From contig NC_057718.1 of the NCBI RefSeq assembly GCF_004010195.1, forward strand, positions 70,453,025 to 70,517,024: a stretch of DNA of 64,000 nucleotides. Reading direction: 5' to 3'. Shown here piece after piece: positions 1-64,000 of the stretch (positions are counted from its first letter, which is position 1; each line of letters begins with the position of its first letter). Origin of the DNA: Chiloscyllium plagiosum. Its lineage: Eukaryota. A model generated the notes under the pieces. It made no database searches and was not told the DNA's origin. It saw nothing but the letters and a program-made list of their open reading frames with translations. A program made the translations under genes and the position numbers.

Positions 1-450
1 AGCACAGCATTTCCACTCCCCCTCCCACTCCACCGAGGATATGCAGGTCATTGGACTCATCCACCGCCAAACCACAATAACGCGACGGTCGGAGGAGGAG
101 CGTCTTATCTTCCGACTGGGATCCCTCCAACCGCAGGGGATGAACTTGGACTTCACCAGTTTCTTCATCCCCCCTCCCCTTGTCTCAGCCGAATCCCTCC
201 AGCCCGGCTCCGCCTTCCTGACCTGCAGTCTTCTTCTTGACCTCTCCGCCTCCATCCTACTCCGACCTATCACCCTCACCTTGACCTCTTTCCACCTATC
301 ACATTTCCAACGCCCCTCCTCCAAGTCCCTCCTCCCTACCTTTTATCTTCTCCTGCTGAACACTCTCTGCTCATTCCTGAAGAAGGGCCTGTGCCCGAAA
401 CGTCGAATCTCCTGTTCCGTGAATGCTGCCTGACCTGCTGTGCTGTTCCA
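1..450 (+). mobile_element. Penelope-like element 3' end (GIY-YIG C-terminus, pyrimidine-rich 3' UTR, pLTR with hammerhead)
   Basis: Translation HFHSPSHSTEDMQVIGLIHRQTTITRRSEEERLIFRLGSLQPQGMNLDF parallels the GIY-YIG C-terminus at 63650-63810; followed by a hammerhead motif at 373-408. Confidence 0.85.
373..408 (+). ncRNA. Minimal type I hammerhead ribozyme motif, family A, intact
   Basis: ATTC-CTGAAGA-A-GGGC-CTGT-GCCC-GAAA-CG-TC^GAAT: stem I ATTC/GAAT, core CUGANGA, stem II GGGC/GCCC, GAAA, palindromic ACGT helix III, predicted cleavage after C404. Confidence 0.85.
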
Positions 451-454
451 GCAA

Positions 455-718
455 TAAAGTTTCAGGTTTTCTCTCCCTCTCTCTCTCTCTCTCTCCAGCA
501 CTGTCCTCACCATGTGCTTCCTTTGTCTGCTCTTCTCCCTTTTAAAACTGCTGTTGTTTTGACTTTTTTTCCCAAAGTTCCAAAACAATGCAACAGCATA
601 TAAAACAGTAATTGCTGCTCCTGGAATTCGAGGAAATCACCTCCAGCACCTAAAATACCTCAAAAAAAGGAGCAGCTCTTACAGCCAGAAATTTTTCCCA
701 TCCTCCATCTTGGATTAT
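455..718 (-). repeat. Unclassified interspersed repeat (probable retroelement 5' end)
   Basis: Reverse complement aligns with 25938-26170; both begin TAATCCAAGATGGAGG. Confidence 0.7.
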
Positions 719-1089
719 CCAGAATCCAGAGCCGATAGAGTGAATATGAGATATCAGAGAGAAGGTGGTGGCACTTACCACAGTGAAACAGAAAGTTGTT
801 GACCTTCTTGCGACACTACTGAACTGCGACACCAGTCCTCCCCACCATGGAGACTGCACTGGCCTCGGACTATGCTGAAAAGTCTAGTGACATGGCCTTC
901 TTTATTAATCTCCAGGAAGAAGAGAGTGTGGCAATCTCCTGGCCAGGGCATGGTGGTCTCTTAGCCTGGTGTGGCGGTTTTCAACCGTATGGTCTCAGTG
1001 TGGACTTCCGGCCTCAAGGCAATTCCACAGCAATTCCTCCCAACCTTGAGAGCCTCGAGAGCCTGGCATAGCCTGGAGTCAAGGCCTGG

Positions 1090-1335
1090 CGTGGACTGAA
1101 GAGAAAGCGTTAACATGGACTGGATTGTGTTCCAAACCTTTTATTTCTCCATTTTCTAATTTATTCCTACGATTTGTAATGCTGGACTTTTATTTCTTTA
1201 CTTTTCTACTTTTTCCTAAGAACTTGTACTGAATAATCTGTACCTAGGTACAGATGGCCCATAAGTGGAGACTTATAAATTTTTAACTGTACTTGCTTGA
1301 GTAAATTTGACAATAAAACTAATTCAGTTCAATTC
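1090..1335 (+). repeat. Non-LTR retroelement 3' tail (Rex1/Babar-like ending), old
   Basis: Ends ...ACTGTACTTGCTTGAGTAAATTTGACAATAAA; similar to 35470-35625 (...CACTGCACTCATTTGAGTGCATGTGACAATAAA). Family assignment is tentative. Confidence 0.4.
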
Positions 1336-1706
1336 TTTCAGATACGCTTAGCAAAGTAGGCCATTTTACTTCACATCCATTTCACTGACAGAGACTGAAG
1401 AGATTATGAAGTGATAGAGAAAGGAGAATTATCTGTCTCATGACCTGATGATAAATCCATGGAACATGTTCTTGGCCTCCACCTCATGATAGAAATATTT
1501 GATATGCAACTCAACAACTAAATGAAACAGCAGCAATCTGATTTAAAGTCTGTTTTAAAAATGTACCTCAGATCAGAGATTATACACCATTGAAACCAAT
1601 TCTCAATAGGGCAATAAACACAGAGAACACTGTGTATCTGATGATTTATTAATCTTTGTGAACAAAGTAGTGATTCAAAAAATACTAAGATACAACATAC
1701 CACAAT

Positions 1707-2045
1707 GTGCCACAGTGGCTCAGTGGTTAGCACTGTTGTCTCATGGTGCCAGGGACCCAGGTTTCATTCCAGGCTTGAGTTATTGTCAGTGTGGACTTGG
1801 CATATTATAACTGTGTCTGTATGGGTTTCCTCTAAGTGTTCTGATATCCTCCCTCAGTCCAAAGATGTGTAGGTTAGGTGGATTGTCCATTCTAAATTGC
1901 CCCTCATTGTCTAGGGATGTGCAAGCCAGGTAGACAAGGGATGGGATTGATTGGGGTGCTGGGTCTGGGCGGGATGATCTTCTGTGAGTCAGTGCAGACT
2001 TCATAGTCTGAATGACCTCTTTCTGCATTGTAGGGGTTCTGAACC
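1707..2045 (+). mobile_element. tRNA-derived SINE (HE1-like), diverged
   Basis: A-box TGGCTCAGTGG, B-box-like GGTTTCATTCC, body colinear with the 9871-10173 copy. Confidence 0.85.
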
Positions 2046-2999
2046 GGTACCAAAATGTCAAGTCAGGATAAAGATATTTCATTTGGTGGCCAGATCTCTG
2101 CAAATCATTCTGTATGATATCAGCATTAACACTTGTGCTGTTTATTATCAGGAGACCAAAGAAATATTGGTGTCATCTTCGTTCCCATTGCAACTGTTGT
2201 AATATTTTCAGATGGATCTTTTCTGAAGAAGAACTGTGATATTCAACAGGTAGTTTTGAGCAATTGTTCAACTTCACTTCAGAATGGTCTAGCCATGTAA
2301 AATCCTCATAGGAAAAGGTTTTACATCTCTACACTCTCACGTACATTCATGCAACAAGTACAAGCTAATGATTTAGAAAAATTGAGAGAAAGGGAACAAC
2401 TATCAATATCATCGAAGCCAGTTGTGAAAGCATGACAAATGTGACAAATTGTACAATGGCATGCAACTTGCCATTTCTCCAGCTAGGAAAACTAGTTTGG
2501 ATTGAAGACTAAGCTGATGTGGACAAGTGGTTCAACAAGCATCACATCTGCAGTCCGACCTTCATCCAAACAGAGTATGGTACAGTACGATAGAAAATAC
2601 AAGCATTGGTTGCCATATGGAAGCATCTATCTATTCCATGAAACAGTCATCTACCCAATCTAAGCTGCCATGAATGTTGCATTCATCCATCAAATAGTGG
2701 AATGGAGTTTCAAATTCATTTCCTGCCCAGCAGAGTCTGAGGAACCACCTGCAGAGTTCAAATCCCCAATTCCCTATAAAGCAGGAGAGGGTTCATTCGG
2801 GTAGCTTCATGAATTCAACGCAGCAGTTGTCTATATCGGTAGAAGGGAGGAAAGAAGTAAACAAGATTATGTACTGCAAAGCACCAGAATTTCAAATTGT
2901 GGTTTGTTTGATCTTCATCACAAAGAAATAGGAATTAGTCTGAGGGGAGAAATGGAGTGTAACATGTTATTTGGATATTGGATTATTAAATATTAATCA

Positions 3000-4410
3000 G
3001 GTGTAGGTCTAGGCCATTCAGACCCTTTATTTCCAGATGAAGGCCTTATGCCTGAAACATCGATTTTCCTGCTCCTCGGATGCTGTGCTTTTCCAGCATG
3101 ATACTCTTGACTCTAATCTCCCGCATCTGCGGTCCTCACTTTCACCCATTTAGACCCTTTAGCCTGCTCTGCCATTCAATCAGATCATTGTTGATCTTAT
3201 TGTGGTCTCACCTCTACATTACTGCCTATCCATGAAACCTTTTACCTCTCTTGTTGGTCAAAAATCTATATTCCTGCCTTCTACCACTCTCTAAGAAAGA
3301 GATTTCCACAGATTCACAACCCTCCAGGAGAAATACGTCTTCTCATTTTCAGTTTAAATGAGAAACCCTTTATTTTTAAACTGTGTCCTCTTGTTTTAGT
3401 CTCTCCCACATGGGGAAACATTCTTTCAGCATTCATCCTCTCAAATCGCCTCAGGTTCTTGAATATTTTAATAATAGCACCTCTCAATCTTCTAAATCCC
3501 AATGGATAAAACCTCAAATTAACAATCCTTTCCTTAGTGGAAAACCTCTCATCCCAGGAATCAGTTGGCTAACTTTCTCTGAGCATATTCTGTTGTAATG
3601 ATGACCTTTCTTGAAAAAGGAGACCAAAACTTACCACAGTAGGCTAGGTGGGATCCCACGAAAGCCTCGTTCAATTGTAGCAAAACTTGCCTACATTTTA
3701 TATTCCATTCCCCTTTCAATAAGAGATAATTCCATTTGCTTTCCTAACGACTTGCTGTATGTATGAAGTAGCTTTTAGTGATTTATGTTCCATGTCACCC
3801 AGCTTTGGATGACCCCAGAGGTGGTTATACTCTCAAGATTTAAATAATATGTTGCTTTTCTATTTTTCCCACTAAAGAGGACAACTTCACATTTTCCCTC
3901 ATTGCACTCCAACTACCAATGTTCTTAACTAGTCACTTAATCTTCAAGGGCATTTTGGAAAATTAAAATCAGTACATCTATCTCAGCAGCCATTTATTTT
4001 AAAGTCCATCAAGTCTGAGGACTTGTCAACTTTTCTCAGTACCTTTTCGCCAGTGATGTATTTATTTTAAGTCCCTTCATCCCCATCACTTCATCATAGA
4101 ATGGTTACAGCACAGAATGAGGTCATGTAGCCCTTCCGTCCATACCAGCTCTCATTTAGCTAGTCCTATAACCCCCTTTTCCCTGCAGTGTAGCATGTTT
4201 TTATGTTCAAATAATTATCCAATACTCTTGAAAACCACACTTTAATCTGCCTCCAAACACTCTCACATATATTCCAGATCCCTACCAATCACTGTGGAAA
4301 AACGATTTTCCTCCTGTTGTCATTGACTTCTTTCACCTTAACGAGATGTCCTCCATTTTTGACCCTTCTACCAATAGAAACAATGTCTCCCTATTTACTC
4401 TTTCCAGACT
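3000..4410 (-). mobile_element. CR1 LINE fragments (3' ORF2 and tail), old
   Basis: Minus-strand translation RRLRGAIIKIFK..ERMFPHVGETKTRGHSLK matches the CR1 ORF2 C-terminus. Confidence 0.8.
3030..3145 (+). mobile_element. Non-coding PLE pLTR mini-insertion with decayed family A hammerhead
   Basis: CAGATGA-A-GGCC-TTAT-GCCT-GAAA-CA-TC; flanked by a 16-bp TSD CCATTCAGACCCTTTA (3014-3029) / CCATTTAGACCCTTTA (3146-3161). Confidence 0.8.
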
Positions 4411-4862
4411 TGTAATTGAAATAACTCCACAGAAGCTGGTATCTTGCCACCAAGTCACCCTTTATTAACATGTGGAGGGTCCTTGACACTCATTTAGCTC
4501 TCTCAGAGCCAACTTTCAGAGTAAGTAGGATGTCTGACACTCCTGTTCTTATCTGTAGCCAGACGTCCCTGATTGGACCAGATTAACAGACCAAATCAGA
4601 GAACCCATAATCTATGAGATCCATCTGGCTGGCTTCATTACGATTACTATTTCCTTCCCCGTCTGAGTCCAAGGACATAGGCTGATTCTTCTTTTTGTGG
4701 TAGCTCCTCTTGAGAGTTCTAGCACTAGGTTCCTCCAACTATGCCTCTGATATAGGTAGTGTTTAATGCACAGTGGCTCGTGGATTGTGCCTGCAGCATC
4801 TCAGAATAAATTCATTGTCTCCTTCAGGGTGCAAAGGCATCAAGTTGGCGACATCTGCCATG

Positions 4863-5372
4863 TCATAGAGTTATAGAGATGTACAGCATGGAAACAGACC
4901 CTTCAGTCCAACCTGTCCATGCCAACCAGATATCCCAACCCAATCTAGTCACACCTGCCAGCACCCAACCCATATCCCTCCAAACCTTCCTATTCATATA
5001 CCCATCCAAATGCCTCTTAAATGTTGCAATTGTACCAGCCTCCACCACATCCTCTGGCAGCTCATTCCATACACATACGACCCTCTGTGTGAAAAAGTTA
5101 CCCCTTAGATCTCTTTTATATCTTTCCCCTCTCACCCTAAACCTATGGCCTCTAGTTCTGGACTCTCCGACCCCAGGGAAAAGACTTTTGTCTATTTATC
5201 CTATCTACGCCCCTCATAATTTTGTAAACCTCTATAAGGTCACCCCTCAGCTTCCGACGCTCCAGGGAAAACAGCCCCAGTCTGTTCAGCCTCTCCCTAT
5301 AGCTCAAATCCTCCAACCCTGGCAACATCCTTGTCAATCTTTTCTGAACCCTTTCAAGTTTTCACAACATCT
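4863..5372 (-). mobile_element. CR1 LINE 3' end nested in Gypsy
   Basis: RMLPGLEDLSYRERLNRLGLFSLERRKLRGDLIEVYKIM...NFFTQRVVCVWNELP and CTCTATAAC/GAC tail. Confidence 0.92.
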
Positions 5373-7274
5373 TTCAGGTATCTTCAAATGCTTGATAGAG
5401 GGAGAACCCAGGGATTCTGGAATAGTTGGAAAGGCTGTCAAGGAACCAGGCATATTTTGTTCCTGCATCATTGCGAGGTTACAGTTTTCATATGTTCCAC
5501 ATGCTTATTCAGGACTGTTGCACCTATCTGAACTTTATACATCACTGGACTTAACCTCATATCAACCATGCCTCTCACCAAGGGCCATTCCTGTGATTCC
5601 AAAACCAAACTTTGTCCAGAGGTAAACTGTCTCTCTTGTATAGTGGAGTTTTGTGTCTGTTATTGGCGTTGCTGATGCTGATTCATTCTCCCCTCCAGGT
5701 CCAGTAAGATCAGATTTAACCTGGTGTGGAGTCTTGTCCCCATTAGCAACTCTGCTGGAGCTATCCTTGTAGTTGCATAATCAAAATAAGGACAGGGATA
5801 GTTAGGTACGTAGTGAAGCTATAGGTTGTTTCTTTAAGCCTGCCTTCAAAGTTCGGACTGCCCTTTCTGTCAGACTATTGGATAATGGATGGTATGGTAC
5901 AATCCTTATGCATCAAATGCCATTTGACTTTAGGTAATACTCAAATTCCCTACTGGTAAATGAGGGCTCACTTTCTGAGACCAACACTTCTGAGCGAATG
6001 TGTGTTGCAAAGTTTTCTATCAGCGTCCCCATGTTTGATGAATTAACTCTCTGCATGTCCAGCCACTTTGAGTAAGCATCCACAATCACTAAGAACATTG
6101 AGCCCATTAAAGGACTTGCATAGTTGAAGTGTAACCAAGTCCTGGATTTACAGGCCATTTCCACAAATGTTGGGGAGTGGCTGGTGGTACTTTCCATCCC
6201 TGCTAGCACTCTTGGAACTGCCACACCAAGGCAGTTATGTCTGCATCTAATCCTAGACAATGGACATAACTTCTTGCCAACATCTTCATTTTGGAAATCC
6301 CTGGAAGACACTGAAAGAGGTCAACCAGTATCTGGTGGTGACCTTTGCTTAGGACAATCACTCTTGCTCCACGTAATATGCCATTCTCTATTGTGATCTG
6401 GCCTCTTTGAGTCCAAAAATGTTTCAATTCTAGTTGTGATGGCCCTTTGGTTTCCCCTATCACTACCAACTGTTTCAGTTTTGTTAAGACCAGATCTTTC
6501 TACATCCGAGGTCTAATCTTGTCAGCTGTGACTGGAAGTGTGTACAGAAAATTTAAAAACATTACAGACTCTTCCAGTGATGGTACAACCTGTGGTGCAT
6601 CTGCCAGTGGGAGATGGCTCAATGCATCCGCATTTGCTACTTGGCCTCCCAGGCAGTATACCAACTTGTAATAATATGCACTTAGTATTATAGTCCACCA
6701 CTGAATTTGTCCTGATGCTATGGGTGGCACTGCTTTGTCCTCTTGAAGTAGACTGAGCAGGGGTTTGTGGTCTGTTATAATTTCAAATGTGCCTCTGAAA
6801 AGATATTGGTGGAACTACCTGACTCCAAATATGACCGCCAAATCTTTCTTCGTTATCTGGGCATGTTTACAGTCTGCATTAGCTAAAGTCCCAAATTCAT
6901 ACACTATTGGAAGTTCCTCTCCATTTGGCCACCAATGAATTAACACTACCCCAATGCCGTATAGAGAGGTATCACATCTCAATACCTAGTATGCCAACAC
7001 CTTAGAGAATGATAGATGTTTCTTCACTTCCCTGAAAGCTATGGCTTGGCCATGTGACCATTTCAAAAGCTGACCTTTTCAACAGTTGATGCAAAGATAC
7101 GAGGATGGAGGTTAGGTTATATTCGAACCTTCCATAGTAATTCACCAGCCCAAGGAAAGACCTAAATTCTGGTACCTCCGTGGGAGCCGGGCATCTTTGA
7201 TTGCCCTTATATTATCTTCCAACAGGTGTAACCTGGTCTCATTAACTCTGTAGCCCAAGTAGGTTACTTGTGAT

Positions 7275-7381
7275 CAAAAACAGAAATTGAGGAAAAAGTT
7301 CAGCAAGTCTGGCAGTGTTTGTGGAAAGAAATCAGAGTTAACATTTTGGGTTGAGTGACCCTTCCTCAGAAGGCTTTGATT
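7275..7381 (-). mobile_element. Non-coding mini-insertion with decayed family B hammerhead
   Basis: Minus strand CTGAGGA-A-GGGT-CACTCA-ACCC-AAAA-TG-TT-AAC; TSD TAGGTTACTTGTGAT (7260-7274) / TAGGTCACTTGCGAT (7382-7396) inside the Gypsy RT. Confidence 0.7.
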
Positions 7382-8622
7382 TAGGTCACTTGCGATGCCT
7401 GAAATGCACACTTTTTCCCTTCTAAGTCACAGGCTCACCTGGGAGAAATGTCTAAGGACTATGACCAAGCTCTCTAGGTGCTTCTTACTGGTCTTCCCTG
7501 TTATTTGCATATCATCTAATTAAACTGAGACCTGAGATAGAAATTGAAAATGTTCTCCATTATATGTTGAAAAATTGCACAGGCTGACGATACCCCAAAT
7601 GGCAGTCTCGTATATTTGTGCAATCGCTTATGGGTATTAATAGTAGCTTACTTCTGGAAATCTTCTTCTAACTGTAATTGCAAGTATGCATAGCTCCTTC
7701 CAGCTTTATTGATAGGTCCTCTATGCAAGGGATTGGGTATTTATCCAGCTGTGAAAACTGGTTTCCCGTTTGTTTCAAATCCCCACAAAGACAAACCAAC
7801 CCATTTGTAAAACTGGTGCTGCCCATTCCATCGGCTGGACTGGTTTGATGATTCTTTTGCTTTCTGGCCTTCTTGATTTCTGCGTCTACTTTTTCCAATA
7901 GGTAAATGACATTGGACAGGCCTTGCAGAATCGTGAATTGCTTGTTGGTCAACATCCAAGGTGGCCTTGATTCCTTTGATAGTCCCTGGACCTTCCTGAA
8001 AAACATTTGGATGTTTAATGAGGACTTCACTAAGGCAGCCATTTTCTAATTGAAAAATGTTGAGCCAATCTAGATGAATCTTTCTCAACCAATTCACCCC
8101 ACAAGCTTGGGCCCAAGCCTTCTACTACAGTTAGTGGTAACTGAATCAGTTGGTTTTCATAGGAGTCCCATGCCAAATTTGAACCCTTAATCTGTAAAGG
8201 TTCCCCTGTATTAGGTTCTCAGAGTAGCCGAGGGTTTGTGCAAACATAAGCGTTGGTGTATAAAGTGATTTTTGTTAAAGACTAGTTCTGCAATTACTGA
8301 AATAGCCTTGCCAATATCCACCTCCATTAAAAATGGGTGACCATTTAACCAATGTTTATTTTGATTGATTCTGATTTGAATGTTGCTAAGCAATTTGATG
8401 GTTCCAAACCAGATGGAGGTGGACTTTCCAAGATGTGCACTCTCTTGGATGCCAGCCTATGAGTGATCTTATTCAATTCAGGCTTAGCAGCACCCTTTAG
8501 CTGTCTCAAATCTGCATAACAGCAGCAACTACAATGGTTTGGCGGCCTGTATCATGAAGAATATTTTAACTATTTGGCTGAGGCTTCGCTTTGTTTTGGG
8601 CTTTTGGCTGTGGGCTGACCTA

Positions 8623-8686
8623 GACTTACTGCTTCTCGGATGCTGCCTGAACTGCTGTGCTCTTCCAGCTCCATTTATCCAGAATC
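8623..8686 (+). mobile_element. Family A pLTR fragment starting at the predicted hammerhead cleavage site
   Basis: GACTTACTGCTTCTCGGATGCTGCCTGAACTGCTGTGC...CCAGAATC matches the sequence directly 3' of GTC^ in the 37121-37250 and 62617-62746 copies. Confidence 0.7.
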
Positions 8687-9049
8687 CCTCTGATATGACC
8701 TGAGTGAGGCTATGCAATTACCTTCACTCGAGTGCTGTTCCCCAAGCTCAGCTGGACTGCCAAAGGTGTCCACTTCCATTGGAATATCCTGCAACCCATA
8801 TGCCACCCTTGCTGCATTTTTCAAAGATATAGCCAATTATAGTACCTGCTGGAAGTCCAGTTGGGTTTCAGCTAGTAGGCTCTTTTACATGGTTGCATCA
8901 TTAATCCCATATACCAGATGGTCTCTCAGCACTTTTTAAAGCATTAAACCAAGGTCACATGCCTCTGCCAGTCATCTTAACATTGTCAAAAATTCCGATA
9001 CAGATTCCCCGGTTCTTGAATTGCCAAGTAACACCAATAACATCTCAGA

Positions 9050-9825
9050 ATTAGAGTCACAGAACCCTAGTGTACTACAGCACAAAGACAGGCCCTTTGG
9101 CCCAAACTGGTCCATGCCGACCAAAACATTCATCCATCCATCCCATTTCCCTGCACTTGGCCCATATCCTTCTAAACCTTTCCTATGTATTTGTCCAAAT
9201 ACTTTTTAGATTTTCTTAAAGTACTTGCATCAACCATTTCCAATGGCAGATCATTCCATATGCATACCACCCTCTGTGGAAAAACGTTGCCCCTTAGATT
9301 CCCTTTTATTCTTTCCCCTCTAACCTTAAACTGATGTTCTCTAGTCCTTTATTTCCCAACGCTGGGAAAAAGGCTGACTGCATTCACCCTATCCATGCCT
9401 CTTATGATCTTATATAATTGTATAAGATTCCCCCCCCAATCTGTTATGCTCTAAAGGAAAATATCCTCGCTTGTTCAACTTCTCCCTAAAACTCAGAGTG
9501 TTGAGTCCTGGCAATATCCTTGTCAATTTCTTCTGCACTCTTTCCAGTTTAATAGCATCCTTCCTAGAACAAGGTGACCAAACTGAACACAATACTCCAA
9601 GTGCAGCCTCATCAACATCTTGTACAACTGCAAAATAACTTCCCAACTTCTATACTCAATGCCCTGGCTGATGAAGGCCAGTGTTACCAAAAGCCTTCTT
9701 CACTGCCCTGTCTACCTGTGACTCCACTTTCAAGAACTGTGCACCTGAACTCCAAGGTCCCTCTGTTCACTACACTCCTTAAGACCCTACTGTTCACCAT
9801 GAAACTCCTACCTTGATTTGACTTG
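9050..9825 (-). mobile_element. CR1 LINE 3' portion
   Basis: WSPCSRKDAIKLERVQKKLTRILPGL on the minus strand plus CR1-type tail. Confidence 0.9.
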
Positions 9826-9870
9826 AATTGGAAGAGGTTTGGGATCATAGCATTCCTTCATAGCGTTCCT

Positions 9871-10173
9871 GGGCGGCACGGTGGCACAGTGGTTAGCACT
9901 GCTGCCTCACAGCGCCAGAGACCCGGGTTCAATTCCCGCCTCAGGCGACTGTGTGGAGTTTGCACGTTCTCCCCGTGTATGCGTGGGTTTCCTCCGGGTG
10001 CTCCGGTTTCCTCCCACAGTCCAAAGATGTGCAGGGTTAGGTGAATTGGCCATACTAAATTGCCCGTAGTGTTAGGTAAGGGGTAAATGTAGGGGTATGG
10101 GTGGATTTCGCTTCGGCGGGTCGGTGTGGACTTGTTGGGCCGAAGGGCCTGTTTCCACACTGTAATCTAATCT
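9871..10173 (+). mobile_element. tRNA-derived SINE (HE1-like), young
   Basis: A-box TGGCACAGTGG, B-box GGTTCAATTCC, CpGs retained, CR1-like 3' end GGGCCGAAGGGCCTGTTTCCACACTGTA plus (AATCT)n tail. Confidence 0.95.
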
Positions 10174-10489
10174 TCACTAAATCCATCAACTCTTGAAAGG
10201 TTTAATTTCTTGTGCCTCAGAGAAAGTTAGGCTCCTAGTAACCAAAAGGATCCACAAGCTGTCAGGAGAATTACTTGTTGCTTTTCATCTGGCCTAATAT
10301 CATTTGCCTGGAAAGAATAATATATTCTTTCCACATACTGGACCCAGTCTTCACTGGCTGGATCGAATGAGTCAAGCTTCCCAAATTACGGCATGGTGCC
10401 CAAAATGCTTACCCCAAATCAAAGGTGATTGTTGTCAGAAAATTTCTTCAGAAAAACGCTTTACTCTGCTAGCTTTTAATTCTCTTAAA

Positions 10490-12340
10490 GGTAGAGTACA
10501 CCCACATCTTCATAACAATATTGAGACTTTGACCAGACAAAAGGAGGAGGCATGGCTCAGGTACAGGCAGCTGAGGTCAAATGAATCCACTGAAGGTATA
10601 AGGGATACAGAATTTACCGAAGAAGGAAATCAGGAGGGTGAAAAGAGGGCATGAGATAGCCTTGGCAGAGAAGATTAGGGTGAATTCAAAGAGATTCTTT
10701 AAGTATATTAAAGGAAAAATAATAACCATAGAGAAGATAGGACCCCTCTACTACCAAAGTGGATATGTATGTGTGGAACTACAGGAGATGAGTGAGGTTC
10801 TCAATGAATGTTCCTCCTCTGTTTACCATGGAGAAAGACATGAAGGCTTGGAACATGGGGAAGTTAGAGGTGATATGGACTGTCCAAGTTATCACAATAG
10901 AGGAAGTGTTGGACGCATTAGAATGTATGAAGGTGGATAAATCTCTTGGTTGTGACCAGATATACCCAAGAACCCTGCATGAAGCTAGAGAAGAAATTGG
11001 GAACTATAGACCCGTAAGCTTAATATCTGTGGTAGGTAAATTACTTGAAAAGATTTAGAGACATAAGATATACATGCATTTAGAATGACAGGGTTTGATT
11101 AGGAGTAGTCAGCATGGCTTTGTGCATGGGAGATCATGCCTCACAAATTTGTTAGCATTCTAGGAAAGTTGATGATGGCAGCACAGTAGACCTAGTCTGT
11201 GGATTTCAGTAAGGCCTTTGATAAGATTCCACGTGGTATGCTGCTCTGGAAAGAGAGATCACGTGGAATCCAGGTGGAACTGGCAAACTGGATACAAAAT
11301 TGGCTTCATGGTAGGACTTAGAAAGTAATAGTGGAAGGATGGTTGTTGGACTAGAGGCCTATAACTGGTGGAGTGCCTCAGAGGTCAGTGCTAGGTCCAT
11401 TGCTGTTTGTCATCTATATTAATGATTTGGATGAGAATATACACAGCATGATTAGTAAGTTTGCAGATGACACTAAAATAGGTGGTATTGTGGACAGAGG
11501 ACGGTTATCAAATTGCAGCAGGACTTTGATCAGCTGGGGAAGTGGACTGAGAAATGGCAAATGGAATTTAATATTGATAAGTGTGAAGTTTTGCATTTTG
11601 GAAAGTCAAATCAAGAGAGGAGTTTCATGGTGAATGGTAGCACCTTAAGGAGTATAATAGAACAGGAGGGATCTTGGAGTTCATGTGCACAGTTCTCTGG
11701 TAGGGGAGTCACAAATAGACAGGACAGTGAAGTTGGCTTTTGGCACACTGGTCTTCCATCAGGGCACTGAGTATAGAGGTTGGGAAGTTATGTTGCAGTT
11801 GTACAGGACATTGGTGAGGCTGCATTTGGAGTATTCTGTTCAATTTTGGCCACGTTCTTATGGGAAGGATGCTATTAAACTGGAAAGAGTACAGAAGAAA
11901 TTTACAAGGATGTTGCAAGTATTTAAGAGTCTGAGTTAAAGGAAGAGGTCAGACAAACTAGGACGTTTTTTCTTTAGAGTATAGGAGACAGGGGATTCTT
12001 AGATAAGTGTATAAGATCATGAGAAGTATAGATAGGGTGAACACATGCAGTATTTTTTCTCCAGGATTGGGGAAATCAGCTTAAGGTAAGAAAGGAAAGA
12101 ATAAATGGGAATCTGAGGGTCATTTTTTTTTAAACACACTGGGTGGTATGCATATGGAATGAGCTGCCAGCATAAGTGGTTGATGTGAGTCAATTAACAT
12201 TTAAAAGGCATATTGGCAAATACATGGTTAGGAAATGTTTAGAAGGCTATTGGCATAACATGGATGGACATTTTGGTCGCCATGAACCGGTTTGGGCTGA
12301 AAGGCCTGTCTCTGTGCTATAGGACTTTATGACTATGACG
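10490..12340 (+). mobile_element. CR1 LINE ORF2 (RT) to 3' tail, 5'-truncated, decayed
   Basis: [58 protein letters not shown]; tail TATGACTATGAC. Confidence 0.93.
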
Positions 12341-12369
12341 TGGAATTCAGGGAGAGCTTGACAATTCGA

Positions 12370-12590
12370 GATGAAAATAGAAATTGCTAGAAAAGCTCAG
12401 GTGTGGCAGCATCTGTGAGGAGAAATCAGAGTTAACATTTCAGGTCGAATAGCTCTTCCTCAGAACTCAGTTAAATATTAAAATGTGAAACATTAATGAT
12501 TTCTCTCCACAGATGGCATCACACCTGCTGAGCTTTTCCAGCAATTTCTATTTTCGTCTCAGATTTACAGCACCCACAGTTCTTTCAGCT
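12370..12590. mobile_element. Inverted pair of family B pLTR fragments with decayed hammerhead
   Basis: 12370-12442 is an imperfect reverse complement of ~12486-12558; minus-strand GAGTT-CTGAGGA-A-GAGCT..GACCT-GAAA-TG-TT-AACTC at ~12429-12468. Confidence 0.75.
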
Positions 12591-12594
12591 TAAT

Positions 12595-13570
12595 AATTGG
12601 ATGTAACATTGGCTTGATGGTAGGAGACAGAGTGTGGTGGTTTCTCAGACAGTAAGCCTGTGACTAGCAGTGGTCCACAAGGATCAGTGGTGGGTCTGCC
12701 TGTTGTTAATATGCATATAAACAATTTGATGAGAATTTAGGAGGCATGGTTGGTAAGTTGGTGGATGGCACCAAATTTGGTGGCATAATGGACAGTGAAG
12801 AAGGTTATCTAAGATTAAAAAGGAATCTTGACCAATTGAGCCAATGGTCTGAGCTATGGTAGTTGGAATTTAATTTGAATAAATGTGACAAATTGTATTT
12901 TGGTAAAACTAACAAGGGCAGGACTTACAGGGTTAATGGCAGAGTCTTGGATAGCATTGTCAAACAGAAATCTAGTGATTTAGGAACATAGCTTAGCACA
13001 CTTGCCTCCATTGCTCAGACCTTTGATGTCACATTGAGGTTGTACAGGATGTTGTTCACACTACTTTCAGAGTACTATGTATAGTTCTGGTTGCCCTGCT
13101 ATAGGAACAATATTTAATTGGAGAGGGTTCTGAAAAGATTTAAGGATATTGCCAGGAAGGGAGGATTTGAGTTATAAAGAGAGGCTGGAGAGGCTGAGAT
13201 TTCTTTTCACTGGAGCGTAGGAGGTTGAAGGGTGACCTCACCGAGGTTTATAAAATCACAAAGGGCATAGATTAGATTAGATTACTTACAGTGTGGAAAC
13301 AGACCCTTCAGCCCAACAAGTCCACACCAACCCACCCCCACTCCCCTACATTTACCCTTGCACCTAACACTATGGACAATTTAGCATGGCCAATTCACCT
13401 AACCTGCACATTTTTGGACTGTGACCCATGCAGACACGGGGAGAATGTGCAAACTCCACACAGTCAGTCGCCGAAGGCAGGAATTGAACCCGGGTCTCTG
13501 GCACTGTGAGGCAGCAGTGCTAACCATTGTGCCATCGTGCCGCATAGATAAGGTGAATAGCGAAAGGTCA
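12595..13570 (+). mobile_element. CR1 LINE RT/3' fragment interrupted by a SINE
   Basis: Decayed PQGSV.G, SKL.DGTKFGG and LEFNLNKC motifs; resumes after the SINE. Confidence 0.85.
13269..13543 (-). mobile_element. HE1-like SINE
   Basis: Reverse complement of the 9871 consensus; (AGATT)n tail; GCATAGAT on both sides (TSD-like, overlapping the element ends). Confidence 0.93.
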
Positions 13571-13603
13571 TTAAGTTCAAAGTTAAAAGATATAGTAAGG
13601 AGA

Positions 13604-14295
13604 GTTAAAAATCGCACAATGCCAGGTTATCTTCCAACAGGTTTATTTGGAAGCATTAGCTTTTGGAGAGCTGCTCCTTCAGCCGTTGATTGTGGAGTAT
13701 AAGATTGTAGGACACAGAATTTATGGCAAAAGTTTACAGTGTGATGTAACTGAAATTATATACTGAAAAAGACCTGGATTGTTTGTTAAGTGTCTCATCT
13801 TTCAGAATGAATACATTGCTTTCAGTTTTCATATGTAAATCCCAGAACTTTTTAAAAATTACATTCTCAAGTGAACTTTAACAATTGGTGTCATGTCAGC
13901 CCAGATAATGCACTGAAGGTGTGAGGTGCCCTGCGTGAGACTGTCTGTGCCACAATGTTCAGACTGATTCTAATCTAAAAATCAGATTTACAGAATCTTA
14001 CATGGATTCATGTAAGTTTTTGAGCAAAATAAAATGTATGTGTGTGTGCGCATGTGCGCGTGTGTTTAGGGGGGGTATGACTATCAGTGAGAGAGTGTGT
14101 GTATATATATGTGTGTGATTGTGAGTATAAAGGGGTATAAGTCTGTCAGAGGGTCTGTGTGTGCGTGTGAGTGTGGGACTGTATATATGAGCATATGAGA
14201 GACAGCTTGTGTATGAGAGAAAGTCTGTATGCGTGTACGGGTCTGTAGAAGTGTGTGTGTGTGTCTGTGTCTCTGTGTGTGTATTCCCTGAGATG
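13604..14295 (-). mobile_element. Non-coding family C element (longer parent of the 46149 insertion) with decayed hammerhead and (TG)n-rich tract
   Basis: 13604-13697 aligns with 46149-46244; minus-strand CTGAAGGAGCAGCTCTCCAAAAGCTA is a decayed core; low-complexity TG tract ~14035-14285. Confidence 0.7.
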
Positions 14296-14309
14296 GGGAA
14301 TTGGAGAAA

Positions 14310-16803
14310 CAAGTGTTAGTTACTGCCCCGCAGAGTGAGAACTCAAATCCAGATGTCGTGGAGTTTGGTGTACCTCAAAATACGTTAAACAATGAGGAAA
14401 TCCTTGAGGAATGGGATAGGTGAGTGAACTATCTGTCTCAGGAGCAAAGAACCCAGTTGAAAGATTTGTTGCAGCAGTACGAGGATGCAGGAATAAAATG
14501 CGGAAGACTAATACTATTGTGCATGAGGTGGAAGAAGGGAATGGTGTTCCGATAAAAAAAACACTCCTACAGATGTAATCCTTCCAAAGCCACATAGGTC
14601 CAGAAGGAAGTGGATGCAATGCTCAATGAAAATATCATGAATCAAGTCACAGTGAGTGGAGTTTACCAATCGTGTTAGTTCCCAAATCTCACTAGACTCA
14701 ATTATTTTGTCTGGACTATCAGAAGGTCAATGCAGTAATAAAATCAGACTCATGCCCAATACCAAGATTGGAGGATTGTGTAGAGCAAGTTGGATAAGCC
14801 AGTTATATCACAAAGTAAGACTTAGTGCATGGTTATTGGCAGATACCTGTATCAGAGAAAGTGTGTTTGTAACTCCAAATGGGCTACATCAACTCAAAGT
14901 GATGCCTTTGGAATGAAGAACACACCAGCCATATTCCAAACACTCACGAACAGAGTTGTGGCTGAATTAACAACTGTGCACTTTATTTGGATGACGTAAT
15001 GATCTTTAGCGAGTCATGGAAAGATCACATGGTACATTTGGTAGAGCTCTTTGAACAATTACGAGAAACAAAACTGATAATAAACTTAAAGAAAACTGAA
15101 TTCACAAAGGCAGAGGTGACTTTCTTGGGACATAACATCGGTCATGGAAGGTTGATCCCAAAGAATGCCAAACAAATGCCATCAAGGAATTTCCATGACC
15201 AACCTCAAAGAAAGAAGTGCTTCAATTTTTGGGACTAAGTGAATTTTACTGTAAGTTTGTTCCAAACTTCAGCAGCATGGTGGCACTGCTAATAGATTTA
15301 CTGAAGAAGAACACAACATTTTGGTGAATAGAACAATGCCAGGAAGCATTTGAGAATTTAAAGGTAGCATTAACCACTGCACCAGTTTTAGCTACACCAA
15401 ATTTTTTGAAAGCATTCAGAGTTGCAATTGATGCTAGTGATAAAGGAGTTGGAGCTGTACTGCTACAGGAAGATAGGAGAAAGTGAGGACTGCAGATGCT
15501 GGAGATCAGAGCTGAAACTGTGTTGCTGAAAAAGCGCAGCAGGTCAGGCAGCATCCAAGGAACAGGAGAATCGACGTTTCGGGAGATGATGATGGAATTG
15601 AACAACCAATTGGATACTTTTCAAAGAAACTCAACACCCACTAGAGAAAATACGCTACCATGGAAAACGAATTATTGAGTTTGGTACCAGCCTTGCAACA
15701 GTTTAATGTTTACGTGATGAACAATGTGTTGGAGACAACTGTGGACCCGGATCACAATCCTCTTACAGTCTTGGAACAATTTAAAACAACAACATGAGAC
15801 TGTTTCATTGGAGTATATGTTACAGACATTTAATTTACAATTTTCATGTTGCAGGTCGTAAAAATGTGATAGCAGATGCTTTATCATGGATTTAAAGGAT
15901 AAGATTGGACAGATTCCAAGGTTATATATATGTGTGCAGAAATTAATATGAATTTAGATTAATGTCTTTTGTACTTCGTTGTAATGGGATTAAGAAACAG
16001 GAAAAAAAAGAAACCATCTTTTCATTATGAAGTGGGGAGGTGTTATGAAGTTGAAGGCGTGTCTTGTACCTTAAAGAGAGAGTGAATGCTGTTTGCGCTG
16101 AGAGCTTACAAGCACCTGTCATATGACTAACCAGCAGTCCCAGAATATACTGGAAAATTGAAAATACATTTGGCTGTGAAATAGATACATGAGATGGTTG
16201 CTGTTTTGACAACTTGAACTTAACCAATCAGTTTAAATTATGCCTCAGGATACTAAAACCCAATCGAGTTTAAATATATTGTTTTGCCAACCTTGAATCA
16301 ATGAGACAATCCAATGTGTGGGGTATTAAAAAAGACAGGCATTTTGAAAATCAGAGAGAGTAACTGCCATCAATAGAGTAACTACCATCAAAACACTCTC
16401 TATCAAAGATACCTTTACATTTGAAAAATACTCGCAGTAAAAGAAAGATGACGACCCAGGGAGATCTTCAGCTGGAAGACAAACACTGACAACAGCCACA
16501 TGTGCTTTTGAAATTAAGTTGAGGTAAGTTTAATAAGGGTTTTTATTGGAACAATATATTGTCATAGAGTTGGAGGCAGATAATAAGCAGTTAAGAGAAA
16601 GGGAGGCTTAGAGTTGTGAATAGTTGTTGTTTAATGTGCACTTTTTGAGTTAAAAAATTTATTTTATTGATTTGATTTTATTTTCTTTAAATAATGGAAT
16701 TTGGGAGTTTCTGTCAGTCATATTTTAACAGGTCATGAAGCGAGGTGAGCTTTCCTGGGTGGTTGGTGTAATTAACAGAAGGGTTCACCGCCGTTTCATA
16801 ACA
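14310..16803 (+). mobile_element. Gypsy-superfamily LTR element, Gmr1-like (RT-RH directly followed by PPT and 3' LTR), decayed
   Basis: FVTPNGLHQLKVMP, YLDDVMIFS, AIDASDKGVGAVLLQ, NVIADALS then stop ~15895; PPT GAAGTGGGGAGG; LTR 16041-16803 with 9-bp terminal inverted repeat TGTTATGAA...TTCATAACA. Confidence 0.85.
15475..15583 (-). mobile_element. Family A pLTR mini-insertion, 5'-truncated within hammerhead stem II
   Basis: Minus strand starts CCC-GAAA-CG-TC-GATTCTCC; interrupts RNase H between LLQED and DDGIEQPIGYFSKKL. Confidence 0.85.
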
Positions 16804-18950
16804 ATAGGGCTCGGGATGGTATTAGCTCATAGATGGCCTAATGGAGAGGTATGCCCATTCACTTATGTATTCAGGGCTTTCACTAATACAAAGTGTAAAT
16901 CCATCCAGATAGATAAAGAAGGAATGACAATCATATTTGGAGTCAGGAAAATCCACAATTCCTTTATGGATGAAGATTTGTAATTATCATGGACCATGGT
17001 CTGTTTAAAGAGGACAAGGCAGTGCTGCCTATAGCTTCAGGCCACATTCAGTTGTGGTCTCTAATACTAACTGCTTGTAATTATAAGTTACAACATCATC
17101 AAGGAGGTCAAGTAGCAAATGCGGATGCATTGAGCCACCCTGCATAAGCAGATACACCATCAATAACACATCCAAAAGAAAAGTCTGTACTGATATTAAA
17201 TTTTCTGTACACACTTCCAGTCACAGCTAACAATATCAGACCTTGGAGACAAGACGATCCAATCCTTTCCAAACTGCAATGACTAATATTAATGGAGGGG
17301 GGGGTGGGGGGGGGTGGTGGGGCGGGGGGGAGGNNNNNNNNNNNNNNNNNNNNNGTGGTGGTGGTGGTGGTGACAGGGGAAGCTGAAGGGCCATCAGAAC
17401 TGGAATTGAAACCTTTTTTGACCTAGGCACACCAGTTCATGGTAGCAGTATTGTTATGGGGAGCAAGAGTAATTACCCCAAGCAAAGGTTGCTGTCAAAT
17501 ATTGGCTGAATTCCACCAGGGTGATCCAGGGGTCTCCAAAATGAGTGAGATATTATGTCTAGTGGCCAGGCTTGGATGTACATATAGCTGCATTAGTGGG
17601 ATAGTGCCCAGAGTGCCAACAAGGACAAAATTACCACTAGCAGCCCTCCCAGATCTTGGGGAGTGGCTGGATAAACCTTGGACTGAGTTGCACATCGACA
17701 GTGCAGGTTCTTTTAGGGGTTCAATTTTCTTACTGATTACAAATGCCCACTCAAAGTGGTTGGATGTACGTAGTATCCATACATCAAACACAGGGATGAA
17801 AAACTGCCTGCATCCTTTGCAACACATGGAGTTCCAGAAGTGTTGGTCACAGATAATGGGTCATTGTTTACAGCAGAGACTTTGGTTATTTCTTAAAGTT
17901 GAAGGGGATTCAAAATAAAATGGCAGCTCCATACGACCCAAGGTCCAATGACCTGGCAGAAACAGAGGTCCAAACTTGAAGGCTGGATTGAAGAAATAGT
18001 GTACATCATCATTAGATACCATTCTGTCACAATTATTATTTGATTATTGGACCACTCCATATGCAACTACAGGGATAGTACCGGCTGGGTTGTTCATGGG
18101 TAGAAGACTCTGCTCCAAGTTATCTAATATTCCAAAACTTGGAGGGGAAGGTGAAATGGCATCAGGAACTCCAATGCCAGACTCAAGACTCTGCCAGGTG
18201 AGAGAGGCAGTTTGATACAGGGGACAAGGTTTAGTATAAGAATCATGAGTAAGAGACATGGTCGCGCAAGATCAGGACCAGTGATATATTAAGTTTGGGT
18301 AGTTGCAAAGATCCTGAATAAGCATCTGGACCATATGAAAGATGCAAATTCTCAAACAGTGCAGGGGCAAAACACGCCCTGCCCATTGGAGCCTTCGCAA
18401 ATGCTGCCAGAACCCATGAATTCGCCCTCTCAGTCAATCATTCTCGAGTCCTTTGGATCAATGATGGAAGTAATGGAAGTAGCCTTTGATGCCAGAAAGA
18501 AAGTGAAATTTTATCGAGGTGTACCTGGTGCAAAAGGTGAGTTCTGGTGTGTTACACGTTGTCGATGTTGGATGCCAAGTTGGAGGAACCTGATTAGATT
18601 ACTTACTTACAGTGTGGAAACAGGCCCTTTGGCCCAATAAGGCCACACCAACTCTCCGAAGCGAAACCCACCCAGACCCATTCCCCTACACCTAACACTA
18701 CGGGCAACTTAGTATGGCCAATTCACCTGACCTGCACATTTTTGGATTGTCGGAGGAAACCGGAGCACACCCATGCAGACACGGAGAGAATATGCAAACT
18801 CCACACAGAGAATCGCCTGAGGCTGGAATTGAACCTGGGTCTCTGGCGCTGTGAGGCAGCAGTGCTAACCACTATGCCACCGTGTCGCCCATGAGGCTAA
18901 AACGCCCCAGGAGGCTCTGCAAGAGGAAGAACTCATTGTTCCATACCCTG
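16804..18950 (+). mobile_element. Gypsy internal fragment (RH-INT), same family as 4415-9045; contains G-rich tract and 21-N gap
   Basis: KPWTELHIDSAGSFRGSIFLLITNAHSKWLDV integrase motif; IQIDKEGMTIIFGVRK RNase H motif; Ns at 17334-17354. Confidence 0.88.
18592..18890 (-). mobile_element. HE1-like SINE
   Basis: Reverse complement of the SINE consensus with A/B boxes and (AGATT)n tail. Confidence 0.93.
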
Positions 18951-21400
18951 GAAGTCCAAACACATCTAGCTTGGAATAGTTTAAATTGCTTAGCAACAGC
19001 CAAATCAGAACCAATCAAATGGACATCTGGTTAAATGGTCATTCGGTTCTAATGGATGTCGATACCAATGCAGCCTTTTTGGTGATTGCAGAACCAGAAT
19101 TCACTCTGGATTCCAACCCTTAAAGCTGTGAAAGACCTAGGCTTGATTGAGAACCTATACTGGGGAACCTTTACAGATTAACAGTACAACTTTGTTTCCA
19201 GTCTCTTATGAGAAGGAGATCATTCAGTTACCAGTGATTGTAGTAAAAGACTCGGGTCCAAGCTTGATGGGATGATATTGGTTGAGAAAGATTCACCGAG
19301 ATTGACTCTAAGTTAGAAAATGACTGCCCGAGTGAAGTCATAATTAAACACTCAGAAGGTTTTCAGGAAAGACTATGGACTATCAATGGAGCCAACTTTT
19401 CATGTTGACCAGGAAACAATTCCACAATTCTGCAAGGTCTGCCCAATGTCATTTGCTTTAGAGGCAAAAGTAGAGGCAGAAATCAAGACTAAAGGTGAAG
19501 GAATCATCAAACCAGTCCAGTTTGGGGAACAGGCAGCACCAGTCAGACAAATTCTGAAGCCTCGTGGATCGGTTCACCTTTGTGGAGATTTCAAACAAAC
19601 GATAAACCACTTTTTGTAGCCTCATAAATACCCAGTTCCTCACAAAGCTGGTTGGGGAGCTGTTCTTCAAGAAGCTGGTCATGAGCCATGTATACTTGCA
19701 ATTGCAATTAGATGAGGATTCCCAGAAGTATGCTACTCCCATAAGAGTTTGGTAGTATGAGACTACCTTAGGAGTATCATGGAGAAATTTTAGAAGGTCT
19801 ACCCAGGTTACCATTTATTTATATGACTAATAACAAGGAAGACCAAAAAGTGTGATTAAAGGACATTGTGGTTCTTGTACAGAAAAATGGTTCTTGTACA
19901 GTCCTCCCAGGTGGTTGTACACCTGTGAAGGGAAAAATGTATGTTCTATGCACCCCAAGTGACATACTTGGGCTACAGAGTGGATAAGACTGGGTTATAC
20001 CCATTGGAAGATTAAGTGAGGGTGATCAAAGCTTTCACATCTGTACTGGAGCTTAGATCTTTCCTTAGGCTGGTGAGTTATTTTGGAAAATTTCAGACAT
20101 AAACAGGCTTCCATCCAGGTACCTTTGCGTCAACTCTTAAAAAAGGATCAGCCTTGTAATTGGTCATGTTGCCAGGGAAGTGAAGAAGCAGCTATCGTCC
20201 AAGTGAGATCTAGGTATTGACTCACAATGACTCCCCATATGGCATCAGAGTAGTATTAGTTCATAGGTGACCCAACACAGAGGAATGCCCATTAGCATGT
20301 GCATCCAAGATTTTATCTAATACAAACCATGAAAACACTCAAATAGAGAAGGAAGGTTTGGAATATTTGGAATCAGGAAGTTCCATCATTGCATTTATGT
20401 ATATAAATTTTTAATAATAATAGACCACAAACCCTCGCTAGGTCTAGTTAAAGAGGATGAGATAGTGTCATCCACAGGTTCAGGCCAAATTCTGTGGTGG
20501 ACACAAATTCTAAGTGTGTGTAATTACAAGTTGGAATACCTTCTGGGAGGAGAAAGTGAGGACTGCAGATGCTGGAGATCAGAGTCGAAGAGTGTGGTGC
20601 TGGAAAAGTGCAAAGTTGGAGAGTTGAACCTGGGATGAGGTGGGGGGAGGGGAGATGAAATCAACATTGATCCCATATGGTTGGAGGGTCCCAAGATAGA
20701 AGATAAGGCGTTCTTCCTCCAAGTGTCAGGTGGCTAGGATTTGGAGGTCCTAGCTTGTTCTTGGCAGAGTGGGAGGGAGAGGTGAAGCTATTGGCCAAAG
20801 GGCAATAGGGTTGTTTGGTGCTTGTGTCCTGGAGATGTTCTCAGAAATGTTTATTTCAGGTATGTAGACCGTATGAAAGCAGCAAACTTGCGAGCAGTGT
20901 GGGAGCAAATCATGCCCGGCTCCTTGACTGCCTTTCTGACTGTTCCAAAAACTCCCTTTCCATAAAGCATGAAGGTACCACAGAATCTCAGATGTCACCT
21001 GAAGAGGAGAATAAATGTCTCCTGTGATGCTTCTGGCATAAAAGGCAAGGCACTGTGCATTACATGCCCCCATATCAGATGTACAGTTGGAGGAACCTGA
21101 CCTGGTGCTGAAACGTTCCAAGAAGACCTACAAAGAAAAGAACTGGCCTATGTCCTCAGACTCAGAGGGGCACGGATGTAGTGATTGTAAAAAATTCAAC
21201 CAGGGGATCTCGTAGAATACGAGTTCCTTTGGGCTGTTAATCTGGTCCAATGGAGTCTTGGCTGACATTTATAAACAAAAGTGCCAGGGGTTCTGTTAAC
21301 TCTGAGAACTGACTCCAAGGAAGCTAGATCAGTGTCAAGGACTCTCCACATGTAAATAAAGGTGACTTGGTGATGGGCCAGTCTCTGTGAAGCTATTTTA
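18950..21400 (+). mobile_element. Gypsy copy (PR-RT-RH, integrase missing, 3' region, PPT, 3' LTR 21177-21400)
   Basis: LNGHSVLMDVDT protease-like; KPRGSVHLCGDFKQTIN RT; LTR starts TGTAGTGATTG after a purine tract, contains AATAAA, homologous to 4415-4650. Confidence 0.88.
20548..20850 (-). mobile_element. Penelope-like 3' fragment (GIY-YIG C-terminus plus partial pLTR)
   Basis: Reverse complement matches 63590-63850 (GGAGGAAGAACGCCTTATCTTC) and the family A 3' end CAGCATCTGCAGTCCTCACTTTCTCC. Confidence 0.85.
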
Positions 21401-21404
21401 ATCA

Positions 21405-23245
21405 GCCCATCTGACCAGCCGAACTAATACTTACTGTAAACCAAGGCTATCCTCCATACTGTTTACCATCCCACCAATTCTTGGATCATCTGAAAATCTA
21501 CTAGTCAATCCTCCTATATTCAAATCTAAATCATTTATATTAGCCACAAACAGCAAGGGCCTCAACACTCAACACCTGTGGGACCCCACTGGACACAGGC
21601 TTCCAGTCACAAAAACACTCCTCAACCATCATATTGTGCCTCTTGTGGCTTGGTCCGTGTTGATCCAATTTGTCAAGTGTCCTTGGATCCCATGCACTCT
21701 TACTATTTCTTGCAGTCTACCATATGAGATCTTATCAAAAGTCTTGCTGAAGTCCAAGTAGCTGACAATGAATGCATTATCCTCATCTATCCTCCTGGCA
21801 TCTTCTTTGAAAAGTTGGTTGAACATAACCGCTCCTTAACAAAACGTATTGACTATTCTTGATTAATCATTGCCTCTCCAAATTAATTCTGTCTCTCTGA
21901 ATTGCTTCCAATAGTATCCCCACCACCAAAGGGCAGCACGGTGGCATTGTGGTTAGCACTGCTGCCTCATAGTGCCAGAGACCTGGGTTCAATTCCTGCC
22001 TCAGGCAACTGTCTGTGTGGAGTTTGCACATTCTCCCTGTGTCTGCGTGGGTTTCTTCCAGGTTCTCTGGTTTCCTCCCACAGCCCAAAAATGTGCAGGT
22101 TAGGTGAGTTGGCCATGCTAAATTGCCCATAGTGTAGGGGTAAATGTAGGTGAATGGGTCTGGGTGGGTTGCTCTTTGGAGGATCGGTGTGGACTTGTTG
22201 GGCCGAAGGGCCTGTTTACACACTGTAAGTAATCTAATCTAATCAAAGTTAATCTGACCAGCCTATAGTTTTCTGGTTTATCCCATGCTCTCTTCTTGAA
22301 TAATGGTATCACAATGACCCATCCAGCACCTCTCTTGTGGCCAGAGAGAAATTGAAAACATTTGCAAGCACCCCTGTTATTTTCTCCTAGCCTCATTCAA
22401 CAACCTGGGATATATTTCAGTCAGAATTGGAGATTTATCTACTTTAAGTATGCCAGACAAATCAGAACCTTCTCTGTCTATGCTAATTTCCTTAATTGTA
22501 TCCCAGACCTTTTCCCTAATTTTGATACCCACGTAATTCATCTCACTAGAGAACATCAACCCAAAGTATTCAAAAACCCTACCTACATCCTTTGGCTCCA
22601 AGCACAAATTACTGCTGTGGTCTTTAATGGGTCCAACTCTTTCCCTTATTATTCTCCTATCCTTAATGGATCTGTAAAACAATTTAGGATTTTATTTTAT
22701 TCTACCTGCCAGTATCCTTTCATTTATCTGTCCTAATCACCTTCTTTAAGTTCTCTCTTGCATATTCTTTACTCCACTAGGACTTTAACGGTTTTGAGCC
22801 CTTGATATCTGCCTGAACCCTCTCTTTTTCTGTTAATTCAATGCTGTATAACCCTTATTATCTAGGGTTCACCAGATTTGATGGTCCCACCTTTTTTTCT
22901 TTATTGGAACATGGTGGTCCTCTATTCTCTACATTTCCTTCTTGAACACATTGCACTGTTCTGAGACCTGAAAGTATCGGCTCCCAGTTCAGCCTCACCA
23001 AAAAATATCTGATCTTATTAAAAACAGCCTTTCCCCAGTTGAGAACTTTGATTTCAGGCCCATCCTTATCCTTTTCCACAACAATCTTAAATTTAACAGT
23101 GTTATGATCTCTGTCTGCAAAATGCGTTTTTACTGACACTTCAACCAATTGCCCAGTTTTGTTACCTACGATTAAATCCAGGACTGTACTCTCTATTTTT
23201 GGCCGTCTATGTACTGGCTTAAAAGCTGATCTGGATATATTTCAA
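21405..23245 (-). mobile_element. CR1 LINE ORF2 fragment
   Basis: DRDHNTVKFKIV, RERVGPIKDH, KVDKSP, YLDFSKTFDKI motifs on the minus strand. Confidence 0.9.
21931..22244 (+). mobile_element. HE1-like SINE nested in CR1
   Basis: A/B boxes and (AATCT)n tail. Confidence 0.93.
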
Positions 23246-23699
23246 GACACATATCTGCTCCTCAGCCTGTCAGGGGACTTGTAATGCACGAATATACAGA
23301 AATTAATCATAAACTAAACTGAGAGTGATTAATGATTCTTATAAATTTGGAGGAACTGGGAGGAGCTTCTGTAGATTGCATATTCAGCTATGCAGGTTTA
23401 AGACTGAAGTTAACTAGAATGACAAGAATCCATCTGGCAGAACACGCATTAATAACAACACTATATTGTCTTGTGGCATCACCACACAGCCTAATACATG
23501 TTCCCTTTTGCTTCAATGTATCCAAGAAGTGAAACCTGTTTAGATATTGAAAGAACAGCAAGAGGATAGTGAAGATAAAGACACATTATCACTTGATTCC
23601 ACAGTTACGAGGTCAAACACTGGCACTGTACTTAAGTTAGATTAAAGCAGTGAAGTGAAATCTACACACGGTGAGTTATTGGGAACAAGTGTTGGGAAC

Positions 23700-25890
23700 A
23701 AACACAAGAGGGAGAATGGATACTGCAGGTGCCAACTTGTTAGAAGTAAGATTGCACATGGTCAGGTCATCAGGGACACCACTGCAGAAGCAATATGAAA
23801 GACGAAAAGCACACTGAGGGACTTGCAGCTTGTCAGGTCCCATGGGTCACACATAAGGCCACAGAAGCAGTTCCTTCAAGACTTAGACTGCAACTTTCCC
23901 TTCTTCTACTCACTGTGGAAGAGCAAGGGAAACCACAAACAGCTGCTCACTCTGTTGGCTGACATGGAAGGTGTCATACCTTCGATCCAAGCTTATGGTG
24001 CTTTGTTTTCTCCAGATTCACCTTATGGAATGGTTGCAGAATTTTATTGGAGGATTTCACCCATCAGCCCACAACATGCCAAGAAACTCAATGCCTCATT
24101 TAGTAGGTCAGAGCTGACCAGCATCCTCAAGAAATTATCATGGGGTAAGTCACTAGAGCTGGTCAGCCTGATTAGGGTGTTCTGGGATGTTATAATTCAA
24201 CTTATAGTCACCATGTTGTGCTGCTGGTTGGTCATTTTAATCCTTCCCCTGGAGTTTGTTGCGAAGGTACAGGAGAAGTTAATTGATTTCTTTTGGAACA
24301 AAAAGATGCACAGCATTGCTGCTGAAGTACTGAACCTCCCAATTTCGGACAGTGCTGCAGGGTTAGTGTGCCTTTGCACCAAGATGATTTAGTTTCTTTA
24401 AAGAGGTACTCTTATATCAAGCCCCGTTCTAGCTGATGTGCTTTCACACCATATTTATTCTGCCAGATGTACAGTTCTCAGTTATGGCATGCAGATCCAG
24501 TTTATTGACCTGGGATGTCTCTGTGCCTTCTTGTGGGATTTGTTTGACTTTTACCACGAGCCAATTAAAATCTGTAACATAGTTTCCTGAAACTAGAGCT
24601 TCTTCCCAATGGCAGCAATGGAGCTCTCATAGGAAATTAGAAATCCACACTCCACCAATATAAGTCCATGAAGCTGATGGAAGGGAGAGCTCAGGCAGCT
24701 GGGCAGCCAGAGTTAGGGACATTTTAAATGGTGGAAGAGCAGGCTAGATGTCACCAGAAGAATGTGTGAGTTGTATGCGAGTGTCCAATCTACAAGTAAA
24801 TGATCTAGAAAACATAGTGCACAGCCTTCACTGCAATTATGGTATCAGGCAGTTTTATCATATGCTGTCCAAACTGAAACCATTCAGAATTATTCATTAG
24901 CCCCAGGTTCAAAACTATCCTCTGAAACTTAGGCACTGCAATTTGAGCCATCTTGCAGAAATTCCCAATGTCTCATTCCAATCTGTGCAAAAGGGTTTCT
25001 TGTAATATCTAGAGTTTTGTACCCTCCACTTCCTCACCATAATTGGCCATTCAACATATTGTGGCATTCCTGATCAGTCATCCAAAGAAGGCAAAAAGCC
25101 CTAATAGATGACTCTCCATGTGAGAGCTCTCCTCTTTGACATCATTTGATATGATGGGTGTTGCATGCAGCCGTTCTGTAAACTGTAGGTTAAGTGACTC
25201 AAGACTTCTTAACCCTGAGGATTCCAGATTTTCTTTTACTAGATTCCCTATAGCGTGGAAACAGCCCCATCGGCCCAACACATCCACACTGATCCTCCGA
25301 AGAATAACCCTCTGACTAATGCACCTAACACTATGGGCAATTTAGTATGGCCAATTCACCCAACCTGCACATCTTTGGACTGTGGGAGGAAACCCATGCA
25401 AACTCCTTAAAGACAGCCGCCCAAGGCTGGTATCGAACCTGGGTCCCTGGCAATATGAGGCAGCAGTGCTAACCACTGAGCCACCCTGCCACTCATGTTT
25501 ACTAAGATTGTGTATGAGGTAGCAGCCCCCTGTGCATTATTTGAGGGGGTTGCTACTCAGATTTCAGTTGCAATTCAGCGCCATGTTGTTGGCTTTTGGC
25601 CATACATTGCTTGACAGATCATGGAAAATCAGTTGCTCTCCCTATGTGTCCACTTCTTGAACCTGGCCAGGGAGGCAATAAACAAGTCCGGGCAGCAGGT
25701 ACTTGAGGGAGTCATTTGTCCTGATTGCTTGCCCCTCTTTCAAAATTACATTCGTACTTGGGTGTACAGTATGCTTGAGCCTCCCACAACCAGTGGACAA
25801 TACAGTACATCTTCTTCCCCAAACATGATTTCATTTGATAAGTTTCCTTTCAGTTGTGTTTTTGTACACAAGGGAAGGTCCTTTAATTAA
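23700..25890 (+). mobile_element. Tx1-clade LINE ORF2 remnant, old
   Basis: KVQEKLIDFFWNKKMHSIAAEVLNLPISDSAAGLVCL and LNLAREAINKSGQQVLEGVICPDCLPLFQNYIRTWV resemble Tx1 ORF2 post-RT and C-terminal segments (recognition from memory). Confidence 0.7.
25240..25492 (-). mobile_element. HE1-like SINE, internally deleted
   Basis: Reverse complement of the SINE head (TGGCTCAGTGGTTAGCACTGCTGCC) and tail. Confidence 0.88.
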
Positions 25891-25937
25891 TTAGCTTACC
25901 TGTTTTTCTTGAAGCATCACAGAATATGAAGACAAAC

Positions 25938-26460
25938 TGTAATCCAAGATGGAGGATGGGAGAAAATTGCGGTTGTGAAAGTTGCTCCTTTTTTGAGGTA
26001 TTTTAGGTGTTAGAGGTAATTTCCTCAAATTCCAGGAGCAGCAATTCCTGTTTTATATGCTATTGCATTATTTTGGAACTTTGGGGAAAAAAGTCAAAAC
26101 ACTTCAGAAAGAGAGAAGAACAGACAAAGGGCAATGAGCACATGATCAGTGAGGGATAGAGAGAAAGAAACCTACACTGCTAACTGACACAACAGTGAAT
26201 TTGCACAGTTATTGCCTTTGTTGTTTGAGTTAATATATCTCTGGACAGCAGAGTATGTCTAGGAAAAATTAACAAACAGTGAAATTCACAGCTGACCTTG
26301 GAGGAAACTATGTGGGAGAACTCACAGCACAGGAACAAAGAAGTGCATAGTTTTTAACAAGTAACCTTGCTGTGTGTCTACAGTAGTGAGAAGAGTGGGT
26401 TCTTTCTTGATTATATCTTTTATTGAAATCTTGATTAAATTTCAAAAATACAAAACGGAA
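25938..26460 (+). repeat. Unclassified repeat, probable retroelement 5' region
   Basis: Second copy of 455-718; directly upstream of a CR1 endonuclease segment. Confidence 0.6.
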
Positions 26461-27216
26461 TTACTAGGTTAGCCTGGTGAACTTGCAGCATGAGTTGATA
26501 CCTGGGATTTCAATGTTGTGACCATTTCAGAGACATGGGTAGAGCAGGGACAGGCATGGTTATTACAGATCCTGGGATTTAGATATTTCAGTAAGAACAG
26601 AGAAAATGGTAAAAGAGGTGGTGGTGTGGCACTGTTAACCAAGGGCAGTATTGCGGTTGCAGGAAGGACGTTTGAGGGCTCATCTACTGAGGTAGTATAA
26701 GAAGTTATTAGAAACAGGAAAGGAGAAGTTACCCTGTTGAGAGTTTTCTATAGGCCTCCAAATAGTTCCAGAGATGTAGGGGATAGGATAGCAAAGATAA
26801 TCCTCGATAGCAGTGAGAGTGACAGAGTAGTTGTTATGGAAGACTTTAACTTTCCAATATTGACTGGGAATTCCATAGTTTAAGTACTTTAGGTGGGTCC
26901 GTTTTTGTCCAATGTGTGCAGAAGGATTTCCTGATGCAATATGTAGACATGACAACAAGGGGCGAGGCCACATTAGATTTGGTGCTCGGTAATGAACCAG
27001 GCCAGGTGTTAGATTTGGAGGTAGGTGAACACTTTGATGATAGTGACCACAATTCAATTATGTTTACTTTCATGATGGAAAAGGATGGATGTATACCGCA
27101 GGGCAAGAGTTACAGCTGGTAGAAAGGCAATTATGATGCAATTAGGAAAGATTTAGGATGCATAGGATGGGGAAGGAAACTGCAGACGATGTGCAAAATT
27201 GAAATGTGGAACTTAT

Positions 27217-28072
27217 CGAAGCTGCATCAGAACATTATTTCAATGAGCCAACACACACTGCAGCACAGTGGAACTGCACAGGGCAGAGGAAAATCACCTA
27301 TACCGTGTATTAAAAAAGAACGGGTACCCAATGAACACAATCCACCGATCTCTCAGCAGCAAACCCAAACAAGTGAACAAAACACGTCCAGAAACCCTAG
27401 CCACTCTCCCCTACATCAAAGACATCTCAGACATCTCAGAAATGACTGCCAGACTACTCAGACCCCTTAGCATCATGGTGGCCCAGAAACGCACCAACAC
27501 ACTAAAGCAGCAGCTAATGAACTTGAAAGACCCTATACAAACAACAAGTAAAACTAATGTCATTTACAAAATACAGTGAAAGAATTGTAATAAACACTAC
27601 ATTGGACAAACAGGCAGAAAACTAGCCATCAGGATATACGAACACCAACTAGCCACAAAATGACATGACCCTCTCTCACTAGTGTCCTTACATACAGATA
27701 AGGAAGGACACCACTTCGACTGGGACAAGACATCCATCTAGGACAAGCCAAACAAAGACATGCACAAGAATTCCTAGAAGCATGGTATTCTAACTGGAAC
27801 TCTATCAACAAACACATCACGTTAGACCCCATCTACCACCCTCTGAGAAAAAGAACAGGAAATGACATCAACAAAGGAAATGACATCACAAACCCAAAGA
27901 AACCCAAATATATAAAGAGAAAACAGGAATCATGTACACTGCTTCGCTGGAGGCCCACTGAAGATGTTGCCTAGTAGGGTGACAAAACGTCTGGAAATGA
28001 ACCTGCCAGCTCAGCGAGCAAATCTACATCCAGAACCTTAACCTGAGCTACAAATCATCTCAAAACTCGCTA
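27217..28072 (+). mobile_element. Penelope-like element (Poseidon/Penelope-type), 5'-truncated, decayed, with family D hammerhead
   Basis: KNGYP..TLPYIKDISE..NVIYKIQ*KNCNKHYIGQTGRKL (GIY-YIG); 10-bp TSD TGGAACTTAT at 27207-27216 and 28073-28082. Confidence 0.92.
27955..27994 (+). ncRNA. Minimal hammerhead motif, family D, core G mutated
   Basis: CCA-CTGAAGA-T-GTTGCC-TAGTAG-GGTGAC-AAAA-CG-TC^TGG; stem I CCA/TGG; GAAA changed to AAAA. Confidence 0.7.
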
Positions 28073-28217
28073 TGGAACTTATTCAAGGACCAGCTACTGC
28101 GGGTCCTTGATAGGAATGTACCGGTCAGGCAGGGAGGACATTGTCGAGCGCGGGTGCCATGGTTTACTAAGGAAGTTGAATCTCTCTTCAAGAGAAAGAA
28201 AAAGGCTTATATTAGGA

Positions 28218-28488
28218 CGGGCACCAAGGACCCGGGTTCAATTCCAGCCTCGGGCAACTGTCTGTGCGGAGTTTGAACACTCTCCCAGTGTGGGTTTCCT
28301 CTGGGTGCTCTGGTTTCCTCCCATAGTCCAAAGATGTGCAGGTTAGGTGAAATGGCCATGCTAAATTGCCCATAGTGTTAAGTGCATTAGTCAGAGGGAA
28401 ATGGGTCTGGGTGGTTACTCTTCGTAGGGTGGATGTGGACTTGTTGGGCCGAAGGGCCTGTTTCCACACGGTAGGGAATTTAATCTCT
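28218..28488 (+). mobile_element. HE1-like SINE, 5'-truncated
   Basis: B-box GGTTCAATTCC, body and CR1-like tail. Confidence 0.88.
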
Positions 28489-31400
28489 CAGGTCGATCGA
28501 GTTGTGTATAATGACGAAGAATGTTGTAAGTTACAGAGAGACATAGATAGGCTGCAGAGCTGGGCTGAGAAGTGGCAAATGGAGTTTAACACAGAAAAGT
28601 GTGAGGTGATTCACTTTGGAAGGAGTAAGAGGAATGCGGAGTACTGGGCTAATGGTAAGATTCTTGGTAGTGTAGATGAACAGAGAGATCTCAGAGTCCA
28701 GGTACATAAATCCTTGAAATTTGCCACTCAGGTTGACAGGGTAACTAAGAAGGCTATTATTAGTAGAAGGATTGAGTTTTGGAACCATGAGATCATGCTA
28801 CAGCTATACAAAACTCTGGTGTGGCCACATTTGGAGTATTGCATATAGTTCTGGTCGCCGCATTATAGAAAGGATGTGGAAGCTTTGGAAAGGGTTCAGA
28901 GGAGATTTACAAGGATGTTGCCTGGTATGGAGGGAAAGTTTTATGAGGAAAGGCTGAGGGACCTAAGGCTATTTTCATTAGAAAGAAGGTTGAGAGGCAA
29001 CTTAATTGAGACATATAAGATAATCGGAGGGTTAGATAAATTGGACAGAGACAGTCTTTTTTCTTGGATGGCAATGGTTAGCACGAGGGGACAGTTTGAA
29101 ATTGAAGGTTGATAGACACAGGACAGATGTCAGAGGCTTGTTTCTTTACTCAGAGAGTAGTTAGAGTGTGGAATGCACTGCCTGCAACAGTAGCAGACTA
29201 GCCAAATTTAAGGGCATTTAAATGGTCATTGGATAGGCATATGGATGACAATGGAATAGTGTAGGTTAAATGGGCTTCGGATTGATTCCACAGGTCAGCA
29301 CAACATCAAGGGCCAAAGGGCCTGTACTGCGCTTGAATGTATCTGAGTTCTATGTTCTAGCATTTTTTTTAGAGCAATAAGACGGTGCTATTTTCTGGGT
29401 CTGAAGATTGTGAAGGGGCAAAGATGGCCTTCAGTAGAGTAATGTGCTCTTCTGTTGGATGTGGGAGTTTACAGCAAGTTTCCGTGTTAGTGATGATTAT
29501 GTCTGCAGTAACTGTCTTTGGTTGCGAATTCTATCAGATCGCATGAATCAGTTAGAGGCAATGAGGAATTTACAAGAGCTAGTGGGTGTGATGGATGGCA
29601 GTTATAGGAAGGGAGAAAAGTCACAGATACAGTCGGGTAGATGGGTTAACTCCAAAAAAGGTAGGAGGGAAAGGCAGGTAGTGCATGAGTCTTCTGAGGC
29701 TATCCCCATTTCAAACAAGTATGATGTTTCTGGCATTGAGACAGGCATTAATGTAAAGAGGGGTATGTCGGGTTTCAAGCAAACAATTATGATAGGGGAC
29801 TCTCTGGTCACAACCACAAACAGATGTTTCTGCAGCCAGCAGTGAAAAATCAGAATGGTGCATTGCCTCCCTGCTGCCAGGATCAAGGATGTCTCAGACA
29901 GGGTGCAGAATGTTCTTAAAGGGGAGAGGGACCAGCAAGAGGTCATTATACACAGTGGAACTAATGACATAGGAAGGGGAAAAGATGAGATTCTGAAGGG
30001 AGAATATAGAAAGTTAGGCAGGAATTTAAAAAGGAGGTCCTTGAGAGTAGCAATATCTGGATTACTCCTGATGCTGAGAGCTAATGAGGGTAGGAAGAGT
30101 AGGATAGAGCAGATGTGTGCGTGGCTGAGGAGCTGGTATATGGGAAAAGGATTCACATTTTTGGATCATTGGAATCTCTGTTGGGGTAGATGTGACCTGT
30201 ACAAGAAGGATGGATTACATCTGAATTGGAAGGGGACTAATATACTGGCAAGATTTGCTAGAGCTGCTCGGGAGGATTTAAACTAGGAAGTTGGGGTGGG
30301 TGGGACCCAGGAAAATAGCGAAGAAAGAGTTCAATCTGAGACTGGTATAGTTGGCAAAATGAACAAGTCGAACAGTCAGGGCAGGCAGGAACAAAGCAGA
30401 GAACAAGTTAGGACTGATAATTAAACTTCAATGCAAGAGGCCTAACAGGGAAGGCAGGTGAACTCAAATGAACTAGGTTAGGAACAAGGGACTGGGATAT
30501 CATAGTAAATACAGAAACATGGTTCAGGGATGGACAGGACTGGCAGCTTAATGTTCCAGGATACAAATGCTACAGGAAGGATAGAAAGGGGAGAGGTGGG
30601 GGCAAGACAGGAGGGGGAGCAGCATTTTTGATAAGGGATAGCGTTACAGCTGTACCGAGGGAGGATATTCCTGGGAATACATCCAGGGAAGTTATTTGGG
30701 TGAAACTGAAAAATAAGAAAGGGATGATCACCTTATTGGGATTGTATTATAGACTCCCTAATAGTCAGCAGGAAGTTCAGAAACAAATTTGTAAGGAGAT
30801 CTCAGTTATCGTTAAGAATAATAGGGTGGTTATGGTAGGGGATTTTAACTTTCTAAACATAGACTAGGAATGCCATAGTGTTAAGAGTTTGGATGGAGAA
30901 GAATTTGTTAAGTGTGTACAATTCAGTATGTGAATGTACCTTCTACAGAAGGTGCAACACTCAACCTACTCATGGGAAATAATGCAGGGCAGGTGATTGA
31001 GGCATCAGTGGGGGAGCACTTTGGGGCCAGCGACCATATTCTATTAGTTTTAAAATAATGATGGAAAAGGATAAACCGGATCTAAAAGTTGAATATCTAA
31101 ATTGGAGGAAGACTAATTTTAACGATATTAGGCAAGAGCTGATTGGGGACAATTGTTTGCAGATAAACAGATGGCTGGAAAATAGGAAGCCTTCAAAAAT
31201 GAGGTAATGAGAGTCCAAAGAGTGTATATTCCTGTTGGGTGAAAGGAAAAGTTGGTAGGTGTAGGGAATGCTGGATGACTAAAGAAATTGAGGGTTTGGC
31301 TAAGAAAAAGAAGGAAGCATATGTCAGGTTAGAACAGGATAGATCAAGTGAATCCTTAGAGTATAGGCAGTGGGAGTATACTTAAGAGGGAAATCAGGAG

Positions 31401-31939
31401 GGCAAGAAGGGGACATGAGATAGCTTTGGCAAATAGGGTTAAGGCGAATCCAAAGGGTTTTTATAAATTCATTAAGGACAAAAGGGTAACTAGTGAAAGA
31501 ATAGAGCCCCTCAAAGATCAGCAAGGCAGCCTATGCGTGGAGCCGCAGGAGATGGGAGAGATACTAAATGAGTATTTTGCATCAGTGTTTACTGTGGAGA
31601 AAAATAAGAAAGATAAAGAATGTGGGAAAATAGATTTTGAAACATGTCCAAATTATGCAGGAGGAGCTCCTGGATGTCTTGGAATGCACAAAAGTGGATA
31701 AATTCCCAGGACCTGATCAGGTATACCCTGGAACCCTGTGGGAAGCTAGAGAAGTGATTGCTGGGTCCTTTGCTGAGATATTTGTATCATCAATAGTCAC
31801 AGGGGAGGTGCCAGAAGACTGGAGATTGGCTAATGTGGTGCCACGGTTTAAGAAGGGTGGTAAGGACAAGCCAGTGAGCCTGACATCGGTGGTGGGCAAG
31901 TTGTTAGAGGGAATCCTGATGGACCGGGATTTAAATCTA

Positions 31940-32112
31940 CAGAGGAACCTCAATTATCCGGCATTCGATTAACTAAATTTCAGATTATCTGAACAAGATC
32001 GCAAGGTCCCGATGCTTGGCTAACTATGTTATCCAGCATCGATTATCCAGCATTCAATTAACCAAGAGAAATACTCCCAGCCCGTGTCCTTTGGATAATC
32101 GAGGTTCCTATG
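31940..32112. mobile_element. Tc1/mariner (Tigger/pogo-like) MITE, 173 bp
   Basis: TA|CAGAGGAACCTCAATTATCC ... GGATAATCGAGGTTCCTATG|TA: 20-bp TIRs with 2 mismatches, TA target duplication, internal repeats of GATTATCC; inserted in CR1 ORF2. Confidence 0.85.
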
Positions 32113-32396
32113 TATTTGGAAAGGCAGGGATTGATTAGGAATAGTCAACATGGCTTTGTATGTGGGAAATCATGGCTCATGAACTTGACTGAGTTTATTG
32201 AAGAAGTAACAAAGAGGATTGATGAGCACAGAGTGGTGGACGTGATCTTTCTGGACTTTTGTCAGGCGTTCAACAAGGTTCCTCATGAGAGACTAGTTAG
32301 CAAGGTTAGATCTCATGGATTACAGGGAGAACTCACCATTTGGATACAGAACTAGGTGGTGGTGGTGGACAGTTGGTTTTCAGACTGGAGGCCTGT

Positions 32397-32708
32397 GATT
32401 AGATTATTTACAGTGTAGAAACAGGCTCTTCAGCCCAACAAGTCCACACTGACCCGCCAAAGCACAACCCACCCAGACCCATTCCCCTACATTTACCCCT
32501 TCACCTAACACTACGGGCAATTTAGCGTGGCCAATTCACTAACCTGCACATTTTTGGACTGTGGGAGGAAACCGGAGCACCCGGAGGAAACCCACGCAGA
32601 CACGGGGAGAATGTGCAAACTCCACACAGTCAGTCGCCTGAATTGGGAATTGAACCCGGATCTCTGGCACTGTGAGGCAGCAGTACTAACCACTGTGCCA
32701 CCGTGCCG
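32397..32708 (-). mobile_element. HE1-like SINE nested in CR1 RT
   Basis: Full head-body-tail on the minus strand; TGTGA on both sides. Confidence 0.93.
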
Positions 32709-33949
32709 TGTGACCAGTGGTGTGCCACAAGGATCGGTGCTGGATCAACTACTTTTCATCATTTATATAAATGATTTGGATGTGAACATAGGAGGTACAG
32801 TTAGTAAGTTTGCAGATGACACAAAAATTGGAGGTGTAGTGGACAGCAAAGAAGGTTATCTCAGAGTACAATGGGATCTTGATCAGATGGGCCAATGGGC
32901 TGAGTGGCAGATGGAGTTTAATTTAGATATATGTGAGGTGCTGCAGTTTGGAAAGGCAAATCAGAGCAGGACTTACACACTTAATGGTAAGGTCCTGGGG
33001 AGTGTTGCTGAGCAAAGAGACCTTGGAGTGCAAGTTCATAACTCCTTGAAAGTAGAGTCGTAGGTAGATAGGACAGTGAAGAAGACTTTTGGTATACTTT
33101 CCTTTATTGGTCAGAGTATTGAGTATAGGAGTTAGGGGGGGTCATGTTGCAGCTGTACAGGACATTGGTTAGGCCACTTTTGGAATATTGCGTGCAATTC
33201 TGGTCTCCTTCCTATTGGGAGGAAGATGTGAAATTTGAAAGGATTCAGAAAAGACATTCAAAGATGTTGCCAGGGTCGGAGAATTTGAGGTGTAAGGAGA
33301 GACTGAAAAGCTTGGGGCTGTTTTCCCTGGAGCTTCAGAAGCTAAGGGGTGACTTAATAGAGGTTTATAAAATCCTGAGGGGCATGGATAGGATAAATAG
33401 ATAAGGTCTTTTCATTGGGGTGGGGGAGTCCAGGGTATAGAGGGGAAAGATTTAAAGGTATCTCAGGAGCAAGCTTTTCACACAGAAGATGGTGCATATA
33501 TGGAATGAGCTGCCAGTGGAAGTGGTGGAGGCATTTAAAAGTTATCTGGATGAGTTTATGAATAGAGGGATATGTTTAGTGGGATATGGACTAAGTGCTG
33601 GCAAACGGGATTAGATTAGATTAGAATATCTGGTTGGCATGGACAAGTTGGACCGTAGAGTCTGTTTCTGTGCTGTATATCTCTATGCATCTGTGTTGAT
33701 GAGTGCCACATGAACTGGAGAATATCTTCTCCCCCCAAAATGTTATTTTCATTTGTAAGTTTCATTTTAACTACTTTTTGTTAGAATGACCTGGAAATAG
33801 TCCTTTGACAAGGACTGGCCAATTATTTAATTTGTTTGTCCATTAATCGACACTCAAAATGAACAAATATGTATCAATGCTGGTGTGATTTGTACAGTTA
33901 GGAAATTAAGATTTGTCTCACTTTGTGAATGAATTGAAGTAAATAAATG

Positions 33950-35355
33950 AAATAAAACAGAGAATTACAGTGGGTCTCACATTAGTGGTAAGGAAACTAT
34001 TATAGAAAATTCTGAAGGAGAATCTCCATTTCGAGAAGCAAGGTTTGATCAGGAATAGGCAGCATGGATTTCTCAGAGGGAGGTCATGCCTAACAAATCT
34101 GTTTGAATTTTTCAAAGACCAAGTGTGTACATGAGGGTGGTGCAGTCGATGTCGTTTATATATATTTCATGCAGGCCTTTGACAAGTTTTCACATGAGAC
34201 TGATAAAGCAGGTATAAGCATATGGAATCCAGGGTAAACCAGCAAGTTGCATCCAATATTGACTCAGCAGCAGGAGGCAGAGGGTGGTGATGGAAGGCTG
34301 ATGTATGACTGGAGGCCAGCGTGTCATGATCTGGGGATCAGTGCTCAATCCCTTATTGTTTGTGATATATTTAACCAATGTAGATGAGAATGCTGGGTGT
34401 GGGGTTGGTGTGGGGGGATGGTAGAGGGGTGGGGGGGGGACGATATTTGGGGAGGAATGATAAGTAAGTTTTAGAAGACATGGAGATTGACCAGTAGGTT
34501 GACAATGAAGGAGAGGGTTTTAGCTTACAGGAGGATACAAACAGATTGGTCAGATGGGCAGATCAGAATTATATATAGAATTTAACCCTGATAATTGTGA
34601 GGTGATTCACTTTGGAAGAAATAACACAATAAGGGAGTACTCAATGAATGGCAAGACACTAGGAAATTCAGAGGAACAGAGGTATCTTGAGGTATTTATT
34701 CACAAATCCCTGAAGATGGCAGGGAAGGTTAACGGGATAAATAAGGCAGCACACAGGACACTTGCTTTTATCAGATGAGGCATTAATTATACGAGCAGGG
34801 ACATTGTATTGGAGCTGCACATGACTTTGTTTAGTCCATTGCTGGAGTAGTATGCTCATTTCTGGTCTCTGCACTCTAAGAAGGATGTGATTACACTGGA
34901 AATGGCACAGAGGAGATTTACCAGGATGTTACCTGGGATAGAACACTTTAGCTTGAAGAGAAACTGGATAAGGTCAGGTTCTTTTCTTTGGAGCAGAGAA
35001 GGTTGAGTGGATACCTAACAGAGTTATAGGAGGTTATCAAGAGCATGAACAGGATGAATAGAAAGTAGCTGTTCCTCTTAGTTGAAGAGTGTGTAACAAG
35101 GGAGTATAATTTTAAGGTGAAAGGCAGGGGGTTTCGAGGGAATTTGAGGAAAAATGTTTTCACCCAGAAGTTGGTAGGGCCTGGGAGGGTAGTTCAGGCT
35201 GGTAAACTTAAAAAAAACTTGAATGAACGCTTAAAATGTAAAAACATTCAGGGCTATGGGCAGAGTGCTGAAAGGAGAGATTAATGTACATTTGGTGGTA
35301 CAGACTTGGTGGACTGAAGGGGTTCTTCTGTACCATATGAATCTAAGATTCAATG
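33950..35355 (+). mobile_element. CR1 LINE RT-3' end (different subfamily), decayed
   Basis: QHGFLRGRSCLTNL, IEFNPDNCEVIHFG motifs. Confidence 0.88.
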
Positions 35356-35849
35356 AAAGTTCAATAAAATTAATTTCCGTTCTTCTTCTTCACCAATTGG
35401 CTGTATATGTTTAACACAGAGAAATTTGACTTTGGATGTTATCCCCAGCACTGACACCAGTAGTTTGAGTACTTTTAAAAACTTTGTATTCCTAGACTAA
35501 TTACGTAACAACAGTTAAAGTATCTGTACCTAAGTACGCTATACCAAAGATAGCACCAAAGCAGCAACATTACACACTTTTCACTGCACTCATTTGAGTG
35601 CATGTGACAATAAAAGGCTATTCTAAAGTCAATTACTGCTTGGAGAGCAAAATGCACTCAGGGGATTCTTGTTATATTTCTGGTCTTCAATTACTACTTA
35701 TTCCTTCTCTACTTGCATATTCTGAATCATAGAACACCAAGCTGAAACACAGTGCAGATAGAGTCATTTGGGTCATTGGGTCTGCATTGACCTTCAAAAG
35801 GGCATCCCACCCATACCCAAATCCCCTCCACCCTATCCTTGTAATGCCA

Positions 35850-36270
35850 TATTAACAGAAGAGAACAGAATATAGAATAACTTAACCTATCCAAAAACCC
35901 AACAGACTATCCCAACTTAAGGATGCTGTTCCAAATTCCAGCAACAATCCCCATACACACCCCTTGGCACTAAAGATAAAATCTCTACATGAGAGAGATG
36001 GCAGAGAGATTCAACATGGACCACATTCTTCCATGTAGTTGTTCCTTTGACCAGCAGCCTCAAAATGGACTGAACAGTCAGGCTGCTAAAACCCAAAACA
36101 AACCAGAGTAAAGCTGAGCTGGGAGAACTGGCCACACCCCTTTCATTATACAAGTGTATTTTTTTAAAACTTAAAAGCTTCTTCAAGTAGATCAGGACAG
36201 ACATTTCAGAACCTGTGTCTAGTAAAAGCCTTTTGAAACACAGCCTTGTTAAAGGAGCAGCAACATCACA
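35850..36270 (-). repeat. Possible LTR fragment
   Basis: Distinct composition block between CR1 pieces, minus strand begins TGTGATG; no partner LTR seen. Confidence 0.3.
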
Positions 36271-36271
36271 T

Positions 36272-37520
36272 CTTCCTATTCATTACCCATCCAGATGCCT
36301 TTTAAATTCTGCAACTGTACTAGCCTCCATCATTTTCTCTGGCAGCTCATTCCATACACATAACAGCCTCTGTGTGAAAAGGTTGCCTCTTGAGCCTCTT
36401 TTAAATTTTTCCCTCTCACCCTCTAGTTCTGGACTCCCCCCACCCCAGGTAAAAGACCTTGTCTATTCATCCTATCCATTGCCCTCATGATTTTAGAAAT
36501 CTTTGTAAGGTCACCCCTCATCCTCGGACTCTCCAGGGAAAACAGCCCCAGCCTATTCAGCCTCTCTCTATAGTTCAAATCCTCCAACCTTTGCAACATC
36601 CTTGTAAACCTTTTTTGAACCCTTTCATATTTCACAGTATCTTTCTGATAGGAGGGAGATCAGAATTGCACATAATATTCCAAAACTGGCCTAATCAATA
36701 TTCTGTACAGCCGCAACATGACCTCCCAACTCCTATACTTTATGCACTGACCAATAAAGGAATGCATACCAAATGCCTTCTTCACTATCTTATCTACCTT
36801 CAAGGAACTATGAACCTGCACTCTAAGGTCTTTTTGTTCAGCAACACTTCCCAGGACCTTGCCATTAAGTGTATAAGTCCTGCCCTGATTTGCCTTTCCA
36901 AACTCGCATTTATCTAAATTGAACTCCATCTGCTACTTGCTAGCCTATTGGCCCATCTGATCAAGATCCCATTGTACTCTAAGGTGACTTTCTTCGCTGT
37001 CCACTATACCTCCAAATTTAGTGTCATCTGTAAAATGACTAACTATACCTCCTATGTTCACATCCAAATTATTTATATAAATGATGAAAAGCAGTGGACC
37101 CAGCACTGATCCTTGGGGCAGGGTAAAAACAATGACTGCAGATGCTGGAAACCAGATTCTGGATTAGTGGTGCTGGAAAAGCACAGCAGTTCAGACAGCA
37201 TCCAAGAAGCAGTAAAATCGACGTTTTGGGCAAAAGCCCTTCATCAGGAACCTTGGGGCACACCATTGGTCACAGGCCTTCAGTCTGAAAGGTAACCCTG
37301 CACCACCAGCCACTGTCTCCTACCTTTGAGCCAGTTCTGTATCCAAATGGTTAGTCTCCCTGTACTCCATGTGATCTAACCTTGCTACCAGTATATCGTG
37401 AGGAACCTTCTTGAATGTCTTACTGAACTCCATATAGATCACGTCCACTGCTCTGTTCTCATCAATCCTCTTTGTTACTTTTTCAATAAACTCAATCACG
37501 TTAGTGAGACATGATTTGTG
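36272..37520 (-). mobile_element. CR1 LINE RT-3' portion
   Basis: MEFNLDKCEFGKANQGRTYTLNG; ERVQKRFTRML. Confidence 0.92.
37121..37250 (-). mobile_element. 130-bp family A hammerhead mini-element with perfect 10-bp TSD
   Basis: TSD CCTTGGGGCA at 37111-37120 and 37251-37260; minus strand TTC-CTGATGA-A-GGGC-TTTT-GCCC-AAAA-CG-TC-GATT. Confidence 0.9.
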
Positions 37521-37999
37521 TTCAACAAAACTGAGATGGCCTGAAATGCCTCCATTTATTCATGGACTAACTAAAATTGCTAGTACTAAAATTAAGGCCT
37601 GTCCCTAATCCGGTCAAAAAAATGTCAACAGCTACTCACAAATTACCTCAATGTACTAATGGCTATGGGGTCTTTGATCGAAGATTAAAACTCGCCAGGA
37701 ACAAAATGAATGTTTAAGAACTCAAATTAAAGCTTACAATGTCACAATTTAAAAATTAGTTTCATTATTCTAAACGTTTTTTCCTTAAATCCTTAATAGC
37801 CTTGTGTTGCTCTTATTTCACTTGAATTCTGCTGCTCCTTTCTTTGTACATTGATTTTAATCTCATGGTTTCTTTTTAAAATTTTGCCTGCGCTGAGGTA
37901 ATCATCGACTCCACTCCTGATGGTGTGAGACTTCTTCCTGTTTTTACCTTATGCTTAGTTTCTTTTCCAAATCAGCCATGCTGTAAGTGTTTAGTTCTT

Positions 38000-40900
38000 A
38001 TATGCAAGCATGAAACCTGTAATTTGGTTTCAAGGTCTAAAGAGAGTCAGCAACATGGAAGGATGTTTTCCATGGTTAGGAAGTCTATAACCAGGCATAA
38101 TAGTGTACTGCATAACAGTAGTAATAGGGATAGTGTGTAGGTAATTTATGACTGAAATGAACAAAAACTTCTTCACTCAAACAAACGTGAACCTTTGGAA
38201 TTTTCTAACCCAGGAGGCTGTGGAGGCCAAGACACCGAATATTATCAAGAAAGAGATTTGTTTTTGGAAGTTATAGGCAACAATGGGTATGGGGAGAAAA
38301 CAGAAATATGGCATTGAGGTAGAAGATTAGTCATGATCATATGAAATGGTGGGACAGAGTCAAACAGGCAATTGACCTACTCATGCTCCTAGTTTCCATG
38401 ATTTTGCATTTCTGTGGATAGATTTGAATGGTTTCCTTTAAAAATTTGTTTGAGAATGATAATTATTGTAACTCAATCTGGCTAGAAAATAATTGTGTAT
38501 GCTTTTTGAAGTCATTTTCAGTAATTTAGTACTATTTACAAGCTGACAAATGTTCTATGGTCAACTGATCTGCATAAGTGAGAGTTTGGAAATAAGTAGC
38601 CTGAGGGTAAGGGCAAAGGTAAACCAGGTTCACTTTATCTGGTGAGGTAATGTATGACTTCAACTGCAGAAAACTCAAATGAGGAACTTCAGTAGAGTGA
38701 TTCAACAATGAACTACAGATCACCACCACTTTTTCAGTGCAGTTAGTGAGGAGCAACAAATGTTGACCTTGCCACCGATGTGAATGAATTTAAAAAAGGG
38801 CTGATGGGCATACACAATGAAATGGTTTATGAAAAGCTTTGGAAGTTCTGTCCCAGGTCAGTTTGGAACCTCAGTCTACTCTCTTACACTCTCAGATTGC
38901 TGTTATGAATGGTCAGACTACTGCCACAACAGCTGTAAATTCTAGTATTGAAATTAATTTGTAGAACATCACACCAGTTTAGCGATCTATTTGCTAACAA
39001 GTTACTAAAATTCCTGAGGGGGAGAGGTGGTAAAATCATGCAACCTGCTAACTACTTCAATGTGACAGTATTCTTTCTCCCACCATTAACTAATGCCTTC
39101 ACTATTGCATATAACGCAGTCCATTGTTGCTACTGTCAATGCGGAGATTCACTACTTGGCCATTTAGGGACTTTGAGGTCATCCTGAAAGCCATACATAA
39201 TTTCCTACACTGAAAACTAATTGGAAAGTTAAGCCAATTAAGTAATACAGTTTAGACATAGGACAGACACCAAGGGAATGCACAAAGTTATCATAATCAT
39301 GTCAGTAAGGAAAGGATTTTGGCTCAGAAGATTATGAAGTAGATCAATATGGATGAGATTAGGAATAGCAAGAGTCAGAAAAGGTAGTCACACCTTTAAA
39401 CAGAACATTAAACAAGAAATTGTTTGAGCTTGTAATAAAAATGTAATAATTGTGGGGACTTTTAATCTTCATTTGGCTGGACCAATAAAATTGGCAAAGT
39501 TGATCTGGAAGATGGCTTTGTAGTATGCTTTCATGGCAGTTTCCAGGACCAATATACTGTGGAACAAATGAGTTATTTTAAGTTGTTATTGTTATTGAAG
39601 TTATTTTACATCTGGTATTATGTAATGAAGCAGTGTTAATTAGCGATCTCACAGTAAAAGAACTGTTTGGAATCAAAAATAACACGTTTGAAATCATGTA
39701 ATGCTTGAAACTGAAAAAGTCCAATCACAAGCAAGAATCTTAAATATAAACACAGGCAATTACATAGATATGAGAGAAGAACTTGCTAAGATTGGTTGGA
39801 TAAATTGATTTAAATGTATGGCAATAAATAAGGTGGGAAATATTTAAAGGAAATAATTGGATATAAAATTGGATGAGCGATTGGAAACAGGGAATGTTGA
39901 TTGGTGGCTATTTTTCAGGCTGTACAGCTCCAATATAACCCCTTTATTTGTGATAATCTCTGTCTTGAATGGTAAAAAGCATGGCTTCTTAACTATACTA
40001 TGAAGTTCAAAGCACCTTCATAAACTATGGACAAGCACCCCAAGACCTCTCTACTCCTCTGAGCTTCCAAGTTTTGAGTACTCCCTTGTCTTGTTGCTTC
40101 CTCCAAAGTGTATCACCTCACATTTATCAGGGTTAAACTCCTTCTGCACTTATCTGACCATCTGACCAACCAGTCTATATATTCCTATAACATAAAATAT
40201 CCATCCTCACTGTCAACCACCTGGCCAATCTTTATGTCATCTGCAAACTTACTGATCATGTCGCTTCCAGTCTCACAAACAAAGAGACCCAGCATTGGTT
40301 CAAACTTTGAAAGCATTGTAAACTGTGAGAAGAATGATGTAGAACTTGAAAAGAACAAAGAACAACACAGCATATGCCCTCCAAGCCTGTGCATTTTGCA
40401 GATATCAAAACTGTCTCACTTATGGGATCCCTTCCTGTTCATGTATTCATCCAGATACTTCTTGAATACTGCTATTGTACTTGCTTCCACCATCTCCTCT
40501 GACAACGTGTTCCAGGCATTCACCATGCTCTGTGTGAAAAGCTTTCCTCGCACATCTCTTTTAAACTCCATCCACCCACCATCACATCTTGAACTTGTAT
40601 TCTTAGTAATTAACCCCTTCACCCTGGGAAAAAGCCTCATACTTTCCATTCCATCCACAAACTTATAAATTTATATCAGGTTGCCCCTTAACCTCCTTGC
40701 ATTCCAGTGCAAGCAGATCCAGTCTATTCAGCCTTTCTTCATCACAAAAATCCCCCATACGAAGCAACATCCTGATAAGACTTTTCTATACCCTCTCCAA
40801 AGCATCCACATCCTTCTGGTAGTGTGGTGACCAGAACTGTACACAATATTCCACATGTGGCCTAACTAAAGTTCTATAAAGCTGCAGCATAACTTGCCTA

Positions 40901-42080
40901 TCTTTATATTCAACTCCCATCCCAATAAAGGCAAGAATGCCGTAGGCCTTTTTTTTAACTACCTTATCTACCTGCACTGCCGCCTTCAGGGATTTATGGA
41001 CCTGCACACACAGATCCCTCTGCATAACAATACACATAAGGGTTAGGAACATTGACAAGTTGGAGGAGTTGATGACAAATGAAATTCAAAAAGGTGTTGT
41101 GAAACTTGAAAGGGTTCATAAAAGATATACAAGGATGTTGCCAGGGTTGGAGGATTTGAGCTATAGGGAGAGGTTGAATAGACTAGGGCTGTTTTCCCTG
41201 GAGTGTTGGAGGCTGAGGGGTGACCTTTATAGAGGTTAATAAAATCATGAGGGGCATGGATAGGATAAATAGACAAAGTCTTTTCCTTGGGGTAGGGTGT
41301 CCAGAAGTAGAGGGCATAGGTTTAGCGTGAGAGAGGAAAGATATAACGGAGACGTAAGGGGCAACTTTTTCACTCAGAGGGTAGTACGTGTATGGAACAA
41401 GCTGGCAGAGGAAGTGGTGGAAGCTTGTACAATTGCAACATTTAAAAGGCATCTGGATGGGTATATGAATAGGAAGGGGGATAGGTATATGGAGGATAGT
41501 GGGTTAGTGTAGTTTAGGTGGGCTTGGATCGGCGCAACATCGAGGGCCCAAGGGCCTGTACTGCGCTGTATTCTTCTATGTTCTATGTTCTATGTTCTAT
41601 CTCTATGACTCTATAAAGCATGAGGTAATACATTTTCATAGCAAGAACATGAATAGATAGTATAAAATTATGGGTACTATTCCAAAGGGTATGTGCAGCA
41701 GAGACATCTGGGAATATATTTGCATTAATCATTTAAAGTGGCATAATAGATGGAGAGAACAGTTAATAAAGCATCTGATATCCTATATTTTATTAATAGT
41801 GACATTGACTACAAGAGCTGGAAGGTTATCTGAAGATGTATAAGACACAGTTCTGGACATGCACACTTAGGAAGGATGCAAAGGCATTACAGACAGAGTA
41901 CAGAAGAGAGTTCTGAGAATGGGTACAGAATTGAGAAACTGCAGTCATGGAGATAGATTTTTCCTTGGAGAGGAGAAATAGAATAAGATTAATTGAAGTA
42001 TTAAAAGTTATGAAAAGTCTGGATAGTCAAGACAGAAGAAACTTGCTGCTCATAAACAGATCAAAAATATGAAAGCTTCA
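38000..42080. mobile_element. Cluster of CR1 fragments in both orientations (+ ~38000-38410, + ~39200-39950, - ~39960-41040, + ~41090-42080)
   Basis: KFADDIKIG, YCVQFWSPHYQKDVDALERV, NFFTQRVVRVWN motifs; (TTCTATG)n tail at ~41574-41600. Confidence 0.8.
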
Positions 42081-42289
42081 ATCCTGAAATTGAAGATACT
42101 GTATGAATAATTCCCTGACACCTGGAACCCTCCAAATATCGCCATTTAAACTGGAGAATTTGGATGGTTCAGTTGAAATTAAGTAAATTAATAGTTACTC
42201 AGGAAATATTAGCTTATCAAGTACATGGCCTAGTTCCTCAGTAACTCTTCAACTGATTCTATACTTATATCATATGTCCCCAACGACAA

Positions 42290-42770
42290 CTCTTCTAGAG
42301 CTGTTACTTCTCCGAGATCCTGACCTGACACCGCCTCTCTCCAAAGGACCCAATAACTTCTTCTCCTGCTCTACATCCCAGCCCCCATTTCCCTGCCATC
42401 TTCCTAAGTTCCACACTCATCTACCCTTCACCTGCTGCTAGCCCTAACCGCCACCTAAGAACGAACATCCAGCAACCCCCTCACCGCTCCGCTTCTCCCA
42501 CCCCGCCCACACCCCCACCCCACCCAACCCCCGACCCAAATTCCTACCACATTCCTGGCTTCTTTGCCACATTGTATTCTGCTTACCTGGCATTGTGTTT
42601 ACCTGGTATCCTACCTTCTACCCTTCTGGCATCTTACATCCTTGCACCCCAATCCCTAGCCAGCTGGAAACCAAACCAGCTGGAACACTTGGCTAGCTTC
42701 CTACTTATCTGGCCGTACCCTACCCCATACTAATCTGGCACCTTAGCTTTTCGGCACCCTAACAATACAT
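42290..42770. repeat. C-rich low-complexity segment
   Basis: CCCCA/ACCC and CCTGGCA-type degenerate repeats. Confidence 0.6.
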
Positions 42771-43149
42771 TTGCCTGTATACTTATTGTTTGACAGCAGC
42801 TGTCAAAGTGGCCATGTGGAACTTTATTTTTCAGGCAACTGATTGGCGGGAAAGGGGAGTGGTTTGCCTTTCCCCAACAGATCTTCACTATGAAGGAAGT
42901 ACAGTTGCACGTTTCTGAAGGATCTCTATCAGAAACACAGAACTCTCTGCTTTTGTGAAAAAAAGAATGAGGGGAATGGCAATTTGCATGTGATTGCCAC
43001 TCCTTTGAAAATCTGGTCAATGATGTTTATTCGGAGAGCAAGTGCAGGCATAACGGGCAGAATAGCATTCTTCTGCTCTATACCAATTTGGTGGTTCAAC
43101 TCAACAAACATTTAATAAAAATATATTCTATTGTCAAACAAAACACATA

Positions 43150-44675
43150 TCCATTGTAAAACAAAAACTCAGCAAGAAAGATTCATTTCTGGCTTACATA
43201 GCAAGTTAAAGGTTGTGTTAGATTAAAAGAAAAGGCTTATAATGTTGCATTAAAGAAGTCTGAGGATAGATATTGATAAGAAGCCAGCAATGGGGCACTA
43301 AAAAAATTGATTAAAAAAAGGAATAGAAGAGGAACCTTGCCAGGAATATGAAACCAGATTATAAGAGATTTTATAGGCTTTATACTAAATAAGTGACAAA
43401 GCTGCTAAACATTGAACCCTTGGAAACTTAGATAGGAGAACTCAGTATTGGAATGAGAAAATGGCAGAGATATTGAATAAATATTTTAAGTTTGTTTTCA
43501 TAGTAGAAGACAGAACTTACTTACCAGTTTGTAATCTAGGTACTGAAAAAAGTGGGGAAATGAAGGTAATTAATAACAATTTTTTAAGAAGTATTGGAGA
43601 AAATTAAGGGTCTAAAATCCAATAAATTCCCAGAATTTGATGATCGAAATTCTAAAGAGCCAGTGAATGTACTATAAAATAAAGTGATTCTGTTGAAGTA
43701 TTCAGTGAGTAAGTTTGCAGATGACACTAAAATCGGAGGTATAGTGGACAGCGAAGATGATTACCTCAGAGTACAATGGGATCTTGATCAGATGGGCCAA
43801 TGGGCTGAAGAGTGGCAGATAGAGTTTAATTTAAATAAATGTGAGGTGCTGCATTTTGGAAAAGCAGGTGCTGCATTTTGGAAAAGCAATCAGAACAGGA
43901 CTTATACACTTAATGGTAATGTCCTGGGGAGTGTTGCTGAACAAAGAGACCTTGGAGTGCAGGTTCATAGTTCCATGAAAGTAGAGTCTAAGGTAGATAG
44001 GATAGTGAAGGTATGCTTTCCTTTATTGGTCAGAGTATAGAGTATAGGAGTTGGGAGGTCATGCTGCAGCTGTACAGAACATTGGTTATGCCACTTTTGG
44101 AATATTGTATACCATTCTGCTCTCCTTCCTATCAGAAGGGTGTTGAGAAACTTGAAAGGGTTCAGAAAAGATTTACAAGGATGTTGCCAGGGTTGGATGA
44201 TTTGAGCTAAAGGGAGAGGCTGAATAGGCTGGGGTTGTTTTCCCTGGAGTGTTGGAGGCTGAGGGGTGACCTTATACAGGTTTTTAAAATCATGAGGGGC
44301 ATGAATAGGATAAATTGACAAGATCTTTTCCCTGGGCTGGGGGAGTCCAAAACTAGAGGGTTTAGGGTGAGAGGGGAGAGATATAAAAGGGATCTAAGGG
44401 GCAACCTTTTCACCCAGAGGGTGCGTGTATGGAATGAGCTGCCAGAGGAAGTGGTGGAGGCTGGTACAATTACAACAAGCTGCCAGAGGAAGTAGTAGAA
44501 GCTAGTACAATTACGACATTTCAACGGCATCTGCATGGGTATACAAATAGGAAGGGTTTAGAGGGATATGGGCCAAGTGCTGGCAAATGGGACTAGATTA
44601 GATTGGGATATCTGGTCGGCATGGACGAGTTGGACCAAAGGGTCTGCACCTGTGCTGTACATCTTCATGACCCTT
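43150..44675 (+). mobile_element. CR1 LINE fragments (old 5' piece plus younger RT-3' end with small tandem duplications)
   Basis: [30 protein letters not shown]; duplicated GGTGCTGCATTTTGGAAAAGCA (~43845-43888) and AGCTGCCAGAGGAAGT..TACAATTAC (~44437-44515). Confidence 0.9.
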
Positions 44676-44759
44676 TTCACAGGGGAATCTGGAACAAGAG
44701 ATATTGAGAGATAACAGTTGAATGTACAGCTAAAGGACAGCTTCAAACCTGTGTCTACA

Positions 44760-45885
44760 GAAAAACCACACATATGGACCAAAAGCAATCACCCCAACAC
44801 CTACAAACGAAGCTGCATCAAGACATTATTCTGACGAGCTACATCACACTGCAACACCCAAGAACTACAAAAAGCAGAAGAAAAATACCTATACAACATT
44901 TTCAAGAAAAATAGGTCCCCAGTAAACACAATCCACCTTTTCCTCAGAAACAAACCCAAACAAGCAGACAACGCAACGAAAAACTAAGCCACATTACCTT
45001 ACATCAAAGACATATCAGAAATCACTTCCAGACTACTCAGACCCCTTGGCATCATGGTAGCCCATGAACCTACCAACACACTTAAACAGCAACTAATGAA
45101 CCTAAAAGATCCAATAGATACCAGCAGCAAAACTAACTTCATTTACAAGATACCATGCAAGAACTGTAAAAAACACTACATCAGACAAACTAGCAGGACA
45201 CTTGCCACCAGGATACGTGAACACCAGCTGGCCACCAAAAGACACGACCCACTATCACTAGTTTCTATACAGGAGAAAGTGAGGTCTGCAGATGCTGGAG
45301 ATCAGAGATGGAAATGTGTTGCTGGAAAAGCGCAGCAGGTCAGGCAGCATCTAGGGAACAGGAGAATCGACGTTTCGGGCATTAGCCCTTCTTTGACTGA
45401 GACAACACACACATCCTCAGACAGGTAAAACAAAAACATGCATGAGAATTCTTAGGATTCTCCTGTTCCCTAGATGCTGCCTGACCTGCTGCGCTTTTCC
45501 AGCAACACATTTCCATCTCTAGTTTCTATACATACAGACAAAGAAGGATGCCACTTTGACTGAGACAACACACACATCCTCAGACAGGTAAAACAAAAAC
45601 ATGCATGAGAATTCTTAGAGGCATGGCACTCTAACCAGAACTCCATCAATAAACACATCGATTTAGATCCTATCTACCTTCCCTTGAAAAAAATAACATC
45701 ACCCACCTTAAGAAACCAAGCCCTATAAATAGAGAGGTGGGACATACCACCAGCTCTTCACCAGAGACGCTTACTGACTGACCATGTTACTTAGTATGGT
45801 GTCTGAAAACAAACCCTCAAGCTTAGCGAGTTAATTTACATATTTATCATCAACCTGAGCTACAAATCTTCTCAAAAATCGCTAA
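44760..45885 (+). mobile_element. Penelope-like element (same family as 27217-28072), decayed, with nested complex insertion
   Basis: NFIYKIPCKNCKKHYIRQTSRTLATRIREHQLATK (GIY-YIG); same 3' end CCTGAGCTACAAATCTTCTCAAAA..CGCTA. Confidence 0.92.
45271..45518. mobile_element. Inverted family A pLTR insertion with captured 65-bp target copy
   Basis: TSD CTAGTTTCTATAC (45258-45270, 45519-45531); arms 45304-45368 and 45456-45520 are reverse complements; spacer 45391-45455 equals 45554-45618. Confidence 0.9.
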
Positions 45886-46148
45886 GATATAGTTTCTTTC
45901 AGTATCAGGAAACAATCAAGTGGGATGAGATTAGGAGAATTTTCATGACCACAAAAAACCATAGATCTTTGGAATTCTCTATCCCAGAAAGTTGTGGATG
46001 CTCCGTTGTTGTTATATTGAAGTTTCTTTATAGATCTTTGTTCTCTTGAAAGTTCAGAGATTCGAGGAGTGGATGGCAAAGTGGAGCTGAAGTTCTGTCA
46101 TGATCCTGATGGGAAGTCGGCGTTGGTGATCAAATCCCATTATTCCAT

Positions 46149-46366
46149 GTTAAAAATCACACAACACCAGGTTATAGTCCAACAGGTTTAATTGGAAGCA
46201 CACTAACTTTCGGAGCGACGCTCCTTCATCAGGTGATTGTGGAGGGCTGATGAAGGAGCGTCGCTCCGAAAGCTAGTGTGCTTCCAATTAAACCTGTTGG
46301 ACTATAACCTGGTGTTGTGTGATTTTTAACTTTGTACACCCCAGTCCAACACCGGCATCTCCGAAT
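46149..46366. mobile_element. Inverted family C element with two oppositely oriented hammerhead motifs
   Basis: 84-bp arms 46149-46232 and 46247-46330 (1 mismatch); CTGATGA-A-GGAGC-GTC-GCTCC-GAAA-GC-TA-GTG on +, and the equivalent with stem I CAC/GTG on -; TSD-like CATTATTCCATG (46138-46149) / CATTATTTCATG (46367-46378). Confidence 0.9.
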
Positions 46367-46429
46367 CATTATTTCATGAGTTGTTACAAACACATCTCCG
46401 AATCATTATTTCATGAGTTGTTACAAACA
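46356..46429 (+). repeat. Perfect 37-bp tandem duplication spanning the insertion junction
   Basis: CATCTCCGAATCATTATTTCATGAGTTGTTACAAACA twice (46356-46392, 46393-46429). Confidence 0.95.
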
Positions 46430-48436
46430 TGTAAATGATCAAGATGGTTAATTTTTTATGACCTCTATCAATATTAAGATAAAAGAAACACAAACCAGGT
46501 TTCATCAATAAACAAGGAAACAAAAAGGTATTATAACAAATATATTCTTTAACATGGCAAAAATTGATTATTAATTACTAATATGCAACCCTAAATTACC
46601 CTCCCTTTACATCCAAATGTGAACACATTCATTCACAGACAATTTTAAATAAATATTATTGTTGAATGACATAGGCATTCTATGGATCAAGAGTCCAAAC
46701 CAAAAAGTGGTGGAATGAAGTGGCTTTACTCAGTTCTCTTGATTTTGGTAATGATATCATGTTATTGTCAACTATTTTGAACCTCAATTTGGTAGCTGGT
46801 CAGTCAGACCTAGGTCTTTTGGTTCTTGTTTTCAGATTCTTTTAACACTGGTTTTCCTCCATTCACTTCTTCACTCCATCTTCTGTCCATTAGCTGTTTT
46901 GACAAGCATTGTGATCTCAAAATTACATACAATGTGGCACAACGAATCAGACAAATGCCAGAAGCCCCTTTCATCGTGAGCCATTGTGTCTTATGATCAC
47001 ATATGGCAGCCTGAAATAAAAACAGAAAGTGCTGCAAATAAAGGAATTCTATTGTTATTTGAGATTTCTAGCAACTGGAGTATTCTATTTTTGTGTTTTG
47101 TGATACTCTGTTTCCCTTTATACGTATACTGCCTACGTTTGTGTTTGTTATTCTGCAGTTACACAAGGTCAGTGGCCTTGTGTAACTGTCTACCCTTTAG
47201 ACACACTGTACTTTGATACTTAGCTCAAATAAAACACAATCAGACAAACGTAAATTCAAGTCCCATTCCAGACTTTTGAGTTCATAATGCCCACATTCCA
47301 GTAAAGAGGTGAGGGAACACTTTGCTCTCACAGAGATCTTTTTCTGATAAGACATTAAATAAATGAGCCATTTGAACGGAACAAGAAAGATTCCACCGTT
47401 TTCGTTAAGAGAAAATGAATTATCCCAATGCCCTGATCAACTTCTGTCCTTTAATCAAACATAACAAAAGCAGATAACCTGGTCATTTGTATTGATTTTG
47501 TGAGAGCTATTTTTCCAAAAATTCCAACAATCTAAAGGTGCTACCTAAATGAAAGTCGGTTCTCCCTAATGCTGTAGTATTGGAAGCGGGTGGAAGGCAG
47601 CGCCACTGAGAAAAGGAGCGGCACCATTACAGGGGAGTGGCAGTAAGAGTAAAGCAGGTAGAGAGCGAGACAGGATCAGGTAAGACGGAACAGCCAGCCA
47701 TATTGGAAAGAGCCAAGCGTAGGTGACTTGTATGCAGGTGAGGAGCTGAATTATGGGGGAAAAGTTAGAATGCCAGGGAGGTAGTAAGGAGCGGCAAGAG
47801 TGGGATTTTCAATTGCGCTGTGATTGATGCACGTCCGGCCCAATCTCTGCCGAGACTGTGATACTTCTTTCACCGAGTTTTCGGTGGAGGAAATGCGACG
47901 GGCATGGGTGGAACACCAGGCGTAACAGTTTAGAAAAGTTTTTCTTCTTCTTGAATCGAATTCATCTACAATAAAACTAATTGAGATAGCAAATTTAAAA
48001 TAAGTTCTTAAAAGTATTTAAAATTTGGATCCAAACTATACTGTCAGAATTGTAAATAAGTTAACAATTTGAGGTAAATGTCAGCGTACACACGGAATCC
48101 ACCTGAATTAAGTGTTCATACCTTAAACCGTTCAAGGCCTGATTTAACCTCCTAAATATCGGGGGAATGTCAATTTAATTAACCCCGGACGACCCGGGAC
48201 CGAGCCCAGGATTATTTATCTTCTCACAGTCCTCTACCTCACCACCTGCCTCCCTGGAGGCATTTTACGAGTGGGCGGCTCCTGCTGTTAGTGGATTTAC
48301 TGGCTGTACCCTGTTCGCCAGCCGAAAGTTTCTGGTGGTGAATCACTGCAAGCTGCAGCCTTTACCAGGCCGGAGGATCTCTCCGGGCCAAGCACTACCG
48401 ACCGAGCTCCTCACCTTACTTTCTATTTTGTGGCAG

Positions 48437-48519
48437 GTGATTGAGTGGACCTCAAATCCTAGGCTCTTGGATTTCTTCAAACAGAAAAAAGCTTTAGAAG
48501 ACCGAAAATGCCGAAACCG
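48437..48519 (+). other. Exon with 5' UTR and start codon of an ERM-family gene (83 bp)
   Basis: Branch-like CTCAC, pyrimidine tract and acceptor TTTTGTGGCAG| at 48436; donor CCG|GTAAGT at 48520. Confidence 0.8.
48508..48519 (+). CDS. ezr: First coding micro-segment M-P-K-P of ezrin (radixin not excluded)
   Basis: ACCGAAAATGCCGAAACCG|gtaagt: Kozak A at -3, four codons and a phase-0 intron as in vertebrate EZR/RDX exon 2; the ACCGAAA upstream context resembles my recollection of mammalian EZR. Downstream exon (INVRVTTMDAELEF) not seen in the window. Confidence 0.65.
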
Positions 48520-49774
48520 GTAAGTGGTTAAAAGTCTGTAGTTTTCTATTTTGGAAAGCCAGGCGTGTTTAAAACTCCTTTTTTTTTAACTAACTTAAGA
48601 TGGTGTCTTGCGAAATAAGTCGCAGAAATCACTGCATTGCATTACATATAATCTAACGCTTACACCCTCCCCTAGATTTTCTTTTCCCTATTATGTAATT
48701 CTGACTGGGAAAGCAGTTTTCAAAAAGTAATCTTGCTTTAACTGAAGCATTACAGGTTGCTCTGGTTAATAAGTTATGTTGAATAGTTGCTGTTAGTCAA
48801 GCCTGGCAATAAGCTGTTCCTTTAACAGTATCTTGTTTTTCCTTTTTTGGACTTTACCACCCTACAGTAAGTTTTTTTTTAAGTAATTCCCCTTCCAAGT
48901 TTCAGAGGTGGCTTAAATATGATGAACAAAGCCTACATTTGTACTAGAGTAAAGTGCTTCAAAAGTTTTGAGTTGGTTACTGTGGAAACACTAGAGGGTA
49001 TTATTTAATTGATCCAAAAAATGGATTACTCCTGCCTTCAAGAAGAATGTAGTAGGCATGAGCTTTGGGTGTGTTTTTTTTTACTCTTCTACTTTCAATG
49101 TTTTCCTTAAATGTGGATGGCTTATTTAACTCTTCTTGGATACATGAAAGTTCATAATGCTTTCTGATTTAACAAATTAGGTCATACATTTTGTTCAATA
49201 ATTAATTGTGGTTATTCTCATAATTTATAAATTTTAACATTTGAATCTCCATGTGAGTGTTTTGGTTTTAGTTTAAATGTTTCTCCAGTCTGAGCCATAC
49301 CTTGCACTCCAATAGCTTTGCCAATTCTGGATTATACCTCTTTTAATGTATAAAATACATTGTACTAGATTAGTTAAATGTAACTTGAAAGAAGACATGT
49401 TCACCTTTAATACTAAGGATACAGATTTCAAACACTATGTAACAAAGCTTTTTTTTTACACTGGCAATGGCTAGGAGCTTGTTGCCTACAAGAGTAGTTG
49501 GAACAAAGACACATGTTTTTCAAAAGGAAATTGGGCAGTAGAAGACAGTCAATTTTCAGGGCTGTGGGATAGAGCAGGGGAATTCTGGTGTACAGCCAGC
49601 ATGGACGCAATAGCCACATTCTGTGCTGAAATGATTCAAAATCTGGGAAGATTTTGAAACTGAAAGAGGGGAGAAAATAACTTGGCATGTAACCTTTTTT
49701 TTATTTTCATGACCAAGATCTTTGGCTAGTTATTTAAACAGTTTAGAATTTTCAAAGGTAATGATTAACATTTC

Positions 49775-50030
49775 AGAACAGAAATGTGGAGACATTTCTT
49801 CAGCCAGAGAATGGTGGGTGTGTGGAGTTCATTGCCGCAGAGTGCAATGGAGGCCGGGACGCTAAGTGTCTTCAAGGCAGAGATTGATAAATTCTTGATG
49901 TCACAAGGAATTAAGGGCTACGGGCAGAATGCGGATAAGTGGAGTTGAAATGCTCATCAGCCATGATTGAATGGCGGAGTGGACTCGATGGACTGAATGG
50001 CCTTACCTCCACTCCTATGTCTTATGTCAA
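49775..50030 (+). mobile_element. CR1 LINE 3' end
   Basis: FFSQRMVGVWSSLP; tail CCTATGTCTTATGTC. Confidence 0.85.
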
Positions 50031-51030
50031 GAACTCCTGCATTTTGTGCATGTAACTGACCAATATTAAATGGATTAAGGTTGAATATGCCAGGAACTGA
50101 ATTGAAACTAATGTAGAGGAAGTATTGTCACCACTACTAAACTGGAGATTGAGCTGAACAAAGGTAATCAGGATTTAAGATGATTCCAGGCAGCTTTTAA
50201 CAAAACATTTTTTTCTCATTAAGATTTCAAAAGACTGAAGTTTTTTTTTTAAAGCATTTTTAAATAAAAAGTTGATGTAATGGTGAATCTATGAAGCAAT
50301 TTAGTAAGTCAGTTAGGTATTATGTTCAGTTTTTGATTCCATATTTCAGGATGGATTTGAGGCAATAATGAGGTTAACAGCAGACTTATTAAAGACCCAT
50401 TCCCCTATGTCAGGATGTTTTAATGGGGTAGCGGTGTGCAAAAAGAACTTGTAACACTGGAGTGTTTTTCATTAGATCAAACAATTTGTAAAATCCTCAG
50501 CATTCTGTAATTATGAAGGGATGACAAAATAGAAGCAATTGGTTTTTGGCAGTTAGTATAAACTTAAGATTCTGAACAGCACAGGGGGAGGTCTTTGCAG
50601 AGAGGGTGGTGGGATGCACTGCTGGTATTGCTTGACGTAGGAAATGACAATACAGAATAGGTAGCTGAAGGATGGGTGGGTGCATGCAATTAGGGTTACT
50701 CATTGCATGTCAGCATGAGTTAACTGGTCTAAGTAGCCAGTTTTGTCACCTGTTCCAGAAAGTTAAATATACTTGCTGGTTGTTTTTGTGATGTATTGTG
50801 CGCTTGAGTTTTCATTTCTTTAGGGACAATTACTGGAATGTGGTATCAGCAATTATGGAGGGTTGATTGGTACACAGGCTGTTTTTCTCCTCCAGGATCA
50901 AAATAACTTACGACATAACAATTTTTTAAAATCTTCAATTAATATAACTTTTTTTTGTAAGCCAATATTTAAAACTTTTAACATGTTATTAAATGCATTG
51001 AAATGTCCCAAGATGTTTCACATGAGTATT

Positions 51031-51325
51031 CGGGTGGCACAGTGGTTAGCACTGCTGCCTCAGCGCCAGAGACTTGGGTTCAATTCCCACCTCAGACTGT
51101 GTGGAGTTTGCATGTTCTCCCCGTGTCTGCACGGGTTTTCTCCGGTGCTCCGGTTTCCTCCCACAGTCCAAAGATGTGCAGGTCAGGTGAATTGGCCATG
51201 CTAAATTGCCCGTAGTGTTAGGTAAGGGGTAAATGTAGTGGTATGGATGGGTTGAGCTTCGGCAGGGTGGTGTGGACTTGTTGGGCCGAAGGGCCTGTTT
51301 CCACACTGTAAGCAATCTAATCTAA
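51031..51325 (+). mobile_element. HE1-like SINE
   Basis: A-box TGGCACAGTGG, B-box GGTTCAATTCC, (AATCT)n tail. Confidence 0.93.
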
Positions 51326-52141
51326 TGTGTCACCTAGCTACAAATAGCTTTAGTTGCTGAAAGCTGAGTCAAAGGGATGCTTTATGTGTTAAAGGAGAAA
51401 AGCAAAGCCAAAAGAGGTGAAGGAAGAGGATTCCAATGCAGGGAGCTTAAGTAACTGAAAGTGTGGTCATTAGTTAGTGACCAACTCTGTAGAGTTCACA
51501 TGTTCTTCCTAAACATTGCCCTGTAGTATCCAAGGACGTGCAGCTGGAGTGGGTTGACTATGGTTTTAAATCCCCATGTGCAGTTAGGGGGATGGGATAG
51601 AATGGGGTGCTTTTTAAAGCGTCAGCGCAGGTTTGATAATCTAAATCTTTTTTAAGATGTCATCCATGGCTCAATGGTATCACTGTTCAATACTCAAACC
51701 CAGGTTATCAAACTTGACTGTAAAGACTTGATGTAGGTCCACACTAAGGTTAAGGATATGCTGTTTTGAGATTGTTAAATTGAACATTAAAAGGTTCTGT
51801 GCATAGTGGTGAAATTGTTCACAGTGACATCATTGTCATTTATCAATGTCTCAAACATTTGAATATTTTATTTCATTGATGTTTGTGGGATCTTGTGTAG
51901 AAATGGGCTGCAGTGTTTTATCATGTTATGACAGTAGCTATGCTTGGGTTTGCTCAAGTATTTTTGGATGTCAGTGTTGCCAAGTGCTATACAAGAAAAA
52001 TTGTGATGACTTGAAAATTTCTTGATTTTTAAGTGTCTTGGATCACTCATGAACTAGAGTAGCCAAATGGGTTTGGTTTTATATTTTCTGATCAACTTGT
52101 CTTGAGACTTGAACCCATCTCTCCTGGCTTAGAGATGGGAA

Positions 52142-52515
52142 GAGAAAGTGGGGACTGTAGATGCTGGAGATCAGAGTCAAAACATGTGCTGGAAAAGCAT
52201 GGCTGGTCAGGCACATCCAAGGAGCAGGAGAGTTGATGTTTTGAGCAAAAGCCCTTCAGGAATGAGGTGGTGGCCCAAGGGAGTGGAGGTAAATGAGGGG
52301 TGGGGCTGGGAAAGGTAGCTGGGAATGCAATAGGTAGATGGAGGTGGGGGGGGGGGGGTGATGTACAGTTTGAAGGTGGTGCTAGGATAAGAGGAGGGGG
52401 AAATGAAGAAACTGGTGAAATCAACATGGATCCCATGTAGTTGGAGGGTCCCAAGGTGGAAGGTGGTGGTCTTTAGGCATTGGGTGGCTAGAGTTTGGTG
52501 GTGGAGGAGGCCCAT
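52142..52515 (-). mobile_element. Penelope-like 3' fragment with decayed family A hammerhead
   Basis: FHLGTLQLHGIHVDFTSF on the minus strand; CATTCCTGAAGGGCTTTTGCTCAAAACATC decayed core. Confidence 0.85.
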
Positions 52516-52571
52516 GGGAGCACTATCATTGCACCACAACAGTCCTAACTTGGTTCAGTTTAACATAACTG

Positions 52572-55500
52572 AGGGGGAGATCCAAGATGGCAACGTTCTA
52601 GGAGGATCATGTTGCAGAGCTCCGCACCACAACACAAGTGGGACGAATTTCTAACCCGCCTAACCTGGGCCATCGTGATATCCTGGGACTCGAGAAAGGT
52701 CGTGGAGTCCCAGGAAACTGAAAAATTGACTTACCTGCATTTTTGCCACCCAGAGATGCTGGAGGAGGAGCGTCTGAGGCTGGGCCTGCATGCCAGCCTG
52801 CAGAATCCTCTGACTCCATTACCTACTAGGCCCTGGTGAATGAACTCGCAAAATCTCACGAGATGCTGGGTAAGCAGATAGAGGATAAGCTGGCCCCGAT
52901 CTCTATCATGCTGCAGAAACATGAACAGCAGCTGGGAGGCCTGGAAAAGAGGATGGATGAGGTTCAACACAATCACAGTGGTGGAAGCTGATGCTAATTC
53001 CTCCAAGGATAGGATTCAAGCTCTGGAAACGCAGGTCCATAATTTGTGACCAAGTGGATGATCTTGAACAGGGGCAGGAGGAAAAAAATTGGATCGTCTG
53101 TCTACCTGAGTGTAAGGACGGTGAGCGGCCGGTGAAATTTATTGAGGACTGGTTGCCGAAATTCCTTAACTTTGAGGCTTGAAGATGGGCTGACTGGGTC
53201 ACTGTGCGCAGATCAGGTCTGAATCAATGTCCTCGTCCTCTCCTGGTATGGCTTCATCACTACAAAGGCACACACAATTGTGGAAGCTTCCAGAATCCAG
53301 GGGAAGGATCGATGGGCCCTAATTTACGAGGGCTCTAAGATAACATTCTTCCAGGACTTCTCAGCAGTGGTGACCCAGAAAAGAGAATCCTATCTTTGAA
53401 GAGAAGACTGAGGGAGCTAGGGATTCAATACTCTGAGGTATCTGGCAGTGCTCAGATCCCCTTAAATGGAGCTGTACATCTCTTTGACATGTCGGAGAAA
53501 GCAAGAAACTTTGTGGAAACTAACCTAATCTGAATAATTTAGTATGTACAAAAGTGTTTTGTGTATATCTTTTTTAAAAAACAGGAAGTCCAGTTGGAGC
53601 TTGCTTTTCCTATTTCTTTCTATTGATGGTTTAAACCAAATTACCAATGTTTGGCGACAGTTGAGATGTGTACTTTCAATTTCTAAGTTATACCAAAGGA
53701 CGGGTGGGATATTTACCCCTTTTTTTTTTCTTTAAAAACAATTTTCTTTATTCATATTGCTATTCCATGGTGTATTTTTCTGCTTGTTTGCAGTGTGTGG
53801 CTCTAACTAGAAGGAGGGAAAATGGTTGGGATGACTAGATGCCTACTTATGGGCAGTTTGGGATGGGTAGTTGTCCCTTTGGGCAGGGGTGAGTTCCCCT
53901 TTTCAGTGCTATTGGTGCTTTATTTTGGGTTGTTTTTTTTTTCTTTTTATTAGGCTTGTTTAAGTGTAGTTTTTTTCCTGTTTGGATCATGTGACACTAA
54001 GGTTCAGCGATTTGTGGTTAGAGTTCCTCCTCTCTGGAATTTTTAAATGTTACTGCAGAAGATTTGTGGCTAATGACTTGACTTTATTTAAAATAGTGTA
54101 CCTGGAATATCAAAGGAGGTCACTCACCAATTAAGAGGAAGAAGGTACTCTTGATTCTTAAAAAGGAGAAGGTGGATATTGCTTTGTTACAGGAGACTCC
54201 CTTGGATGATAGGGAGCATTTGAAATTACAGAATGGCTTTGATCGGGTTTACTTTTCATCCTTTAATGCCAGAAGTAGGGGAGTGGCTTTATTGGTGAGG
54301 AGGAATCTCCAGTTCTAATTTAGAGTGTGTTAAAGACATACGGAGGTTTGTAATTCTTAAAGCCTTGATAAATGGGGAAGAATATGGTGTTTCAAATGTT
54401 TTATTGCCCTCGAGCTCATCACCTCAAATTTTTGGTAGATGCCTTTTCTAAACTGATCAGTCTCATCCTGGCATATCATATTTTATAGCAGGAGATTTTA
54501 ACTGTCTTGTGGATCTCACAGTTGCTCAAAGGCCCCTTGATACTCCATCTACTGGATCTGTGTGTGGAGTTAGGGTTTGTGAACGTCTGGCGGTGTCTTC
54601 ACCTTACAGGCAGGGAATTTACATTTTTCTCTTTCCAATTCGCACAGATATCAGACCAGGATTATGGTTTTTTTTCCCCCTCTGTGGCAACCCTAGATTT
54701 GGTGGCATCTTGTGTGATTGGTAATACTACCATCTGATCATGCTCCAGTGTAAGATTAAGGACGTTACAGTGAAGGACTGGTGAATGGATCCCTTTTATC
54801 CTCCAGGGAAAGAAGCTTCTGGAGTATTTCTCTAGGGAATTCCTAGACATTAACTCAGGCTCAATTAGTACCCCATCCGTCCTTTGGGAAACTGCCAAAG
54901 CCTATGCCAGAGGGTTAGTTATTTCCTACGCCACCAGTAGGAAGTGGCAGAAGGGTAAGCAGCAACATCTCTTCTAAGCATGGTTGAAGGCAGCCAAGAA
55001 GGCTTAGTTCGACAGGCCCTCCATGGTCCAACGGAGGATTACAGCGCTGCTGTCTGCATTGAATTCCATGCTCTCTGCTTTGCAAAAGCAACCTTCTTTG
55101 TTGTCTCAGAGAGCATGGTGACAGGCCAGGCAAATACTTTGCAAATCTCGCTTGGAAAAGGAGTGCCCCACAGGCCATTATGGTGATCAGGGAAGGGTCT
55201 GGGAACCTAACATGTGCCTCCAAAAAGATTTAATGTGGCATTCCAGAGATTTTACTCTAAGTTATACCAATCTGAGGGTTGAGGAGGGGTGGGCCAAAAT
55301 GGAATCTTTAAAGATCTGGAGCTCCCTGGCGTGACCCCCCCCCCAAACAAGAGTCCTTTTCCAATGTCATCTCCTCCGAGCAAGAGGTGCAGGAAATTGT
55401 GAAACCGCTTCAGAGTAGAAAGGCGCCCGGTCCTGATAGACTTCCCAGTGAGTTCTGTAAGGAATTTATAAACATGCCATCAGGCCTGATGCTCAACATG

Positions 55501-57763
55501 TTTAATTACTCATAGCCATGATTGTCTCCCGCCATCTGAAAGGCTAATATTTCGCCCTTTTTTTTTGAAAAAGGGTCCTAGAGGACTGTGCTTCGTACAG
55601 GCCCATTTCACTTTTAAATGTGGAGTTTAACACCCTAAGACACTCTCATTTAAGGCTAGAGACTGTGTTACTCTCTATTGTTAAAGAGGACCAGATGGGC
55701 TTCATAAAGGGCCACGTCCTCCAATAATGTTAGGCTGCTTAATGTAATTCAAGCATGTCAATACAGGGATTGGTGATTTCTTGCGATGCAGAGAAGGCTT
55801 TTGACTGAGTTGAATGATCATACCTTTTCTACACTCTCTCTCTAGAGGTGGTTTGGTTTGAGTGAAGTCTTTATAGGATGGGTGAAAGTTCTCGACAGTC
55901 CCTCTCGCTGCAGTCATCACTAGTGGGGTATGATCAAGCAATTTTAAGGACAGCTGGCAGGGCTGTCCCCATCGCCACTGCTGGTGATTGAACCATTGGC
56001 AGAGGCCATTCATAGGGATACTAATGTATCAGCTCCAGAAGTGGGGTCAAAATTACATAAGATTTTATATCCGAATGATGTCCTAATATTTTTCTAATCC
56101 AGCAGTTTCAGTGCCTCGCCAAATACAATGCATCTGTGTGTTTGGTGCCTTTTTGGGGTACAAGATTAATCTTTCAAAATCAGAGGCTATACCTATGGGT
56201 GGTCTTATGAAGGTGCTAGGTCTTGAGGGTGAATATAGATTTCCCATTTAAGTGGTCACAGGGGTGTTTTGTGCATTTGGGCATATTCATTACTCTAATT
56301 CTGGATCAGCTGTTCAAAGCCAATTTTCAATTATTTGACTAAAAATCAAACAAGACCTTCAAAGATGGGAGGCCTTCTAGTCCTGTGGTTGGGTCGGATA
56401 GCGCTTAATAAGATGAATATTCTCCCCTGAGTTTTCAATAAGCAAACATTTCAGGAGGCTGGCTGGTTAGGCTCCTTTTTTTTATTCGGCATCGTAAACA
56501 GCCCCTCATTTAAATTTAACTGAACTGCAACTATCTTAGATTGGGGGAGTGGACCTTAGCAAACTTAGTTGGAAGTTTTTTTTTAATCCTACATGAGTGA
56601 GCCTTTGGGGGCCCTCTTTCAGTATGGTTTGATAGTGAAATCTCCCAGGCAAGGTGCCCCCTTACTAACTTGCTGTTTCTGGACTAAATGAGGACAGTTG
56701 GGGAATATTGCCATAACCCAATAGTTATCGATACGGTTTAAAGCATGGAGGGCAATTCAGCAGAAGGAAGGCAATATTGGCAAAACATCTTTTACACCTA
56801 TAATGGGTATGCCACTTTTCACCCCGGGGATGATAGATTCTGGATTCAAACGTTGGGCATCTTGCATGGGTGATTTGAGTGAGAGACAATGATGCCCTTC
56901 AATCAGTTAGCATGGAAATACAAGCTATCCAACAGGGATCTCTTTTTTTTTCCAAGTTGGGGGACTTTATTTTTAAAAAATCCACACTTTTGATCTCTAC
57001 AAATCCAACATAGGGTGCTCGGTGCTAAGAGTACACTTTCTGTTGGCACTTTATAATCAGTTGAGGGGTTTGACTGAGCAGGGTGTGGAAGAGAGCTAGG
57101 CATTGAAGTCTCCTCCGGCATGGGAAGGTATTTGGGGAAAATGCAAGGAAGCTATCCATTTGCAATAGGATCCATGCTTTGCATTGAAGATTTCCCCACA
57201 CTTGGCTCCAGACTGTTTTGTGTCAAAATTTTAAGCCACAGGTATCTTCATGTCCCAAGTGCAAGGTCAGTATGGGCGCTCTCGCTCTTCTTCCCTCCTT
57301 GGCCTGCCCAGTTTATCCTCACTTTTTTTTTGAGCAAGGAAGGAAGATCGTTTTGGGTATCTGAAAAATCCCCCAGGCCTTTTGGGTTGGTGGAAGATTG
57401 TTATGGATTTTCTCAAGTATGGTACACCCCACACTGAGAATTTTTACAAGACATTGCAGCCCTTTTCAGAATATCTGGACACCGATTTATCTGTCACACT
57501 AATAAGGACTTTTATATAGCCGTAATAATTGTTTTATTTTGAATCCAGTATTCAGGGAGGAGGAACTATGAATGTTTTGTTTGGCTGAATTGAATTTTTG
57601 TATTTATTTATTAAGTTGGGTTTTTATTATTTTTCTGTATATTTATTTATACACGAGGGTCGGTTGTTTTTACTTGTGTTCTTTGTACTGTTTTGAATTG
57701 TTTTGTTTTCTATTTGTAATGTTAAATTTTATTTTTTTCAATAAAATATATTTTTTTTAAAAA
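52572..57763 (+). mobile_element. Full-length L1-clade LINE, decayed (5' UTR, ORF1 ~52800-53530, ORF2 APE-RT ~54060-57520, polyA signal)
   Basis: Start GGGGGAGATCCAAGATGGC; TWNIKG, IALLQET, RSRGVALL, AGDFN, ISDHAP, KAPGPD, YRPISLLN, DAEKAFD, QGCP motifs; AATAAA 57740-57745; ATAACTG at 52565-52571 and 57764-57770 (TSD). Confidence 0.9.
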
Positions 57764-60700
57764 ATAACTGCTGAAGGGTAACAACTGCTTTTCTCAGTTT
57801 AAATTTCCAACTGAAAGACTGACCTTCTAACAATGCAGTGCAAGCCTTATCAGTCTGGATTATTAATTAAGACCACAGCAATGGGGATTGGCTAACCCTA
57901 ATCTAATTGCTATCAAATCAACTAAAATGACATCCAGTTGTTTAATTCATCTAACTTAAATGTGTGGCACCACTCTAATTTTTAATTTTAATTTCCTTTT
58001 TCAATACATGTATAGTTTTAAATACTATCTTTTTTTAAGATCCTTTTTAATTACAATTGAAAATATGTTCCTTTTCAATGGCGTTGGTTTCAAAAGTTCA
58101 AAAGGAGTGCTTTATTTCTCTAACATACAATGGGTGATTCTAATGTGAGTCATATATTGAGCAAGTTCCAGCAAATTAATCAGACTTTTAAAGAAGTCTC
58201 CCTGTTTATTTTTCCAGATATGGAAAGTAATGAATGCTGCGGTGTATTAAAGAACACAGTAAAGTTTTTTACTCTGGGCTTTGAACACCTGAAAATGTTC
58301 CTGAATAGCTTGGATTTGGTAGTTGCTTCAAACTTCTCCCAGTGCCCCTATACAGTAGATTTGAATAGAGTTGAGGATCCTTTTTATGCAAATATTCAAA
58401 AATCAAACTGTATTGGAGCTCAGTTAAACTTTTTTTAAAAAACCTTTTCAGTGCTGCTACTATTGGTGAATTCTTAATTACCTTTTTAAATGTCATTAAT
58501 TGTACCAGCCTCCCTTCCTCTGGCAGCTCATTCCATACATTCACCACCCTTTGCTTGAAAACGTTGCCCCTTAGGTCTCTTTTGTATGTTTCCCCTCACC
58601 CTAAACCTATGCCCACTAGTTCTGGACTCCCTATTCACCCTATCCATGCCCCTTTATGATTTTGTAAACCTCTAAGGTCACCCCTCTGCCTCTGCTCCCA
58701 AGGAAAACGGCAAAAGTTAAACACTACTTTTTTTGCGGTTTGTTGTGTTTTTTAAGATGGTTTTTGTACTGTTTGTAACAAAATACATGTGATAATACAA
58801 CTGGGCCTGGTAGAAACCTCTGCTCCAAAAACAGTGCAGTAAACCTCTCACCAGGACATGGCACCTGCAGCCATGTACGTTTGCTGCCCTCTTCACTGGT
58901 TTTTAAAAAAACTCTAGTGACGAGAGCCAAACAGAGCCCTGAACTGATTTTTGCCTCATGAATATCCATCTTGTCATGGTGAACTGGATAGCTGTACTGA
59001 GAACAGCACATATTGCATAGATTTACTGGCAGTGATTAATAACCAGTGCATGACTGTTAGGGAACAGGTGAATAGCCACAAGAAGCAGGAGAGGTGATTA
59101 TCCCTTTATTCTAATGGGCTTGCTGTTAACATAGGTTATCTTGTTTAGTGACTTTCTTTAACTATCTTCTACAAGGTGATTTTCGATAGCATGAGGTTGC
59201 AGAGGATCACAACTGTCACTTTAGAGCTGAACGACCTGGGTCCCTTGAAGTATATAGGGACAGTAGGAAAGAACTTAAACAAGAAATTAGGGAAAAAAGG
59301 GGTCATGAAAAGTTAGCAAATAAGGTTAAGGAGAATCCCAAGGTTTTTATATACCCTTTAAAAAAGCAAGCAGGTAGCTAGTGAAAGGTTGGCCAGCACT
59401 AGGACAAAAGAGTGAAGCCAGAAGTAGTAGGTGAGGTCCTAAACAAGTACTCTGTTGGTATTCACTAAAGAGAAGGAATTAGCGGAGAATGATCTGAAGG
59501 AAGGGAGACTCTTTAGGAATTTTAAAGAGTTGCTGTCAAAAAAAAAAACAAGATGCTATGTGCCCTAAGATAGAAGTCAGTGTCCTGATGGGATCTATTC
59601 CAGAATATTGATTGAGGCAAGAGAACAAATTGGAGCATTAACAGAACTTTTGTATCATCTTTGGCCACAAGTGAGGTCCCAGGGACTGGACAACCATGTT
59701 GTCCCATTGTTTAAGTACAGTAGAAGGGATAATTCTGAAAATTACAGGTCTGTGAACCTCACGTCTGTAGAAGAGAAATTATTGGAAAAATTCTCGGGAC
59801 AAGATCTCTCCCCATTTTTAGAAGCAAATGTACTTAGCATGCTTTTGTTTCGGAGGTTGTGCCTCTTAACTGGATTGAGTATCTTTTTTGAGGTGATGAA
59901 GATTTGAAGGAAAAGCAGTTGATTTGTCTACATGAAGTTCAATAAAGCCTTTTGACTAGTGTTGTGGTAGACTAGTACAAAAGGTGAGGCCGCCCGGTAT
60001 CTGGTGATCTGGCAAGATGGATACAGATCTGACTCTGTCTTAGACAGGGTAGTGGTGGAAGGATGCTTTTTGGACTAGAAGTTTGTGACTGGTGTTTCCT
60101 GGGGATCAATGCTGGGACCTCTGCTGTCCATGGTCTACATAAATGATTTGGAAGAAAACATGGCTGGTCTAATGAGTGTGTTTGCCCATACAGAAGTGGG
60201 TGGCGTTGTGGACAATGAGGATTGTCAGAGAATACAGCAGGATATTGATCAGTTGGTTTGGGGGGGGTGTGGGCACAGGCAGAAAACCTGGCATATGGAG
60301 TTTAATCTGGACAAATAGGTGATGCATTTTGGAAAGTAGAGTACAGTAAATGGCAGAACCCTTCTGCATATTGATACGCAGAGTGATTTGGGTGTGTAGG
60401 TCCACAATTACTGAAGGTGGCAGCACTGATAAGGTTTTTTTTATAAATAAGGCCTATAGCACGCTTGCCTTCATTTTGGAGGGACATTCAGTATAAGAAT
60501 AGGCAAGTTATGTTGCAGCTTTGTAGAACTTAACTTTGGCCATACTTGGACTACTGTGTGCAATTCTGATTGTCACACTAACAAAAGGATGTGGATGTTT
60601 TGGAGAGGGGACAGAAAAGGTTTACTAGGATGTTGCCTGTAATAAGGGATTGTAACTATTGGAAAAAAGGTTTGATAGATGTTTGGTTTTTGTTTGTCTG

Positions 60701-62527
60701 TCACTAGAATGCAGGGGATTGAGGGGTAACCTGAAGTTTATAAGATTGTGTGAATGGAGTGGAATGTTGGCTTCCTCCCCCCCCAGTGTGGAGCGCTCCA
60801 TTTAATAAGTGGGGAGGGGGAAGGCAGTGGTTGTGAGGAGTGGGAGTTTGAGATGTGCAAGTCCAGCTTTTCTCATGAAGGGTGGTGAGCATGCTGCCAG
60901 AAGATGTAGTGGAAGCAGATGCACTAATAGCATTCAGGAAGTACCTGGATGCCTACATGAATAGGAAGGGAATAGAGAGATGTAGATCCTGTAAGTGAAG
61001 ACCATTTTCAGTATGGAAGAGCAAAATGCATCAGCCCAGGCTTGAAGGGTCTATTCTAGTACCATGGAAGAACAATATCCTTCCTACAGAAGGGCAACCA
61101 GAACTGGACACTACTCCAGAAGAGACTCCCCAGCGTCATGTACAACCTCAATATAGCATCTGAACGCCACACGCAATGGCCTGAGCAATGAAGGCAAGCA
61201 TGCTAAATGCTGCCTTAACCACCCTGTCTACCTGTGACACAAATTTCAAAGAACTGAGGTTTCTGCTCTGCAATGCTCTCCAAGGCCCTCCCATTAACTG
61301 TAAGTCCTCCCCTTGTTTGTTTTTTAACAAAATACCTTGCATTCATCCAAATTAAATTCCATCTGCTGCCACTCACCCCATTGGCCAATTAATCTCTTTG
61401 TAAACTTGGATAAGCTTCTTTTTACTGTCCACTATACCACCAATTATGTGTTATTTGCAAACTATGTTCTCATTTAAAATCACTTAATGAACAAAATTGG
61501 ACCCAATAAGCTTTCAATTGATTTTCTTCAAGTACATTTAGAAAATGTTTTTTCACACTAAAGGAATGTTGAGATATATGTAGATTATAAACTAGATATG
61601 GTTTTTGAATGTTGACTTAATTATTCCTGAGTAAGTATTGATCATGAGTCTTGCCCTAAGTAATTTATTTTGGTAGGTAATGAGGAAAACTTAGGTTGAC
61701 TTCTATTTTATATAGCAAATTCCATGACCTCCGGATACCAGACACTTCACAGCTAATGAAATTTTGAAATGTAGCTCTTCCCACATAGCAAGCTGCCAAA
61801 AACAGTGATCATGAGCTGCTAATCTGTTAGTGATTTTTGCTTGTTTTGAAGCTTTGTTTTGAGGCATAAGTATTGGACACTGAAGAAAACCTTCCTCTTG
61901 TTCAGAGTAATATATTCCCTTTCTTTTAGGGCTCAATGTAGGAGCAATAAGTTGAGAGCACCCTGGATGTCTAAAAATATTCGGAACTGGTTAAGAAAGA
62001 TTAGCATACAAATGAAAAAATCAACCGAGGCTGTAATCACGTAGAATGTGTGCAGGGATGGTGCTTAAGGAAATAATTGGAGCAAAGACTCATCATGCAA
62101 GATTTAGTGAGAATCTCAAGATATTTGAGAATATCAAGGGCAAGAGAATAACCAGGGAAAGAATTGAGCAAATTAGCTGTCCTCCGGTCCTCTGTCTGAT
62201 GTGGTTTCATTTACTTTTTAATAAAAGGATGGTAGAGAATCCAAGGAAATAAAAGGCAGCAAGTCTCTCGTTAGTGATAGGAAAGCTGTTGGGGGAAAAA
62301 AGAATTCTGAAAGAGAATTGAATTTCTAACTTAGAAATGCTAGATGTACAGCACAGAAACTGACCCTTCAGTCCACCTCATCCATGCTGACTGCGTATCC
62401 TAATCTATTCTAGTCCTATTTGCCAGCACTTGGCCCATATATCCCTCCAAACCCTTCCTATTCATATACCTATCCAGATGCCTTTTTAAATATTGCCATT
62501 GTACTAGCCTCCACTAAATCCTCTGGG

Positions 62528-62746
62528 ATTCTGGATCAGTGGTGCTGGAAGAGCACAGCAATTCAGGCAGCATTCGAGGACAGGCAAAATTGACGTTTTG
62601 GGCAAAAGTCCTTTTTATTCCTGATGAAGGGCTTTTGCCCGAAACGTCGATTTTTGCCTGTCCTCGGATGCTGCCTGAATTGCTGTGCTCTTCCAGCACC
62701 ACTGATCCAGAATCTGGTTTCCAGCATCTGCAGTCATTGTTTTTAC
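62528..62746. mobile_element. Inverted family A pLTR insertion
   Basis: TSD CTAAATCCTCTGGG (62514-62527) / CTAAATCCACTGGG (62747-62760); arms ~62527-62612 and ~62628-62714. Confidence 0.9.
62617..62652 (+). ncRNA. Minimal hammerhead motif, family A, intact core, weak stem I
   Basis: ATTC-CTGATGA-A-GGGC-TTTT-GCCC-GAAA-CG-TC^GATT. Confidence 0.8.
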
Positions 62747-63249
62747 CTAAATCCACTGGGAGCTCATTCCATACACGCACCACCCTCTGTGTGAAAAAGT
62801 TGCCCTTATCTAAATTAAACTCCATCTGCCACTCCTCAGCCCATTGGCCTAGCTGATCAAATCCCGATGTACTCGGGTATCCTTCGCTGTCCACTACACT
62901 TCCAATTTTGGTGTCATCTGCAAATTAACTAACATTTCCTCCTATGTTCACGCCCAAATCACACTCACTGATCCTTGTGGCACACCACTGGTCACAGACC
63001 TCCAGTCTGAAAAGCAATCTTCCATCACTATGCTGTCTTCTATCTTTTTTGAGCTAGTTCTGTATCCAAATGGTTAGTTCTCCCTGTATGCCATGAAATC
63101 TAACCTTGCTAACCAGTCTCCCATGAGGAACTTTGTCGGACACCTTACTGAAGTCCATATAGATGACGTCCATCGCTCTACCTTCATCAATCCTCTTTGT
63201 TACTTCGAAAAGCTCAAGCAAGTTTGATACATGAATATGGAAAGTAATG

Positions 63250-64000
63250 GGTGGGTGTCCTGGAGATGTTCCCTAAAGCGCTCCACCACCAGGGATATAT
63301 TTCCCTCCCCACCCCTTTCTGCCTTCTGCAAAGACCGTTCCCTCCGTGACTACCTGGTCAGGTTCACGCCCCCCCGCCCCCAAAACCCACCCTCCCATCC
63401 TGGCACCTTGCCCTTCCACCGCAGGAACTGCAAAACCTGTGCCCACACCTCCTCCCTCGCCTCCATCCAAGGCCTTAAAGGAGCCTTCCACATCCATCAG
63501 TTTTACCTGCACATCCACTAATATCACTTATTGTATCCGTTGCTCCCGATGTGGTCTCTACGTTGGGGAGACTGGAGACCTCCTGTCAGAGCGCTTTTGG
63601 GAACGTCTCCGGGACACCCGCACCAATCAACCACACCGCCCTGTGGCCCAACATTTCAACTCCCCCTCCCACCCTGCCGAGGATATGGAGGTCCTGGGCC
63701 TCCTTCACTGCTGCTCCGTTACCACCAGACACCTGGAGGAAGAACGCCTCATCTTCCGCCTCGGAACACTTCAACCCCAGGGCATCAATGTGGACTTCAA
63801 CAGTTTCCTCATTTTCCCCTTCCCCCACCTCACCCTAGTTCTAAACTTCCAGCTCAGCACTGACCTACCTGCCACCTATCTTTTCCACCTATCCCCTCCA
63901 CCCTCCCCCGACCTATCACCTTCATCCCCTCCCCCAATCACCTATTGTACTCTATGCTACTTTCTCCACCCCCACCCTCTAGCTTATCTCTCCACGCTTC
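63250..64000 (+). mobile_element. Penelope-like element (Neptune-type Cys-rich linker plus GIY-YIG), 5'-truncated with short inverted 5' piece
   Basis: RRNCKTCAHT linker; TNITYCIRCSRCG.YVGETG; HFNSPSHPAEDMEVLGL..EEERLIFRLGTLQPQGIN; 63253-63283 is the reverse complement of ~63589-63619. Confidence 0.9.

Follow-up and report, generated by a model that had tools for sequence, protein, structure and literature searches.

A 64,000-nucleotide stretch of the Chiloscyllium plagiosum genome (contig NC_057718.1, positions 70,453,025 to 70,517,024; hereafter, the window) is scattered with short repeats carrying hammerhead-like cores, which raises the question of what these motifs are, how they have been copied, and what part a ribozyme would play in the copying. 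The papers on Penelope-like elements (PLEs) leave three related points open: the polarity of the template (sense or antisense), the origin of the head-to-head repeats, and the purpose of the ribozyme. What the window holds are minimal hammerheads of type I, situated in PLE pLTRs. This agrees with the preliminary description, which had proposed several such families, and a GIY-YIG endonuclease frame was found upstream of the motif in some loci of all four. With a probability of about three in four for the whole explanation, including the mechanism set out below, the motifs belong to at least four families of endonuclease-bearing PLEs (A to D), plus a fifth one (E) seen elsewhere.

A strict descriptor (CTGANGA, 0-2 nt, a stem II of at least 3 bp, GAAA) was applied to a random sample of 60 stretches (575 kb), and gave an unambiguous signal of 62 matches in 574,895 bases versus a mean of 3.6 in shuffled sequence. 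The CUGANGA and GAAA boxes together with the NUH triplet account for 48 strict matches in the same bases, and are found at four of the 14 window sites listed earlier. The extra base after CUGANGA, noticed already in the window, is present in 56 of the 62 matches. Likewise, the covariation suspected between families is seen in an alignment of 12 rows picked by hand from families A, B, D, and E, where 90.5% of the cells are paired and seven of eight pairs are changed on both sides, compared with 20-40% pairing in slid-alignment controls. Stem II is paired in 100% of the cells, with three of its four pairs changed on both sides, and is closed by the G10.1-C11.1 pair in 12/12 rows; stem I is paired in 81%, and all four of its pairs covary. 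Family C, with its own CAC/GTG pairing in stem I, was excluded from the pair count because of a one-column misalignment. The helices are short, 3-4 bp for stem I (3 bp in families C and D, 4 bp in B) and 4-7 bp for stem II, and in the main family A subfamilies a 4-bp stem I is interrupted by a U.U or U.C mismatch. The palindrome said to replace helix III is the rule, since positions 15.2-16.2 are self-complementary (CG or GC) in 155 of 198 copies with an intact core and most of the others show CpG-type changes, but the core-intact copy at 46232 has AGTT instead.

In predicted folds, the motif at 377 forms both stems, and the monomer at 62621 prefers a structure that buries the core. When two monomers were folded together, the canonical dimer structure was not recovered, a result that says little about activity. 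The core of family A is no better conserved than the 50 nt downstream of it, a comparison that is uninformative because CpG decay after insertion dominates. As anticipated for standard annotation, Rfam overlooks the motifs: a scan of the window with its covariance models gave seven matches (E up to 1), all below the gathering scores and none to a hammerhead family. The sub-threshold microRNA and sRNA matches on the palindromes were rejected as matches to hairpin shape, and a tRNA search of the window found none.

Within the window the strict descriptor gave six matches, a signal that by itself is only modestly above chance, because 2 of 100 shuffles also reached six (mean 1.4). Four of the matches are family members, with C3 at 377 (+), 46232 (-), 46247 (+), and 62621 (+); those at 30125 and 44947 are unassigned. 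Each of the 14 sites of the preliminary description falls within a repeat derived from a pLTR of one of the four families, but most are dead or truncated. Both core boxes and stem II are kept at four of them, the remainder being CpG-decayed or truncated, and only 377 combines these with a stem I and a position outside a fold-back. This single fully intact hammerhead, recognized by the descriptor and the predicted fold, belongs to a family A pLTR (211..464, plus strand) and comprises stem I (373-376/405-408), CTGAAGA (377-383), an extra A, stem II (385-396), GAAA (397-400), and CGTC, with the cut predicted after 404.

The other repeats of the window record various stages of damage. Family A is represented by solo mini-insertions at 3031..3146 (plus strand; the 3034 site, box decayed to CAGATGA, 16-bp target site duplication, TSD) and 37122..37250 (minus; GAAA changed to AAAA at 37247, long tail end, 10-bp TSD), an arm at 15476..15583 (minus) beginning within stem II and lacking the CTGANGA box, an older arm at 52142..52267 (minus; 3-nt core deletion, GAAA to AAAA, core broken at 52235), a fragment at 8626..8686 (plus) with only the part downstream of the hammerhead, and a tail-only fragment at 20548..20612 (minus). 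The CTGANGA box is partly or wholly missing at 15583, 45393, and 62613. The family A head-to-head pair at 62527..62747 (15-bp TSD) joins a short minus arm without a core to a long plus arm with an intact core, C3 at 62621, and a U.U in stem I. At 63277..64000 (plus), a GIY-YIG-like C-terminal frame continues into a family A pLTR whose hammerhead begins about 20 nt past the window end. In family B, a solo mini-insertion at 7277..7371 (minus) has GAAA changed to AAAA at 7369 and an 11-bp TSD, and a head-to-head pair at 12368..12583, for which no TSD was called, consists of a minus arm with a decayed stem II (C3 at 12463) and a plus arm without a core (12487-12583). Family C is present as a pLTR with a long upstream part and a broken core at 13655 (13603..13981, minus) and as a head-to-head pair with a 12-bp TSD (46149..46368), in which the short minus arm has C3 at 46232 and the long plus arm, C3 at 46247, retains the core and AGCT without the 5' strand of stem I. 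One family D element (27217..28068, plus) contains the 3' part of the ORF with the GIY-YIG region, the pLTR, and a hammerhead (C3 at 27958, GAAA to AAAA). The second (44808..45884, plus), with a GIY-YIG frame at 44988-45269 and a deletion-damaged hammerhead, is split by a nested family A head-to-head pair (45272..45517, TSD 14-18 bp), whose long minus arm and short plus arm flank a 64-nt filler; this was copied from the host sequence at 45555. The arms at 8626, 12487, 20548, 45456, and 45691, as well as the frame and pLTR at 63277-64000, are additions to the earlier list.

Over the whole genome, exact core patterns match 81,470 times for family A, 18,482 for C, 1,072 for D, and 192 for B, that is, at least 101,216 times, with 0 matches to the reversed patterns; extrapolation from the sample suggests ~3x10^5 copies. 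The sample contains 161 pLTR arms, or ~5.6 per 20 kb. The surmised density of several copies per 20 kb is confirmed, and the presence of several families in very large numbers is supported.

The connection with PLE proteins is provided by GIY-YIG frames lying at most 900 nt upstream of a motif. Among loci found with an A-type query, 21 precede a family A motif, two a family B motif, and 12 none; with a D-type query, 33 of 44 precede a family D motif. All three loci found with a C-type query precede a family C motif, two of them being one place. Overlapping loci were left unmerged in these counts, and the link is thin for families B and C. The endonuclease frames fall in the GIY-YIG cluster (0.95), and fragments with reverse transcriptase motifs are present in other loci. 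Pfam gave a match below the cut-off for the family D frame (E 3.5e-4), no match for those of families A and C, and nothing for the GIY-YIG fragments of the window. Four fetched loci with long open frames, mostly N, contained no complete RT-EN ORF and no ORF start for families A-C. From a resemblance of motifs, families A-C are tentatively labeled Neptune and family D Poseidon. The label of family D is based also on a start codon at stem II shared with the Poseidon element PAc (PMC11167929). In the element at 27217..28068, this ATG overlaps the extra T ahead of stem II, and in another locus (L164) the same frame is open for 37 codons; in families A-C, no start-codon frame at stem II stays open.

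Most copies are only 100-250 bp long, and 39 of the 122 insertions in the 575-kb sample are head-to-head pairs. A long arm is joined to a shorter one in 33 of the 39, and TSDs were called in 24 (2 of 300 in the control), compared with only seven of 83 solos; the pairs have 10-18-bp TSDs, and lengths of 9 to 18 bp occur overall. An inverted 5' pLTR copy, a one-sided tail, and a TSD are the features of a canonical PLE unit, and the tiny non-coding insertions seem to be what PLE retrotransposition leaves behind, rather than a separate non-coding family. Unlike the inverted pieces left by L1 twin priming, which do not overlap, the two arms duplicate the same sequence. The dimer cleavage invoked in the preliminary description does not apply to the close pairs 46200/46247 and 62590/62617: their arms are head-to-head on opposite strands, and hence cannot cleave as dimers in cis. 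Given this arrangement, a read-through RNA is predicted to fold into one long hairpin burying the ribozyme. The fold-backs could also supply host transcripts with a large number of RNA hairpins of 80-90 bp and give rise to many false microRNA calls.

The ends of the copies suggest how they were made. Their 5' start lies 4 nt (family A) or 8 nt (family C) before the core, away from the cut site. In family A the ends do not fall on one base but scatter between about -10 and +7, with a mode at -4/-3; 20 of 111 arms reach beyond -30, and four have their start near the cut site, at +28 to +30. Loose read ends pile up at -4 in independent sequencing runs on the family A pLTR. Of four runs compared with a family A pLTR, one RNA run had no reads; another gave 1,287 reads from both strands, 95% of them running into unlike sequence, and showed no start or end pile-ups, its library type being of a kind that cannot show 5' ends. 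The base added in front of the copies is mostly G: among the first 100 matches listed (contigs C1-C2, counted by eye), G, A, and T number 65, 20, and 15 in family A and 77, 10, and 13 in family C, and one position further out in family A there are 19 G and 19 A (Fisher p=0.006). In one set of junction rows, the partner arm can account for about half of those with G. Still, G is found in 20 of 33 rows with host-like upstream DNA and no partner arm (0.26 expected, p=3e-5), and in 15 of 22 rows whose partner arm does not supply it. At solo junctions resolved to the TSD level, only one of five has the G, accompanied by a duplicated piece. The 3' ends of the arms are bimodal.

We suggest that PLE transcription probably begins upstream of the core, at a distance of 4-8 nt, and that the RNA would therefore read cap, stem I, hammerhead, ~100 nt, and then the ORF. 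The PLE protein would nick both target strands 10-18 bp apart, and each 3' end would prime reverse transcription from either of two internal positions, approximately +90 and +125 from C3. It seems reasonably likely that, where the copy of these sites at the RNA 5' end is used, the cDNA is 100-130 nt long, runs up to the cap, and gains there an extra base read as G. A single cDNA would give a solo mini-insertion, and two cDNAs joined at their 3' ends would give a 190-220-bp head-to-head fold-back with the tail on one arm. In support of this scheme, an anole PLE in vitro extends both strands, starts internally at two places that delimit the tail, and takes RNA that is unprocessed (PMC11167929). 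Somewhat favored, then, is a capped sense RNA beginning at stem I of the hammerhead and copied uncut, from both nicked strands and from two fixed internal positions. If dimers cleaved, probably with the help of protein, the RNA would lose its cap and, in family D, also its start codon. The likeliest role of the ribozyme, though at no better than even odds, is an off-switch or a processing step on master transcripts rather than the making of templates; the dispersed copies would afterwards decay neutrally, mainly at CpG. More speculative, and in our view doubtful, is that the ACGU/AGCU palindrome persists mainly because it brings two RNAs together in a dimeric RNP with one template per nicked strand. 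Such pairing would account for the nearly constant association of overlapping long and short arms, and would make the "ribozyme" a dimerization signal more than a cutter.

Other origins of the short copies can be considered. They could descend from dedicated, SINE-like masters, that is, solo pLTRs with a templated G start that are mobilized in trans by the PLE protein. Most arms indeed lack any ORF sequence, a promoter belonging to a solo pLTR would yield the same short RNA, and trans-mobilization via pLTR sequences has been described (PMC3846280). We consider this unlikely, because the sequence upstream of the G varies from copy to copy, G replaces a genomic C in two unrelated families, each at its own modal end, and subfamily variants are common to short and ORF-linked copies. 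Even this explanation requires a sense RNA starting before stem I.

The 5' ends could also be truncation hot spots on a long RNA, where reverse transcriptase pauses or falls off immediately past the hammerhead fold, with the G coming from a C added by terminal transferase activity or from microhomology with the partner arm or target. The scatter of the ends, the copies extending past the site, and the commonest single junction (CAGG|ATTC, ~12 of 100 rows), which the partner arm explains, fit such an origin. It is nonetheless improbable, as the G excess is confined to -5 and missing at -6, and persists in rows without a partner arm as well as in those whose arm fails to provide it. Moreover, the family A end sits on TCATTCC, which is initiator-like.

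Self-priming on an antisense template, a model proposed and left open for rotifer Penelopes (PMC3846280), would account for the perfect central palindromes that do exist (several CAGGAATTCCTG rows). We regard it as quite unlikely here, since the center of the pairs is at the sense 5' end with the extra G, centers differ in each copy and often contain fillers including host DNA, and the outer ends lie at two fixed sites matching sense-strand initiation of reverse transcription in vitro.

Finally, the ribozyme might itself cut the RNA into a unit-length or circular template, as in retrozymes, making the dispersed motifs active catalysts. The short plus arm of the nested pair begins exactly at the predicted cut site (45456), and dimer cleavage of minimal hammerheads, with low rates, has been published, reportedly by Lunse et al. 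in 2017. Yet it is very unlikely that templates are made this way: only 4/111 arms start near the cut site and most retain the part that cleavage would remove, the window contains no head-to-tail arrays of short units, the read-through RNA of pairs is predicted to form a hairpin, and the hammerhead mutants left insertion in vitro unaffected (PMC11167929). That the palindromic mini-elements are MITE-like DNA transposons, as their short, non-coding inverted-repeat form with TSDs might suggest, can practically be dismissed, for the same sequence follows PLE GIY-YIG frames, and in place of equal terminal inverted repeats, a fixed interior, and a fixed short TSD they have unequal arms, a different center in every copy, and TSDs of 9 to 18 bp.

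The hammerhead kind is already known, and the scale is unusual. Minimal hammerheads in the pLTRs of metazoan PLEs, and their mass occurrence in vertebrates, were published by Cervera and De la Pena in 2014 (PMC4209133). The motifs of that report share with ours the type I core without helix III, the extra base between 9 and 10.1, the G10.1-C11.1 pair, the palindromic 15.2-16.2, and the occurrence of several families per genome, mostly as dispersed single motifs with some opposite-strand pairs. The stems are shorter in the shark, and the first half of that report names no cartilaginous fish. A search of mostly open-access literature found neither PLE hammerheads in sharks nor a cap-derived G in PLEs. 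What is new here is the small size of most copies, the position of their 5' ends before the core, the extra G, and the pairing of long and short arms with 10-18-bp TSDs.

The Poseidon element PAc of Anolis carolinensis (Frangieh et al. 2024, PMC11167929) is alike in its two tail-bounding starts of reverse transcription, the use of both strands, and uncut RNA; the main text of that paper does not treat the cap, the start site, or fold-back products. As in the unit described for endonuclease-bearing PLEs (Craig et al. 2021, PMC8557442; Arkhipova et al. 2013, PMC3846280), the pLTR follows the ORF, with an adjacent inverted 5' copy, a 30-40-bp tail at one end, and TSDs (about 8-10 bp in those reports), whereas the shark copies usually retain just the final 100-130 nt of the pLTR; their 5' end is sharp and bears the extra G. 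Our reading also differs from the antisense self-priming favored in the rotifer paper (PMC3846280). An untemplated 5' G is known from full-length L1 and SVA insertions (PMC3287187), which are a different class of retroelements. Non-LTR retrozymes, similarly short, non-coding, PLE-related, and bearing type I hammerheads, have been reported in one chondrichthyan, and axolotl has 126,247 of their motifs (PMC7229834; bioRxiv 10.64898/2026.07.22.740005). They form head-to-tail arrays, mostly with canonical hammerheads, and circular RNAs, whereas the copies here are solo or head-to-head and have minimal hammerheads; with tandem head-to-tail units absent from the window and its close pairs inverted, identity with retrozymes was rejected. 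The exact matches in the shark, at least 101,216, compare with ~4,000 in coelacanth and ~9,000 in Xenopus (PMC4209133), counts made with different descriptors; at 10^5 or more intact-looking minimal hammerheads, this is about tenfold those numbers and similar to the axolotl retrozymes. If our reading is correct, the added value of the mini-insertions is mechanistic, in that they would record the steps of PLE transposition, and the patterns of 5' ends, extra G, and arm lengths make the questions left by the PLE papers testable from one genome together with the existing in vitro system.

Four repeat families, A to D, told apart by their stems and carried in the pLTRs of Penelope-like elements (PLEs), accommodate all 14 hammerhead places listed in the preliminary description, but few of these hammerheads are intact; in the rest, GAAA has become AAAA, the core is broken, or the 5' part is truncated. 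A window descriptor requiring CTGANGA, stem II, and GAAA matched four family members and two unassigned sites (shuffle mean, 1.4). The family members, named by the position of the first core base, C3, are 377 (plus strand), with all hammerhead elements present, 62621 (plus), whose stem I has a U.U mismatch, 46232 (minus), where the palindrome is gone, and 46247 (plus), in which stem I has no 5' strand. The Rfam scan of the window returned no hammerhead match. In 62 sampled A arms (an arm being one pLTR-derived copy), the least conserved core positions are CpG positions, G12 being part of a CpG, a pattern that fits neutral decay. The fold-backs (two inverted arms, head to head) at 46188-46291, 62560-62682, and 12397-12528 have sub-threshold Rfam matches to microRNA precursors; such fold-backs are candidate sources of dsRNA and might be mistaken for microRNA genes in annotation.

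The helices covary between families while the core is kept, as had been proposed. In a structural alignment of 12 selected copies from A, B, D, and a fifth stem-II type (C was omitted for misalignment), C3-A9 (except N7), G10.1, C11.1, GAAA, and CGT are invariant, 90.5% of the cells of stems I and II are paired (slid controls, 20-40%), and seven of eight helix pairs are altered on both sides; the rows being related and hand-picked, these pairing figures are support, not a probability. Family C has stem I CAC/GTG and a palindrome with GC instead of CG, and D subfamilies have CCA/TGG swapped for TCA/TGA. A mismatch within the 4-bp stem I of most A subfamilies counts against the hammerhead structure, as does core conservation within A, which is not above that of the downstream 50 nt. 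CpG decay after insertion dominates that comparison within A.

Exact patterns, whose counts are lower bounds, matched the 3.56-Gb genome 81,470 (A), 18,482 (C), 1,072 (D), and 192 (B) times, and the reversed patterns never did for any of the four families. A family-blind descriptor, applied to 60 evenly spaced 10-kb stretches with 574,895 non-N bases in total, found 62 matches versus 3.6 in shuffles, which supports the suspected very large and diverse population of ribozyme motifs; 48 of them also have the NN-UH part (83 per Mb), or about 3x10^5 motifs genome-wide if extrapolated. The same sample holds 161 pLTR arms, intact or decayed (A, 111; B, 28; C, 13; D, 9), and two occurrences of the fifth type. 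The latter, at loci L137:4716 and L130:3860, have a 3-nt loop II, a GGGTTATGCCC-like stem II, and their own stem I. For the family C stretch 46233-46368 of the window, 80-100% of sampled words occur in sequencing runs of three organisms, so that, judged by these words, family C is common to related species.

Other repeats share the window. Frames at 29846-30867 (plus) match SGNH/GDSL (PF13472) and apurinic-endonuclease-type (PF03372) domains, which we take to be typical of CR1/L2-type LINE ORF1 and ORF2 starts, and many LINE 3' fragments lie elsewhere. Judged by eye, decayed frames at 5913-6320 (minus) and 17427-17918 (plus), the latter with no Pfam match, resemble fragments of an LTR-retrotransposon integrase. 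A second family of abundant short repeats, SINE-like and about 300 bp long, has copies at 1821-2045, 9983-10180, 13361-13542, 18689-18890, 21931-22243, 25322-25491, 28290-28486, 32397-32708, and 51130-51326; ARAGORN found no tRNA within the window.

That the hammerheads ride PLEs is upheld by GIY-YIG endonuclease matches upstream of A, B, C, and D motifs over all loci, thinly for B and C. The GIY-YIG-like frame 63277-63999, grouped by an atlas search with a GIY-YIG cluster at 0.95, continues into an A pLTR, the hammerhead of which falls just outside the window; a first look at the genome gives 113,056 candidates for this frame. The D motif is preceded by a different GIY-YIG frame (58,724 candidates genome-wide; Pfam E 3.5e-4, a weak match below the cut-off). 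By motif resemblance, A-C are presumably Neptune-like and D Poseidon-like, all ORFs read being partial. Family D is like the anole PLE (PMC11167929) in having an ATG that overlaps the extra base, with its frame open through the tail.

Most copies retain the piece that self-cleavage would remove, since the 5' ends of A arms have their mode at -4/-3 relative to C3 and only 4/111 begin near the predicted cut site, at +28 to +30; just 20/111 go further upstream than -30. Loose ends pile up at -4 in independent sequencing runs, and 3' ends of arms fall at about +80-94 or +120-127. Short D copies at four loci (L161, L162, L173, and L174) seem to start about 15-20 nt before the core, beyond A and C.

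The 161 arms represent 122 insertions, including 39 head-to-head pairs, typically of 180-240 bp, with 30 long plus short, 3 long plus truncated, and 6 alike (asymmetry p=7e-6 versus a coin-flip null). TSDs of 10-18 bp were called in 24 of the 39 pairs and TSDs of 9-16 bp in 7 of the 83 solo arms, versus 2 of 300 random controls. Because the central junctions differ from copy to copy, every fold-back arises anew. The centre of the nested A fold-back (45392-45455) comprises 64 nt identical to host DNA at 45555-45618, about 35 nt past the TSD; by its sequence, this filler is a putative template switch onto flanking DNA while joining. A 37-bp exact tandem duplication (46356-46429) spans the end of a family C pair and its right TSD. 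Minimal hammerheads of PLE pLTRs have been proposed to cleave as dimers; since the read-through RNA of the head-to-head pairs is predicted to fold into one 80-90-bp hairpin, on this model they cannot provide the dimer. Two D hammerheads at L176/L177 lie in direct orientation 387 bp apart, an arrangement that would allow dimer cleavage in cis.

Before the modal 5' end, copies in which another base stands in place of the genomic C mostly have G: 65 among the first 100 of 5,724 A matches and 77 among the first 100 of 1,487 C matches, against a background G frequency of 0.26. At the next position outward, G and A number 19 each, and C, which is probably a subfamily variant there, makes up the remaining 62. 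As a partner arm can supply a G, 25 upstream bases were viewed for 100 A matches and sorted by eye, leaving out rows explained by the arm or holding element-derived duplications. G occurs in 20/33 rows with host-like upstream DNA (19/32 with a duplicated locus counted once) and in 15/22 rows whose last base is not from the arm (p about 3e-5 to 8e-5). At the TSD level, with only 5 cases, the excess was not confirmed. In D. virilis Penelope, the pLTR region contains an initiator-bearing internal promoter (PMC2377424).

The protein of the anole PLE cuts both strands and extends them, reverse transcription begins at two internal sites bounding the tail, and unprocessed RNA is copied, the hammerhead cutting solely with protein present (PMC11167929). 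We suggest that transcripts start 4-8 nt upstream of the core and are capped; that cDNAs of 100-130 nt, ending at the cap, would result when the 5' copy of these sites is used for priming; and that two such cDNAs, one per nick, would be joined end to end into a single-tailed fold-back that has a long TSD. Overlapping arms would require two RNAs or strand displacement on one RNA, and the data fit both. This scheme speaks for a sense template rather than for antisense self-priming, which PMC3846280 proposed but left open. Cleavage would take off the cap, and in D the start codon as well, so the ribozyme may serve to process master transcripts or to turn them off, the least supported step. In the sole informative RNA run, copies lie on both strands inside other transcripts; it has no start or cut sites, its library type being unable to show 5' ends.

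Novelty of the motif kind has to be given up: PMC4209133 already describes the min-HHR class, its pLTR location, the extra base, and the palindrome, together with the diversity of families, copies dispersed by the thousand in vertebrates, and pairs on opposite strands. In the literature searched, outside which lie most subscription journals, Repbase, and Dfam, no paper was found that treats these shark-type families or reports a G of cap origin in PLEs. The copy anatomy and the extra G offer a testable mechanistic lead. Inverted 5' copies and tails of PLEs are known (PMC8557442), retrozymes are reported in one chondrichthyan (bioRxiv 10.64898/2026.07.22.740005), and the axolotl has 126,247 HHRs (PMC7229834). 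The motif is of a known kind, and its abundance here is unusual.

What the first reader, a model, noticed from the sequence alone, without database searches (positions are those of the whole stretch)
37111..37260. 130-bp ribozyme-headed mini-element with a perfect TSD: a possible retrozyme/SINE-like non-autonomous unit
The insert consists only of the hammerhead plus ~95 bp of pLTR. I see no Pol III boxes, ORF or polyA tail, and it has an exact 10-bp TSD. Similar units occur at 3030, 7275 and 15475, and their 5' ends all fall within or a few bases from the hammerhead. Inference: either a discrete short RNA is mobilised in trans by PLE RT/GIY-YIG, or reverse transcription stalls reproducibly at the ribozyme structure.
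Basis: partly seen in the sequence, partly recalled or inferred. Interest (0 to 1): 0.7.

Follow-up and report, generated by a model that had tools for sequence, protein, structure and literature searches.

The report
Penelope stub ending at RNA cap
This 130-base insertion is a short end-piece of a common Penelope-type jumping gene rather than a separate ribozyme element, and such pieces pile up just in front of the ribozyme motif, often with an extra G, likely because the copying enzyme starts about 130 bases inside the RNA and runs off its capped front end.

Summary
The insert (37121-37250, minus strand) and its exact 10-bp TSD are real; it interrupts a LINE RT fragment. It is the terminal 130 nt (minimal hammerhead plus 99 nt) of an abundant RT + GIY-YIG Penelope-like element (PLE); this copy's ribozyme core is mutated. 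The 5'-end pile-up is real: in 1.2 Mb of evenly spaced genome sample plus the window, 55 of 127 arms reaching it stop 29-34 nt upstream of the predicted cut, versus 0.002-0.008 per base in most other bins. Ends lie at an initiator-like A, not at the cut; G is 59% of non-native bases before that A genome-wide. Solos interleave with long copies on a tree and are single units, so retrozyme is rejected and a SINE family unsupported. 53 of 58 classifiable head-to-head pairs join one tailed and one tail-less arm. Best reading (0.6): internally primed reverse transcription runs off the capped start of the PLE RNA. Against: about 30 of 100 ORF-linked arms continue upstream, the G is rarely provably untemplated, RNA reads showed no discrete ends, and this copy lacks the G. 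The scan noted this same pattern before, here and in other genomes.

The parts
37111..37120 (.). Target-site duplication, copy next to the element's 3' end
   Evidence: Exact 10-bp match to 37251-37260; one copy only in empty LINE sites
37121..37250 (-). 130-bp insert: terminal part (hammerhead + 99 nt, tailed end) of a GIY-YIG Penelope-like element, subfamily here called A
   Evidence: 95-98% identical to the 3' ends of L002-L030, 18 of which continue at least 27 nt into upstream element sequence (counted by eye); GIY-YIG and RT reading frames upstream in L018/L027
37220..37250 (-). Minimal type I hammerhead motif; predicted cut between 37220 and 37219; G12 replaced by A at 37227 (CpG decay), so predicted inactive
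   Evidence: Sequence; comparison with 29 relatives; layout as in PMC4209133; monomer does not fold as a hammerhead
37121..37155 (-). About 35-nt optional 'tail' between the two fixed 3' ends of the family
   Evidence: Two 3'-end classes among arms; window copies 8626-8686 and 62527-62613 end at the inner site
37251..37260 (.). Target-site duplication, copy next to the element's 5' end; the insert begins one base short of the initiator-like A and has no extra G
36276..37517 (-). Host: decayed LINE reverse-transcriptase fragment interrupted in its [13 protein letters not shown] motif (CR1-like by recall)
   Evidence: Both flanks align collinearly with another copy at 32167-33565; empty-site test
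3014..3161 (+). Sister solo of an older subfamily, same 5' end (-31), 16-bp TSD with 1 mismatch
62527..62747 (.). Head-to-head pair of the same subfamily group (tail-less arm + tailed arm, junction at the hammerhead), 15-bp TSD with 1 mismatch
45271..45520 (.). Head-to-head pair of subfamily B with 63 extra bases at the junction, 13-bp TSD
15475..15583 (-). Subfamily B arm truncated inside stem II (-11); no TSD found

Best explanation
The insert is a dead 130-bp copy of the terminal repeat of an abundant Penelope-like retroelement, likely made when the element's reverse transcriptase primed at a fixed internal site of its own RNA and ran off the capped 5' end, which is predicted to lie at the initiator-like A one base in front of this copy. 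Shown: the sequence is the element's terminal hammerhead-plus-tail segment; the family has two fixed 3' ends 35 nt apart; the ORF starts about 37 nt after the outer one; 5' ends peak 31-32 nt upstream of the hammerhead cut; G is over-represented in front of the peak A; head-to-head pairs combine one of each 3' end inside one TSD. Inferred: the peak A is the transcription start of the pLTR promoter; the G is a copy of the cap; each target strand primes at one of the two sites; singles arise when only one cDNA is kept; longer copies come from the 3' pLTR or from RNAs that begin further upstream. Ribozyme cleavage plays no part in making most stubs.
For: Parent element: GIY-YIG (E 1.8e-4) and RVT_1 (E 2.4e-4) matches, both below Pfam's cut-off, with a CX4CxxC linker; ORF start after the tail in L301/L302. 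Peak: 55 of 127 arms at risk stop at -34..-29 (0.072 per nt), 2 of 60 at -50..-41, 8 of 57 at -75..-51, 10 of 202 at -4..+1; singles 22 of 61. Alignment-free check: 16 of 45 tailed singles have a TSD above the null maximum, 12 of the 16 end at -23..-48. Peak base is the A of TCATTCC/TTATTCC (initiator consensus recalled). Whole-genome exact counts of the base before it in the GAAG-core subfamilies: C (native) 48,338, G 10,476, A 5,197, T 2,070. One base further in, G is 17 of the first 100 non-native. In long copies the same position mutates normally: T 68, A 19, G 13 of the first 100 of 131. In subfamilies where fold-back copying would give A, flank-joined copies show G 23, A 12 (first 100 of 785 and first 100 of 3,581, counted by eye; p=0.004). 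53 of 58 classifiable pairs are tailed/tail-less, 43 of 60 pairs have a TSD (null 2 of 300), and several long pairs have near-equal arms (-228/-242, -68/-73, -66/-73, -80/-67). Precedents: internal RT initiation at two sites, both strands extended, cleavage not needed (PMC11167929); promoter and start site inside the pLTR (PMC2377424; PMC8557442); extra G from the cap at full-length L1-made insertions (PMC11702581).
Against: Arms that run on into the ORF start should come from the RNA's 5' part, yet about 30 of the first 100 of 225 carry at least 40 nt of native upstream sequence (by eye), not clearly fewer than the roughly 42% estimated for all arms (p=0.015, or 0.23 without the 15 tandem-unit rows): not every RNA starts at this A. 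The G is rarely provably untemplated: of 14 flank-joined G copies, 2 have it as a single extra base, 7 inside the TSD, and in 15 of 29 G loci an inverted arm adjoins and can template it. In B subfamilies a fold-back onto the base at +5 could also give G. In one search overall G 27 and A 29 were equal. Ends at -31 are as many as ends at -32 (17,497 versus 17,743). This copy starts at -31 without G. No transcription start was measured.
Confidence: 0.6

Rival explanations
1. The RNA continues upstream, but cDNA synthesis stops at the 5' edge of the hammerhead, or an exonuclease trims the RNA to that edge, because of the folded or protein-bound ribozyme.
For: The peak coincides with the 5' strand of stem I (-32..-29); the stop rate rises through the ribozyme (0.006-0.035 per nt from -5 to -28); about 30 of 100 ORF-linked arms pass the point.
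Against: A structural block should act where RT enters the fold (3' side, around +4), where the rate is only 0.008 per nt; the fold is weak (z -0.65 to -2.1 for the A-type motifs, +0.5 for B3); a stall does not predict G specifically before the -32 A.
Confidence: 0.2
2. The 130-nt units are themselves transcribed from an internal Pol II promoter in many scattered solo copies and are mobilised in trans, as a SINE-like population without a single master.
For: Very high copy number (227 arms in 1.215 Mb); Penelope has an internal promoter (PMC2377424); pLTRs suffice in cis for mobilisation in trans (PMC3846280); the same start site and extra G would result.
Against: No solo clades: 24 changes versus shuffled mean 24.5, at least 8 forced by supported branches; for 20 of 29 solos the nearest long copy is as close as the nearest solo. 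The tree has only 88 columns and 29 solos, so small solo lineages would be missed.
Confidence: 0.13
3. The peak is produced at the joining step: cDNAs of random length are trimmed back to the ATT at -32, which anneals to AT-rich target ends or to the partner arm.
For: Many junctions show 1-4 nt of microhomology over the A or GAT; pair junctions often overlap by 1-2 nt; the related PAc endonuclease prefers ATT (PMC11167929).
Against: The same peak occurs in singles and in pairs, whose partners differ; the ATT at +2 and AT-rich words further upstream give no comparable peak.
Confidence: 0.05
4. A non-LTR retrozyme monomer: a hammerhead-excised, circularised RNA reverse-transcribed and inserted.
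For: It carries a type I hammerhead motif; retrozyme monomers related to pLTRs are described (bioRxiv 10.64898/2026.07.22.740005); a weak rise of 5' ends near the cut (20 arms at -4..+7).
Against: Single unit with one motif; both ends are away from the cut (31 nt upstream, 99 nt downstream); 7 of 212 uncensored arms start within 1 nt of the cut versus 53 at -33..-29; core mutated in this copy.
Confidence: 0.02

Closest known systems
Endonuclease-positive Penelope-like elements, Neptune/Nematis type (PMC8557442, 12 passages read; PMC3846280, 12 passages read)
   Same: RT followed by CX2-5CxxC linker and GIY-YIG; heavy 5' truncation; inverted 5'-truncated copy at the 5' end; 30-40-bp tail on one end only; partial tandems; start site in the pLTR; TSDs; solo pLTRs.
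   Different: The passages read do not report a single-base pile-up of 5' ends at the front of the hammerhead or an extra G. PMC3846280 explains head-to-head repeats by self-priming on an antisense template; the tailed/tail-less pairing here fits priming from both target strands better. Clade not tested by a tree.
PAc, Poseidon element of Anolis carolinensis (PMC11167929; parts 1-2 of 4 read; supplements not seen)
   Same: RT starts at two internal sites that define the tail, about 110-120 nt past stem II; both target strands extended; 5' shortening of the RNA shortens the product; hammerhead cleavage not needed.
   Different: Poseidon clade, ORF starts within the ribozyme; here the ATG lies about 37 nt after the tail. 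No cap signature is reported in the parts read; Fig. S2 on genomic ends was not seen.
Minimal hammerheads in metazoan pLTRs (PMC4209133; parts 1-2 of 4 read)
   Same: No helix III, palindromic 15.2-16.2, extra base between 9 and 10.1; most motifs are single and belong to truncated PLEs; some pairs lie close on opposite strands.
   Different: That paper proposes self-cleavage and circles as the route; ends here avoid the cut. Stem II is 4 bp rather than 7-8.
Non-LTR retrozymes (PMC7229834, 12 passages read; bioRxiv 10.64898/2026.07.22.740005, parts 1-3 of 5 read)
   Same: Type I hammerhead, non-coding, related to pLTRs.
   Different: Defined as tandem 170-400-nt units with a ribozyme in each, expressed as circles; this is a single 130-bp unit whose ends ignore the cut.
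Full-length L1-made insertions with a cap-derived extra G (PMC11702581; 12 passages read)
   Same: Extra G at the 5' junction where RT reaches the capped end.
   Different: L1 primes at the poly(A) 3' end, so run-off gives full-length copies; internal priming near the 5' end would give 95- or 130-bp stubs.

Membership tests
EN+ Penelope-like element | Single ORF with RT followed by GIY-YIG endonuclease in the parent | tested here: met
   RVT_1 E 2.4e-4 and GIY-YIG E 1.8e-4/0.029 in L027 and L018, below Pfam cut-offs but in the expected order directly upstream of the 130-nt end; no gap-free full-length copy seen
EN+ Penelope-like element | Hammerhead in the pLTR, sense to the ORF | tested here: met
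   Rfam gave no match
EN+ Penelope-like element | Optional 30-40-bp tail, inverted 5' partner, partial tandems | tested here: met
   Singles 50 tailed, 45 tail-less; 53 of 60 pairs mixed; tandems
Neptune/Nematis clade | CX2-5CxxC linker between RT and EN | tested here: met
   CX4CxxC in L018, L022, L006 translations; feature from PMC8557442
Neptune/Nematis clade | RT phylogeny with reference elements | not tested
   No reference sequences were fetched
Non-LTR retrozyme | Tandem units, each with a complete hammerhead | tested here: not met
   Single unit with TSD; only 13 of 242 arms have a direct copy within 900 bp upstream
Non-LTR retrozyme | Intact, self-cleaving ribozyme | tested here: not met
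   G12 replaced in this copy; activity of intact relatives not testable here
Non-LTR retrozyme | Expressed as linear and circular monomer RNA | tested here: inconclusive
   One raw run with 1,624 reads laid showed both strands and no discrete ends; poly(A) single-cell library cannot show circles
SINE | Pol III internal promoter and A-rich or repeat tail | tested here: not met
   No A or B box by regex, no A6 run
SINE | Own lineages, separate from the partner element | tested here: not met
   Solos interspersed with long copies, low-resolution tree

The most novel reading that the evidence does not exclude
Penelope-like elements place the hammerhead at the very first bases of a capped transcript and prime reverse transcription twice, once from each cut target strand, at two sites in the 5' leader 95 and 130 nt from the cap. 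Run-off at the cap then makes most genomic copies: singles, head-to-head pairs with the tail on one arm only, and, by jumps onto further RNA, the partial tandems and 224-bp ribozyme arrays from which retrozymes can arise. The genome would thus record the start site and a double-ended integration step that explain the long-known pLTR/tail architecture.
Probability: 0.45. Interest if true: 0.65.

Novelty: new member of a known kind. Interest (0 to 1): 0.42.

Why it matters
The insertion itself is one dead copy among several hundred thousand. Its population matters because how PLEs replicate, and what their hammerheads do, is open. The data give a base-level prediction for the start site, argue that ribozyme cleavage does not define most inserted ends, and tie the one-sided tail to priming from both strands. 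Each can be tested with CAGE and with the published in vitro PAc assay. It also warns that 'retrozyme monomers' found by similarity may be such stubs.

Tried and rejected
Rfam scan: no hammerhead family matched; only hairpin look-alikes at the inverted pairs. First 5'-end map against one reference overstated the peak because subfamilies diverge upstream of the ribozyme; redone against 50 long references, dropping 57 of 299 weak hits, 8 arms without a reference and 7 of another family, with 15 arms censored by gaps or region edges. RNA: no listed holder is on record as RNA; of four runs laid, X20 gave no reads, X19 showed no discrete starts or ends, X1 and X2 are contigs and cannot show ends: no verdict. 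Test that ORF-linked arms never pass -33: failed. Test that flanks of short arms resemble the sequence after the tail more than flanks of long arms: null (60 short, 12 long, p=0.76). Test for a cap G carried through a strong-stop-like strand transfer into long copies: no excess (G 13, A 19, T 68). Energy scan for self-pairing cDNA ends showed many sites, not one at -32. Dimer folding by energy minimum did not return the double-hammerhead. Literature searches listed no paper on a fixed, G-marked 5' end of PLE stubs; only titles and abstract starts were seen for most hits and the library lacks subscription papers.

Full report
Observation. The window holds CCTTGGGGCA at 37111-37120 and again at 37251-37260, with 130 bp between. 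The flanks belong to one decayed LINE reverse-transcriptase fragment. Rejoining them with one copy of the repeat gives a sequence that 28 of 35 BLAST hits in my sample span, 25 without gaps, so this is a true insertion with a true TSD. On the minus strand the insert opens with a minimal hammerhead: CUGAUGA, one extra A, a 4-bp stem II, the GAAA box and a palindromic CGUC, the layout described for metazoan PLEs (PMC4209133, parts 1-2 read). In this copy the GAAA box reads AAAA; 23 of 29 close relatives have G. The predicted cut lies 31 nt inside the insert, with 99 nt after it. Of the three other loci named, 3030 is a matching solo, 7275 belongs to another hammerhead-bearing family, and 15475 starts inside stem II with no TSD found.

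What it is. The window lies in a 3.56-Gb genome; that it is shark-like rests on recall and on earlier AI notes, and was not tested. The 29 best relatives share the 3' end; 18 continue at least 27 nt upstream into more element sequence (by eye), which leads to a reading frame with a CX4CxxC motif and GIY-YIG, and further up to RT (Pfam E 1.8e-4 and 2.4e-4, both under the curated cut-offs). Where sequence follows the tail in tandem copies, an ORF begins about 37 nt later. The insert is therefore the terminal segment of an endonuclease-positive PLE of Neptune/Nematis type, and the same segment is the leader in front of the ORF.

Population test. I took 120 evenly placed 10-kb stretches from the 20 largest contigs plus the window. 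A profile found 299 hits; 242 passed a score filter, 227 belonged to this family group and had a long reference, 212 were uncensored. That is about 190 arms per Mb. Counting from the predicted cut, 55 of 127 arms that reach -29 stop by -34 (0.072 per nt); rates are 0.035 at -28..-23, 0.026 at -40..-35, 0.012 at -22..-17, 0.006-0.008 from -16 to +7, and 0.001-0.006 upstream of -40 and downstream of +7. Singles show the same peak (22 of 61). An alignment-free check agrees: 16 of 45 tailed singles have a TSD above the null maximum and 12 of these end at -23..-48. The window itself, chosen for this finding, contributes a few arms.

Not a retrozyme, probably not a SINE. Only 7 of 212 arms start within 1 nt of the cut. 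Direct neighbours within 900 bp are rare (13 of 242). On a tree of 29 solos and 56 long copies the label changes 24 times, as in shuffles (mean 24.5), with at least 8 changes forced by supported branches; resolution is low. Retrozymes are defined as tandem units expressed as circles (PMC7229834, passages; bioRxiv 10.64898/2026.07.22.740005, parts 1-3).

Two starts, two strands. The family has two 3' ends about 35 nt apart. 138 of 242 arms have a head-to-head partner, 12 a tail-to-tail one. Of 60 reciprocal pairs, 53 join a tailed to a tail-less arm, 3 and 2 join like arms, 2 are unclassified; 43 have a TSD, against 2 of 300 shuffled pairs. The one-sided tail and the inverted partner are known (PMC8557442, passages; PMC3846280, passages). 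In vitro, the anole element PAc starts reverse transcription at two internal sites that define the tail, extends both target strands, and does not need ribozyme cleavage (PMC11167929, parts 1-2). The inference is that each cut strand primes at one of the two sites.

Why -32. The peak base is the A of TCATTCC or TTATTCC, an initiator-like word (consensus recalled); Penelope's promoter and start site lie in the pLTR (PMC2377424, passages). Exact whole-genome counts of the base before it, for the GAAG-core subfamilies, are C 48,338 (native), G 10,476, A 5,197, T 2,070. One base further in, G is 17 of the first 100 non-native bases. In long copies this position shows an ordinary spectrum, T 68, A 19, G 13 of the first 100 of 131, so the G is not a mutation hot spot. 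In those subfamilies a cDNA fold-back could also add G; in subfamilies where it would add A, flank-joined copies still favour G, 23 to 12 (by eye; p=0.004). An extra G from the cap marks full-length L1-made insertions (PMC11702581, passages). Several long pairs have near-equal arms, as expected if both cDNAs end where the template ends.

Against. About 30 of the first 100 arms linked to the ORF start carry 40 nt or more of upstream sequence, so many templates extend past -32; tandem read-through or template jumps could explain this, but it was a prediction that failed. The G is a clean single extra base in only 2 of 14 flank-joined cases, inside the TSD in 7, and 15 of 29 G loci adjoin an inverted arm. 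G and A were equal overall. Ends at -31 are as common as at -32. This copy starts at -31 with no extra G. A flank-similarity test was null, no cap G was carried into long copies, and RNA reads gave no verdict.

Verdict. A real, ordinary dead stub of a known kind of element. Run-off at a capped start is the best explanation (0.6), a stop or trimming at the ribozyme's front edge next (0.2). I had reached this reading before looking at the scan's notes; those notes report the same pattern in this and other genomes and are not independent support. My seven completed literature searches listed no paper that states it.

Noticed in passing
L305-L309 (G000 C1, C2, C3); about 15 of the 100 rows: A 224-bp tandem unit (from -46 through hammerhead and tail to about 78 nt of the ORF-side sequence) recurs with the same junction at many loci, often next to assembly gaps, each unit with an intact hammerhead core. 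This, unlike the finding, fits the definition of a pLTR-derived non-LTR retrozyme array.
   Followed up: partly
L271-L300: Partial tandems made of a first arm ending near -32 joined to 40-150 nt of ORF-start sequence and a second arm; junctions vary per locus, which suggests template jumps onto RNA downstream of the tail.
   Followed up: partly
window 46149-46331 and 13603-13697: A third hammerhead-bearing repeat family (stem II of 5 bp) forms a near-perfect head-to-head pair at 46149-46331; Rfam scores it as a microRNA-like hairpin below threshold.
   Followed up: no
window 12368-12560 and 7275-7371: Second hammerhead-bearing family, also as a head-to-head pair; longer copies in the sample have TCAGTT four bases before the core, the same spacing as the initiator-like word of the main family, and the pair at 12463 has a G in front of that A.
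   Followed up: no
sample arms at -4..+7, e.g. window 8626-8686, L292, L297: A weak rise of 5' ends near the predicted cut (20 of 212) might be a minor class copied from self-cleaved RNA; it does not stand out from the rates inside the ribozyme.
   Followed up: partly
window 5-453 (+), 52153-52526 (-), 20548-20846 (-), 63281-64000 (+): Longer 5'-truncated copies of the same PLE group that include GIY-YIG coding remnants.
   Followed up: partly
L301 2162-3295, L302: The ORF's N-terminal part (about 380 aa open) carries a variable Pro/Thr/Ser-rich tandem repeat and has no Pfam match.
   Followed up: no
L001-L030 upstream flanks: Many long copies break into assembly gaps within 100-600 bp upstream of the ribozyme, so long copies and arrays are probably under-counted.
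   Followed up: no
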